Of a stretch of DNA of 64,000 nt, positions 1 to 64,000 are shown piece after piece. The DNA comes from Leucoraja erinacea (Eukaryota). Both the position numbers and the translations under genes were made by a program. The stretch covers positions 13,454,001 to 13,518,000 of the forward strand of contig NC_073385.1 of the NCBI RefSeq assembly GCF_028641065.1. The letters are read 5' to 3'. The notes beneath the pieces were generated by a model. That model saw only the letters and a program-made list of their open reading frames with translations. It was not told the DNA's origin and did not search any database. Position 1 is the stretch's first letter. The number at the start of each line of letters is the position of its first letter.

Positions 1-506
1 CGGAGCACCCGGAGAAAACCCACGCGGTCACAGGAAGAATGTGCAAACTCCAAACAGACAGCAACCACAGTCTGGATTGAACCTTTGGCTCCAGTTCTTC
101 AATGTCAGCTTCCACCTCCCTCCAGGAGTAACTTATTTGAGCTTCAAATATTTACTTCAATTCACATAGAATTCCATAACGTGCTATAAATTCCAACCCA
201 AGAACATTACAAGAACACAATGTTAACAACAGATTAAAGCACAGATGACATTAGCAACTGGCTGGAGAATTGAAAAATGCATGTGTGCTTTGGCAGAGCC
301 TGCTCCACACAATGCCCGCATGCATCACTTTTATTTACTGGCTTGATGAATGGTCTAATTCTGCTGCTATTTCTCATTCCTCGTGGGACAAGTATTTGCT
401 TTCATAGTGTTCACTTGCTGTTAGAATAATGGGAATTTGGGCAATCGACCAGAGGCAGAATGTTTGGATGATACTCACTGATATAAAAAAGAGTGCACTG
501 AAGATG

Positions 507-1158
507 TAGAAACATGAAGGTGCAGAAGATGACTAATGTACAAAAGGACACACAGTGCTGGGGAAACACAGCAGGTCAAGCAGCTGGTGTGCTTTCAGGT
601 TTGAAGAAGGGTCTTGACCTGAAACGTCACCTCTGCATGTTCTCCAGGGATGCTGCCTGACCTGCTCTGTTACTCCAGCATTTTCTCTTTCTCTCTTCTG
701 CTTTCTCTCATGCTTCTCTCCCTCTCTTTCTCTCCCCCTTTCTCTCTCCCACTCCCTCCCCCTCTTTTTCTCTCTCCCTCTCTTGTTCTCTCCCTCTTTC
801 TCGCTTCAGGTAACTGAAGAAGAGTCTCGACCTGAGACCTGTCACCTATCCATGTTCTCCAGGGATGCTCCCTGACCTGCTGTGTTACTCCAGCATTTTC
901 TCTTTCTCCCTTCCATTCTCTCTCAAGCTCCTTCTCTCCCTATCTCTTTTTCTCTCTCCCCCTCTCCCTTTCTCTCTCCCACTCCCTCCCCTTCTTTTTC
1001 TCTCCCCCTCTTGCTTTCTCTCCCTCTCTCGTTCTCTCCTTCTCTCTCTCTCTTTAGGTAACTGAAGAAGAGTCTCGACCTGAATCGTTACCTATCCATG
1101 TTCTCCAGGGATGCTGCCTGACCTGCTGTGTTACTCCAGCCCGTTGTGCCCATTTATG
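507..1158. mobile_element. Penelope-derived element with three tandem terminal-repeat units and CT-rich spacers
   Basis: Repeat units start at 601, 814 and 1062; TSD ctgaagatg at 498 and 1159. Confidence 0.75.
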
Positions 1159-2259
1159 CTGAAGATGCTTGTTTTCAGATAACCGATCCATGGGTTCTCT
1201 CCTGCAAACAATTAACACAATATAATAAAGAATACTTTTCTCTATTATATCGTTCCCAGAATTATGCCTGGATTAGAGGGTATTAGCTGTAAGTAAAGGT
1301 CGGACAAACTTAGATCGTACTCTTGAAGGTAGATAAAAATGCTGGAGAAACTCAGCGGGTGCGGCAGCATCTATGGAGCGAAGGAAATAGGCAACGTTTC
1401 GGGCTGAAACCCTTCTTGAGACTCTTGAATTCTATTCTATTGAATTCTATTATATTCTTGAAATGTCTTGAGGCTGAGGGGAGACCTGTTAGAAGTATCT
1501 TAGATTACAAGCGGCATGGATAGGGTCAACCGTCAGAACCACTTTCCCTGAATGGAAATCTGTTTCAGTTTAGTTTATGGTCACGTGTGGTGCAGAGAAA
1601 AGCTTTTGTTGCGTGCTTTACCCAAGAGACTTTAAAGACTAGAGGGAATATCTTTAAGATGAGAGGGGCAAAGTTTAAAGGTGATGTGCGGGGCAAAATG
1701 TTGTACACAGAGAGTGGTGGGTGCCCGGAACCTGCTGCCAGGTTTATGGCGGAGGCAGATACGATTGTGGCATTTGAATCGCATGCCAGCAGAGGGGATT
1801 AGTTTAATCAGCATCATGTCCGGCATAGACATTGTGAGCCGGAGGGCCTGTTCCTGTGCGGTACTGTTCTATGCGTTCTGTGTTCTATCTTGTCACAAAC
1901 ACCTTTATTAGTGTTTAATTTATTTCCATTGTACAGCTACCTTTTATTCATTTGGGACTCTGTTGAATCTTTGAACGGGTTCCAAATGAAGGGGCAGAAA
2001 AAAGAAAAAATTGCATTTATATAGGACTGCGACTGCAGTTTCATTTCTCAATGTATTTCATGGAAGAATTATCAAACATAAAACGATACTGCCCTTCAAC
2101 CCACAATGTCCGCGCCACACATAATGCTCAATTAAACTAATCTCCTCTGCCTGCACGTCTAATGAATTGAAGCAGGGTGGAGGGAAATTGGCTATCTTAT
2201 TGAGAGTGCTGTATCAAGGGAAAGTCAAGGCTAATCAATTAACATTATTTGGCACTTAC

Positions 2260-2422
2260 CTCAGCTGTTCTCTGCTTTGCTCCCACAGGTCCTTGGTTTC
2301 CTCGGGTGACATGTGCAGGTCTAAATTGCAGACATTTGGTTTCCGAGGGTAGATTTTCAAACACTGCTTGGCCCAGTATCGCTGCCATCCAGGAAGAAAG
2401 GGATCCGAAATGAACGTGAATC
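2260..2422 (-). CDS. ALKBH1: ALKBH1 exon 3
   Basis: cccttag|[35 protein letters not shown]...|gtaagt, 163 nt. Confidence 0.93.
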
Positions 2423-5400
2423 CTAAGGGCAGAAATGGACGGACGGAAAGATCAAAATAATTTACAGCAAAATAATCCCAAATAATAATAAAATGAAATA
2501 AGCATCCATTTGTTTCTTCGTGCATAGAGATCATGGTTTCCTTTATTGGTGACAAAAATATATATCAAGAATACTTCAGCAAGGGCCTGAAACGCCAACT
2601 GTTTCTCGTGCTGCTGAGTATATCCCTCAATTTCTGTTTTTATATTCCATTTCCAGCATCACAAGGATTTGGCATATGTGTGACATATATTACAAGACCT
2701 AACCAAAGCACGAAATGTACTTCCTTAACCCATCTGGTCTGCCTTGATTCATATAGGCATTCACAGAATGAGTGCTCAATTGCTCTTCTAGAAGTACTTT
2801 GGGCAGAATCGGTACAATAGTTGTGAAGCTCAGAACTCACTTATTAGAAGCTGTCGTTGCGGGGCTTCCAGCTGCGGGCGGCGCTGGGTTTGAACGCCGC
2901 GGAGCCTGGGATCTCGCGCCGAGATCGCCAGTGTCGGAGCTCCGACCAGCGCGGCCTGTGGACTTCGGGCTCCGCGGTCTGCGGGGAGGAAGCGGCTGTT
3001 CCAGACACTCCAAGCCGCGGAGAGTGGTCTCCCGATGCCGGAGCACCATCATCCGGCGAGAGGGCCTGAAGCATCGGGCCGCCGTCACGGCGACTGCGGA
3101 GGCCTCAATAGGCCCAACCATGGGTGAACAAGAGGAAGTGGACTGGACTTTGTTGCCTTCCCTCACAGTGGGAACCATTGTAGGGGGATGTTTTTATGTT
3201 TTATGTTAAATTCTTCAATGTTGTGTTTTATTTTTGGTGTGCTGCAGATGGCTCGCAAAACATGGCTGCTGGAGGTGAGAGAGAACACTGGCGCGATTGG
3301 CTGCCGCTGCTCACGCTCAGAATTGTGTAATGTTGCTGTATATGTTGTTTTAGTTTCATGCTTGTTTTAACTGTAAGGTGTCCTTGAGAGTCCTGAAAGG
3401 CACCCTATAAAGAAAATGTATTATTATTATTAAGATGTGAATATGCCTTTGCAAGATATCAAAATAGAAGTGAGCCACGTTGGAATACAAGCACATAGTT
3501 CCCTGGATTTGGCGTCCCAATTGACAGGGTGGTGGTGGCTTTTGGCATGCTGGTCTTCGTCAGGAGGTATTAGGTATTGGTTGGGATGTTATGTTGCAGT
3601 TGTGCAAGATGTAGGAGAAGCCACGTTTGGAGCATTGTGTGCAGTTTTGGTCACCTGCTATAGGATGGATGCCATCAAGCTGGAAAGAGTGCAGAGAAGA
3701 TTTACGAGCAGGTTGCCTGGACACAGGGGAGTTATGGGGAACGTTGGGCAGGCCGGGATTTTATTCCTTGGAGCGCAGTAGACCGAGGGCTGACCATATA
3801 GAAGTATATAAAATCACTTGGGACACAGATTGATGAATGCACACAGTTTTTTTCCCAAGGTTGAGTTATCCAAGAACTAGTGAGTTCTAGTGAGGCAACG
3901 TTTTCACACAGAGGGTGGAACCTATCTAGAATGAGCTGCCAGAGGAAGTTGTTGAGGCAGGTACAATAACAACATTTAAAAGACATTTGGTCATGTACAT
4001 GGACAGGAAATGTTTACAGGGATATAGGTCAAACATGGGCAGATGGGACTAGCTTAGATGGGCTTCTTGGTCAGCATGTGTGTCAAATTGCATGATTCCA
4101 TGCAGCCTCTCAAATCCAAGCACTACAGATGAGCTTCATGTTTCGTTTAAAGATACAACATGGAAACAAGTTCTACGGCCCACCGCGTTTACGCGACCCG
4201 TTCACACTAGACCACTTTCTTATCCACTCCCTACACTCTCAGAGCCATTTGCAGAAGCCAATTAACCTACAAACAAGCATGTCTTTGAGAGGTGGCAGGA
4301 AACCAGGGTACCCGGAGGAAACCCACATGGTTACAGGGAGAACGTGCAAACTCCACAGAGGTCAGGATCGAACCTGGATCTCTGGTGCTGTGAGGCAGCA
4401 GCTCCACCAACTGTGCCACTGTGCTGCCCTGTGCCACACTTTTCCTGGAGTGCGATTAACTTAATTGGTGAAATATACTGGAGAAGGTTTGGTGCTGAAC
4501 GTTTTCTGCCTTTGACAAGAACTCTATATTAAGGCAAAGGGCAAACTGTCTTGGAGAAAGGTGCTGTATTTCCACCTTTTACCCAGTGCACCCATCCTAC
4601 ATTCTATTATCATGTTCTAATTAATACAATTCAGCTCATGCTTTGCAGTACAGGTTCACATTCACACTTCTCACTCGGCATTACAAATTGTGAGTTTCAC
4701 CGTCATGCATTCTTGCATTAGAAACCCTTCAGATTTAAGAGCGTTCAATGGAGTTCTTCAAGCTTCTAGGGGATCAGAAACTATTTACTGCTTCCAGGCA
4801 ACTGCCATACTCTCTTAGCCTCTGCTAGAGATAAGAGGCCTTTGAATCAGTGTTGGTCGTGAGCACAAATGTACAACATATAAGCAGACTGACAAAACCC
4901 TCACAAACATGCAGTTAATTTTAATTTTTTGTTTTGAATGCAGTGATCAGCCAATGACACTGTCTTAGAAAATACAGAGCAATTGTTCCTTCGAATGCCA
5001 AATAAATATATTTTGAGATCAGATTGCAGTAAAAGGAAAACTGAGAAGTGATGTTATTTCAGCGAGAATGCAGAGGAATATGGAAATAAAAAAGGAAATT
5101 CTATTTTTTATATCCGGAGATTCTACCGTGACATCTATTAGTGACAAGACTGGCCCAGTCATCTGGAAAGAACCAAGTTAAAGGTCTTGTGGAGCATTAG
5201 TATGGGATAAAATGAGAGCCTAAGAAAGGATTAGTCAAAGATATCAGAGCAAAATTACTTATAGCTGATGCAGAAAAGAAGAGAGTATCTACACTTAATT
5301 TACTGCCAGATCAATTGAAGTGATTAAAGCTTATACTACCTGCAGACAGTCAAGTCAACCGTTTGCTGTTCCCAGAACGGTGATGCTTGACCCTAATCAC

Positions 5401-8400
5401 CTTCATTCAAGAACTCTGCACGATATTGTAAAATGCAGTTCCCAGCTTGCAAAGAACCTCTTCAGGCACCATCGGCCAAATGGCCTCCTTCCGTGCAGTA
5501 CAATGCTAAGTATAGTTTCAATCTGCAAACAGATGGTCCGCCACTGACTGATGAAAGATGCCATTAATGGTCACCATTTTAAGCAACATCTACACTCGCT
5601 CTATTCATACTTCATGGAAAAGGATTGGGGTTGTAATCGGCTCAGGTTGCATGATGCACATTACCTGGATAACCAGCTAAGGTATACGCTTTCCACTTCC
5701 TAACTGGCCGTAGTCCAGCTTTACAGGCATCCCTATCGCTGACAGAGGCTGCATGAAGTGGTGCAATCAGAACCTGAAGAGGAAAGGAAAAGAGGAACGA
5801 CACAATCATTTGGCAGATCACAAGTGATTAAAACGATTGTTCGGATCACCAATTACTCGAACACTTACGCAACTATTTAATATTGTATCCCATCGAGAAT
5901 AGAGAATTGTAGTGAGACTGAGGTGCTTAAGGTGGTTAAATGTTTTGAATGGTGAGGTAGTGTGAAAATATCTCTTTTATGAAACGAGGACAAGAGAACA
6001 TAATCACAACTAGGGTCACTTCATCTAGAAGTTAAATCAGGGAACACCTCTGGAGAAAATCTAAAAGAGGGCAAGGCAATTGACAATGTCAGGACTGAGT
6101 TTGATGCTATTGTCACTGGGGTGGGGTGGTGGGGAAGGTAGAATCAAGTAGGATCATGGAGTAAAGAAGATCTGATTGAATGATGCCATCGAGCCTTTCA
6201 GCACCGAAACAGACTCTTCAGCCCAACACGCCCATGCCAACCAAGAAGCCACGTCCAAGCTGCTCCAATTTGCCCGCAATTGGCCCACATACTTCTTAAC
6301 CTTTCCTAGCCATGTATCTTTTAAACACTGTTCAACTACCAACAACCCTGAGTGAAAAAGTTGCCCCTCAGGTTCCTGTTAAAACTTACCCCTCTCACCT
6401 TAAACATTTGTCTTCAGGTTCTTGATTCCCTTACCCCGGTTGAAAGACCGTGCATTCGACCTATCTATTCCCCTCATGTGATCACCCTTCATCCTCCTGC
6501 ACTTCAAGGAATAAAGTCCAAGTCTGCCCAACCTTTCCCCATACTTCAGGCCCCTCAAGTCCTGGCAACATCCTGAAGGACTCAAGGGCCAAAGACCCTA
6601 CCTCCTGTCCTCCCTTCTTAAATCATCTTACTTCATACTGTACAACAAGAACATTTGTCAACTCCAAGCATTCCCCATTATTCTAGCTCAATTCATACAA
6701 CAAATAAGACGAGGTAATCCGCAATGGTCCAAAATCCTCTTTGAATAGGAAATTTGTATTTAAAATGATTGCACCATGTCTCATTTGTTATGCATAAAGT
6801 GGAGCTAATGTACATAGACTCAAAATACCATAGAACAGTACAGCACAGGAACAGGTTGATGAAACAAATTCTTTGACAAATCAACAACACTCTTAATCAT
6901 CACCTTAAAGGGCAAATATGTCAGGAGATTGCAGATATTAGTAGTAAGCACAAGGTAGTGATTGTGGGAGATTTCAATTTTCCACACATAGACTGGGAAA
7001 CACATTCTGTAATTGGGCTGGATGGGTTGGAATTTGTAAAATGTGTGCAGGATAGTTTTTTTGCAGCAATACATAGAAGTACCTACTAGAGAAGGTGCGG
7101 TGCTGGACCTCCTGTTAGGAAATGAGACGGGTCAGGTGGCAGAGGTATGCGTTGGGGAACAGTTCGGGACCAGTGATCACAATACCATTAGTTTCAATAT
7201 AATTATGGAGAGGGTCAGAACTGGACTGAGGGTTGAGATTTTTGATTGGAGAAAGGCTAACTTTGAGGAGATGCGAAAGGATTTAAAAGGAGTAAATTGG
7301 GACAGTTTGTTTTATGGGAAAGATGTGGAAGAGAAATGGAGGACATTTAAAGGGGAAATTTTAAGAGTACAGAATCTTTATGTCCCTGTTCGGTTGAAAG
7401 GAAACAGTAAAAATTGGAAAGAGCCATGGTTTTTAAGGGAAATTGGACATTTGGTTCAGAAAAAGAGAGAGATCTACAATAATTATAGGCAGCATGGAGT
7501 AAATGAGGTGCTTGAGGAGTATAAAGAATGTAAAAAGAATCTTAAGAAAGAAATTAGAAAAATTAAAAGAAGATGAGGTTGCTTTGGCAAGTAAGGTGAA
7601 AGTAAATCCAAAGGGTTTCTACAGCTATATTAATAGCAAAAGGATAACGAGGGATAAAATTGGTTCATTAGAGAGTCAGAGTGGACAGCTATCTGCAGAG
7701 CCAAAAGAGATGGGGGAGATATTGAACAATTTCTTTTCTTCGGTATTCACCAAGGAGAAGGATATTAAATTATGGGAGGTAAGGGAAACAAGTAGAGTAG
7801 CTATGGAAATTATGAGGATCAAAGAAGAGGAAGTACTGACACTTTTGAGAAATATAAAAGTGGATAAGTCTCCAGGTCCGGACAGGATATTCCCTAGGAC
7901 ATTGAGGGAAGTTAGTGTAGAAATAGCAGGGGCTATGACAGAAATATTTCAAATGTCATTAGAAACGGGAATAGTGCCGGAGGATTGGCGTAATGCGCAT
8001 GTTGTTCCATTGTTTAAAAAGGGGTCTAAGAGTAAACCTAGCAATTATAGACCTGTTAGTTTGACGTCAGTGGTGGGAAAATTAATGGAAAGGATACTTA
8101 GAGATAATATATATAAGCATCTGGATAAACAGGGTCTGATTAGGAACAGTCAACATGGATTTGTGCCTGGAAGGTCATGTTTGACTAATCTTCTTGAATT
8201 TTTTGAAGAGGTAACTCGGGAAATTGATGAGGGTAAAGCAATGGATGTTGTATATATGGACTTCAGTAAGGCCTTTGGCAAGGTTACTCACGGAAGGTTG
8301 GTTAAGAAGGTTCAATGGTTGGGTATTAATGGTGGAGTAGCAAGATGGATTCAACAGTGGCTGAATGGCAGATGCCAGAGAGTAATGGTGGATGGTTGTT

Positions 8401-11400
8401 TGTCAGATTGGAGGCCAGTGACTAGTGGGGTGCCACAGGGATCTGTGTTGGGCCCACTGTTGTTTGTCATGTACATCAATGATCTGGATGATGGTGTGGT
8501 AAATTGGATTAGTAAGTATGCCGATGATACTAAAATAGGTGGGGTTGTGGATAATGAAGTAGATTTTCAAAGTCTACAGAGAGATTTATGCCAGTTGGAA
8601 GAGTGGCTGAAAGATGGCAGATGGAGTTTAATGCTGATAAGTGTGAGGTGCTACATCTTGGCAGGACAAATCAAAATAGGACGTACATGGTAAATGGTAG
8701 GGAATTGAAGAATGCAAGTGAACAGAGGGATCTGGGAATAACTGTGCACAGTTCCCTGAAAGTGGAATCTCATGTAGATAGGGTGGTAAAGAAAGCTTTT
8801 GGTGTGCTGGCCTTTATAAATCAGAGCATTGAGTATAGAAGTTGGGATGTAATGTTAAAATTGTACAAGGCATTGGTGAGGCCAATTTTGGAGTATGGTG
8901 TACAATTTTGGTCGCCTAATTATAGGAAGGATGTCAACAAAATAGAGAGTACAGAGGAGATTTACTAGAATGTTGCCTGGGTTTCAGCAACTAAGTTACA
9001 GAGAAAGGTTGAACAAGTTAGGGCTTTATTCTTTGGAGCGCAGAAGGTTAAGGGGGGATTTGATAGAGGTCTTTAAAATGATGAGAGGGATAGACAGAGT
9101 TGACATGGATAAGCTTTTTCCACTGAGAGTAGGGAAGATTCAAACAAGGGGACATGACTTGAGAATTAAGGGACAGAAGTTTAGGGGTAACATGAGGGGG
9201 AACTTCTTTACTCAGAGAGTGGTGGCTGTGTGGAATGAGCTTCCAGTGAAGGTGGTGGAGGCAGGTTCGTTTTTATCATTTAAAAATAAATTGGATAGTT
9301 GTATGGACGGGAAAGAAATGGAGGGTTATGGTCTGAACGCAGGTGTATGGGACTAGGGGAGAATACATGTTCGGCACGGACTAGAAGGGTCGAGATGGCC
9401 TGTTTCCGTGCTGTAATTGTTATATGGTTATAAGCCTATGCGCTGGTCTTTGGCACCAGAGGTAAAAAGTTCTTAGCATCTACGGAACTGTTAATTTTGC
9501 ATACCTCTATCACGTTCCTTCTCAGCTTTCTCTGCTCCAAGGAAAATAAACCCATCCTTTTAGTTTTTTTAGTTTTAGAGATACAACGCGGAAACAGGCC
9601 CTTCGGCCCACTGGGTCCACGCCGACCAGTGATCCCCGTACATTAACACTATCCTACACCCACTAGGGACAATTTTTACATTTACCAAGCCAATTAACCT
9701 ACAACCCTGTACAACTTTGTAGTGTGGGACGCAGGTCACGGGGAGAATGTACTAACTCTGTACAGACAGCACCTGTAGTCGGGATCGAACCCGGATCTCC
9801 AGCGCTGCATTCGGTGTAAAGGCAGCAACTCTACCGCTCATTTCATCCCAGACAACATCTTGGTAAAGCTTCTCCAGTGTGATCATGTTATTCCTATAGT
9901 TCAACAACCAGAATTGTACTCAATATTCTAGCTGTGACTAAATAATAATGCTTTATAAAGTTATACCAAGACCTCCCTGCACTTATGGCCCAGCTAATGA
10001 AGGTGGGTGTCTCATATGCCTGCTTCACCACTCTATCTACCTGTGCTCCCATCTTCAATGATACTTGCACTTGTACACGTTTGTTCCTCAATGCTCCTTT
10101 GAGCCCTACCATTCATAGTGTATGTCCTACTATTATTAGAGCCCCCCCCCCCCCAGAAATGCACAACCACACATTTATAAGGCTTAAATTTTATCTGCCA
10201 TTGCCCTGGCCAACATGAGCTAATTCAATCTCATTCTGTAGCCAAAGAAGATTCTCTTAGATCTCTTTATCTTCTAAGAAGACCCCACAAAATCACCAGT
10301 TTGTTTTGAAAGGAATCAGATTGCATTTCACAAATTGGTGTAGAATTGACATTAAAAGATTGAACAGGAACAGGCCGATCATGATTTCCTAACTCTAACA
10401 TTCAATGCCCCTAACAAAGAAGGCAAGCATACCATATGCCTTCTTTACCACCCTATCTACTTGTGCTGCCACCTTTAGTGAGCTATGAACTTGGACTCCA
10501 AGATCCACATCCATACATTGTCTAACAGGAAAGCAAAAGTATTTGTGAAAACTATTTCAATATTACTTTGCTATTTTACCATTTGCTGCTAAGAAGGTCA
10601 AGTGACAATATTTCCTCGTAATATTGATCCTTTTTTCTCTGCTATTCTCGGCATCTCAACATGTTGACAGCAAGAGTACGGAATCTAACGGTGTAAAAAT
10701 TAGTGTTGATACACGGTGGGTGGAAGGTTTCACACTGAACCCAGAGCTGATGTCTCAATCAATGCATGCCGGCTACCCGAGCCCTCAGTACTATAATGTT
10801 GACGGCACATCAGTAACGGATCCTACACCTCTGTCATCTCCAATTTGCCAGCAGTAAGAGCAACATGACATCAAGGAACAATATCCGAACTGCTGCAGTA
10901 ATAGTTGTGGAGGTGCTGGTGAGGGTCAACTTTCTCCTCTGTGCTCAAACACCGTATATATTAAAATCATTGACCCCAGTGCCCTCTAATATGGAAAATC
11001 CTCCATGTTCCCATAAAAAGGCATATATAATGCTACAGTGGAAGATAGGAGAGTTTTAGAGGGATACGGGCCAAAGGGCGACTCAGCGGCTGTAGAGCAA
11101 CTGCCTTACTGCATCAAAGATCCGGATTCGATCCTCACTACTGATGCTCGTCTGTGGAGAGTTTGTATGTTCTCCCCATGGGTTTTTCTCTGAGATCTTC
11201 TGTTTCCTCCCACACTCCAAAGACGTACAGGTTTGTTGGTTAATTGGCTGGGTATAAAAACATGTAAGATCGCCCCTAGTGCGTGTAGGGTAGTGTTAAT
11301 GTGCAGGGATTGCTGGTTGGTGCAGACTCACTGCCTGTTTCCATGCTATATCTCTAAACTAAACTAAACAACAATTAGGTAGTCAAAAATGCTGGAGGAA

Positions 11401-14400
11401 CTCAGCGGGTGAGGCAGCATCTATGGAGAGAAGGAACAGGTAACGTTTCGGGTCGAGACCCTTTTTCAGACTGATGTCGGGGCGGGGGGGGGGACTTTTT
11501 CCCACCTCCCTCCCGCCGACATCAGTCTGAAGGAGGGTATCGTCCCGAAACGTCACCTATCTTGCTCGGCATGAGCAGGTTGGACCTAAGGGTCTATTTC
11601 CATGCTGTGTCCAAGAGAAGGTGTACTGTATTTATATGGCACCTTTATGCAAGGAATCTAAAATGGCTGATAGAATCATGGGAACATAATACTGTATCTA
11701 TTACTACAACATGGCTTAAAGGCCAGAATTGCTCAACTTTGCAGATTGTGGAGTTTTAGAAAGGATTTAAGAGGTGGGTGAAGATTAAAAATCAAGCTGG
11801 GGGAGCTGGTAACTTTGGATAAGGAAACAATTATAGCTGCGAGGAGGGAGTTATATGCTGGAAGGATCAATAAATAAGGTCATATTGGTTAAATTATGGA
11901 ACAAAAAAGGGAAATGCATATTTGGCTCACAAAGAGTTAGAGAGTGGAACAGAATAGTAAGTTTGTAGGCATATATTCCAGAACAAAAATGGGTAGTGAT
12001 TGTAAGAAAAAAAAAATCATGTCTCTTTATATTCATAAGATAGACCATTCGGCCCATCAACGCTACTCTGCCATTCAATCATGGCTGATCTATCTCTCCC
12101 ACCTAACCCCATTCTCCTGCCTCCTCCCCATAACCTGACACCCAATACTAATCAAGAATCTATCTATCTCTGCCTCAAATATATCAACTGACTTGATCTC
12201 CACACCCTTCTGTGGCAAAGAATTCCACAGATTCACCACACTCTTAACCTGATCTAAAACAGTGTGAAAGATCGAGAGGATGCAGAGGTCTTGAAGTGTA
12301 TTCTGCAGAACTTTAAAAAAGATTAATACTTAGCCAGTTCAGCAAGATAGAGCAGACCTGGTCTCCGGAAGGAGTAGCAAGCAGAAGGAGCATATTTTGT
12401 AGGCAGTAATCATAATTCCACCGGATTTAAAACAGTAACGGAAAAGAACAAAGCTTCAAGTGAGTAAAGGTTCTAAGCTTGGGAACGCCTGTTATACTAT
12501 GCTTAGCTATAATTTAGCAAAAGTGGAAATAGAATGTGTGTGTGTATTGAGAATGAAGGAGTAAGAGCAGGGAGATTGGGTCGACACGGCAGAGCAGTGG
12601 TAAAATTGCTGCTTACACTTACAGCGCCAGAGTCCCGTGTTCGACCCTGAATACGGGTGCTGTCTGTTCAGAGTTTGTACGTTCTCCCTGTGACTGCATG
12701 GGTTTCCCCCCACAAGCCAAACACGTACAGGTTTGTACGTTAATTTGGCTCTGGTAAAAATTGTAAAATGTCCCTAGTGTATAGGATAGTGCTAGCATGT
12801 ACGGGTATCACTAGCCGGCGCGAACTTTAGTTTAGTTTAGAGATACAGCGTGGAAACAGGCCCTTCGGCTCACCGAGTCAGCGCCGACCAGCGATCCCCG
12901 CATATTAACGCTACCCGACACGAGGCACAATTTTTTTTAACATTTACAAAGCCAATTAATCCACATACCTGTACTTCTTTGGAGTGTGGGGAGGAAACCG
13001 AAGATCACAGAGAAAACCCACGCAGGTCACGGGGAGAAGGTACAAACTCCGTACAGACAAGCACCCGTAGTCGGGAATCGAACCTGCGTCTCAGGTGCTG
13101 AATTCGCTGTGAGGCAGCAACTCTACCGCTGGGCCACCCGGCTGCCCGTGCCACACTCTGTGGGCCGAAGGGCCTGTTTCCGCGCTGTATGTCTAAAATA
13201 AACTAGATTCTGAAAGTATTGAGAGATGTTATGAGGAATGAAATCAGAAAATACTGAATTATTCAGCACAGCAGGTCAGGCAGCATCGATGGAAACAGAA
13301 ACAGAGTTAATGGTCAAAACAAATAACAAGTGAGTGAAGGTTTTCATATTTGCTTTTCTAGATGTACAAGGATATTGCAAGGAGTGGAGAAGTTTAGCTC
13401 TGCAGAGAGAGTTACTATGCAGGGACTGTCTTCTTTTAACAAAGATTTAGTGAAGTAAGATTATGCATATCTGGAAGAACCTATTTCGTCCTTGGAAAGC
13501 TTAGGATGTTCAGCATGTCCCCAACAACCCTCGCTCACTGCTACAGATGCGTTCTAGAAAGCATTTTATTGGGAAGCATCACAGCATGGTTTTGGAACAG
13601 CTCCATCCAAGACTGCAAGAAGTTGCAGAGAGTTGTGGACGCAGCCCAGCCCATCACGCACACCAACCTCCCTTCCATTGACTCCATCTACACTTCACGC
13701 TGCCTCAGCAAGGCCCCATCATAATCAAGAACCGCCCTGGTCACTCCCCCTTCTCCCCTCTCCCATCAGGCAAGAGGTGCAGAGGTTTGAAAACGCGTAC
13801 CTCCAGATTCAGTGACAGTTTCCTCCCAGCTGTTATCAGGCAACTGAACTACCCTCTCACCAGCTAGACAGAGAGTGGTCCTGCCCTCCCATCTACCTCA
13901 CAGGAGACCATCGAACTATGGTTTTTAATGGGAAGCATTACAGCAAGCTTTCCCCCCACCCCCCTATCAGTCTGAAGGAGGGTCACAACCCAAAACATTG
14001 CCTTCTCTCTACATAGATGCTGCCTCACCCGCTGAATTTCTCCAGCATTTTTGTCTACCTTTGAACTCTCATCAATCAGACCTCATTGGATTTTATCTTC
14101 AACTAAATGTTATTCCCTTTACCCTGTATCTGTAAACTGTACTCAGCTCGACTGTAATCATGTATATTGACTGGATAGCACGCAGCAAAAAGCTTTTCAC
14201 TGTACCTCGGGACATGTGACAATAATACACAAAACTAAGCTGTGAGACGCGAATTAAGTCACATATATAAGAAAGGTATGAAATTATAAAAGTACTGGAC
14301 AAGCTAGATGCAGGAAAAATGTTCCCAATGTTGGGGGAGTCCAGAACCAGGGGCCACACTCAAGAATAAAGGGGAGGCCATTTAAAACTGAGATGAGAAA

Positions 14401-17400
14401 AAAACTTTTTCAGCCAGAGAGTTGTGAATTTGTGTAATTCTCTGCCACTGAAGGCAGTGGAGGCTAATTCACTGGATGAATTTAAAAGAGAGTTATGGGC
14501 CTGTCCAACCTACGCGACTTTTTTGGCGACTGCCGGCACCCGTCATAGGTCGTTGCAGGTCGCCGAAAATGTTCAACATGTTGAAAATCCAGCGGCGTCC
14601 AGAAAGACTCTACGACTCTTTGGGCGACAGAGGAGATTACTCACCACCATACAGGCAACACTCTGGCGACATGTCGCGAGATGAAGCTTGTATGATTGTG
14701 AGTAGTCGCCCAAAGAGTTGTACCTTGTTCTGGTCGCTGCTGGATTTTCAACGTTGAAAATTTTTGGCGACCTGCACGACCTATAATTTCTGCCGGCAGT
14801 CGCCGAAAAAGTCGTGTAAGTGGGACAGGCCCATTAGATAGAGGTCTAGGGGCTGAATCAAGGGATATGAGGAGAAGGCAGGCACGGGTTACTGATTGTG
14901 GATGATCAGGCATGATCACAATGAATGGCGGTGCAGGCTCGAAGGGCCAAATGGCCTCCTCTTGCACCTCTTTTCCATGTTTCTATATTGCAAACAGTAG
15001 TGCAAATTTGGAATTCTTTGCTCAAAAAGGTGATGGAAAAGGAAGAAAACATTGATAAAGTACAAGGGCGGGTATCTGAAGCTGCACAATTTAAGGCTCT
15101 GGACTGGGAAGTGGGATGATCTAAAATAAACCTTTTTTAATCGCTAGTATGGATTCAACAGACATTGAGCTCCTTCTGTGCTATCATGATTCTATGCTTT
15201 TTTTTAAAATCATATCCATGATTTTTATATCTACAAATCAAGAGGCGACCATTTGAACTTTGCACATCATGGGCACAAGAAACGCAATTGTTTTTAAAAG
15301 GGTGAACAATAATTGATGTACTTTGTCATTAGTGGATGAGAGGAAAGAAAGGGCTTTAGGAACATGTTATAATTATACAAAGGGTTCCTTTTTTATTCAA
15401 ATTGTAGTTTTCTCATAATTCATTCCTGCCTGAAGCATAAATCAATTGTTTTTTTATTACATGAAACGGAGATACACTCAATTCCTTGGGTCGCATGTTT
15501 ATTCACGATATTAGCCAAATATTCTGTGGTGGGCGATTTGATTCCAAAGAGAAAGCGAGTGGTAAAAGATTGAATGCAAGGGTAAGCAATTAAATATAGG
15601 AAGTGGCAAAAGCAGATCAGAATCAATCTCATCTCTCACTTTTCCAATAATTGTGGTGGCTCCAGCTGAAGCAGACCTTTCTCCTTTGATATAACAGTAG
15701 TTAGCAACCAGACAAACAGCCCACCCCCCCTTCAAATATGCTCAACATCAGTTTAGTTTAGTTTATTATTATCACGTGTGCCCAAGGTTCAGTGAAAAGC
15801 ATTTGTTTGCCTGCTATTCTCATCATAAGTCTATACATGATCACAATGAAGCGGTCCACGGTGCACAGATGATAATGAGTATAATAGTCAGTTCAAAGGT
15901 CTCCATTGAGGTAGATGGGAGGTCTAGCTAATGAGAACCATGCCACAATCTGAAAAAGCTGTATATGCACCTGTAAAGTAAATGAATAAATACAAAAGTG
16001 CAATAATGCTGTGCATCTATTACCGTATTTCCCTGCAATGAAGACTCACCTGCGTCGATGACGCACCCCCAGTAGCTACCCGCCAACCACAACCACCACC
16101 AGTTGCGCCTGTGCCGAAGGACACCGTGGCTGGCAGGCGCTGAGGTGGTGGCCGGTTCCACTGTCCAGTCCCGGCGGCTGCTCGCAGCCACCCGAGCTGC
16201 TGAGTTGCTGGCATGATCCCCGACCCCCTCCTTCTCAAAGCTCCTACCCTCCCCGCAACTTTACTCCTGGCGGCTCAGCCAAGTTTGCTACTTTGTGCTG
16301 TCCCGGGCCAGAATCCCCACACGCTGTGAATGGAAATCTCCCCCCCCCTCCCCCGCCCCCAGCGGTGCTGTCCTTTTAAATCAGCTGCCAGCAATGAGGC
16401 ATAGACTTGGCTATCCCTCAGTAATGCAACATCGTTCTTGATGTTGCTGTACTGAGGGATAGCCAAGTCTATCTTTCTTGGCTAACAATCTAACTAATTC
16501 GGCCTCCAAGACACAGATACATTTTCGGGCCTTATTTTAGGGTAAAATATAGCGTCTGAATTGCCGGGAAATATGGTACTTTCTGTGCTCATCCCCAATC
16601 CTAGAAGTAATTCTTAATATGTAGAAGAATAGGTAACGTAACCTCTTGAGCTCTTCCCGTCATTCAATTAGATCATAGCCAACAAAATGTGTAGGAAGGA
16701 ACTGCAAATGCTGGTTTACACCAAAGATAGACACAAAATGCTGGAGTAACCCAGTGTGACACGCAGCATCTCTGGAGAGAAGGGTCTGAAGGGTCTGAGA
16801 CTGAGGGTCTGAAGAACTTAGTCTGAAGATGCGTCTCGAACCGAAACATCACCGGTTCCTTCTATCAAGAGATGCTGAGTTTCTCCAGCATTTTGTGGCT
16901 ATCTAGATCATAGTTAAGCCAGGCTCGTCCGAATATTTTAATTTTTCTTTCATTCCTTTGTAGCTTTCATAAATCATATCTTGGATTTAAAATTAATAAA
17001 TGAGCTATCAATTGCAATTTACTGAGCAGACTTCCAATTTTTTTCACACACTTATGAATGATTTTTAATATAGTAAATTTATAGCCAAGTATGGAAATAG
17101 AAGTTTAAGATTAATCTCTTCAATGAAAACCAACAAAGCTGCAGATGCCGTAAATCTGAAATATAAACAGAAAATACTGGAAACACCCAGAAGCCAAACA
17201 GCATTCTGTACCAAAGTAACAGATACAATTTTAGCTTCAGGATTCTTTATCATAACTGGATCTCCCAAATTGCTTAAATCTATCAATTTCTTAAATCCTG
17301 CTGTCTTTTCAAAATTTAGACTATTAGTTGACTGGCAAAGAAACCAATTAAGCTAAATCCCTCTACAGGAAAAACAGAAATGCACGATTGGAAAGTACTG

Positions 17401-20400
17401 AAAGAAAATTTGTGTATATTATTACTGGAGGTATCTTGCAGGAATATGGTTTAAATTAGATTTATCAATTTACATTGCTATGGTTTGCAAATTGCAACTT
17501 CATATTAATTGTTAAAGTTACTTCAAATAATTTTCTTCCTCTCCCCCTCCCCCCCCACCTCACAACCTCCCAGCACAAAGTAGAAATAAAATCACAGGGA
17601 AAGGGATTATAGAAGGGTAAAATAAAATCAAACTTTAGAATGATAATAAGATGTTGAGTTGCTGCTCTCTTTAGTGCAGAGAGTTAGTCTTCCTGAAGTC
17701 TAAAGTCCAGTGAAAAATCAAAAAGCAGATGCTGAAAAAGTAAAATTAGAACAGAAAATGATGGAAGCACTTAACAGCTTAGTCAACATCCTTAGGAAGA
17801 CAGATAGTGTTAATGTTTCAGGCTGAAGATCCTTTGCAAGGACTGAAATAAAAATGAGAAATCAACAGTTTAAATTTGCTGAGAAGGTGGAAAAGGACAG
17901 AATAGAACAAAGGGAGTATCTCTGACAGATGAAGCTGGGAGCGCCGTGGCATAAGGAGTGAAAGTGTGGCCAATGGGAAAAATAAGGTTGTTAGAGTCAG
18001 AAAGAACACAAGTAAAGGGACATATAAACACAGTGAAATGCCAAGCCTTAAAGCAAGGGTTCCAAACCTGGGGTAAATTTACCACCAGGGGGTAAATTTG
18101 TTGATTCTGGAACTTAAAATACTAATGTTAAAAACAGTATTTTAAAATGTCCCCTTTGCCGGTTGCTTTATTATGGTAGAAGTGTAAACTCCAATTACTG
18201 AACAAAACAGGGTGGGGGTAAATTTACTTTCGAAAAGTTGCCAGGGGGTAAACGGGACGAAAAAGGTTGGGAACCCTTGGTTTAAAGAATGCCCAGCATG
18301 TTTGGGCATGCCACTGATGGCAAAAAACAGATTAATTTTACAGATGGGTGACCTACACAGGACAGGTCAGTTCTGGTACAAACAGAGAGAGCAAGTTACC
18401 TGAAACTGTTGCATTTGACAACAAGTCCAAAAGGCCACTTGAGGTGCTATTTCTCAAGCTTACATTGGGCCTTTGTTTTACACAGCAGAAAACCAGAGAC
18501 AGATAGATCAGAGCGGGACTGGGATAGAGCGTTAAGTGACAAGCCACTGAGAGCTCTGGGTCACCCCTGTGGACGTGACATAGCTGCTCTGCAAAGTGGT
18601 CACCCAAACTGCATTTGGTTTCCCTGATATAAAGGAGGCATTGTTAGCACCAAATGCAATGGACCAGGTTGGAAGGAGTGTCAATGAACCACTGCCTCAC
18701 CTGATAAGTGACATGTTTCTGAACCTGGTTAATCGCAGAATGATTACAGCACGGGCAGCCATTCAGCCTGTTGAGCCTTTACCAGCAATATGTAAGGGCA
18801 GACACAAAAAGTTTGAGTAACTCAGTGGGTCAGGCAGCATCTCTGGAGAAAAGGAACAGGTTGAGCTTCAGATCATCCACATCCACATCCTCTCCCGCCC
18901 TACAAATTCTCTCTTTTCTAATAGATAATCAATTCCTTTTTGAATTATCCAACTGAAGTTGTCCCTACCAGTGGCTTGGAAGTGCATTCCAGATCCTAAC
19001 TACTCACCATGTGAGAATATTCCTATATCACTTTTGATTCTTTTGCCAATAATTTTCACATTTTATGATTCAATTCTTCCCAGCCACAAAGAAAGGTTTC
19101 TCTCTAACAATGCCCTGAATGATTTTAAATGCCTCTTTAAAATTTACTCGCAGACTCCTCTGTTCCAACGAGCTTCTCCAGACTATGCACTTAAATTAAA
19201 TCCCTCATCCCTTGAAAAACGGTACACTCCCTGGTCTTTCATCTATCTATATTATTAAATCTCTGATCTTGACCGCTTTTGGCCGACTGTGCTGCAATTT
19301 CCGAGAGAACGCCGCCACCTCCGGCCGTCATTTTTGGCCACCTCGCTCAGAGCCCCCCTCCGCCGTATGAGTGTGGAGGATTTTTTCCGTTGATTAAAAA
19401 TTAGAGAGATATTAATGTTTTTACAAAATTCCCCATTCTCTCTGCTGCCCCCGCTGGCGGCAGGGTGGGGGGACTATAAAACCAGGAAGTGTCGTGCCTC
19501 ACTCAGTCTCTGCCAGACCAGGAAGCGAGAGGGTCACTGTTCTTTGAGCTGCGAATAACACTGAACGCACATCTACTCCACGGTGAGTCCCCTCGATGCG
19601 GCTGTAAAGTGGCTGCAGCCCTTTTTTAAAAGTTTGTGTTGACAAATTGAATTTTGGTTGTCGGGTGTCTGCAGCCCAATTGTTTGCCTCACCTTTTTTT
19701 TAACAAGTTTGTGTTCACAAAATGAATTTTGCTTGTCAGGTGGCTGCAGCCCCATTGTTTGCCTTGGCTTGGCTTTTAAAATCGTTGCAACAGTTGGATG
19801 CCTGCCCAAGCATCCATACGGCCCACAATGTCTATACTAGCCCTCTGGAAACCAGTACCTTCAGCCCGCAACAACCATACTAGCGCAACAGACAGCCCCC
19901 CCCCCCACTGGCGAGCAGTATGGAATTGGTGGAGAGGTGGAATATTGCGTTGGTGACCAGCCCTCCCATGTGATGCTGGGACCCAACGGGTCCCACTTAG
20001 TCTAGTCTCTACTAAAGTGTGGCACTCAGAACTGGAAATAACTCAATCTGTAGCTGAACCCATGATTTTTAAACATTTACTTTGACTTCTTTGCTATTAC
20101 TGCTTTATATTTCTATTAATACAACCACAAGATCTTTTATAACAGGTTAATGGCCCTGTTACTTTCAATAAACAATGCACATAAAACCAGAGGGATATAT
20201 TTTACTTTCCCAAATATTAATTGGGATTGCCTTAACGTTAAAGGTTTGGATGGGGTGAAAATTTATAGGTGGGTCCAGGAGAGCTTTTTTGCAATTTTGC
20301 GACATCAACCGCCTCAACTTCTCCACTCCCCTGTCTCACTCCAATCTCTCCCCCCCCTCCTCTCTCTCCCCATCCCCACTCGTAACAAGGGCAGAGTCCC

Positions 20401-22873
20401 CCTAGTCCTCACCTTTCACCCCACCAGCCGTCACATACAACAAATAGTCCTCTGTCATTTCCGCCACCTCCAACGTGACCCCACCACTCGCCACATCTTT
20501 CCATCTCCCCCGCTGTCTGCTTTCCGCAAAGACCGCTCCCTCCGTAACTCCCTTGCCAATTCTTCCCTTCCCTCCCGCACCACCCCCTCCCCGGGCACTT
20601 TCCCTTGCAACCGCAAGAGATGCTACACTTGTCGCTTTACCTCCCCCCTCGACTCCATTCAAAGACCCAAGCAATCGTTCCAGATGCGACAGAGGTTCAC
20701 CTGCACCTCCTCCAACCTCATCTATTGCATCCACTGCTCTAGATGTCAGCTGATCTACATCGGTGAGACCAAGCGTAGGCTTGGCGATCGTTTCGCCGAA
20801 CACCTCCGCTCGGTCTGCATTAAGCAACTTGACCTCCCGGTGGTTCAGCACTTCAACTCCCCCTCCCATTCCGAATCCGACCTCTCTGTCCTGGGCCTCC
20901 TCCATGTCCAGAGTGAGCACCACCGGAAATTGGAGGAACAGCACCTGGTATTCCGTTTGGGCAGTCTGTACCCTAGTGACATAAACATCGAATTCTCCAA
21001 TTTCCGGTAGCCCTTGCTGGCTCCTCCCCTTCTCAGCTCTCCCTCAGCCCTCTGGCTCCTCCTCTTCCTTTTCCCTTTCTTCTTCCCCCCGCCCCCCCCC
21101 CCCCCCCCCACCCTCCATCAGTCTGAAGAAGGGTTGCCTATTTCCTTCGCGCTCCATAGATGCTGCTGCACCCGCTGAGTTTCTCCAGCACTTTTGTCTA
21201 CCTGAGCATTTTTGCACAGTATGAATAAAGAACAATGAGGGAGGAAGCATTATGAGATCTTATCTGGGGGAACATGGCTGTACAAGTGGGGAAGGTATAA
21301 ACGGGGAATCATTTTGGAGATAGTGACCATAGTTCCATACGTTGAAGTGTTTTTGGAAAATGATTGGGATGGGTCAGTAATAAATGCTGGAGTAACTCAG
21401 TGGAACAGGCAGTATCTATGGATAGAAGGAATGGGTGATGTTTCGGGTTGAGACTCTTCTTCAGACTGAAGGGATTGTTTAAAGCCCAGTCACTCATCCT
21501 TTTTCCCCAGAGATGCTGCCTAACCCACTGAGTTACTCCAACTCTTTGTGTCTAGCTGTGGGTGGACAAAGTCAGGCAACTGGTAGTTTAGCTTAGTTTA
21601 TTATGTTGTCAAGTGTTCTGAGGTGCAGTGAAAAACTTTTGTTTGCATTCTATCCAGTCAGAGAAAAGAATCAAAGAACTGTCGATGCTGGTTAATATAC
21701 AGAAGGACATAAAGTGCTGGAGTAACTCAGCGGGTCAGGCAACATCTCTGTAGAACATGGAATATGTGACATCTGAAGAAGGTTTGTGACCCGAAACGTC
21801 ACCTATCCATGTGAGAATCATTCAGCATGGAAACAGGCTCTTTAGCCCAACTGGCCCACACCGGAAAACATGTCCCAACTACACTAGTCCCACCTGCCTG
21901 TGTTTGGTCCATATCCCTTCAATCCTGTCCTATCCATGTACCTGTCTAACTGTTTCTTAAAACGTTGGGATAGTCCCAGCCTCAACAACCTCCTCTTGCA
22001 GCTCGTTCAATACACCCACCACCCTTGGTGTGAAAAAGTTACCCCTCAGATTCCTATTAAATCTTTTCCCCTGTACCTTAAACCCATGTCCTCTGGTCCC
22101 CGATTCACCTACTCTGGGCAAGAGACTCTGTTCTCCAGAGAGGCTGCCTGACCTGCTGAGTTACTCCAGCACTTTGTGTCTTGTCTTATAAACCAGCAGC
22201 TGCAGTTCCTTGTTTCATGCACACTTTCCACTGCAAGTAATAATCTCATTGTTTTTTATCTCGGATATATGGCAATAAAACTCTCTCTCCCTCTCATTTC
22301 TCTGTTCTGTCTCTCCCTCCCTGNNNNNNNNNNNNNNNNNNNNNNNNNNNNNNNNNNNNNNNNNNNNNNNNNNNNNNNNNNNNNNNNNNNNNNNNNNNNN
22401 NNNNNNNNNNNNNNNNNNNNNNNNNNNNNNNNNNNNNNNNNNNNNNNNNNNNNNNNNNNNNNNNNNNNNNNNNNNNNNNNNNNNNNNNNNNNNTGTCTCT
22501 CTCTCTGTTCTGTCTCTCCCTCTCTGTTCTGTCTCTCTCTCTCTGTTCTGTCTCTCTCTCTCTCTCTGTCTGTCTCCCTCTCTGTTTCTCTCCCTATCTC
22601 TATCTCCCTCTCCCCCTCCCTCCCCGAGTGATAGGTGGTTACAGGAGGCAGGTCTGGGCTGCAGTCTTTCACTCTCACACACACACACGCCGGCGGGTTT
22701 CTACCATTCACCGACACACAACCGGCACCTACTTTGAGATTTTTCTGAGCTCTGGAAAAGTCGAGCACGGCGGAGAGGTCTGGCGGGGGTTTGCGCCTCT
22801 TGTAGTACTTGAAGAGCCTCCTGAAGGCGTCCTCGCCTTGTTGCTCCAGCCGCCCGGCCGCCGCCATCGCCAT
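2260..22873 (-). CDS. ALKBH1: AlkB homolog 1 (nucleic acid dioxygenase), 5' part: coding exons 1-3; the gene continues beyond the left edge
   Basis: Exons 22873-22733, 5773-5665 and 2422-2260 have GT/AG boundaries and compatible phases (0, 1, 2). Spliced product [27 protein letters not shown]...NLK|VLIAPL...[17 protein letters not shown]|[38 protein letters not shown]...DLWEQS matches the vertebrate ALKBH1 N-terminus. Head-to-head with SLIRP as in other vertebrates. Confidence 0.95.
2845..3432 (+). repeat. CpG-rich non-autonomous retroelement-like repeat
   Basis: GC-rich body, shared motif ggccc.acca.ggg...ggact...tgcc, (TAT)n tail. Confidence 0.55.
3470..4100 (+). mobile_element. CR1 LINE 3' fragment
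   Basis: [18 protein letters not shown] and YSLE remnants. Confidence 0.8.
4140..4436 (-). mobile_element. V-type SINE
   Basis: Reverse complement of the same consensus. Confidence 0.7.
5665..5773 (-). CDS. ALKBH1: ALKBH1 exon 2
   Basis: cctcttcag|[37 protein letters not shown]|gtaatg, 109 nt. Confidence 0.9.
6910..9431 (+). mobile_element. Young 5'-truncated CR1-clade LINE (endonuclease C-terminal part + reverse transcriptase), several frameshifts
   Basis: [17 protein letters not shown] and SDHN (APE endonuclease); [29 protein letters not shown] and YADD (RT); [17 protein letters not shown] and FFTQRVV..WN.LP (CR1 C-terminus). ORF2 is split over track ORFs 7043, 7503, 8588 and 8970. Confidence 0.95.
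9570..9840 (-). mobile_element. V-type (HE1/MER6-like) SINE
   Basis: tRNA-like head with B box ggttcgatccc, core ctgtacagagtt...gttctccccgtgac and CR1-like tail. Confidence 0.75.
11075..11368 (+). mobile_element. V-type SINE
   Basis: Same consensus; (CTAAA)n tail. Confidence 0.7.
12580..13205. mobile_element. Two nested, oppositely oriented V-type SINEs
   Basis: Plus copy 12580-12825 resumes at ~13155; minus copy at ~12827-13150. Confidence 0.75.
13495..13920 (+). mobile_element. Rex1/Babar-like LINE 3' fragment
   Basis: [16 protein letters not shown]...KKLQRVV. Confidence 0.75.
14270..14985 (+). mobile_element. CR1 LINE 3' fragment (interrupted by a Harbinger-type MITE)
   Basis: Same 3' region as 55170-55720 and 56835-57325. 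Confidence 0.8.
14496..14833. mobile_element. PIF/Harbinger-type MITE
   Basis: Long TIRs (tgggcctgtcc...tgccggca / tgccggca...ggacaggccca); TTA duplicated at both ends; splits a CR1 fragment. Confidence 0.85.
16021..16579. mobile_element. Tc1/mariner-superfamily MITE
   Basis: TA-ccgtatttccctgcaatgaagac ... gtctgaattgccgggaaatatgg-TA, imperfect ~23-bp TIRs with TA duplication. Confidence 0.75.
18054..18279. mobile_element. hAT (Charlie-like) MITE
   Basis: TIRs caagggttccaaacct / aggttgggaacccttg; imperfect 8-bp TSD ccttaaag/gtttaaag; repeated ggggtaaattt subterminal motifs. Confidence 0.75.
18340..18720 (-). mobile_element. Older Penelope-like GIY-YIG fragment
   Basis: GDHFAEQL...ELSVACH remnant. 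Confidence 0.6.
19242..20005 (+). mobile_element. Non-autonomous Helitron
   Basis: A|TCTATCTATATTATTAAA 5' end; subterminal hairpin tgggaccc-aac-gggtccca (19977-19995); CTAG|T 3' end; no TSD. Confidence 0.8.
20294..21203 (+). mobile_element. Penelope-like retroelement (Neptune-type) 3' fragment with an open GIY-YIG endonuclease frame
   Basis: [10 protein letters not shown], Cys linker [36 protein letters not shown], stop at 21010, then the terminal-repeat sequence. 13-bp TSD gagc(t/a)tttttgca at 20281 and 21204. Confidence 0.9.
22281..22625. repeat. CT/TCTG-rich microsatellite containing an assembly gap (170 N, 22324-22493)
   Basis: Directly visible. Confidence 0.95.
22733..22873 (-). CDS. 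ALKBH1: ALKBH1 exon 1 (coding part)
   Basis: 47 codons including [12 protein letters not shown]; donor AAA|GTAGGT. Confidence 0.9.
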
Positions 22874-23084
22874 CGTCCCGCCTCGCCGCCGAGGAGGAGG
22901 AGATCACAACGGCGCCGCCACGACCCGGACACAAACCCACGCTCATCACCGCCTTCGGGGGAAAACAAACCCCACTCGTGGTGTTTTTTAAAGTGTTATT
23001 TTGCCGGGGGTGTGTGTGTGTGTGTGTTTGTTTGATCGCCGTGGCCCTGGGTCGGAGGTGGGAGGTCATCGTCACAGAGACGGC
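22874..23084. promoter_or_regulatory. Bidirectional CpG-island promoter shared by ALKBH1 and SLIRP
   Basis: Divergent ATGs are separated by only 211 bp. CpG-rich from ~22680 to ~23230; (TG)n tract at ~23010-23027. Confidence 0.85.
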
Positions 23085-23166
23085 ATGATGGCGGCGACAG
23101 CGGCGGCTTCTTCGAGGAAAGTCTTCGAGATCTTCGTCTCTCGCGTCCCCTGGACTCTGGCCAGCA
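23085..23166 (+). CDS. SLIRP: SLIRP exon 1 (coding part)
   Basis: [27 protein letters not shown]; donor A|gtgagt. Confidence 0.92.
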
Positions 23167-26100
23167 GTGAGTGGCGTCTCTTTTCACTCAGTCTCTGCTG
23201 CTGCTGCTCGGGCTTCGGCCGAATGTTATTTTTATTTCTAAAAATAAATACATGTGCGGGTTGTGTTTAGATTGTGGCGATGGAGGGAGCTTAAGATGAA
23301 GCTTAGGTTTGGCAGCACTGGGCCTGGAGTTTAGCAGGGTGAAAGGTAGGGGGGGGGACCTCATTGAAACATCATACATACAGAATAGTGAAAGGCATGG
23401 ATGTGGAGAGGATGTTTCCACCAGTGGGAGAGTCTAGGACTAGAGGTCACAGCCTCTGAATTAAAGGACGTTCCTATAGGAAGGAGATGAGGAAGAATTT
23501 ATTTAGAGGGTGGTGAATCTGTGGAATTCGTTGCCACAGAAGGACGTGGAGACCAAGTTAATGGATATTTTAAAGGCAGAGATGGATAGATTCTTGATTA
23601 GTACTGGTGTCAGGGGTTATGGGGAGAAGGCAGGAGAATGGTGTTGAGAGGGGAAGATTGATCAGCCATGATTGAATGGCGGAGTAGACTTGATGGGCCG
23701 AACGGTCTAATTCTGCTCCTGTCACTTATGTAGGGCCCCAACCCCGAGTATGGCAGCTCCTCCTTGCCCATTGCCCCCTGGACTCAATGTGTGGCTGTAT
23801 TTATGTTGAAATTAAAACTGGAGCTGTTAGAAACACTCAGTACGTCGCTCAGCATCTGTGGAAGGAGAAATGTATTTGTGTCATTTAGAGAGGTTTATGT
23901 TGAAGACCGCCATAATGTGTAGGAAGGAGCTGCAGATGCTGGTTTACAGTTTACACTCAAAATGCTGGAGTAACTCAGTGCAACAGGTAGCATCTCTGGA
24001 GGGAAGGAATGGGTGATGTTTCTGGTCGAGACCCTTCTGAGACCGAGGCTGAAGAAAGGTTTAGACCTGAAAAATCACCCATTCCTTCTCTCCAGAGATG
24101 CTGCCTGTCCCATTGAGTTACTCCATCCTTCATCAGAGGATTTAATTTGGGAATTTCAATGTAACTGGATATTTGTGAAGATAAATGACAAATTCAGAGC
24201 AAAAATAAAACAAACTGCTGGAGGAACTCAGCGGGTCAGGCAGCATACGTGGAGGGGAGATATCTAGTAGCGAGAGCTGAGGAGAAGGGATGGGGGCAAG
24301 AAATAGGTGAATACAGGGGTAAGGAATGGCCAATGAGGTAGAGTAAATAACTGCCTCCACCCTCAGACGGTGGTGGAGGCAGGTTCTCTGGCTGCTTTCA
24401 AGAGAGAACTAGATCGAGTTATTAAAAATAGCGGAGCCGGGGGATATGGGGAGAAGGCAGGAACTGGGTACTGATTGGGAATGATCAGCCATGATCACAT
24501 TGAATGGCGGTGTTCTATGTTTCCTCAGTAATTTGTTTTTTACTCATGATTTTCGTATCTTCAGTCAACAATTAATAATGTAGGGCTGTTTCGACCACTA
24601 ACAAAGGATCTTCAACATTAGTTTTCTTTCTCTTTGCATAGATGCTACCAGACCTGTTGAGTGTTTGCAGCATTTTATATTTTTATTTAGTAATTCCAGC
24701 ATCTATGTTTTTTTCATTAAAATGTTAATACTGTTGATGGTTGGGAACTTGCTGGTAAAGGAGGGTGTCAATTGGAACTTTTGGAAATAAATTGATGGGT
24801 ACCCAAGAGATGGTAATTATAGGAACATGGGGAGTGGGGTTAAAATTGGGGTGCCTATACTCTCTTGTTTCAAAGGAAAATACGCTGTACCTAAGATCCT
24901 TAAGAGGTGCTGTATTTATTTTAATTTACTCATTTTCTGCATCTGGAATAATCTTTTGTTCATTGACTCCAGGATCCATTCTTGCAGTGTGTGGCACTGG
25001 TGGATTATTACTGATTTGTGTGAACTCATTTGAAAGTACCTTTCAAAGAGAATTTCCAGGAACTACCAGAATCTTTCTTAGCAAGAGGAAAATGATCCCT
25101 GTCCACTGTGTGAACCTTGTATTCGAAGTACAGTGTTGACTTAATGGATTGATCTACAAGGGATTGGCATGGATACAGTGAGCCTAACTACATCCCCATC
25201 TGTTGATACAATTCAAATTATCCTCATCGAAGTTAGTCCCATTTGTGTGGGAATATGTGTATATCACGCTAAACATTTCTTCTCCATATACTTGTCCAAA
25301 TGTTTTTTTGAAATGTGTGTGCATCAACCACTTTGTTCCATAGCTTTTGTGTGAAAAAATTGCTACTTGGGTTCTCGGCTCTCTCCTTAAATCTGTGCCC
25401 TCTAGTTCTTGACTCCCTGATCCTGGGAAAAAGACTGTGCATTCACTCTATCTATGCCTCTCGTGATTTTATACATCTCTATAATTTCACCCCACAGACT
25501 CTTAACATTCCTAAGATTGAAGTCCATGCCTGCCCAGCCTCTCCCTCTGACCGAATCTCTCAATACCTGGCAACATTCTTGTAAAGGTTTTCTGGACATT
25601 TCCAGTTTAATGGCTTTTTCCCTATAACGGGGTGACCAAAAGTTATCAGACTTTTCTAAATGTGGCCGTACTAATTATGTACACAAGTGCAACATAACGT
25701 AAACTGTCATATTCTAGTTCATTTCTTAGTGAGATGCCTGGAAGGAGATTTCTAAACTGGGAAACTTGTATTGAAAGCAGAATTGGGAAAAGTTAGTGGT
25801 TCAAAAATATCTGTACACTGTACGTTCAAGGAAATATTTATATATTTAATCTATAATATTTTTAGTCAGTATATTATTGGATGAATAAATCTGTATTTTT
25901 GCAGAAGAAATCAAGGAATATTTTGGACAGTTTGGGCCAGTGAAGAAATGTCTGCTTCCATTTGTAAGTATTTAATTACCTTCAATCGTATCCATTTTAA
26001 TTGGCATAAGCTAAAAGTTTGTTTCCTATTTTCAGTAGATTTGGCTGTATTTTTCAATTTTCAATGTCAATTAAAAGGCGTCCGTCTAGATACACCATTG

Positions 26101-29100
26101 AAAACCTTGCTGTCTGTCAGACTCAAGGATAAGAAAAGATGGGGCAGTCCATATTTCACAGAGGTCTGCGTTTGTTTAATCTATTTTATTGGAATTGTGA
26201 GTAAATTGGGAGACATAAAACTGCGACATATTAAGGAATTTGATCAATATGAAAAAGAGCAGGTAGACAACATTTTAATATAGTTATATATTAAATGAAG
26301 CAATGAAGTAAGGATAGTGAGCAGATTCTGCTGTCAATTGGGAAATTTCAGATGGTATAGAGAGACAGATTTTGGATTGGAAACATTAATGGTCGAAATG
26401 CTCGCAGATGGAGAGAAAGAAAGCAATCTAAATGTGTAAAACACAAAAACAAGGGAAAAAGTGATGCAAGATGCTAGGCACATACAGTCTTGGACACTTT
26501 CATAAGGTATACATCAAGTCAATAATATATAGCATTAAAATAATTATGCTAATAGGGATAGCTTATAATTATGAAAAGTAACGAGATGTTGGGCATTATT
26601 ATACATCAAAATATGAAACAGCGATTTAATTTTTTTTAAAGGCTGACCTTGTTTCCATTGTTGAAGCACAAATGACGATAATTTATTTGGAATATAGTTA
26701 AAAAGTAAAATTGCCCATAAATATACTAATTAATTTTCTTTAGTCATGCTGAGAGAGAGACAAATGGGCCCAAGACCAATATTTAAACTTAAATAGGGCA
26801 TTTACGAGGCCATGAAAGCGAGCATGAGTGATTTATGCATTGCAAAGGAATAGTATCAAACTTGAAGAAAAAACATATAAAATCAGGTGGTAGGTCAGAA
26901 CTTGGGATATCATATAGCAACAAATGACCCAGAAAAATAACGAAGGAAAATGAGAATATGAGATAAAGCTAGTTTAAAATGTAAAAAGGAATTTCTATGG
27001 ATATTTTAAAAAGCGAGTCTTCTCGAGTCTGAGGAATTAATTATGAGAAACAAGAGAACAGATTAATGAAACCGATATTTTGCAATAGTCTTCACAGTAT
27101 TGGATACGTAACATCTCAAAAGTAGCTCTAGATTAGGATTTGGAAAGGAGTGAGAAAAAATAGTTATAGGAACATGATACTGAGCAAATTGTTGGAGCTG
27201 CAAGCTGACAAATCGATGGGATTTTGATGGACCATCCTGGAGCCTTCAAGGTAATACCTAGTGAGATAGTAGATACATCTGTTTTCCTTTACCACAATTC
27301 CCTGGTTTCAGGGAAGATTCTGTTCGATGTGACCCCTTTATTCAAACAGGAATGAGAGTGAGAGAGCAGGCAACTATAGGCCAGTTATTCCAGTATCCAT
27401 CATTAGAAAAATGTTCAAAACTATTGTTAACAGTTGTGTGGCAGGGAATGTAAAAATATTCACAGTAATCAGGCAAACAATTGTGAAAAATAAATCATGT
27501 CAATCTATTTATTGGAGTTTCTTTGAAGCAGAAAGTGCTGTGAATAAAGGGAATTCGATGGATGAACTGCGCTAAGATTTCTGTAAGACATTCGATAGGA
27601 AGCCGTGATGCACAAAATAGCTCATGGTATAGGAAGTAACATTGATAGGATATTGGCGGACTAACTGAAACCAGAGATTAGGCACGATAGGTCTTTTACT
27701 GGTTGTTGGGCAGCACAGCGATAGAGTTGCTGCCTTGCAGCGCCAGAGACCCTGGTTCGATCATGACTACAGGTGCTGTCTGTACGGTGTTTGTACATTC
27801 TTCCTGTGACCTGCGTGTGTTTTCTCCGGGTGCTCCGGATTCTACCCATATTCCAAAGTCGTACAGGTTTGTAAGTTAATTTGTTTTGGTAAAATTGTAA
27901 ATTGTGGAGTGTGCATCCTCCCGAGTGTAGAGGATAGTGCTATTGTACGGGGTGATCAGATGATGGACAGTCTTGGCAGGCTAATAGCCCTGCTCCTAAT
28001 TCATATGTTCATGTAAAGTTGTATTGAAAATGGAATCCAGCTATGATTTAAATTTGTACAAGATGCCATGAAATTTGGAACAATCACATGGTTTCAAGGT
28101 GAGACTGGTATGGATTAGATGACCTGTTGAGTATTTCACTGTTCCGTTATTTCAAATTTTTAACAGCTGCGGTATTCTTTTTGGATTTAAAACAGAAAAA
28201 TACTCAGATGAAGTGGCATTCGAGAGAAAAAGCAGTTATTGTTCCAAAGGCATAAAACTGATTTCAAAGATTTGCAGAAAAGTCAGTAAATTAGTTAGTA
28301 ATATTCATTAATTCAACTTCATATTACAGGACAAGGAGAATGGATTTCACAAAGGATTCTGTTGGGTTGCCTTCAGTACAGAAGAAGGGCTTGAAAATGT
28401 GCTACAGAAGGAAGTGCATCTCATTGAAGGCACAAAGGTAATAAAAAAAAGCCGCTTTCTTTTTTCATAAGTGATCGGAGCAGACCACACTGCCATTCAA
28501 TCATGGCTGATCCATCTCTCCCTCCTAACCCCATTTTCCTGCCTTCTCTCCATAACCTCTGACACCTGTACTAATCAAGAATCTATCTATCTCTGCTTTA
28601 AAAATATCCATTGACTTGGCCTCCACAGCCTTCTGTGGCAAAGAATTCCAGATTCAACATCCTCTGACTAAAGAAATTCCTCGTCATCTCCTTCCTAAAG
28701 GCTCTTCCTTTAATTCTGAGGCAATGACCTCTGGTCCTAGACTCTCCCACTCGTGGAGACATCCTCTCCACATCCACTCTATCCAGGCCTTTCACTATTC
28801 AAAGGTAGGGGTGCGCCAAACTTTCTTGACATTTAAAAGAATCACTACATGTATAACTACAATGTCTTCAGTCTCTGGCTGCTAGTGTGTGACTGCTGTA
28901 CAATAACTTGCAGTAAAGGTGGCATTAAGAGACCAAAAGATAATGGTAATGAAGTACATAGTTTTGATCCTCAAGGAGCTATAGTAAAACTTCACTGATG
29001 TGCTACACAAGACTTGGGTGCGGCAGGATTGACATATAGATACTTTATAATCGCACGTACCGTGAAGGTATAGTGAAATTCTTTGTTTTTGCATACACGG

Positions 29101-31392
29101 TACACAAAAGAGGCACCACAAGGCGCAATGTTTAGTTTACGAAGGTTCAGTGAAAAGCTTTTGTTGCGTGCTAACCAGTTAGCAGAAAAACAATCCATGA
29201 TTACAATCAATCCATTTACAGTGTATAGATACATAAGGGAATAACATTTAGCGCAAGGTAAAGCCAGCAAAGTCCATCCAAGGATAGTCCGAGGGTCACC
29301 GAAGAGGTAGATAGTATTTCAGCACTGCTCTCTGGTTGTGGTAGGATGATTCAGTTGCCTGATAACAGCTGGGAAGAAACTGTCCCTGAATCTGGTGTGT
29401 TGTTACATAACATTCCCCTTCTTCAACTCCCACCCACATCACAGGTCCCTCTTGTTCTCAACTGCCCCCCACTGTTCCGTGACTCCGGCCTCATGTCCCT
29501 ACTCGTTCTTGGTTAATGCAGGTGGCTCAGGCCTGAGTTTGAAATCAGCGGTGTGCGAGCCAACCAGTAGGTCCTCCGTCAATGGTCCATGGACTGAGTT
29601 TATCTGTACTGCAGGGTATTACTCTAATACCCCAACACCCTTTTGTTAAGTGAGCAAAGTTACATTGCTCCAGTGAACAGTTTAAGGGCCCCATTGAGCC
29701 AGATGCTGAATTGCCAGGATTTCCTGAGCTACATACCAGATTATCAGTTTGACTTTATTTTCAATGGAAGCAGTGTGGAACAGATTCAGTAGATTTGATT
29801 TCTGGGACGAAATTGTTAATGTATGAAGCAAGAGGGAACAGGTTGGGTCGACACCAAACCAAAATAGGTGGAAGGGAAGGTAGTGTAGAGAAAGCAGGGA
29901 CTCTGCAGAAGGACTTGACAGGTTGGAGAGGGCAGAGAAGTTGCAGATGGAATATAGTGTGGCAAAGTGAGTCATGTATTTTGGTAGTAGGAATAAAGGT
30001 GTAGACTAAATGGGGAGAGAATCCAGAAATCAGAGGTGAAAAGGATCTTGTAAGTGCTGGTGCATGATTCCCAAAAAGTTAATCTGCAAGTCGAATCGGT
30101 AAAGAAAAAAAACTCAATGCGAGCATTCAGGTCAAGATGGCTTGTATACAAAAACAGGGATGTAATGCTGAGACTCTATAAGGTCACATTTGGAATATTG
30201 TGAGCAATTTTGGGCACCATATCTGAGGAAGCATATGCTGACTCTGGAGAGGGTCCAGAGGAGGTTTACAAGAATCCCAGGAATGAGTAGGTTAACCTAT
30301 GATGAGCATTTGTCAGCACTGGGCCTGTACTCGCTAGAGTTTAAAAGAATGAGTGGGAGAACCTCATTGAAACATACAGAATTGTTAAAGGCTTGGATAG
30401 AGTGGATGTTTCCACCAGTGGGAGCTTCTAGGACTAGAGGGACATAGCCTCAGAATTAAAGGATGTCCTTTTAGGAAGAAAATTAGGAATTTTCTTTAGT
30501 CAAAGGGTGGTGAATATGTGGAATTCTTTGCCACAGAAGGCTGTGGAGGCAAGGTCAGTGGATATAGATTCTTGATTAGTACAGGTGTCAGATGTTATGG
30601 GGAGAAGGCAGGAGAATGGAGTTAGGAGGGATAGATCAGCCATGATAGAATGGCAGAGTAGATTTGATGGGTCAAATGGCCTAATTCTACTCCCATCACC
30701 TATGATCGTATGGCACAGTGGAGTTGAGGGGTAGTTATTTTATTGAATCAAAAGATTCCGCAGAGATGTCTCCCTTCCTGAGTGTATCTAGAACCAGGGC
30801 CTGGAGATGTGGAAGAATTAAAGTTTTAGTTTGATGGAGTATTCTACCTCAACTGTGGAGTCAAGGAAACAGAGAGACAGCAGGAGAATGGTGTTGAAGC
30901 TAGATTGTGGCAGCTATTATCTCACTGTACGATGGAGCAAGTGGAGGATTCACTCTTATTTGTTCTGTAAGAGTAATGTGGTCACAGTGTGTTTAAATAG
31001 CATCCTTGTATTCTCACCTAACACTGCCAAATTAACCTTGGTCTGAAAATAAATCCACATAAGGCACAAGAAAGTTTGCTTTATTTTAAAAAAGAACAAA
31101 TGCATTACCAAGTGGTAACACCACCAAACCTATAATACAGCGGCAAAGTTCAGCAAAGACCCTCTAACCACCAGGTGCTGCCAGCAACCAACTACCTGGC
31201 TTACATTCAGACAGTTTTGTTACAATTTACAGCAACACAGTTCCATGGGGATAATGTTGGTATTACATTAAAGCAAAACTAGAAATTGAATAACTCATTA
31301 AAAATTTATTCTCTTCACAGCTTCAAGTTCAGAGAAACAGAAAATTATTCCAAGGACAAAGAGCAAACAGAATCACTGAATCAGCTCATTGA
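23085..31392 (+). CDS. SLIRP: SRA stem-loop interacting RNA-binding protein (single RRM, LRPPRC partner), complete, 4 exons, 106 aa
   Basis: Exons 23085-23166, 25905-25963, 28330-28437 and 31321-31392 sum to 321 nt. Product [109 protein letters not shown]2/RNP1-like motifs IFVSRV and KGFCWVAF; AATAAA at 31441. Confidence 0.95.
23310..23730 (+). mobile_element. CR1 LINE 3' fragment
   Basis: Similar to copies at 28470-28800 (minus), 30300-30710 and 51445-51915. Confidence 0.8.
25905..25963 (+). CDS. SLIRP: SLIRP exon 2
   Basis: tttttgcag|[20 protein letters not shown]|gtaagt. Confidence 0.92.
26300..27700 (+). mobile_element. Old degenerate CR1-like LINE fragment
   Basis: Decayed NYRPV- and DF.K.FD-like remnants near 27370-27600. 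Confidence 0.55.
27708..27960 (+). mobile_element. V-type SINE inserted in a CR1 remnant
   Basis: gggcagcacagcgatagagttgctgcc...ggttcgatc...gttttctccgggtgctccgg. Confidence 0.75.
28330..28437 (+). CDS. SLIRP: SLIRP exon 3
   Basis: ttacag|[36 protein letters not shown]|gtaata. Confidence 0.93.
28470..28800 (-). mobile_element. CR1 LINE 3' fragment
   Basis: [11 protein letters not shown]...SRTRGH.LRIKG...FFSQR. Confidence 0.8.
29850..30710 (+). mobile_element. CR1 LINE 3' fragment
   Basis: [23 protein letters not shown] and LGLYSLEF. Confidence 0.85.
31321..31392 (+). CDS. SLIRP: SLIRP exon 4 (coding part)
   Basis: ctcttcacag|[23 protein letters not shown], followed by AATAAA at 31441-31446. 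Confidence 0.85.
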   Translation, partial: LQVQRNRKLFQGQRANRITESAH

Positions 31393-31440
31393 TACCAAGT
31401 ATGGAGGATGTAGCTCAATATGTTTGACTTAAAGTTGGTG

Positions 31441-31446
31441 AATAAA
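31441..31446 (+). terminator. SLIRP polyadenylation signal
   Basis: AATAAA 48 nt after the stop codon, with T/GT-rich sequence downstream. Confidence 0.75.
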
Positions 31447-31683
31447 CAGTTGTGATGTTTAAAATCTCCTGTTTCATTTCTCGGGCACTTATGCTAGCTT
31501 AATTAGAAAATGAGTAGATTGTTTTACTTTACGGGAACGTCACTGTAAATGAAGTTCACACAAGGAAACTCTGTTTCCAAGATGTGTTCTATCCATAATG
31601 TACAGTAAGTCCATGCAGAAACAAATGCTAGAGATACTGATTTGATCTAAATGGTTAAAACGTGGTATTAGAAAAAGTTCCAT

Positions 31684-31885
31684 CTATTCCTTTCTTCGCT
31701 TCTTTCCTTCATGTTCATATTCTTTTGAACGACCACTTTCAGGCCTCTTTGAGCCACCGTGTTGCTTGGCTTCCTCCAAGAACTTATCCAGCCCAAAGGG
31801 ATCTTCTTCGTCCCTCTCAAACTGAACAGGGCCGTCACGGCGCTGCTTACGGTCTGTACCAGAAAATTCTCTGTCGGGGACAAAC
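31684..31885 (-). CDS. SNW1: SNW1 exon 14 (coding part)
   Basis: [44 protein letters not shown]...GKKRRKE*. Confidence 0.95.
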
Positions 31886-34800
31886 CTGAGAAAAAACACA
31901 ACATTTCATTGCTATCATGTGGAGCAAAAAAAAACAACTAATTTTACATAAGTGGTTCAGCCAGTGTCAGCGAATGGAATTCAAGAAATGAAGATTTTTA
32001 TTAAACCTATTTACTGAAGCTACTTTTGCAACTACCATCATTTACAGGTGTGCAGGAAAGAACTGCAGATACTGGTTTAAATCGAAGGTGGACACAAAAT
32101 GCGGGAGTCACTCAGCGGGACAGGCAGCATCTCTGATCTTCAGAAGACTGAAGAAGGGTCTCGACCCGAAACGTCACCCATTCCATCTCTCCAGAGATGC
32201 TGCCTGTCCCGCTGAGTTACTCCAGCATTTTGTGTCTATCTACCATCATTTACATCCATTCTGCAAAATGGAAGAGATATATACATGTTATATGTTTACA
32301 AATGTTTTAGAAAATGTTTCACTGTCACAACCTTAATTGTCCTTGATGCCCATTTCCAAAATAGCAGCGACTTGTATTCAAGGCAATCTATAACAGCACT
32401 AGTCCCGAGATTCTCACAAAAAAGATACGTTTATGAGCTAGAAAAATGCCTGGTTAGAGCTGATTCTAATGGAGAAGAAGTGACCCAAATGTTAACTCTC
32501 TCTCTCTCCATGGATGGTATCTGACTTGTTTTTTGTTAAAGGGAGAATTCCAGGTCTTAATGGCAAGGTAGCTACTGCAGGTAGACATTCAAAGCTGAAT
32601 GACTGAGAATTAGAGGAACACAGATATCGCAAAGAGTTGAAGATGATTCACAGGTGGCCTTGTTTTGGATGATTTTGAGTTTAGTGAGTAGAACAAGGGA
32701 GTATGTCACAACACACATGAAAAGTAGCAGGGAAAATAAAACTAGGTTAACTCACCGGTTATTTTTCATAAATGTTTCCAATTCATCGTCATAAGTGTCT
32801 TTATCAGCGTTCTTGGTAGGTCTGTATACATTTTGTGCCAAGTCTTTGCCAGCCCTCCAAGGCTGGTCATAAACATTGTAAAGTTCATCCTCTCCTCCTG
32901 CAAAGCCACTGTCCATGCCCTGCCATTATAAAAACATAATTCAGGTGAGCTTTGATTACTACTCACCAGTGGTTTATTCATAAAAGATTTAGGAATGAGG
33001 TAGACTATTGCGTAATTCACAGTTCTACCATTCCTTTATAATGATCACACTGTGTTACCTTGTTCTGGTTGAAGAGTCTTTGGTCATACTGCAGTTCAGT
33101 TGATACACGTTACTGAGTTCAGTTGGTTTGGTACACCCAATGCAATCAGCTCGCTGATATCTCGTTCCTGGTCCTTCTGCACTTTGGACCTGGTATTCAA
33201 GCAAGTTTAATTACTTATACTTTGAATTCATATGCCACCATCAAACCTGTGCAAAAGCCCATGTTGTAGGGCACAGTCTACTTAAACATCTTTAATTGTT
33301 CACACTTCAAAGTTGCTTCTTAGTTGGAAAGAACTTCAGAACGTACCGAAGATGTATAGAAATGTAGAATTGTTACACAGTAGGAGGAAATCATTTGGCT
33401 CAAGTATCCGGCAAATACTTAGGAGGACTAGGGAGAACAAGTTTAATTTTCCTTAACACCTGACAGCTTTACAAGTTGCTGACTCATGCACCTCTCCTCG
33501 TCTCCACAAGCATTGTGTGGTGATTACTTCCACCAGATGCTATTATAGACAGAGCCTGCCACAGGTAAGCTGGCGAAGCCAAGGTTGAATGGATTTATCC
33601 CTCAACTCTCTGTTGGCCACAGACCAAATTTGGCAGATATATCCTACAGGCATTATAGGCATTCATAGCCACTCTTGTTGCCATTAAAAAAATGAGGAAT
33701 GTACCAAGAGCACCAAATGTACCCTGGCTGGAAGACTTTCAAAAGTGTTGTTCAATATGGAGGAGCACAGAACGATACATCAACTGAGGAAGAACAGTAG
33801 ACGATCAGATCAGGCAAGTATGACAAATTTAGTCTGGAGTAAAGGTTTTTATGACAATCCGGTGGATTTGAAGTCATTAACAATAATCAGACATTTCACA
33901 GTTGCATTGGCGATGTTTTTTCTCAGACTTTGGATTACTTGATCAACTTTGTGCCACCACCATGAAAGGTAATTCAAAGTTTTAAAAAAGTGATGAGTTC
34001 CAGGCCACAAGTCAAAGGGATATTGAGGAGAGGACTTTTACATGCCACTCTATAAATTCCAAAGACGTACAGGGTTGTAGGCCAATTTGCTTGGTGTAAT
34101 TGTAAATTGTCCCCAGTGTGTGTAGGATAATGTAAGTGCGAGGATCGCTGGTCGGCGCGGACTCGGTGAGCCGAAGAGCCTGTTTCTGCGCTGTATATCT
34201 AAACTAAACAATAGTGACTAACTCACAGGTTCTGACTTTTCTCACAGGTTATTAATGTGACAAACCTCTTATCTGGAGCTGCACGGGCAAGATTGCGATC
34301 ATGTTGTCGATCTTTCCGTCTTTCATGTCTAATTTCATCCCGTTCCCTTGTTTCATTTTCATCTGTGGAGATAAAAAAACGCATTATACGATTTCTAAAT
34401 CATAAAAGTATTGTTAAACTGTCTGTAAACACTGAAGAACAGTATTTTACATTGAATAACATGACTTCAGACACAGTTTAATTCCCCTTCCCATTCCAAC
34501 ACTGACCTTTCAGCAAATTGGAGGAACAACACTTCATATTTCGCTTGGGCAACTTACACCACAGTGGCATGAACATTGCCTTCTCTAACCAAGTTGCCTT
34601 TGCTTTCCCTCTCACTCCATCCCCTCCCCTTTCCCAGTTCTCCCACCAGTCTTACTGTCTCCAACTACATTTTATCTCTGTACAACCCAGTCCTGACCAG
34701 TCTGAAGAAGGGTCTCGACCCGAAACATCACCCATTCCTTCTCTCCAGAGATGCTGAGGCCTGCTGAGTTACTCCAGCAATTTGTGTCTCACTTCACATA

Positions 34801-37800
34801 GTTATTCTGTCAACATTGTAGTACTAATTAACGTTCAAAGTAAAATAATGAAAAAAGGCCTGCATTTGTTGCATTAAGTTTTTTTAATTTGTAACTTCCT
34901 TAAGGAAATGTACGTTTAAAAAATAACGTGCCACCAAGCATTTTCCTAATAGCAACATCACTGTTGCAGTGTAACGTGAATTCAGTCAGTCACCTACACA
35001 CAACCTAATCACAGCTGCGACAGTGGGGTCCACAGCCAGAGGTCATATGTTCATAAGTTCGAGGAGCAGAATTAGGTCAGTTGGCCCATCAAGTTAATTA
35101 AGGGACAGAAGTTTAGGGGTAATATGAGGGGGAACTTCTTTACTCAGAGAGTGGTAGCGGTGTGGAATGAGCTTCCAGTGGAAGTGGTGGAGGCAGGTTC
35201 ATTGGTATCATTTAAAAATAAACTGGATAGGCATATGGATGAGAAGGGAATGGAGGGTTATGGTATGAGTGCAGGCAGGTGGGACTAAGGGGAAAAAACA
35301 TTTGTTCGGCACGGACTTGTAGGGCCGAGATGGCCTGTTTCCGTGCTGTAATTGTTATATGGTTAAGTCTACTCCACCATTCAGTCAAGGCTGAGCTTTA
35401 TTTCCCTTCCAATCCCATTCTCCTGCCTTCTCCCCATAACCCAACACTCATACTAAGCAAGAATATCCGCCCTAAAAATATCTATTGGCCTCCAGTTTTC
35501 TATGGTAATAAATTCCACAGATTCACCACCCTCTGACAAAAGAAATTCCTCCTCATCTCCTTTCTAAAGGTACGTCCTTTTATTCTGAGGCCGTGACCTC
35601 TGGTCCGAGACTCGCCCACTAGTGGAAATATCCTCTCCACATCCACTCTATCCCGATCTTTCACCATTCGGTTAGTTTGAATGAGGCCCCTAATCATCCT
35701 TCTAAACGCCAGCGAGTACAGGCCCAGTGCTGTCAAACGCTCATCATATGTTAACTAATCATTCCTGGGATCATTCTCGTAAACCTCTGGATCCTTCCTC
35801 AGATAGTTTTCGTGAGTGGAGCCAAAAGAGGTGATAATAAATGCAATCCCATTTCCTCACATCCTATTTACTGTTTTAGTAATTGCCTGGAGCAGTTTCC
35901 TCAATTTCTTTCCAAAGATGCAATTTGAAGAAAATCTCTGCATCGAATTGCCTGAGAACCCAAAAAGCTTCCAAAATAAAGTCAGACTCATACTTTTGAA
36001 AATATTTAAATTAATTGAATGTGGTAACCATCCGTTTTTACAAAACATTAAAAAAATTGTTATGTGGCGGTGCTTCTGGCTTTGGTATGTTTAACGATGA
36101 GTGGAGCCAGGGAGTTAAAAGGGATTTAAACACAAGCCACTTTATTTGAAAATAACTCGATGTGTCAAGTGCTGAGATTTGAGTGGTGCAATGCGAGTGG
36201 GAAGGGAGTGGAGAAACGGGGTCCCGATCAGCAGGAAGGGAGCACACAATCCATTATCTGGTAAACCATCAGGGCTTCCAAATGGTTGGATTATTGGAGA
36301 TTTACCTTACATAAGATGTCCTTGCAAGTCCCTCCTACCTTTTTCTATGTGAGTCTTGATGCCAGCTCTTCTTTCCCTGGCAATCTGAGCCAATTCTCGA
36401 AGTTTCTCTTCCTTCTTTTCTTTCTCTTTTTGAGCCATTTTCCTTTCAACTTGTGCTCGCATCTCGACGGCTTCACGGGCCTAAGTACACAGCACAGGTT
36501 AATGAAGTAGGATTGTCTTATTGGAGTTGAACGTCCAAAAAAAGCAAATGGAGAAATAAAAAAAACTATGCTGCATTTTGCAACTTTACAAATAAAAGTT
36601 TAGGACGATACCTTTCTGTCTGCAATATAAAGAGCCTCTGCAAGTTTAGCAAAGTTTTCATTGATGTGAACTGTTTGAAGTCCCCGCCCATCGGCAGCCA
36701 GGCGCTTGTCCAATGGAATGGTGTAACCCTGGAATACAGAACACAATCACACTATAAAGAGCAGCAAGCTAGGGACATTTGCAAGCCAAAGTCATGGGCA
36801 ATGCAAAGCCTTAAACAACAAAACAAAATGCAGATAATTAATTCAGGAATCTTCATTTAACTCACTGATTACATACAGAGGGCAGCTGATTCATGACCTC
36901 AGACCTACTTTGTTGATTCTGTTAATCAGATCAAGATCTATTAAGAACTAAAGTTGCTGAAGCTTCATCTGCAAGTCTACATCTTCTTGACTATTGATTT
37001 CAACAAATTACAATCAATTAGGGAATTATCAGGTGTCAAGTTTTTTTTAAACTCAGCAGCCAGGAAAAACAATGAAAGCATAGTACACGTGTAATTAAAA
37101 AAGTTATGGTGAAAACATTTATTGCAATTCTCAATTTTCTTTATATGCGCCTGAAGATGAAGTATCAGCAAATTCAGGAACATTGATCCGGTGCTATTTG
37201 AATGTAATGCTAAGAACATTCTCCCCAGGGCCATATTCAGTTAAGAAATGAATTCAATTTACACTGAGATTTTAACAGATCACTCCCACTTCCAATGAAT
37301 TTCTTCATGTAAGAAGATAGGCTAAGGTTCGGATTTCCACTGCCAGAGCTGGAGCTTCACATCCTGCCACTTGATACACCTTATCCAACTATGCACTGAT
37401 CACACGCCTTGTGCACATGCCTGGATGGTTGGCTGAGGTCAGGCTAAACTTGAGACAACGGTCAGGGACACAAACGGATATGGATCAATTCAGACGCGAG
37501 TCAAGGAGGGAAATTGAGAAGAGGTTGTGACCTCCATCGAGTGTCACACTCTCCTGTTCCCTTTGTGTTGCAGTTGAAGTATCTTGGGCTCTTTAAACTA
37601 CTACATTTTTTCAAACGACAATGCCACTATCCCATACTATTATCCAACCAATAAAACAAAAACAATCACCAGACTGACTATTAAAAAAAAAAAAAAAAAA
37701 AAATTTATTCAAGTTTTTACAATACTAAATAATTCAAAACAAAATCCACCACCATAGTACAGGTAAAACAAATATTCTTAAATAATATTTTTCCATCCTT

Positions 37801-40800
37801 ATTAAGGATGCATTCCAGCCCCTGAGGTGCCCAGCGGTCCCGGAAACCCACCAGGGTTCCCGTGGACAGCGCGTAGTCCATCTTTAATACCACCTGGGCG
37901 TGGACGTAACCCTGGAAAAAGGGCAAGACTTTGACTCTTGGTGTGCTCAGACCAGGTATTTGCCACCATCGTGTCTGTATGATCCCGTCTCAAGCAACTT
38001 CCGCTTGTTGCATGAAAGATAACCCAAGTACAATCTACAACTTCCATTGTGTGATCAGTGCCTAATTGGCTTATTGGATTTTTTTAAGTTGATTTCCCCA
38101 TTTTAATGCCTTGACTGTGCATCTCTGCAAGCATTGTCCTGTTAAGATTGAAAAAAACCCAACAAATCCACAAAAACACCATGGTTCCCAGTATTGCAAT
38201 CCCAGTATTTCCGGTGTTGTACTTCCGGTGGCGCTGGTGCCAGCAGCCTCCACCTACAGCCCGGTATCTTTTTGTTTTTTTGTTTATTTAGTTATGTAAA
38301 AGTGTGTTTTTTTGTGTTTTTTTTGTGTTTTTATGTGGGGGAAGAGGGCACGGTGCGGGGGATACCGTCCTTCAGCCGCTTCCTGGTGAGGACGCGACTA
38401 TTATTCGAGTCACATCCTCGCCCCCTCCCCCCACAGCGGCCTACCTACCTGGATTGGCGCGGCCTTTCCTGCCGGGATCGACCGGAGCTCCAGCAGCGGC
38501 GGGACAGCGCTGAAACATCGCGGGACTGGCGATGCCTTACCGGGGGTCGCCGTCTGGAGCCCGGAGTGCTGGACCTGCTGCACCGACATCCTGGAGCTGC
38601 GGTTTGCGGAGCTCCCAACGCGGGCGGCGCTGATGGACAGCGCGGGGTCCTGCGACTCTGCCCGGCTCGGCCTGTGGACTCAGGAGCTGCAGACTCCGGC
38701 AGCGGGAGGCGGCTGATCAGGAGGTCCGGGCCGCTGAGGAGGAGGATGCTCACCGTCGGGGTTCGGCGTCGGCGTTCCACCAGCCCAGCGTGAGGGCCTG
38801 AACATCGGGCCACCCGGGGCGGCAACTGCGGGTGTTCGGAAGGCCCCGACCACGGATGAACACGGAGGGGAGGCTGGCTGGACTATGGTGCCTTCCTCAC
38901 CTTGGTGCCATTTATGTTATGTTGTGTCGTGGACTTTCTGTGTTTGTGCTTTTTTAAAATTCAATTTCAATTTTATTTTTAATATGTTTTATTATTTATT
39001 TATTTATTGGTGATTTTTTTATGATACTGCCTGTAAGGGAAATTCATTTCGTTGTCTCAAATTGAGACAATGACAATAAATTTGAATACAATACAATAAA
39101 TGCAATACAAATATGACAATTGACTCTTGACAATTGGCAAATATGACAATTGACTAGATTGCGAATTAAAGATTTGTCTCACTCCAGTCATTCCTTTTCC
39201 TCACTCTGACCGGGCAGAAGGTATAGAGGTTTAAAGGCATACAGCACCAGGCTCACAAACAGCTTCTCCTCCATTAACTGGTGTTGAATGGTCCTTCCAC
39301 AAGCTAAGGTACAATCCTGATTGTACTCCACTCCATTGCAGACATTAAACTTTGTCTCTGGAAATAATGCACTACAATGCTGAGAGATAATAATCTGCAA
39401 TCCATATCCTTCCCTTCACTTTACCTATTGTACTTGAGTTTGGCTTGATTGTACTTATGTAGAATATCATCTGATTTGATTAGCCAGCATGCAAAACAAA
39501 GCTTTTCACTGTACTTTGTGGCACCTCAATAATAAACCTCAACCTATTTTTAAAATAATTCTATTTTGAGAAGACCCCAACAACAAAATCGCTGTCTCCT
39601 TACCTTGGCGTTCTTCCAATTTGAGATGCATGGAGGAATTTTCCACTCTTGCTGTTCTTTTACCGTCATCTGAAATGGAAAAAAAAATAACAAAGGTTCT
39701 ATTAGAAGAATCAAACAAACTCAAACAAAGACACCCCTCAACGTGGCCAAGTTTAAAACTAATGCAGAAACAAAATGCTGGAGTAAATCAGCGGGTCAGA
39801 ATCAAGCAGCATCTCTGAAGAATGTGGTTAGATGACGTTTCAAATTCTGGAGTACCTCAATGGTCACTTAAAACAAATATACCATTGCAGCAATCTTACA
39901 GTTCATTGATTATTTATATTTAAGAAATTGTATACGAATATAGGTGGCATATTTATAAGTTTGTCATTGACACTAAAATTGGTGGTATGATAAGACAGTG
40001 AAGGCTATCCAAGATTGCAAAGGGATTTTGATTAACTGGGCCAATGGGCCGAAGAATGGCAGATGCAAGTTTAATTCAGAAAAGTGCAAAGTGAGGCAAT
40101 TTGGTAGGACAAACCAGGGAAGAACTGGGGAGTGTTGTAGGACATAGACCAAGGCATGTTGGTCTATACTTCCAAGAATGTGGTGGTACAGATAGACTGG
40201 CCGTGGGGGTGAAGGTGCTTGGTACATTTGCCTTCGTTGATCAGAGTACTGAGCACATGAATTTGGATGTCATGTTACAGATGTACAAGATGCTGGTAAG
40301 GTCACATTTGGAGTAGTGTGCAGAGTCTGTTTGCCCTGCCACAGGAAGGATAAACTGAAAATGTGCAGAGGAGATTTATAATGATGCTACTGGGTGTGGA
40401 AGGTTTGATGTATAAGGAGAGGCTGGGTCTTTTTTCCCTGGAGCATAGGAGGCTGAGTTGTGATCTTACAAAATAATGAGGGGAACAGATAAGGTTAATG
40501 ACCACAGTATTTTCCTCAGGGTAGGGAAGTCTGAAACCAGAAGGCATAACATTGGATTGAGGGGGAAGGGCAGGGGGTGGGGGGGTGGTTTCGAGGGGAA
40601 GATTGTAAAAAGGGCAGCTCTTCACACTGGTGCATATATACAGAATGACTTCCATAGGAAGTATCAGAGGTGAGTAAAATTATAACATTTAAATTTGGGG
40701 ATACGTAGACAAGGTTTGGAGGAATATGGGACAGGCACAGATGAGTGGGACTAGCTCGGTTAGGCAATAATGCCAGCAAGAACAAGTTTGCCCAAAGGGC

Positions 40801-43800
40801 TTGTTACCGCATTGTGTGGCTCTACAACTTTCATTCTCCAAGGTGTCTGCACTGCTCGAATTCTTGCCCTGTGATCATCCCCAAATTTAATCTGTCTTCC
40901 AATGATGATCATGTCTTCAGTTCCAAAATCTAAGACTCTAGGAATATTTCTGTTTATCTTTTATCCTATTAAATCGCCGCCTAATCTCTCTCCCTCGGAT
41001 ATCTTCACTAATAGTTATTTGGCATAGTACCAATTTCTTTGTTTGATAATAATGCTGTGAACTATTTTGGATCATTTTTGTGTGTGACACTCCAAAAAAT
41101 TAAAAGTGATTAGTATTACATTGTATTCCTGGCGACAGCGGTTTGTAAAAAAAACCCATCCAAACCAGTCACTTTGTTCGTGCTTCCTGACCCACTGAGT
41201 TCCTTCCACAGTTCTCCATTTTTATTGAATTGAATCCTTTATTTGTCATTCAGACCTATTGCTCCAGATTCTAGCAATCTCTCGAGCCTCCACTTGGTTC
41301 TTTTTTATGGTACTCGCACAATACTATCAAGTGAACTGTTATACGCAATGTGTACTTGTGAATGGCAGGCCAGATAGTCTGGCCAGATCCGACTGACAAT
41401 AAACAGGCAGAAAGTCAAGATACTGCAATGGAGTATAGTTTTAAAGAAACTCAGCGGGTGCAGCAGCATCTATGGGGCGAAGGAAATAGGCAACGTTTCG
41501 GGCCGAAACCCTTCTTCAGAAGGGTTTCGGCCCAAAACGTGGCCTATTTCCTTCGCTCCATAGATGCTGCTGTACCCGCTGAGTTTCTCCAGCACTTTTG
41601 TCTACCTTCGATTTTCCAGCATCTCCAGTTCCTTCTTAAACACGGAGTATAGTTTTAATGTTTAGTTCAGAGATACAGCACAGAAACAAACCCTTTGGGC
41701 CACCAAGTCCATGCTGACCAGATTAACAGTTCGCACTGGTTCTATACCCACCTGACATCAGTGGTGGGGAAGATGCTGGAGTTAATTATCAAAAATGAAA
41801 TAGCGGCACATTTGGATAGCAGTAACAGGATCAGTCCAAGTCAGCATGGATTTACAAAGGGAGAATTTTTTGAGGATGTAACAAGTAAAATGGACAAGGG
41901 AAAGCCATTGGATGTAGCGTACCTGGACTTTCAGAAAGCCTTTGATAAGGTCCCACACAGGAGATTAGCGGACAAAATTAGAGCACATGGTATTAGGGGT
42001 AGGGAATTGACATGGGTAGAAAATTAGATGGCAGACAGGAAACAAAGAGTAGGGACTAACGGGCCCCTTTCAGAATGGCAGGTAGTGTCTAGTGGGGTGC
42101 CGCAAGGCTCGGTGCTGGAACCGCAGCTATTTACAATATACATTAATGATTTAGACGAAGAAATTAAAACTAACATTAGCAAATTTGCAAATGACACAAA
42201 GCTGAGTAGAAGTGTGAACTGCAAAGAGGATGCTATGAGGATGCAGGGTGATTTGGAAAGGTTAGGTGAGTGGGCAGATGCAGTATAATGTGGATAAATG
42301 TGAGGTTATCCACTTTGGTGGCAAGAATGGGAAGGCAGATTATTATCTAAATGGTATAGGAAAGAACTGCAGATGCTGGTTTAAATCGAAGGTAGACACA
42401 AAATGCTGGAGTAACACAGCGGGCAGGCAGCATCTGTGGAGAGAAGGAATGGGTGAAGTTTCGGATCAAGACCCTTCTTCAGACTGATGTCAGTGGAGGG
42501 GGCAGGACAAAGATAGAATGTAGTCGGAGACAGTAAGACTAGTGAGAGAATTGGGAAGGGGATGGAGAGAGAAAGCAAGGGCTATCTGAAGTTAGAGAAG
42601 TCAATGTTCATATCCCTGGGGTGTTATCTGAATGGTGTCAGGTTAGGAAAAGGGGAAGTACAACGGGACCTGGGTGTCCTTGTGCATCAGACACTGAAAG
42701 TAAGCATGCAGGTACAACAGGCAGTGAAGAAAGGTATGGCATGTTGGCCTTCATAACGAGAGGAGTTGAGTATGGGAGTTGTACAGGGCCCTGATGAGAC
42801 CATGCCTGGAGTATTGTGTGCAGTTTTGGTCTCCTGATTTGAGGAAGGACATTCTTGCTATTGAGGGAGTAGGTTCACAATGTTAATTCCCGGGATGGCG
42901 GGACTGTCATATGACGAAGGAATGGAGCGACTGGGCTTGTATTCACTGGAATTTAGAAGGATGAGAGTGGATCTAATAGAAACATATAAAATTATTAAGG
43001 GATTTTACACACTAGATGCAGGAAACAAGTTCCTGATTGTGGGGGAGTCCAGAACCAGGGGCCACAGTTTAAGAATAAGGGGTAATTTAGAACTAAGATG
43101 AGGAAAAGCTTTTTCACACAGTTGTGAATTTGTGGAATCTCTGCCTTGGAAGGGAGTGGAGGCTGATTCATTGGATGCATTCTAAACAGAGTTAGATAGA
43201 GCTCTTCAGGCTAGAGGAATCGAGAGGATATGGTGAGAAGGCAGGAACGGGGTATTGATTGTGGATGATCAGCCATGGTCACATTGAATGGCGGTGCTGG
43301 ATCGAAGGGCCGAATGGCCTACTCCTGCACTGTTTGTCTATGTATCTATATATAATCCCACTTTTTCATCCATTCACTACACTTGAGGGGTAATTTACAG
43401 TCAACTTACAAACCCACACACCTTTGGGGCGTGGGAGGAAACCGGAGCATCTGGAAGAAACTCATGCTGTCACAGGGAGAAGGTGCAGACTCCACATTGA
43501 CAGGACTCGGGTCTCTGGTGCTATAAGGCAGCATCTGAGAAAGACTGGTAGCAAAAGCATGCTCTTAAAAAAATTAAACTGAAGATCAATTGTAGGCAGG
43601 GAAATTGTCAGGGGTTCAATTTGGCTTCAGCACCAACTCCCTCGTATACATGGCAATCCGTGTTCTGCATGATATTCTGCAGTGTTTTTGTAGGGGAAGC
43701 AAGTTGGGAATGTGTGATTCTCTCAGTGATGGATGTCACACTGAACTTTACTAGACAGCAGACTGCCTGATAAAATAATGTTTCTTTAAAATAGCAATGC

Positions 43801-46800
43801 CACGTTTCACTTTGCAGCAGAGTCATTATACCATACTCAATTTCACCAGTGAAATCTACAGGAGAGGACGAGCTGTCAGTGATAGTTAATGCTGCTCTTC
43901 ATCGCTCTGTTCTCTGCCATGCTTCACCCTGACACCAAACAATAGCACGTTTTAATCCAGCAGCAGTAATTGACTTCGAAATGCACCAACGCCACGATTC
44001 TGCTGTGGGGATTTAATTTATCTCTGCTGGAAATATGGAAGGCTACGAAGTTATGAGTTATCAGCTCATCAAAAAACAAAAAGCATTAAAAACAAAGGGT
44101 TTGTGCAACTGTCTTATTACAGATTTCAAATGCAGCTTTTATGCGGAAGTTAAAAAATAAAATCTGCTGTAAAATATTGGTGAGCACCGTTCCCTTGCAT
44201 TAGCTGATCACGCTCCTACCTTTCTGCTAGGCGAATGCATGACAGGTGCAGGAGGTGATGGGGGACCTCGGGGAATCTTCTTATTAATCCTAAACACAAA
44301 AGAGACACTCAGATTAGGTCATAATGAGCTCCTCAAGAAGAAATTGTAGAATCATGTCATTTTTACCCGATCCACACTCCATCCACGGTACTGCATTGGA
44401 ACATTGTCATTAATGGAACACATTAATGGAACATTAATTGCAAAAGTTTCCAATTAATGGAAACCAATTTCACAATTTAAAGAAACATACTTTAGACCCA
44501 GAAAACGACCAGGTTTCTGAGTACAATCAGCATTTGCGTTGGAACTCCTGAATGTTGTAAATAGATTCAGATTACACAACTATACGAAATGAAGTTAACT
44601 TGTGCTTCTTTTGAAACAGCAATACTGATATGAAAAGTCGCATAAAAATAAAATACATAAAAGGCCTCCATGCTATTCACTTACTTGAATCGTGGTGGTT
44701 CCATGGGGTCCTTTTGCATTTCCACCATCCTGATAACTCTCTGCTTAGCTCCCGAGTTGAAAGCAACACCTTGTTGAGAAGGAGTATACCTGCATTGAAG
44801 AATAAATTTAGTTTGCTGACCATGGCACAAACACACTACTTGTCCTCAATTCTTCAAAATTATACTGAATTTAAGGAAATGTAGTATCTGAACTGATCTT
44901 GGCATCAGATGAATCACAAGTTGTGATCAGCAACCATTGAATTTCTTTCTCCCATTCAATTATCCCCATCTATGGATCTAGATGCTGCTTACTGTATCAT
45001 CAACTTGCCTCTTCACCCCCCCTGAAGTGTCAAAATACGTTTGAAATTCAGTATTAGACAGAAATCCTTCCAGCTAACCGACTAATCCACCCCACGACCA
45101 CTTATTGACTTATTTATCCATTTCTATTGACTTAGGTTGAGCTACATTTTAATTTTACAATAATTATTTGTGTTAATTTTGTTAATTCAATTTCCATACC
45201 AATTCCATCTATCCACCTGGCAAGCTGAAATTGAACCAAGTTGTCCTCCAGCTAAAGTTTCCGACCATCGAGGTGCCCACTGCTCAGTAGCATTATTTTA
45301 CTTCAGAGCAGTTGACTATGAAAATCGCATCCATACATTTGTTTCCTTATAAAGTAAGAACAAATAAGCAGAAAATTGGTCATTTGGTCCCTAGCACCTG
45401 CTCTTCTTTTCATTAAGCTCCTGGCTGACCTTTTACTTCAGTGCTACCTTCTTGTATTAATCCCATAATATCTAATTGTATATCTATTGGTTATAGTGAG
45501 CGAGTCTCCACAGCTTTGCTGCAAGAAGAGCCCCAAGGATTCACTAACCTTTGGTGAAGAAACATTTTCTCATCTCTGAACCATTCCAGTTGCAATGGAG
45601 TTTATTTTATGTAAAAATATTAAGGGACATGCAGAAAATGAGTATAGCTCACCCTTGAGCCAATTCAATGGAGATGGGCTCAAATAATCTAATAAACCGT
45701 TCCTATTATTAAATGTCCTATTTTTAGACTATTCAGCTTGTTAAAACAAGTTATTGACAGAGTGAGAATCAGCTAACCCTCCACTTCACCCAAAGCTGGA
45801 CTGTGTAGAAAACTTTATGCAAACAAGAAAGACCAACATTTTCTAAAACAGGTCATAGTCCTATATCCAAGTGAAATCCCATCACATCTGAGTACTCAGT
45901 TACTCTTCTAACCTGATGTACTGTGCAGGGGCTAGCTTCTCAGCTGCTCGAACAGGCATGGCTGCTGCAACCTTCTGTGAGACTTGTTTCTCCAGAGCTG
46001 AACGCGTCTTTTCAGTCAACTGCAATGAAACAGGAGTTATTTTAGCAAGTTAACATGCATTACCTATGGACTGCCTATGGACAACGTATCTAACAACTAC
46101 CTGATCTTAATTTTCAAGGATTAACAGGCTGTCTTACCCAAGGCAAAGTCAACTGTCAAATTGTGTTAGTTTTTAAACTGAGGTGTTAGAAACAACATGT
46201 CACACAACATATGGAGTTGCTTATTACCAGAGCTAGGGTGTAATCATATCCTCGATTAAGGAGGTTTTCTTCTGACTCTACTAACATTTCCACAGACAAC
46301 GCATATGCTATTTATTGCGCACAGGATTAGCAATAATGCTGAAGAATGTTTTATGTTTTAACATCCCCCCTGTGTAAAAAAACATCAGATGAGATTGGTT
46401 GAGTTTATTTATGTAAAAATATTAAGGGACAAAAAAAAAAAACGAGGTATAGATCACCATTGATCCAATTCAATGGAGAATAACTGTTCCAGTTACTTTA
46501 CAGTCTTCCAACACCAACTACCAATCAGCCATATGTGTGAATATCAATGGGCTATTTAACAGCAAGGGGCTAAACAAAACCTGCATCATTTCACAGCAGG
46601 AATCAATGGATGGTGAACTGGAACGCAGATATTCAGAGTGGTTTGTATCTCTTGCAATATTGTAACCAATTATAACAGACTGATGATATGCTGAACAAGC
46701 TTAAACAAATTAATACTGATTGGAGACTGAGTTTGCAACTTTAATATCTCAAAAAACACAACATATGTATATTTACCGATGGAGCCTTCAAAAAGCTCCA

Positions 46801-49800
46801 GAACAAATCAAATATTCATTCTGCAATATTCTAACTTGCTCATCTTTTTTTCTGCCGTCTCCTTAAATCAATCAGCCCGGACCTAACCTCTCACATAGCA
46901 CGCCTACACAATGTGTCGCAACACCTTCAATTTAATACAAGACACGGTCTTTTTTTGTGATTAAAGTATGGAGGATTTGTAATGCTGAAACAGCTACGAG
47001 CACTCAATTTATTTTGAAGGATGGACACTTAATATTCCGTGAACAGAATAGCATAGCTTTTGTGCAGCAAAACCCTCCGAGATATTGTGCAGGAGTACAT
47101 AATTCACCTCACACGCAGAACCAGAACTAATGCACATTGAATAAGAAAGGAACCTTCATTTATTTAGCTATTTGAAGTCTTTTGGCTCGAAGCCACTATG
47201 AAATCGTCTTTATTATGCCTGCACTGACATATCTGGCTAGCAATATCAGCCTTTCCAAATGCCAGAATACGTGTAAAATCGCCTCAAAATTATTTTTGTG
47301 TAAAAACAGATGCAAATGTTAGAGAAGCAGCATGGAAGCAGCCACTTTAACCCACAATGTCCACGCCAAATCACCAGTTCACACTAGTTCCGTGTTATCC
47401 TATTTTCTAAACACTTGGGGCAATTTGCAGAGGCCAATTAACTTACCCTCACACGTCTTTGAGACGTGGGGGATGACCAGAGCAGCTGGAGGAAACCTAC
47501 GTGGTCACAAGGGGAACGTGCAAACTCCACCCGGATAGCGCCCGAGGTTGGAAAGGTTGATATTGTTAGCCAGATATGTTAAAAACATCTGTCAATGCGG
47601 TCATAATAACGAAGATTTCATAATGGCTTTGAACCAAAAGACTTCAAATAGCTAAATAAACAACGTTTTTTTCCCCACTTATTCAATGTGCATTTGTTCT
47701 GGTTTTACTTACGAGGTGAATCCTACATGGTCACAAGGGGAACATGCAAACTCCACGCGGATGGCGCCCGAGGTCAGGATCGAATCTGAGTCTCTGGAGC
47801 TGTGAGGCTTTAACTATGAGCTGTGCCAGTTAACTATTATTTTGAAACAAGGCAGAAAATGTGTATACTATCTTGCCCACCCAGAGAAATTAGTTAATCC
47901 ATTTGATGAACTCAACCGACAAATACATAATTCCATTCCCTCATAGAAAGAACCAAGATTTGTTTAAAGAGCGCGGCCTGTGGACCAGATTTCTCTCTCC
48001 TCCACAAATCTATTGCCACCTTGTATGCAGAAAAAGTCTGCTGGCAAAATGCTTTTGGGAACAGCACAGGCAATTTACCAGTGCCCTATTGCAAACTGGT
48101 AGATGGTATGCAAATTCCAATATTTTCAAACTGTATTAAATAATAGAAATGTTTAGTCCAATTGACTGCCCTTTCCAAATATCTAAAATGACTCCTCAAA
48201 TGTCCATCTTATTCAATAATGGTATCCCTCAAAACAGAAACACTCTCAATGTCATACAGACAGGGTTAAAAGTAACTCACCTCCTTTATACTGTCTTCAT
48301 CCGGCCTCTGCAGCTCTGGATCATCTTCATTTATAACTTCTTTGGGAATGAGATCTGTAAACTTGCTGTATACAACCTGCACAAGCAGAAACAAAATTGA
48401 AATTGAAACATTGTTAAAATTAAATTTGCAAACCCCAAATCTGTATTACCCTCATACCTGCAGGTAGAATCCATGGCTTAAACTCTACAATAAACTGTTG
48501 GACATGAGCATTCACCCAGCCATGTGCCATTGGATTCTGCACTTTCTGACAGACAGCAAAGAGTCAAGGTGGGTGAAAAACTCTCCAGCCCTCTGACTCT
48601 CAATACAGGAGCCCCTCAAGGGTGCGTTCTGTCACCTCAGCTCTTTTCACTTTACACCAACAACCTCGCATCCCAATGCAGCTCAGTCAAAATTTTTAAA
48701 TATGCAGACGACACAAAAATAATTGGCCTCATCTCAGACAACAACGAATCACAATACCATCAATCAGTGGACAACGCAGTCAAATGGTACGCAGACAACA
48801 ACCTCCAGCTTAATACTTCAAAAACCTTAGAAATCATCATAGATTTCAGACGCAAACAAAACCCCAAACCCTCGGTCCATGTCAACTCCCATCCCATAAC
48901 CTCCACGAACTCATTTAAGTTTCTGGGCACCTATATCTGCAATAATCTAAAATGGCACATCAACGCAGACTACATCATCAAGAAAGGACAACAACGCCTA
49001 TACTTCCTCAGACAACGCCTATACTTCCTCAAAAAGTTCAGAGTCCACAAACACCTCCTGGTCCGTTTTTTATCAATCCATCATTGAAAGCATCATCACC
49101 TCCTCAATCACAGTCTGGTACAGAAACACTGACAGTCACTCACTACACAGATTACAGCACATTGTCTCCAAGGCCTCCAGGATCATCAACTCCCCCCTCC
49201 CCTCAATCCATTCCATTTACCTCCAACGTACCTCAAAACGGGCAATAAAGATCATCTCGGACCCTTCCCATCCAGCAAACCACCTTTTCCAGTCTCTCCC
49301 TTCAGGGAGGCGCCTCAGGTCACTTGCTACAAAAACCACCTGCTTTAAAAACAGTTTCTTCCCCTCAGCGATAAGAACACTCAATACCCTCCAATAACAG
49401 TCAATATTAAGGACTTTTGATGTATACAGTGTCTTGTCTATGGTCATTGTCTGTTCTTTTGCACTATGTATTGTTGGTGAGATTTGTGATTTGTGATGTG
49501 GTATGGATGCACTTTATTACTGTGATCTGTGTTGTTATTAGTGTTAATGTGACTAAAGCAGTGTACCATCATGTACCGAACCTAAATACCACCAACCCTG
49601 GTCGTGTGGCAAATAAAGATTCTATCTATCTATTTACCAACTACCCTAAAATTTGAAGAAATTACATTTGGCCAGAGTAGGAATCAATTTAGTTTAGCTC
49701 ATTGTTACGTGTACCGAGGTACAGTGAAAAGGTTTTTGTTGCGTGCTATCCAGTCAGCAGAAAGACTAAATATGATAATAATCAAGCTGTTCACAGTGAC

Positions 49801-52800
49801 AGATACAGGGGAAAGGGAATGTTTAGTGCAAAATAAAGTTCAGTAAAGTCCTATTCAAGATAGTCTGCGTGTCTCCAATGAGGTAGATGGGGGCGCTGCG
49901 AGCCGGCAGCCCTGCCAGCTACGTGTTCATTTTTTCTACTTTTTTTGTTTTTTTTGTGTTTCATCAGCCACGGGCGCAGCGAGGACTCTTTCGTCGTGGA
50001 GCGGGCGAGCCCTCGTTGGGGACCCCAGAGGAGAGGAGCTCTGACCGCCGGCCCCGTAGTCTGTGGTGTTTCTGACTGCGGCGCAGGTGGGGACTTTAGA
50101 TCTTCGACCGCCAGCTTGCGGCCTACACCATCTTGAAGCCGCAGTCCCCGGTGGGGTGGCACCGATTCAGGGCTTACCTGGACATACCTTGTCTGCACAT
50201 CTGGACGCCCACAGCGTCGGCTGCGGAAGGTTGTGGTCCCGACCACGGGGGAAAATGGAGGAGGACTGACCAAATTTTGTGCCTCCACCACAGTGATGAA
50301 TGCTGTGGTGGATGTTTGTGTTAATTTTTTATTGTGTATTTTGTGTTCTTTTTTATTGTACCGCTGCTGGCAAATTCATTGCAAGTGACGAATAAAACTT
50401 GACTTGACGGTAGCTTAGAACCGCTGTCTTGTTGTTGGTAGGATGGTTCAGCTTCCTGATGACACTGGGGCCTCTGAATCTGGAGGTGTGTGTTTTCACA
50501 CTTTAGTACCTCTTGCCAGATGGGAAAGTTGAGAAGAGGGAGTGACCGAGGTAAGATTCATCCCTGATTAGGTGGGTGGCATTCTACACACTGCCATTGT
50601 GTTGTTGGACATGGGTCATAGGACAACATAGTAAGTCAGTGGATGAGAATCTGATGGGCATTAGCGTACCTTGTCCTTCGACTGTCCTTGCCGAGCAATA
50701 GCATCAAATTTGATCTTTCCCTCCGAGTCCACCTGAACCGCCAGGGCATTGGATGCTTTTTTCTTGCGGCCCATTTCCAGTGGAAACTGGGCCATGTGGA
50801 CCTCTGGGAATGCACCTCCATCGCCAAAATCCTGGAGAGGAAAACAGACAAAATCATTACTATCACGAGTTACAGAATCAAAGGTTACAATTCATTCACT
50901 GAAATAACCAGCAGGTCTGGCCTCGTGGTGCATTGAAGAAGAAACAAAGCATTTCAGATTGCTAACTTTTTGTCTGAACCTTAAACATTAAACCATTTCT
51001 CTCTCCACACTCATCTGCTCAGTATTTCCATCGTGTTTTTATTTCAGATTTTCAACATCTGCAGTATTTTCCTTTTGGACCACATTCAGAATCTCTGCAA
51101 GCTCCAAGCCAAATTAATACTTCCAATTTCATATAGATTGTATTTTGGCCCAGAAACAAAAAAAATATTGATTTTTGTAAAACATTATAGCAGCACACAT
51201 AAAGGAGGTTAAATAACGCATTTCTTGTCAGATTCGCGTAGCTATGCATCGTGTTCAAGTTCTCAAATGCTTCAAGACAGTAAACTGCTATACATTTTAA
51301 AGCACTGTTTTAAAACAGAGCACTTTGTTTAGATATTTCCTCTTTTGTAGCCTATGTACATCACTTTCCTGATCCTTTTTGCACTGACTGACAGATTGGC
51401 TCTATAATTTGTTAAGAGAATAAAGAGATTGAGCCTGCAGAAAATCTTTACAAGAATGATCTCATGAATGAGTAGGTTAACCTATGATGAGCGTTTGTTG
51501 GCACTGGGCCTGTACTCGCTGGAGTTTACAAGAATGAATGGGGGCCTCATTGAAACAAACAGAATAGTGAAAGGCTTGGATAGAACGGATGTGGAGAGGA
51601 TGTTTCCACGAGTGGGAGAGTCTAGGGCTAGAGGTCATAGACTGAAAGGACGTTATTTTAGGAAGGAGATGACGAGGAATTTCGTTCGTCAGAGGGTGGT
51701 GAGTCTGTGGAATTCTTTGCCACAGAAGGCTGTGGAGGCCGTCAGTGGATATTTTTAAGGCAGAGATAGATTCTTGATAAGTACGGGTGTCAAAGGTTAT
51801 GGGGAGAAGGCAGAAGAATGGGGTTAGAGAGGGAGAGATAGATCAGCCATGATTGAATGGTGGAGTAGATTTGATGGGCCGAATGGTCTAATTCTATTCC
51901 TATTCCTTATGACCTTGAATGTGGCCATGCAGAGAACAATATGTATGTACTATTTTCAATTGTTTAAGAAAATATTTTAAAAAGTTGATCACAACTAGAA
52001 ACAGGGAAATCAGCAATACTTAAATGTTATTTGGTATTGACAGTGGGCAAGATGTTAGCAGATAGAATCCAGAGGACAGAATTGTGAAGTAGAAGGTAGA
52101 ATGGCAAACTAAATTTAAATGTAATGATACCACAAAATATTTAAAAAATAATGCACAAAACAGAGAGCAGGTATAACAACAAGTAATTAGGAAGGTTAAC
52201 AGACTATTATGTTTTCATTGCAAGAGGTATGGAACACAACTGCAAGCAATTTTTGATCTCCATATTTATATCGGAGTCAGTGCAAAGGCGGTTTAATAGG
52301 TTGGTTTATGTTCGCTTTATGTTATAAAAGAGAAATCGAGCAGGTTGAAGTTTCCTCTCAGACTTCTTTTCAGTTTTCAGTATTTTGTTAAATGTCATCA
52401 ACACTAACGCAATGCATACCAACAGCTAACCTCAAAAATGTGAATGGGAGGTGTGTCTATTAAACATTTGCTGTAACGGCAAACATGCCAATCCCTCTGA
52501 TTTCATTTCACTCTTGTGAAGAGCTGTGGCGCAGAATCTGAACAGCTTGAAATTAATTGAGACAATTTGCAATCAATAATGCTAAAGGTACCGATGTCAA
52601 TAGAAATGACTGTCATATCACAGATGTATGACTTGACAATGTTAATTACTGCAGCTAAATATTTAGTTGATGTACATGGCGTGGGTCAATTTTGTGAAAC
52701 GCAGGCAATTTGTTCACGACAAGGCTGCGGACGTTACCTCCAAGGAGCGCGGAACCCATCCCTTTCGGTGCCCATAGGGCGGAGGCTCTCTGCGTGATGC

Positions 52801-55800
52801 CACCAATGCTGTTTGCCTCGCCCGCTGAGCACGGGTCTTTTCTTCAGCTTCCAGCTGGTCCTGCGATAGCTGCGTTGGCGCAGGAAGAAAACTTTAAAAA
52901 TAAAAATAAAAATAAATGTTACTCCTTCTGATACACAGGAGCAAGGTAAAGACATCCCGACTTCTCCACTGTGGAACCACAACTGGAACCGAAGCACAGC
53001 GGTAAAAGCACGATCTGCCTGACCTGGTTACTTTCGTTCAGAGAACATCAGCCTTTTCATATCACATTGTGAACCAAGGACAAGGTCCAGCTGAATAACA
53101 GCTGGTGTGGGGCCATAAACTCCATGCCACGGGTACTGGATGCATAAAATCACTACACGTAAAATCTAAGCAAATTATACCTGGAACAGTTCCATTCTTG
53201 TGAATTCTTGTATTGTACGTGCTATTCAGTGATTTTTATATTTTTCGGCGAACTCTTTTTAATTAGGGATCTCGTGAAAGATTGTCTTTTCAATACAAGG
53301 TATGACTGTGGAGACTGTCCACACCTTTGGTGAGCACTTTATTTTGTAACCTATCCCTGACATACTTTGCCGCAGAACAAATATGTGAGAAACTTTTGAT
53401 CTGTGATCTGCCATATAAAAAGCTAAAGAACTCAAGAACTCATGGCATTGGGGGAAGCTTTAATGTGAATTGAAGAGCGGTCTTTAAATTGAAGATAGAG
53501 GAGTCCTTTACAGAATGGGACAATGTAACCCAGCAATTGATTCCTATCTCTATTATCTACTTACAGGAACCAGAGAGTAAAGCATCCAAGTTTGTTGATA
53601 ACATGAGAAAAGGTGGGATGTAAAGCTTTGATCAGGACGTATGGACTCTGCCACAGGATAGGTTGAGTGAGTGGGTGAAAACTTGGCAAAAAGGATTTAA
53701 TGCAGGAAAGTGATGCTTTTTAAAAAATATTTTATTTATTAGAAGTGAGTATAATGCATTGGTACAAAAACGATGTTAACATATTACATTCTCTGTACAA
53801 CTTCCCCCTTTTTTTTTAAAGAGAGAAGTGAGAAAGGAGAGAAGAAAAAGAGGTTGTGAAAAGTGAAGAATAGATTAGTGAGCGTGGGTGAAAAACCAAT
53901 AAAGAAAAAGTGAAAGAGAAGGAATAAGTGAAGAAGGAAAGCAGGAAGGAGATTATTCCATTGCCACAGTGAGATGATTTTTTAAAACATATATTAAATC
54001 ATCTTTCACCCATACCTGAAACTGTTGGTTTTCATGATACTATGTCACCACATGAATCCAAGAAATCAATAAATGGGGACCAACTCCTTAAGAATAGGTC
54101 TTGTTTGTCTATTAGGAGGAGTCTCATTTCTTCCAAATGTGCTGTGTCCAGCATATTACTGATCCACATTTTAAATGTTGGTATATTAGCATTTTTCCAA
54201 AATGTAAGTATAAGTTTTTTTGCTGTTATTAACCCATAATTAAAAAATGAGCTTTGGTGTGTATTTAATTTGTTCCCATCTCCACTTACTCCAAATATAA
54301 TCATTTCAGTGTTAGGTTCCATTTTTGTCTTAAATAGCTTTGAGAGTGAGGCGTTGGTAGAAGCAAACAGAAAGGAGACTATTAGAGTTATAGACCAAAC
54401 AACATGGAAGCAGGCCATTCAGCCCAATTCACCCGTGCTGGCCAAGTTGCTTAGCCTAACCTAGACCTTAGCCTGGCCCACATTCCAGGAAGGCTTTCCT
54501 ATTCATGTACCCAAGAGCTTTTAGTATTGTATTTTCCTTTGGAAGTTTTTTCACAGAGGGTACGTACCGTGGTCTGCGTGAAAATGTTGCATTGAACAAC
54601 ATTTAGAAGACATTTGGACAGTTACATGGATACGAAAGGTTAGAGTGCGATGGGTCAAAGGGATAATGTTAGGTGGAGCAGAAACAAAATGCTGGAGCAA
54701 CTCGGCGGGACAGGCAGCATCTCTCAAGAGAAGGAACGGGTGACGTTTCGGATCGAGACCCTTCTTCAGTCTGAATATTGACCCAATATTGTGTCTACCT
54801 TCGATTTAAACCAGCATCTGCAGTTCTTTCCTGCACATTAGATGGAGCATCTTGGTTGACACGGATGAGTTGGCCTCAAGGGCATTTCCGTGCTCTGTTA
54901 CTATGATAATGTACAAACATACAAATGTGGAGCATGAGTAGGCCCCTGGGCCCCTGGAGCCCACTCTCCATTTAATACAATCCTGACCGACCTGACTGTA
55001 ATCACAACTGCAGTCATCCTTTATCCATTAAATAGATCTCTTATTTTATCTACCAGCAATTGATCAATTGAAAGATGTAGCTTGGAAATGGGCCCTTCAG
55101 CCCACCGAATCCACATGGACCATTGGTCACCGATTAAAACTTGTTCCACGTTATCCCACTTTCGTATCGTAGAAACATAGAAAATAGGTGCAGGAGGAGG
55201 CCATTTGGCCCTTCGAGCCAGCACCGCCATTCATTGTGATCATGGTTGATCGTCCCCAATCAATAACCCGTGCCTCCCTTCTCCCAATATCCCTTGACTC
55301 CACTAGCCCCTAGAGCTCTATCTAACTCTCTCTTAAATCCATTCAGTGACTTGGCCTCCACTGCCCTCTGTGGCAACGAATTCCATAAATTCACAACTCT
55401 GGGTGAAAAAGTTTTTCTCACCTCAGTCTTAAATGACCTCCCCTTTATTCTAAGACTGTGGCCCCCTGGTTCTGGATTCGCCCAACATTGGGAACATTTT
55501 TCCTGCATCTAGCTTGTCCAGTCCTTTTATAATTTTATATGTTTCTATAAGACTCCCCCTCATCCTTCTAAACTCCAGTGAATACAAGCCTAGTCTTTTC
55601 AATCTTTCCACATATGACAGTCCTGCCATCCCAGGGAGCAATCTCGTGAACCTACGCTGCATTGCCTCAATCACAAGGATGTCCTTCCTCAAATTAGGAG
55701 CAAAACTGTACACAATATCCACTCCGGAAAGTTAGGGGAGAAATTTACAGAGGCCAATTAACAGCAAACGTGCACATCTTTAGGATGTGGGAAGAAACCG

Positions 55801-58800
55801 GAGAAAACCAATGCAGTCACAGGATGAACGTGCGAACTCTGCAAAAGGTCAAGATTGAACACGGGTCTCTGGCATGGCGTTGCAGCAGCTCTACCAGTTG
55901 AAGAAAGGCAAAATACTGGTATAATTCAGTGGGTCATGCTGCAACCCTGTTGAACGTGGATAGGTGATGTTTTGGGTCAGGACCCTTCTTCAGAGCCCAA
56001 CCTAAAAGGAGGAGCCCGACCTAAAATGTCACCTATCCATGTTCTCCAGGGATGCTGACCGACCTGCTAAATTACTCCAGCATTTTGTGTCTTTCTTTGG
56101 TAAACCAGCATGAGCAGTTCCTTGCTTCTCCAATTCTACCAGCTGTGCCACCATGCCACTGTTTGGCGTTCTTAACAAAGACAATGTTTTGATAATCAAC
56201 ACAGAACATAGAATCGTACAGCAAAATAACAGGCTCCTCGGCCCACAATATATGTGGCGAACATGATGCCAAGAACATCTCTATTCTACCTGCGAATAAT
56301 CCGTATGCCTTCATTTTCATATGCCTATCCAAAAGCCTCTTAAATATCATAGTATCCACCTCAACGACCAACCCTGGCAGCACATTAGACACTCGCCACC
56401 CTCTGTGAGAAAAAGTTGCCATGCACATCTCCTTTAAACTTTGCCCATCACTACCCCTAGTATTTGATTGTTCTATCCTGGGAACAAGGTTCTGGCCGCC
56501 TTAACATACTTAACCATAGTTTCAGAACTGCTGTAGCAGGTGTTTGAGAGGAAAAGCACATGATCAAAAAGATGCTATAAAAGATTTTGTACAAAGAACA
56601 TTGGTTGAAGTGCTCAAGGGTTGCCAATGGTACAATGTAGCAATGAATCACATTGGTCGTGATATTTCTGCGAATGTAAGTATGAATGTACAATAACCTA
56701 AATTCTATATAGTTGATGGGAAAGTGGGAGAATAAAACAGCTTGTAGGCTGGGAGTAAAATGGTCTTAATGGTCATATTTATGACATTGTTGTTTTGAAT
56801 TAATACTAATAAAAGTTAATGGAAAGGTTGAATAGATTCAGCGTAGGTTCACCCGGTTAATTCCCAGGATGGCGGGACTGACATATGATGAAAGAATCGG
56901 TCGACTGGGTTTGTATTCATTGGAATTTAGAAGGATGAGAGGAGATCTTATTGAAATATATAAAACTCTTGAAGGATTACAGGCGAGATGCAGGAAAAAT
57001 GTTCCCGATGTTGGGGGAGTCCAGAAACAGGGGTCACAGATTACAAATAAGGGGTAGGCCATTTAGGACTGAGATGAGGAAAAACTTTTTCGCCCAGAAA
57101 ATTGTGAATCTGTGGAATTTTCGGCCACAGAAGGCAGTGGATGCCAATTCACTAGATGTCTTCAAGAGAGAGTTAGATTTAGCTCTTAGGGCTAAAGGAA
57201 ACAAGGGATATGGGGAAAAAGCAGGAACAGGATACTGATTTTAGATGATCAGCCACAATCATATTGAATGGCCGTGCTGACTCAAAGGGCCGAATGGCCT
57301 ACTCCTGCACCTATTTTTCTATGTTAATAACCGGTCTCCAAGGTTGGGTTAAGAGCATTGACATCATCGGTACAACTGCATTAACATCCAAAATTTAAGT
57401 CAACACCATTATTGCTATAACCTAGAAGTGACTCCAAACGAAAATCTGTTAATCTAGTGGGTCCCTAATTTCTACAAGTCTAACATAAATCAACAAAAGC
57501 ACCATGAGGTAGAATAGCAAGAAAGAGTTATAAAGTTCGATGCAATGGTACATCAAAATTGTTGTGGTTCTAGTCAAGGTTCAAAGGAGGATTTTGATCG
57601 AGACCTATTTTACAGTACCTTCCTACGAAACTATTAGACAAATAATAATATGCATAAGGCTATATTTAATTTCACCAAAGTTGCAACTACCTGAAATGAT
57701 CAATTCAAATTACAGAATCCATGAATCATGCAACATAAATTGTGATTTGGCCCATTTGTGTCTTTGTCAAGAACTTGAAATTAGGTAACATCTGTACATT
57801 GGCGAGACCAAGCGCAGGCTCGGCGATCGTTTCGCCGAACACCTTCACTCAGTCCGTTTTAACCTACCTGATCTCCTGGTTGCTCAGCACTTTAATTCCC
57901 CCTCCCAATCCCAATCTGACCTTTTTGTCCTGGGCCTCCTCCATTGTCAGAGTGAGGCCCAGCACAAATTGGAAGAACAGCACCTCATATTTTGCTTGGG
58001 TAGTTTACACCCCAGCAGTATGAGCATTGACTTCTCTAACTTCAAATAGCCCTTGCTCTCCCTCCATCCCCTCCCCAGTTCTCCCACCAGTCTTACTGTC
58101 TCCGACTACATTCTATCTCTGTCCCGTTCACTCCCCTGACATCAGTCTGAATAAATGCCTCTTACCCTAGACGTCACCCATTCCTTCTCTCCAGAGATGC
58201 TGCCTGTCCCGCTGAGTTACTCCAGCATCTTGTGTCTACCTTTGAAATTAGGCCCCCTCTGCACTCACCAGGGTAATGCAATTTTTCCTCATTCCTCATT
58301 TAAAAAAAAAAGAATAACATTTCCTTTTTATTTATTTCCAATGTGTGCATCTTTTTGAGGTGTTGAGAGTTACCATGGCAGCAACTATGTGGTAACGCCA
58401 GATACTACACACCATCACAATTAGCCCATTACCAACAAACCTTAGTTTTTAAGGTCAATGAGATTAATCACATTTAGAATGTATCAAAACAGGATCCCAG
58501 AAAACAAAATTCAAGAAACTTGGACAACTATTAAAATAGCAAAAAATGCGTTCCCTGAGACCAATGAGATCAAGTGTATGAGGGGAATAGATCAGGCAGA
58601 CCCACTGTCTCTTGCCCAGAGTGGGCGAATCGAAAACCAGTGTGCATACGTTTAAGGTGAAGGGGGGGGAAAGATTCTAAAGGAACCCGAGGGGTAACCT
58701 TTTCACACAGGGTGGTGGGTGTATGGAACAAGGTGCCAGAAGAGGCAGTTGAGGCAGGGACTATCATAGTGTTTAAGAAACATTCAGACAGGTACATGGA

Positions 58801-59337
58801 TAGGTACATGGATAGGACAGGCTAGGAGGGATATAGACCAAACACAGGCAAGTGGGACGAGTGCAGATGGGACATGTTGGGCCAGTTGGGCCGAACGGCC
58901 TGTTTCCAGACTGTGTGACTATGATTATTTATTTTTCTGACTCTAGCATAATAAAATTAATAGAGTATGGACTTAGCCAGAAATGTAACATGTGTGGGGG
59001 GGGTGTACAACCCACCCGCGGCGTTGCTCCCATTTCTGTCACCCTCCACTATCCCATCTCTAGGTAGGTAACTTGGCGCTGGTGGATGGATCAGCATCCA
59101 GTCAAAGGCCAACCAGGCACCAACCAACCAGGCCCACCACCAGCGCTGAAGGTGCCAACACAATCTGCAACATCTCCTGGCTTATTCCACAGCAGGTTTT
59201 TGTTGTTGTTTTTTGGGACGAGCTCGCGTTTCTTTATACACAAGAAGGCTGCCCCGAACGCTGAGCAGCGCCCCACCTCCCCCAACAACAACTTATGACA
59301 GGAATTATAAAACAGAACCAAACCTCGTCAGCGCCAT
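31684..59337 (-). CDS. SNW1: SNW domain-containing protein 1 (SKIP/Prp45 spliceosome factor), 14 exons; exon 12 carries a 13-nt frameshift insertion in this sequence
   Basis: 14 GT/AG exons encode [23 protein letters not shown]..., [43 protein letters not shown] and ...[17 protein letters not shown]...KKRRKE*. Summed CDS is 1627 nt = 1614 (537 aa + stop) + 13. Confidence 0.97.
32047..32239. mobile_element. Short fold-back Penelope-derived element with 15-bp TSD
   Basis: Inverted arms; ctaccatcatttaca at 32032-32046 and 32240-32254. Confidence 0.85.
32148..32178 (+). ncRNA. Minimal hammerhead-ribozyme-like motif (best-preserved core of ~20 copies)
   Basis: CTGAAGA-A-GGGTC-TC-GACCC-GAAAC-GTC = CUGANGA core, helix II, GAAA, palindromic ACGU helix III and GUC cleavage triplet. 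Helix I is poorly formed in this copy. Confidence 0.6.
32756..32919 (-). CDS. SNW1: SNW1 exon 13
   Basis: [54 protein letters not shown]. Confidence 0.95.
33059..33189 (-). CDS. SNW1: SNW1 exon 12 (131 nt, frameshifted by +13 nt)
   Basis: [21 protein letters not shown] reads in one frame and [17 protein letters not shown] in another. Confidence 0.9.
34266..34362 (-). CDS. SNW1: SNW1 exon 11
   Basis: [31 protein letters not shown]. Confidence 0.94.
34480..34790 (+). mobile_element. Penelope-like 3' fragment with terminal repeat
   Basis: [15 protein letters not shown], then ctgaagaagggtctcgacccgaaac. Confidence 0.8.
35095..35364 (+). mobile_element. 3' end of the same young CR1 family, nested in an older minus-strand CR1 3' end
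   Basis: Near-identical to ~9165-9430; AAGT repeated at both junctions (35091-35094, 35365-35368). Confidence 0.85.
35369..35790 (-). mobile_element. CR1 LINE 3' fragment
   Basis: [12 protein letters not shown]...[14 protein letters not shown]. Confidence 0.8.
36339..36480 (-). CDS. SNW1: SNW1 exon 10
   Basis: [47 protein letters not shown]. Confidence 0.95.
36612..36728 (-). CDS. SNW1: SNW1 exon 9
   Basis: [39 protein letters not shown]. Confidence 0.96.
37683..37925 (-). mobile_element. Tx1/L1-like LINE 3' end
   Basis: [12 protein letters not shown]...[10 protein letters not shown]-terminus; AATAAA followed by a homopolymer. Confidence 0.6.
38200..39110 (+). repeat. CpG-rich non-autonomous retroelement-like repeat
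   Basis: GC-rich body, T-rich 3' region, gacaataaa + (AATAC)n tail; shares 3' motifs with 2845-3432 and 49888-50407. Confidence 0.6.
39604..39669 (-). CDS. SNW1: SNW1 exon 8 (SNW motif)
   Basis: [22 protein letters not shown]. Confidence 0.96.
39950..40830 (+). mobile_element. Degenerate CR1 LINE 3' fragment
   Basis: Remnants of [16 protein letters not shown] and LVRSHLE. Confidence 0.7.
41445..41643. mobile_element. Short fold-back Penelope-derived element with 15-bp TSD
   Basis: Near-perfect palindrome centred at ~41517; ggagtatagttttaa at 41430-41444 and 41644-41658. Confidence 0.85.
41750..43330 (+). mobile_element. CR1 LINE RT/3' fragment interrupted by a Penelope-derived insert
   Basis: [39 protein letters not shown] and YSLEFRRMR in broken frames. 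Confidence 0.9.
44220..44289 (-). CDS. SNW1: SNW1 exon 7
   Basis: [23 protein letters not shown]. Confidence 0.95.
44685..44789 (-). CDS. SNW1: SNW1 exon 6
   Basis: [34 protein letters not shown]. Confidence 0.95.
45913..46019 (-). CDS. SNW1: SNW1 exon 5
   Basis: [35 protein letters not shown]. Confidence 0.95.
47315..47828 (-). mobile_element. V-type SINE interrupted by an inverted copy of its own flanking DNA
   Basis: SINE segments at 47315-47548 and 47722-47828. Confidence 0.7.
48281..48376 (-). CDS. SNW1: SNW1 exon 4
   Basis: [32 protein letters not shown]. Confidence 0.95.
48500..49632 (+). mobile_element. Rex1/Babar-like (CR1/L2 group) LINE, RT C-terminal fragment
   Basis: [51 protein letters not shown]; ends AATAAA + (TCTA)n. 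Confidence 0.85.
49888..50407 (+). repeat. CpG-rich non-autonomous retroelement-like repeat nested in a LINE 3' UTR fragment
   Basis: GC-rich body; AATAAA + (CTTGA)n tail. Confidence 0.55.
50670..50831 (-). CDS. SNW1: SNW1 exon 3
   Basis: [54 protein letters not shown]. Confidence 0.95.
51445..51915 (+). mobile_element. CR1 LINE 3' fragment
   Basis: LGLYSLEF...[11 protein letters not shown]. Confidence 0.8.
52738..52891 (-). CDS. SNW1: SNW1 exon 2
   Basis: [51 protein letters not shown]; AAG acceptor, gtaacg donor. Confidence 0.93.
53720..54340 (-). mobile_element. L1-clade LINE ORF2 C-terminus and 3' UTR
   Basis: IIFG...[21 protein letters not shown]...WSPFIDFL; AATAAA at the end. Confidence 0.75.
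55170..55720 (-). mobile_element. CR1 LINE 3' fragment nested in a SINE
   Basis: [35 protein letters not shown]. Confidence 0.85.
56835..57325 (+). mobile_element. CR1 LINE 3' fragment
   Basis: [29 protein letters not shown]. Confidence 0.85.
57786..58241 (+). mobile_element. Penelope-like element 3' fragment
   Basis: [16 protein letters not shown] remnant, similar to 20755-21200; TSD ttgaaattagg at 57775 and 58242. Confidence 0.85.
58570..58925 (+). mobile_element. CR1 LINE 3' fragment
   Basis: ttcacacagggtggtgggtgtatggaac ... gggccgaacggcctgtttcc CR1 3' region. Confidence 0.7.
59324..59337 (-). CDS. SNW1: SNW1 exon 1 (coding part)
   Basis: aaaATG GCG CTG ACG AG|gtttgg = MALT(S). Confidence 0.88.
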
Positions 59338-59860
59338 TTTCTCTCAGTGTCGCTGCTGTCGCTGCCACTTTGCGTCTGACGTCACGCCGCAAGCGCGGCC
59401 ATCCCGCAGTCTGCTATCGGATCTTTGGCGCCAACCAACGGCCCTCGGCTGACGTCACGCCGCACGCAGTCTGCTATAGGATCTTTGGCGCCAACCAACG
59501 GCCCTCGGCTGACGGCGCCTTCGATGCCTCAAGCCGCCAGCGCAAAGCCTCATGGAAGTTGTAGTCCGCCACAACCTGATTCAATTTTTCACACACGAAG
59601 TAAAGAGTAGTTATTTTCCTTACAGAAATACTACCTTCTGCGAGGAGCATTTATTTCATGATGTCAACTTAAAAATTATATCTGTTCTTTAAAACGTATT
59701 TTAAAGCGTTGTAGTTTCTTTCTAACCGTTCCCTGCTTAAATACATGGGAGTGTTGGACCATGTGGACTACATCTCCCATAGATCTTTGCCCGACAGAGG
59801 CAGGTCACGGGTCAGAGCTCCCTGTGAGCCGGACGCTGAAATTGACAGTAGCTGGTAAGT
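59332..59860. promoter_or_regulatory. SNW1 promoter, probably bidirectional (CRE, E2F, YY1 and ZNF143/THAP11-type motifs)
   Basis: TGACGTCA at 59377 and 59450; TTTGGCGC at 59424 and 59484; CGCCATTTT (YY1-like) over the ATG; ACTACA-nn-TCC(C)A-type motifs at 59553-59565 (minus) and 59767-59779 (plus); CpG-rich. Confidence 0.8.
59780..59854 (+). other. Candidate non-coding first exon of a divergent gene (ADCK1 expected by vertebrate synteny)
   Basis: Strong donor CTG|GTAAGT at 59855, just downstream of a plus-strand ACTACATCTCCCA promoter motif. No coding exon is seen in the window, so the identity is inference only. Confidence 0.4.
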
Positions 59861-60914
59861 GTTGGGATGGAAGATGTTGTTAGTGCGGCTTTTCAGGACC
59901 AGTTGGTCATGGTGTCACCTTTGTACTTGTTGAATTGCGACGCTGCCCGTGTTTACCAGTTGATCAGATTATGCACGTAGCTAAAAATATATGGTGCTGC
60001 CATGTCAAATAGCATGAATGAGGGAAAGGTCACTGCCAAAGAGAATATTGTAATTAAAAGAAGCAGCGAAGAAAAGTTACTCAATATTATAAACTGAATA
60101 TTGGAATTTACAGATGCAGCGATGGAAAGAGTTACTCAGCGTTACACACTAAAAATGCTTCCAAACGAGCTGAGTAGCACATGATAATGGGTTTATTGCA
60201 AGTTGCATAAGTGCTGACAGTTCATATAGTCTATGTTCCTCAGTATCGACATCACCAATGTTCATATTTCCGTTAAATAGGTTGACCAGATAGCAAGGAT
60301 GAAAAATCTGGATTTTTTTAAATTCAAGAGTTGATTGGGTAATAGTGCAAATAATAAAATTAAATCGCATTTGTATTGATCACCCAAGACTCAGCTGACA
60401 TGTGGAGCAAATGCTTGAGTACTTGGTGGTGGAGTGTTGAGGAAGGGAGTGTGGGGAAACCCTAGTGGCTTTATACTTGCCAAAACAGTACTTCAATCTG
60501 GAGGTCTTTAATCTTTGATCTCTACATGTGCACGGTTAGCATCAGGCTTCTGCAATGGACTATGGAAAATATATCAAATGGCTAACTTCCATCAATTAAA
60601 AGCAAAGCACAGTAGATGGTAGAAATCTGGAAAAAACTGAAAATGATCAATAACTCAGCAGGTGAGATAACGCGTGGGGAGAGAGAAACTGACAGCGTTT
60701 TAGGTGAATGGGAAAATGTAGATTAATGAACCACAATTTCGGATAACAAAAAAGACACAAAAGTGCTTGAGTAATCCTGTGGATCAGGCAGCATCTCTGA
60801 AGAACATGGATGGGTGATGTTTCGAGTTGGGGGAGGGGGTGAAGGAAACTGGAAGGGGGTGTGGCAAGATAAAGCCTGGCATGTAAAAGGTGGATACAGA
60901 TGAGGGGGGAGGGT

Positions 60915-61535
60915 TGATCAAAGTCAAAGTCAAAGTAACTTTATTGTCAATTCAATTACGCAACAGTAGTTACACATGGGATCGAAATTACGTTTCCCCA
61001 TACTCCAAATGTGCAAGTAATATTAAAAACACAGACAGACAACATATCAATAAAAATAGACAATAGACATACATTATTTAAAATATTAAAATATTCACAG
61101 TATGCCAAAATGTAGCAAAACCTTTGAGGTATTTTAAACAGGGTGCAACAATGAAAGGTGCAATATAGAAAAAGTGCAAATTCCGTACTGGAGACATTGA
61201 GCCAAAGTTATTTTCACAGTTTGTTGTCTTTGTTTGGGTACTGTTCATGGAATTTACTTAAGTGTGTTGAGTAGTCTGATGGCCTGAGGGAAAAAGCTGT
61301 TTTTGAATCTGGTGGTTTTGCTCCGCATGCTGCGGTAGCGCTTACCGGAAGGTAGGAGGGTGAACAGTTTGTGTGCTGGGTGAGTGGTGTCTTTGATAAT
61401 ATTGCTTGCTCTCTTGCGACAGCGAGAAGGGTATAGGTCCTGGATTGCTGGTTGGGGTGATCTGGTGATCTTCTCAGCTGTCCTCACCACTCTCTGTAGG
61501 GCCTTCTGGTCAGCAGCAGAGCAACTGCCATGATA
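60915..61535 (-). mobile_element. Rex1/Babar-like LINE 3' fragment
   Basis: KALQRVVRTAEKI...HPAHKLFTLLPSGKRYRS...FKNSFFPQAIRLLN; short (CTTTGA)n tail. Confidence 0.8.
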
Positions 61536-62344
61536 GGCAGATGGCTGGAAAAATGGCTTCATTCCAAGCATAGAATTCATCCAACCCCCCTTTTTTTTTC
61601 CTGTCATCCACTCTCCACCTCTCCCAAGTGCCCCAACTGGACGCGCACCTATTTCTACCCTTCCCCCTCCCCCTCCCCTTCCACTTCAATTCCTTCCTCT
61701 AGCCTCTTCAATCCCTTTGTCTCACACCTTCTGTCTTTTCATTTCTGGCCTTTATCCAACCAGCTGCCAGTATACAGCTCACCTCTTCACCTGTATACAC
61801 CTATTACTTGCCAGGCTTTGTCCTGCCCCTCTTTCCGCCTTCTCCCTCCCTCCCCCACCCACCCGTCACTCGACATCTATCTGAAGAATGGTCCTAATCC
61901 TAATGTCACCTGTCCATGTTCTCCAGAGATGCAGCCTGACCTGCTGTGTAACTACAGCACTTTGCTTCCCTATTTTTCAGGTGAATGATCTTTCTAAATG
62001 GTCATCGGCCTGAATTGTTATCTTTCTTTGTCTAGCAACAGTTTGATAGTTTGCAACATTTTTAGTGATATTTTCCAACATTTGCACACACTGACCAATG
62101 CTGGGCCACCTGGTCTATAGTTTCATGCTTCAGTCTCCCTTGTTTCCTGTGTAATGGAGCTACGTTTGCTGTTTTCCAGTCATCCATGAATTGTTATTGA
62201 CGCATTCTTCACCTCTGCTGCCACTTCATTTAAGGCATTAAGTGAGATTTGTTGTCTTAATCAAGAAGGCAATTTTAACAAATCAATGCGCTAATTAAAA
62301 TCCAAAGTGCCCAAGAAGCCAGAATTTGAGTAACCTAAATGAAT

Positions 62345-62925
62345 GTATAGGAAAGAACTGCAGATGCTGGTTTGCACCGAAGATAGACCCAGAATGCTGG
62401 AGTAACTCAGCGGGACAGGCAGCATCTCTGGAGATAAGGAATGGGTAACGTTTCAGGTCGAGACCCTTCTTCAGATGAGGGTAGTAGGGCTGGAGGAGCT
62501 TCAAGAGTAGGGCATGAGACGACTTTGAAGCTGGTATTTGTGGGAGAGGGATGGAGAGAGAGGGAATGTACAATCCAGTGGTATGATTATTGATTTCTCT
62601 AACTTCATGTAACTCTTGCATCCCTCCCTCTCTCCATCCCTCCCCCATCTGTCGTACTAGCTTCAAAGTTATATTGTTGACTCTCATTGTCTATACTCAT
62701 TTTCACCCAGGCCACAGCTAACAATGGCCTGTTTCCTCTTATCATCGTTACTTTTTTGCATATCTTTCATTCATTTGTTCTATATCTCTTTACATCACCG
62801 TCTGTCTCTCGTTTCCCTTTCCCCTGACTCAATCTGAAGAAGGGCCTCGACCCGAAACGTCACCTACTCCTTTTCTCCAGAGATGCTGTCTGACCTGCTG
62901 AGTTGCCCCAGCTTTTTGTGTCTAG
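62345..62925. mobile_element. Penelope-derived element with inverted terminal-repeat arms
   Basis: Minus-strand motif at 62443-62474 and plus-strand motif at 62834-62864, flanking Penelope 3' sequence. Confidence 0.75.
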
Positions 62926-63567
62926 TGATTTGATGACACTTTGCTTCATTAACCTTGTGGGCGGTAATTAGCTGGATTGGATTTGTCCTGCTTTCTGTGA
63001 ACAGGACATTCCTGGACAACTTCCCACATTGTCGGGTATCTGCACTGAAACAACGACTAGAGATGCATTAGATCTTCCCAGACCAGTTCACAGAGAACAA
63101 AATGTTGGGAATCGAAAATAAATAGCGGAACAAACTGAACTCGTTTCTAATTAATGTAAAACAGCATATCTGGCACAATGGTCAGACTTGTCGCATCTGG
63201 GATTGGTGGGGAGAGGTTAAAAGAAGTGATTTTCATGAAGACAATATTCATGGCACGTAGAGGCTGGGTCACGGTAGGCATAACGCTGAACTTGTAGTTC
63301 CCATTAAAGTTTTTTTAAGTCTTAACAAGGACTTGGTATGTTAGCTGTTTTCTTCCCAGCTACACAATAATTTAAATTAATGAAATAACAGCAGAAAATA
63401 TTTATTGCACACTGTCCCTGGGTTATGAAATCCTATACATTTGAATGAGCTCCTGTAGCACAGTTGTGTGGCTGATAAATAAAGTTCTATCGTGTCGTAT
63501 AGAGCTGCTGCCTCAGAGCATCTGAGACCCGAGTTCGACCCTGACCTCGGTTGCTGTCTGTGTGGAG

Positions 63568-64000
63568 TTCAATTCAATTCAATTCAATTCAACTTTAATG
63601 TCATTGCACAAATACGAGTATGGGTACAACGAAATGCAGTTTAGCGTCAGTCCGTAGTATAGTGCAATATAGAAATAAAAATAAAAATACAGAATAATCA
63701 AACAATAATCGAACAATGTGGACGTAGAGACTGGAGAAGTCTATCGGTGGGACTCCGAGTTCAGCAATGTGATGGTATTATTGTAGAAGCTGTTCCTCAT
63801 CCTACTGGTACAAGACCTGAGGCTCCTGTACTGCCTCCCTGATGGGAGGAGGGCAAACAGTCCATGGTTGGGGTGGGAGGGGTCTTTAATGATCTTCCCG
63901 GCCCGTCTCAGACACCGTTTTCGGTGGAGGGCATCCATGGCAGGGAGCGGGGCACCGACGATGTACTGCGCGGTTTTCACCACCCGTTGTAGTGCCTTCC
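63568..64000 (-). mobile_element. Rex1/Babar-like LINE 3' fragment inserted in a SINE head
   Basis: IIKDPSHPNHGLFALLPSGRQYRSLR; (TTGAA)n tail at ~63568-63592. Confidence 0.8.

Follow-up and report, generated by a model that had tools for sequence, protein, structure and literature searches.

The window, the whole stretch of 64,000 nucleotides of skate (Leucoraja erinacea) DNA that we analysed, holds many short, often fold-back units with a hammerhead-like motif, and the question is what wrote these units into the genome and whether their ribozymes still act. The reading we favour, with a probability of roughly 0.78, is that they are 5'-truncated 3' ends of a Penelope-like element (PLE), likely Neptune-type, with a hammerhead in its terminal repeat, copied from uncleaved RNA and decaying, likely neutrally.

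All 21 sites listed in the original prediction, which had counted about 20 recurrences, hold a motif copy, and we found two further core-bearing copies (21123 and 58147). The resulting 23 copies correspond to ∼1 per 2.8 kb of the window, close to the claimed one per 3 kb. C3 of the minus-strand copies lies at 1420, 11469, 21464, 24041, 41519, 42482, 54769, 55993 and 62474. A 25-nt motif gives 15 matches at ≤3 mismatches and none in 100 shuffles, and a profile search of the window recovers 38 pieces of a repeat of ∼95–130 bp; the footprint of the repeat family is ∼5.7 kb (8.9% of the window).

The majority state of the copies comprises CUGANGA, a bulged base, a G-C pair closing helix II, GAAA, a palindromic 15.2-16.2 and UH. 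Helix II had been drawn as 5 bp with a 2-nt loop (GGGTC/GACCC); it consists of 4 bp and a tetraloop, CUCG or, in subfamily B, UUCG. The proposal that helix II varies with its pairing kept holds between subfamilies, which differ by a single U-A to U-G change, but fails between copies, where differences (16/137 non-CpG cells) are no fewer than in downstream DNA (85/908, gaps included).

Comparison with other elements allows the motif to be identified as a genuine minimal type I hammerhead by descent, as originally proposed, since invertebrate relatives share a hammerhead after GIY-YIG with covarying helices I and II. The motif lies 91–301 nt after the protein match in 23 of 59 relative loci with at least 300 nt of room (0/2950 shuffles), although a small number of host metagenomes supplied these loci, which are therefore not independent. 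Helix I reaches at least 3 bp in 18 of those 23, which the search did not require. Across 16 sequences, six of eight pairs show two-sided change and 92% of cells are paired; none of 500 shuffles reaches this score, and slid controls stay at ≤43%, supporting covariation at both helices. Comparison with Rfam, suggested earlier, returned no hammerhead among 14 matches at E ≤ 1, a result uninformative for minimal motifs; all 14 are miRNA models on fold-back hairpins, below gathering scores. Pattern scans of viral and prokaryote genome contigs gave no motif match.

The end of a GIY-YIG ORF runs into the motif in five insertions. This bears out the earlier link to the Penelope terminal repeat and supports placing the motif, by sequence, in the 3' terminal repeat (pLTR) of a PLE with a Neptune/Nematis-type GIY-YIG. 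The ORF matches the Pfam GIY-YIG model with E = 0.0018, just under cutoff, and is 59–66% identical to elasmobranch PLE-like proteins; homologs of 800–890 aa contain RT and GIY-YIG. The linker before the endonuclease, CNRKRCYTC, fits CX4CX2C and thus the CX2-5CxxC class that is diagnostic for the Neptune/Nematis type (PMC8557442), and the motif CIHCSRC has two Cys inside the GIY-YIG core. The clade is likely Neptune-type, an assignment based on the linker motif, not on an RT tree. Within the window there is no RT domain and no full-length element, and the ORF copies are 5'-truncated. The insertions are the following (those with no single strand are marked unstranded).

20290..21203, plus: 5'-truncated PLE; C-terminal part of the GIY-YIG ORF (20381-21010; CX4CX2C linker, two Cys in the core), C/T-rich 3' UTR, short 3' end; hammerhead 21123 mostly deleted; 13-bp TSD with 1 mismatch
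57790..58241, plus: 5'-truncated PLE; GIY-YIG end, 3' UTR and short end; hammerhead 58147 broken; 11-bp TSD
34474..34792, plus: 5'-truncated PLE; remnant of the ORF end, 3' UTR and short end; hammerhead 34702 with its CG palindrome changed to CA
42355..42630, minus: 5'-truncated PLE with tail; hammerhead 42482 (CG changed to CT); inside a CR1-like fragment; 13-bp TSD with 1 mismatch
62343..62924, unstranded: fold-back; minus arm with tail (core 62474), plus arm from ORF end to short end (core 62834)
507..1158, unstranded: short inverted arm and three tandem plus-strand units (periods 213 and 248 bp, C/T-rich spacer); cores 601, 814 and 1062 all broken; 9-bp TSD
1325..1423, minus: single ∼95-bp unit of subfamily B, starting 3 nt before the core; core broken; 9-bp TSD
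11377..11560, unstranded: fold-back; cores 11469 (minus) and 11527 (plus) both broken; junction in C-rich UTR
13950..14061, plus: single copy; core 13972 broken
16688..16904, unstranded: fold-back; left-arm tail; core 16823 broken; 10-bp TSD
18797..18880, minus: single copy; hammerhead deleted beyond its first six bases
21382..21557, unstranded: fold-back; junction at the quasi-palindrome adjoining core 21464; right arm partly replaced
21671..22212, unstranded: fold-back; both ends tailed; an unrelated insertion of ∼320 bp interrupts the right arm (core 21773)
23916..24125, unstranded: fold-back; left tail; cores 24041 (minus) and 24049 (plus) broken
32047..32241, unstranded: fold-back; left tail; core 32148 intact without helix I; putative cut after 32175; 15-bp TSD
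39764..39841, minus: old single fragment starting inside the hammerhead
41445..41641, unstranded: near-perfect fold-back of subfamily B; core 41519 intact, helix I of 1 bp; right tail; 15-bp TSD
54680..54836, unstranded: fold-back; core 54769 intact without helix I; right arm reduced to short end and tail; 12-bp TSD with 1 mismatch
55900..56126, unstranded: fold-back of subfamily C; core 55993 broken; right tail; 8-bp TSD
60750..60905, minus: UTR-bearing copy; hammerhead lacks its 5' half
61640..61967, plus: copy with long C/T-rich UTR; core 61881 broken
13266-13293, 24210-24256 and 24632-24676: older fragments similar to that at 39764..39841

The long TSDs reported around the short units are real: TSDs of 8–15 bp flank 10 of 21 insertions, compared with 2.6% of random intervals. 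The short units are nested 3' ends of the PLE. Eleven are fold-backs, whose arms are inverted head to head and whose junctions are all different; a tail of ∼35 bp is present at one end in seven, at both in one and at neither in three.

We propose that the element's own RT/GIY-YIG likely writes these units into the genome from uncleaved RNA. The endonuclease would nick the two strands 8–15 bp apart, and reverse transcription would begin at either of two internal sites, ∼+92 or ∼+128 nt from ribozyme C3; because there would be two such sites, the ∼35-bp tail would be optional. One relative family also has two 3' ends. If both nicks prime, two cDNAs would be joined head to head, presumably by annealing and most often at the near-palindrome TCAG-T-CTGA, which overlaps helix I and the core, and joining may often bring small deletions or template jumps. 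Such twin priming and joining would give rise to fold-backs with a tail usually at one end. Two-strand cleavage, internal priming and an uncleaved template are carried over by analogy from published systems, for which comparable architecture is reported (PMC8557442, PMC3846280, PMC11167929 and PMC4209133). The ribozyme would have a role, if any, only in intact tandem elements, through dimer or protein-assisted cleavage, and the dispersed copies would be passengers.

The hammerhead in the window copies is decaying. CUGANGA, GAAA, CG, UH and at least 3 bp of helix II are retained in only 5 of 23 copies (32148, 41519, 54769, 62474 and 62834); five indel copies stand out of register in the core-integrity table, but are broken regardless. 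Helix I has 0–1 bp in all five core-intact copies (with an A-A mismatch at its first pair in 32148) and 2 bp in UTR-bearing copies, and 4 bp occur only in the core-broken 601 copy. Copy 21123 has an internal deletion in the motif. The core, helix II, the palindrome and a helix I of at least 2 bp occur together in none of the 23 copies. In the fold-backs, helix II is predicted to be unpaired (P ≤ 0.04), so that the hairpins are predicted to bury the hammerhead. CpG-type changes run through the family in the contigs of all four public runs, affecting 14–17% of depth at G12 and 16–37% at G16.2. Non-CpG substitutions within the family in the window amount to 4/119 (3.4%) in the core and 39/562 (6.9%) downstream (p = 0.21), a trend that leans to conservation and is not significant at this sample size. 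Excess core conservation within the family, whose absence the original prediction named as evidence against it, is thus not found at this sample size; covariation is present in relatives, and the lower core rate leaves room for weak constraint in source copies.

The 5' ends of the units pile up 0–5 nt before CUGA rather than at the cut site. By hand curation, 18 of 27 arms without UTR in the window start at −5 to 0, or 14 of 23, from 10 insertions, after four ambiguous arms were dropped by hand, and none of the 27 short arms starts at the cleavage site (+26 to +30). We also mapped loose ends in the four public runs, all of which are contigs, none on record as RNA, and as such cannot show RNA starts. 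In these, 3' loose ends accumulate where the tail ends (42357 and 42364) and opposite-strand joints occur at 42482–42487. Loose 5' ends pile at −2/−3 with AT-rich, low-agreement flanks, and are among the best-supported in three of four runs; in those three, the first loose letter at −3 is G on the element strand. In run X19, this boundary is joined to heterogeneous flank in 674 and 597 contigs, and full units with other sequence on both flanks occur in contigs as well. Among the best-supported loose ends listed from the contigs, there is no peak at +26 to +30. One X16 contig starts at 42454, the base immediately following the cut site, but the start of a contig is not informative.

The sharp −2/−3 boundary is more discrete than random truncation predicts and thus counts against plain truncation. 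The ends may be run-off copies of the transcript 5' end, and this reading refines our favoured explanation without replacing it. The short units would be run-off (strong-stop-like) cDNAs of a PLE transcript starting at TCAGTCT, which overlaps helix I and which we take to be initiator-like, the consensus being short and common; primed at two internal sites of the 5' repeat, the copies would have a fixed length of 95 or 130 nt and integrate alone or as fold-back arms. We regard it as possible, with odds of about one in four. The boundary with its heterogeneous flank and G, the free-standing full units and the arm starts given above all fit, and an anole PLE has internal priming near the 5' part of its transcript (PMC11167929). 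However, 8 of the 10 insertions are fold-backs, whose junction is already explained by annealing at the palindrome, and in copy 1420 AGT falls inside the TSD (microhomology). Most relatives lack TCAGT at the corresponding place. In Drosophila virilis, moreover, a 75-bp intron has its end at helix I, and the transcript start lies 46 nt upstream of this intron (PMC2377424 and PMC4209133). As in D. virilis, the C/T-rich tract and CAG directly before the core of the skate copies resemble a 3' splice site; there are no intron-type ends among the 15 joints listed from the contigs (106 further joints exist), and the candidate donors close to the stop codon would add nothing to the length of helix I. 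A coding start beyond the ribozyme is not supported: one copy is open after an ATG, but others have a stop in the tail. The fullest form of the idea, slightly more doubtful again, is that the elasmobranch PLE transcript begins on an initiator that forms helix I, that run-off cDNAs of 95 or 130 nt enter the genome in tens of thousands, pairing at the adjacent palindrome to form fold-backs, and that this takeover shrank helix I to 2 bp. If true, one mechanism would account for solo and inverted pLTRs, and the repeats would form a very high-copy natural record of PLE integration intermediates.

The original prediction had seen a separate retrozyme-like family, that is, non-autonomous units derived from ribozyme-processed (circular) RNA and mobilised in trans by Neptune elements, which we consider unlikely. 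Very high copy number and the discrete 5' boundary agree with it, as does the single tandem trimer, in which helix I of copy 601 could reach 4 bp; non-LTR retrozymes derived from pLTRs, one chondrichthyan included, have been reported (bioRxiv 10.64898/2026.07.22.740005). Against this, the only tandem array in the window is 601/814/1062, with all cores broken (TRF lists no array of the unit), so that no two consecutive ribozymes are intact, and paired units lie head to head. Nor do arms or listed loose ends begin at the cut site. Five copies carry ORF ends, so the unit is not independent of PLE coding sequence, and tails are distributed as in ordinary PLE insertions. With fold-back junctions that all differ, the nested PLE 3' ends lend no support to such a family.

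Far less probable is that some intronic copies act as ribozymes on the pre-mRNA of ALKBH1, SLIRP or SNW1, as trans-dimers or with protein help. The catalytic core is kept in five copies, core-bearing copies are antisense in 11 cases and sense in 6, and in the anole PLE, protein assists cleavage by the ribozyme (PMC11167929). Nevertheless, all five core-intact copies lie in fold-backs with 0–1 bp of helix I and hairpins predicted to exclude helix II, and of the three within mapped genes or the likely SNW1 span, 32148 is antisense. The orientation bias, counted in the window only and with low power, reveals no significant depletion of sense cores (p = 0.33). Because none of the 23 copies has a complete fold, host gene transcripts are likely not cut by the window copies, and the potential self-cleavage sites proposed for introns are not supported as working ones. 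A MITE-like self-propagating hairpin is rejected on the fold-back junctions in the window, all of which differ.

We return to the 5'-truncated PLE ends and compare them with known systems. With endonuclease-bearing (EN+) PLEs of the Neptune/Nematis type (Craig et al. 2021, PMC8557442; Arkhipova et al. 2013, PMC3846280), the family shares a C-terminal GIY-YIG with the CX2-5CxxC linker, heavy 5' truncation, an inverted 5'-truncated arm, a palindrome at the inverted junction, a 30–40 bp tail mostly at one end and TSDs of variable length. Unlike them, it makes up ∼9% of the window, mostly as arms of 50–130 bp with no full-length copy, and its 5' boundary is sharp and falls right ahead of the ribozyme core. 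The minimal metazoan PLE hammerheads (Cervera and De la Pena 2014, PMC4209133) have the same CUGANGA, bulged base, G10.1-C11.1, GAAA, palindromic C-G replacing helix III and UH, and likewise occur mostly as single motifs from truncated PLEs, with some close opposite-strand pairs. Helix I has 2 bp in the main subfamilies of the window, compared with typically 4–5 bp (2 bp reported in D. virilis, PMC4209133), and helix II has 4 bp; we found no skate or ray family in the text of that paper. PAc/Poseidon of Anolis (Frangieh et al. 2024, PMC11167929) also has two 3' ends ∼35 nt apart downstream of the ribozyme and inserted copies that are not bounded by the cut site; it belongs to a different clade, and the PAc ORF starts inside the ribozyme, whereas we found no reliable downstream ORF start in the window family. 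Non-LTR retrozymes (Cervera and De la Pena 2020, PMC7229834; Li et al. 2026 preprint) are similarly short, non-coding and pLTR-related, with a type I hammerhead and TSDs >4 bp, but their units follow one another head to tail, with intact ribozymes in succession, and give circular RNAs, whereas the window units are broken, stand singly or inverted and are often linked to the ORF. As it stands, the result is one of repeat annotation: the ribozyme-bearing end of a PLE accounts for an abundant elasmobranch repeat, which is neither a new retrozyme nor a cause of self-cleavage in introns. How PLEs integrate is poorly understood, and the family provides material on this, namely thousands of short insertions in which TSDs are readable, 3' ends are of two kinds and the 5' boundary beside the ribozyme is sharp. 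Whether the template is cleaved, whether twin priming occurs and where the inverted arm comes from can thus be addressed by counting in an existing genome assembly.

The original prediction placed a hammerhead-like motif across the window, and a copy is present at each of its positions. The 25-nt motif, allowing at most three mismatches, occurs at 15 places in the window and at none in 100 shuffles. It forms the 5' part of a longer repeat, reaching ∼65 nt beyond the putative cut site (+28; positions are counted from C3, the start of the ribozyme core, which also names each copy). Searching with a profile of 12 window copies recovers 38 repeat pieces, which we grouped by hand into 21 insertions and three small old fragments; 23 of the pieces reach the core, and the family occupies ∼5.7 kb (8.9% of the window).

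The proposed tie between the motif and the terminal repeat of a Penelope-like element (PLE) with a GIY-YIG ORF is borne out. In five insertions, the end of the ORF is joined to the motif via a C/T-rich stretch, and since these insertions run upstream into the ORF end, the motif sits in the PLE 3' terminal repeat.

PLE insertions reaching the end of the GIY-YIG ORF
20290-21203
57790-58241
34474-34792
42355-42630
right arm of 62343-62924

The longest ORF piece matches the last 200 residues, at the C terminus, of reverse transcriptase (RT) plus GIY-YIG proteins of 800-890 aa; skate proteins give the top identities (70-80%, partial cover). It contains a CX4CX2C linker, a type by which Craig et al. 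(PMC8557442) recognise the Neptune and Nematis clades. Downstream of the 18797-18880 copy, but not part of it, is an older GIY-YIG fragment (18530-18757, minus strand). The GIY-YIG piece is also found inside several elasmobranch gene models, and one shark protein (P0004) reads through the PLE 3' UTR into LMKGLRPKR (residues 509-517), the frame-0 translation expected of the ribozyme motif.

The 3' side is common to all copies, the extent toward 5' varies, and the repeat has two 3' ends, at about +92 and about +128. Among 11 head-to-head fold-backs, the ∼35-bp tail is found at one end in seven, at both ends in one and at neither in three, one of which carries a degenerate tail-like stretch. Of the 21 insertions, whose bounds were set by hand, 10 lie between direct repeats of 8-15 bp; 2.6% of 5000 random intervals score equally high. 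All fold-back junctions differ, and most lie on or beside the near-palindrome TCAG-T-CTGA, at which two cDNAs would anneal to give the junction. Arms at 18872, 21123, 21466, 32143, 54771 and 60827 have deletions or replacements starting just after CTGAAG, or lack part of the ribozyme, which suggests template jumps at that site; short, repeated copies of the bases there occur at 16783-16823. One fold-back's right arm is split by an unrelated, possibly SINE-like insertion of ∼320 bp (21808-22130).

Judged from the sequences of its relatives, the window motif is a hammerhead by descent. Cervera and De la Pena (PMC4209133) report this minimal motif from several PLEs, Neptune among them. We collected 80 related metagenome loci, probably animal host DNA and, coming from few samples, not independent. 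Of the 59 with at least 300 nt beyond the protein match, 23 carry a CUGANGA...GAAA-palindrome-UH motif 91-301 nt downstream of it (0/2950 shuffles), and 18 of these 23 have a helix I of 3-6 bp, though the search ignored helix I. Twelve relatives' motifs, hand-picked for diversity, were aligned with four window copies: 92% of cells are paired, and both partners vary in 6 of the 8 pairs, with a covariation score reached by 0/500 shuffles (slid controls pair ≤43%). At the third pair of helix I, the three cells left unpaired belong to window copies. Two 3' ends, one short and one long, are seen in one relative family as well. One locus (L010:126) has a different hammerhead-like motif, with a GC palindrome and a helix I of 6 bp, at 2.4 kb upstream of its GIY-YIG match.

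Self-cleavage by the window copies, as predicted from sequence and folding, probably does not work. CUGANGA, GAAA, CG, UH and a helix II of at least 3 bp are all kept in 5 of 23 copies (32148, 41519, 54769, 62474 and 62834), in which helix I has 0, 1, 0, 1 and 1 bp because a junction or substitution took away its 5' strand; a complete hammerhead is found in 0/23 window copies. Even UTR-bearing copies without damage can form just 2 bp of helix I before an A-C mismatch. All five core-intact copies sit in fold-backs, and whole-unit folding puts helix II at P≤0.04; in two single-copy or local folds, P is 0.03 and 0.4 for helix II and close to 0 for helix I. The potential cleavage sites originally proposed for host introns are thus probably not functional in these copies. 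PLE minimal hammerheads are reported as inactive monomers with low dimer activity (PMC4209133).

Nor is the expected excess core conservation significant. Non-CpG substitutions number 4/119 in the core and 39/562 downstream for 12 subfamily-A copies (p=0.21; p=0.07 with gaps counted) and 10/192 and 67/890 pooled over 19 copies (p=0.35), a trend favouring the core; these tests omit 11527 and 21773 (cut short), 21123 (deleted) and 814 (a tandem duplicate). Aligned to the 42340-42640 copy, contigs of four public sequencing runs show A in place of G12 at 14-17% of depth and in place of G16.2 at 16-37%, as CpG decay predicts. Sense copies are not significantly depleted in the mapped genes (6 sense versus 11 antisense core-bearing copies, p=0.33).

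Host genes in the window
ALKBH1: exons at 22873, 5779 and 2423, minus strand
SLIRP-like gene: plus strand; best PDB match SLIRP (E=0.001, one exon), first exon assigned by eye
SNW1: minus strand; two exons match SKIP_SNW

One ALKBH1 exon shares 96-100% identity with most of the shark and ray proteins among the matches listed, which marks the genome as an elasmobranch's. Three further SNW1 exons were placed by peptide motifs that we take to be characteristic. Across 2259-52893, ALKBH1 and the SLIRP-like gene lie head to head, ∼200 bp apart, followed by SNW1, presumably the same order as in other vertebrates. The window also holds a 170-N gap near 22320-22490 and fragments of other retrotransposons, a CR1-like RT (7040-9356, RVT_1 E=1e-27) and an RT with an ALKBH8_N match (48494-49397).

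The 5' ends of the arms are not random: by hand curation, 18 of 27 arms without UTR start at -5..0, or 14 of 23 without four ambiguous arms, with fold-backs making up 8 of the 10 insertions concerned. In one run (X19), loose ends fall at -2 (674 contigs) and -3 (597), and at two tail-end positions (1135 and 622). Flanks of the -2/-3 ends in the runs are AT-rich and agree poorly with one another; in three runs, the loose sequence at -3 opens with a letter that is G when read along the element. A plain explanation would be microhomology to the target, as seen in the 1420 copy. Run-off copying of the transcript's 5' end is a tentative and rather unlikely alternative: TCAGTCT at the ribozyme's 5' side, which we take to fit the initiator consensus, hints at a transcript start there, and palindrome annealing of two cDNAs, which already covers the fold-backs, leaves over the 5' ends of single copies. 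The bases at the boundary also resemble a 3' splice site, with a C/T-rich tract and then CAG one base before the core at 21090-21123, 42483-42515, 58115-58147 and 62800-62834. The D. virilis Penelope ribozyme is described with a 3' splice site at the same place (PMC4209133; PMC2377424). None of the 15 joints listed from run contigs is of splice type; sense-oriented copies in introns could become exonised.

In the main texts of mostly open papers, we found no account of this family in skates or rays or of a fixed 5' boundary at the ribozyme. The family may already be annotated, for example, in Dfam or Repbase. Elements of this kind have been described before, as have the ribozyme and the fold-back anatomy.

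A separate retrozyme-like family, as first proposed, is not supported. Li et al. (bioRxiv 10.64898/2026.07.22.740005) derive retrozymes from PLE terminal repeats and ask for two consecutive complete motifs, and non-LTR retrozymes form tandem arrays that carry type I ribozymes and give rise to circular RNAs (PMC7229834), whereas the unit's sole array in the window (601/814/1062) has three broken cores. This trimer, with C/T-rich spacers within one 9-bp TSD (507-1158), is the one retrozyme-like arrangement present; its 601 copy, in contrast to the main subfamilies, could pair over 4 bp in helix I. No arm in the window starts at the cleavage site (+26..+30; 0/27), and no peak falls there among the best-supported loose ends of the four runs. 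This makes uncleaved RNA the probable template, which is also the main template reported for PLE integration (PMC11167929). Ordinary PLE insertion accounts for the family. PLE hammerheads are mostly single motifs of truncated elements, sometimes in close opposite-strand pairs (PMC4209133). In PLE integration, both target strands are cleaved and extended, and two internal priming sites set the tail (PMC11167929). In the published signature, insertions are truncated on the 5' side, come with an inverted, likewise truncated copy and have a tail of 30-40 bp that is often confined to one end (PMC8557442); TSDs measure 8-10 bp, and inverted junctions have palindromes (PMC3846280). The window units match it in truncation, inverted arms, one-end tail, TSDs and palindromic junctions.

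Follow-up and report, generated by a model that had tools for sequence, protein, structure and literature searches.

Thirteen extra nucleotides in exon 12 of the little skate SNW1 gene most likely represent an assembly consensus error

In the assembled genome of Leucoraja erinacea, exon 12 of SNW1 carries 13 extra nucleotides (33110..33122, minus strand) which break the reading frame of the gene. The window considered here is the whole stretch of 64,000 nucleotides that was analysed, and all positions refer to it. With a high degree of confidence, these 13 nt are attributed to an error made during consensus building or polishing; the SNW1 gene of the animal is likely intact. This reading is favoured because DNA and RNA-type contigs from all four of the sequencing runs compared are without the insert.

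The SNW1 gene and its disrupted exon

The SNW1 coding span (31684..59337, minus strand) comprises 14 exons, with GT-AG dinucleotides at all internal junctions. When the insert is left out, these exons form a single open frame encoding 537 aa. The last exon has as its top match the protein P0001, which is the RefSeq entry XP_055496154.1 and bears the Pfam domain PF02731 (SKIP/SNW domain). Between 2 and 56 differences separate the skate protein from named chondrichthyan SNW1 proteins, as would be expected of an SNW1/SKIP orthologue; the insert-free translation differs by two residues from that of Amblyraja radiata and by four from that of Rhinoraja longicauda. Unlike the assembled skate SNW1, these chondrichthyan orthologues have no additional residues at the site of the insert.

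Exon 12 (33059..33189, minus strand) is entered in phase 2 and measures 131 nt as assembled and 118 nt in spliced contigs. The initial annotation had described this exon as frameshifted by its extra length, with a TGA at 33098-33096, and as returning to frame once 33110-33122 are removed. The exon map bears out each of these points, the TGA (33096..33098, minus strand) falling at codon 408 as the first stop of the assembled frame. The exon 12/13 junction follows this stop after 37 nt, and the exon 13/14 junction after 201 nt. Nonsense-mediated decay follows a 50-55 nt rule, and decay of the assembled SNW1 mRNA is predicted because the stop precedes the last junction by 201 nt. The earlier expectation that decay is likely, given two introns downstream, therefore stands as a prediction, but it is carried by the last junction only. 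No further frame break occurs in the other 13 exons of SNW1, in agreement with the earlier view that they are intact. A decayed pseudogene was considered as well and is discarded, given a single lesion across 14 exons together with intact spliced contigs and an intact protein.

The insert is, as had been proposed, a near copy of adjacent sequence. The native exon tract that it copies (33087..33099, minus strand) sits 10 nt away and agrees with it in 12 of 13 columns, the copy being short of one base, and an exact 10-nt direct repeat is found at 33093-33102 and 33116-33125. Four placements of the insert are equivalent, from 33109-33121 to 33112-33124, and removal at any of them gives the same protein. 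The local match exceeds chance: an equally good match to the 40 nt on either side was obtained for 47 of 20,000 random 13-mers of the window and for 33 of 20,000 shuffles. Elsewhere in the 64-kb window, no second match to the insert was detected at up to two mismatches. The microhomology word CAAC, read from the sequence, occurs first at 33122..33125 (minus strand) and again at 33102-33099, which is 10 nt beyond the first in the insert-free allele. On the coding strand, the pattern is that of a forward jump between the two CAAC words, a 12-base copy minus one G, and a return.

Evidence from independent sequencing runs

Contigs from 4 of the 24 listed runs were aligned to 32260-34045 at 80% likeness and a 1% share. 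All four belong to the best-matching organism; X1 and X2 are DNA runs from one sample, while X15 and X20, from two further studies, are presumed to be of RNA type, none of the matching runs being on record as RNA. The 20 runs outside this comparison include those of related species and an RNA run with raw reads that stems from a different organism. A lack of the 13 nt in reads had been named beforehand as the observation that would refute the insert, and this is what was found at contig level: the 13 letters are omitted at 33109 in X1, X2, X15 and X20, and no insert-bearing record occurs among the contigs of these four runs.

The contigs of X15 and X20 cover exons 12 and 13 only within the aligned stretch, and the two exons are joined over a 139-nt GT-AG intron. 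This junction indicates that they are spliced transcripts with a normal 118-nt exon 12. Their ends continue into sequence which reads, on comparison by eye, as exons 11 and 14. Apart from the insert, they show one and two differences from the window, all of them silent. Both of the spliced RNA-type runs, as well as the Logan protein P0136, encode the conserved protein, an outcome for which decay of an insert-bearing transcript could also account.

Each of the DNA runs provides one contig across the whole 1,786-base stretch. Three other letters differ between X1 and the window, and nine between X2 and the window. X1 and X2 have opposite letters at 10 sites, including the polymorphic markers that flank the insert most closely (33040 and 33232); at these two markers X1 agrees with the window, whereas X2 shows the alternative letters. 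Since X1 differs at only three other letters, a haplotype near-identical to that of the window exists without the insert, and the insert is absent from both flanking haplotype forms in the DNA sample. As a separate observation, X1 and X2 both have T at 33855 where the window has C, a candidate for either a second consensus error or a polymorphism.

The reference protein model and its homologues

The RefSeq entry XP_055496154.1 is titled 'LOW QUALITY PROTEIN: SNW domain-containing protein 1 [Leucoraja erinacea]'. Such a label signals a corrected frameshift, and the model is already flagged by RefSeq. The protein equals the insert-free translation with four added residues, LNSV, at the site of the insert, which indicates that the same letters are present in the public reference. 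Judging from the lengths, the model appears to have been patched by dropping one base, the remaining 12 nt being read as LNSV.

The four residues are peculiar to this entry. Among 189 homologues, the spacing from the IALG-type motif to YDQR is 11 residues in 173 and 12 residues in three, another 12 have no motif match, and a spacing of 15 residues is found in P0001 only. The string QLNS likewise occurs in P0001 only, and the frameshifted tail occurs in none of the 189. A search with residues 364-403 of P0001 was restricted to cluster representatives, with listed lengths of 297-947 aa; among the 120 of 271 matches listed, no other representative contains the LNSV region in full. Insert-free proteins are also found in Logan contigs, which bear no species label and may include close relatives. 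P0136 is identical to the insert-free SNW1 at 537 of 537 residues and is found on 46 contigs, the longest of which has 3,317 nt; given a gene of 27 kb, these contigs must be spliced. P0137 (469 aa, no differences) and P0138 (504 aa, one difference, at the start) are without the insert as well.

Neighboring features

A gene on the plus strand, which we take to be SLIRP-like, has exons at 23085-23166, 25905-25963, 28330-28437 and from 31321 on. Its last coding exon (31321-31392, plus strand) is antisense to SNW1 and falls within the sequence that follows the stop codon of SNW1. Near 31310, the strand of SNW1 carries an AATAAA; because the last SLIRP-like exon adjoins it, the 3' ends of the two genes likely overlap. 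A further gene on the minus strand, presumably ALKBH1-like, starts head to head with the SLIRP-like gene, at a distance of about 210 nt (22873-23085). Its first two exons are in frame, and its first intron holds an assembly gap (a run of N at about 22324-22493) with CT-rich simple-repeat flanks. Just upstream of the SNW1 start, at about 59390-59515, a unit of about 60 nt occurs twice in tandem with few differences and with a TGACGTCA motif; either the promoter is truly duplicated or the consensus slipped here as well. At about 6900-9400 on the plus strand, inspection by eye suggests a LINE-like reverse-transcriptase stretch of 2.5 kb with apparent frame breaks.

Origin of the insert

Among the three options of the initial annotation, the evidence now favours an assembly error and refutes a fixed change with rescue by splicing, while a heterozygous allele is unlikely and unsupported. 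For the fixed change, either the 13 nt would be removed by splicing or a GT inside the insert (33108..33113, minus strand, TCA/gtaacg) would act as an in-frame donor. Use of the GT at 33113 would indeed leave an in-frame exon of 76 nt, for a protein of 523 aa that lacks YDQRLF, although by eye it departs from the donor consensus and none of the four runs uses it. A length of 13 nt is far below that of spliceosomal introns. When 20 AG acceptors and 19 GT/GC donors around exon 12 were screened, 15 pairs were open and in frame, and none of these 15 keeps YDQRLF; skipping exon 12, exons 12 and 13, or exons 11 and 12 leads to early stops. In the spliced contigs, exon 12 is joined at its usual acceptor and donor, and the genomic contigs X1 and X2 are without the insert bases, which refutes the fixed change and leaves it next to no probability. 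Almost as little is left for a true in-frame insertion of 12 nt (LNSV) accompanied by a one-base error, or for a second SNW1 copy or chimeric molecule that leaked into the consensus. The RefSeq model does retain the four extra residues, but all four runs omit 13 letters rather than one, and the in-frame insertion was rejected on this ground; the restriction of QLNS to P0001 among the 189 proteins also speaks against these readings. In addition, a single contig accounts for the DNA depth over the whole stretch, and none of the four runs gave another record resembling exon 12.

That the assembled animal had a private heterozygous SNW1 null allele, which arose through polymerase-theta-type end joining, is unlikely but deserves more consideration. 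The steps proposed are annealing at CAAC, aborted synthesis of about 12 nt minus one base, and re-annealing; the assembly would have taken the insert allele by chance and the insert-bearing mRNA would be degraded. Templated insertions (TINS) are described as insertions of 3-30 bp with a direct or inverse repeat of the flanks of at least 5 bp within about 30 bp, and the first round of synthesis is said to rarely exceed 10 bp (PMC7165422). The skate insert resembles them in size (13 nt), in its exact 10-nt direct repeat of a template 10 nt away and in priming at a short microhomology (CAAC at 33125-33122 and 33102-33099), with a local match beyond chance (47/20,000). It differs from that description in its copied tract of 12 nt, longer than a usual first round, and in being seen in none of the molecule sets of the four runs. 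Set against such an allele are also the two flanking haplotypes of the DNA sample, both of which are free of the insert, and the searches described above, in which neither another LNSV-region representative (120 of 271 matches listed) nor a frameshifted tail (189 proteins) was found. It has been reported that heterozygous loss of SNW1 causes human disease and that the gene is dosage-sensitive in humans and organoids, with an exon-12 frameshift among the causative variants (PMC12435841). A standing null allele is less likely for this reason. That human variant, c.1235_1236insA (F412Lfs17), is like the skate change in affecting the same exon, in its premature stop and in its predicted decay; nonetheless, it inserts a single base and has been verified in a patient (PMC12435841), whereas the skate change is seen in an assembly only. 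It may further be expected that consensus errors outnumber null alleles in any given essential gene. That the insert is a germline null allele from polymerase-theta-type repair, with its internal GT perhaps sparing part of the transcripts from decay, so that a product of 523 aa without YDQRLF is made, is regarded as unlikely. A biological templated insertion, as stated in the title of the initial annotation, is not shown by the data.

How strongly the contigs count against heterozygosity depends on how they were made. Logan contigs merge alleles into a single best-guess path (PMC12424806), and because of this collapse they cannot prove that the insert is absent. A heterozygous sample with the depth observed here was simulated, given that the two runs take opposite alleles at each flank, under two assumed collapse rules, one of them based on assembler behaviour. 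The insert was lost from both DNA runs with a probability of 0.10-0.36 for reads of 100-250 nt and of 0.003-0.11 for reads of 1-10 kb, so that collapse could hide an allele in both runs with a probability of up to 0.36. The DNA contigs are thus evidence of about 3- to 10-fold against heterozygosity in that sample, and more for long reads. The sample behind X1 and X2 may differ from the assembled animal, in which case the contigs would indicate only that the insert is not fixed. The RNA says little on heterozygosity, as decay would deplete a null allele.

An error in the consensus remains the favoured origin of the 13 nt. A published assembly of the little skate relied on noisy long reads, polished in two rounds with Racon and in one with short reads, at a heterozygosity of 1.56% (PMC10115646), and the match in species suggests that the window derives from it. 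When a consensus was derived from noisy long reads, the alignment may have jumped from one CAAC word to the other, 10 nt away, perhaps at a boundary between consensus windows. Such a slip would have written the 12 downstream bases once too often, lost one base and rejoined upstream, and short-read polishing would then have left the insert in place. In a human test, Racon polishing disrupted reading frames, through 10 edits, and switched haplotypes, with 7,268 alternate alleles incorporated (10.1101/2021.07.02.450803). The mix of X1 and X2 alleles in the window is compatible with a blended consensus. Like frameshift errors from polished noisy long reads, the lesion in the skate SNW1 is a single frameshift in a conserved and otherwise intact gene, does not appear in the independent contigs of either DNA or RNA, and has a patched protein model.

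Certain features of the insert argue against such an error. Racon errors are found mostly at homopolymers (10.1101/2021.07.02.450803), whereas the skate insert is a 13-nt near copy of neighbouring sequence. Its shape also fits polymerase-theta insertions well (PMC7165422). Furthermore, no frame break was detected in 19 other exons of the window (13 of SNW1, four SLIRP-like and two ALKBH1-like), which indicates that the region is not visibly error-rich and counts against a consensus error.

Implications

In searches with a coverage that mostly excludes subscription papers, no paper on SNW1 in Leucoraja was found, nor did one appear among the best matches of a broader search. The 13 letters stand in the assembly, but probably not in the animal. 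If they are an error, the public little-skate SNW1 model contains four spurious residues (LNSV), which could mislead phylogenies, selection scans and the design of guides or probes. Since an assembly error can mimic a polymerase-theta scar, such scars are not callable from an assembly alone. If the insert is real, it would be the heterozygous null allele of one animal, in a gene whose human counterpart is haploinsufficient, and would constitute a modest example of mutation load with no new mechanism.
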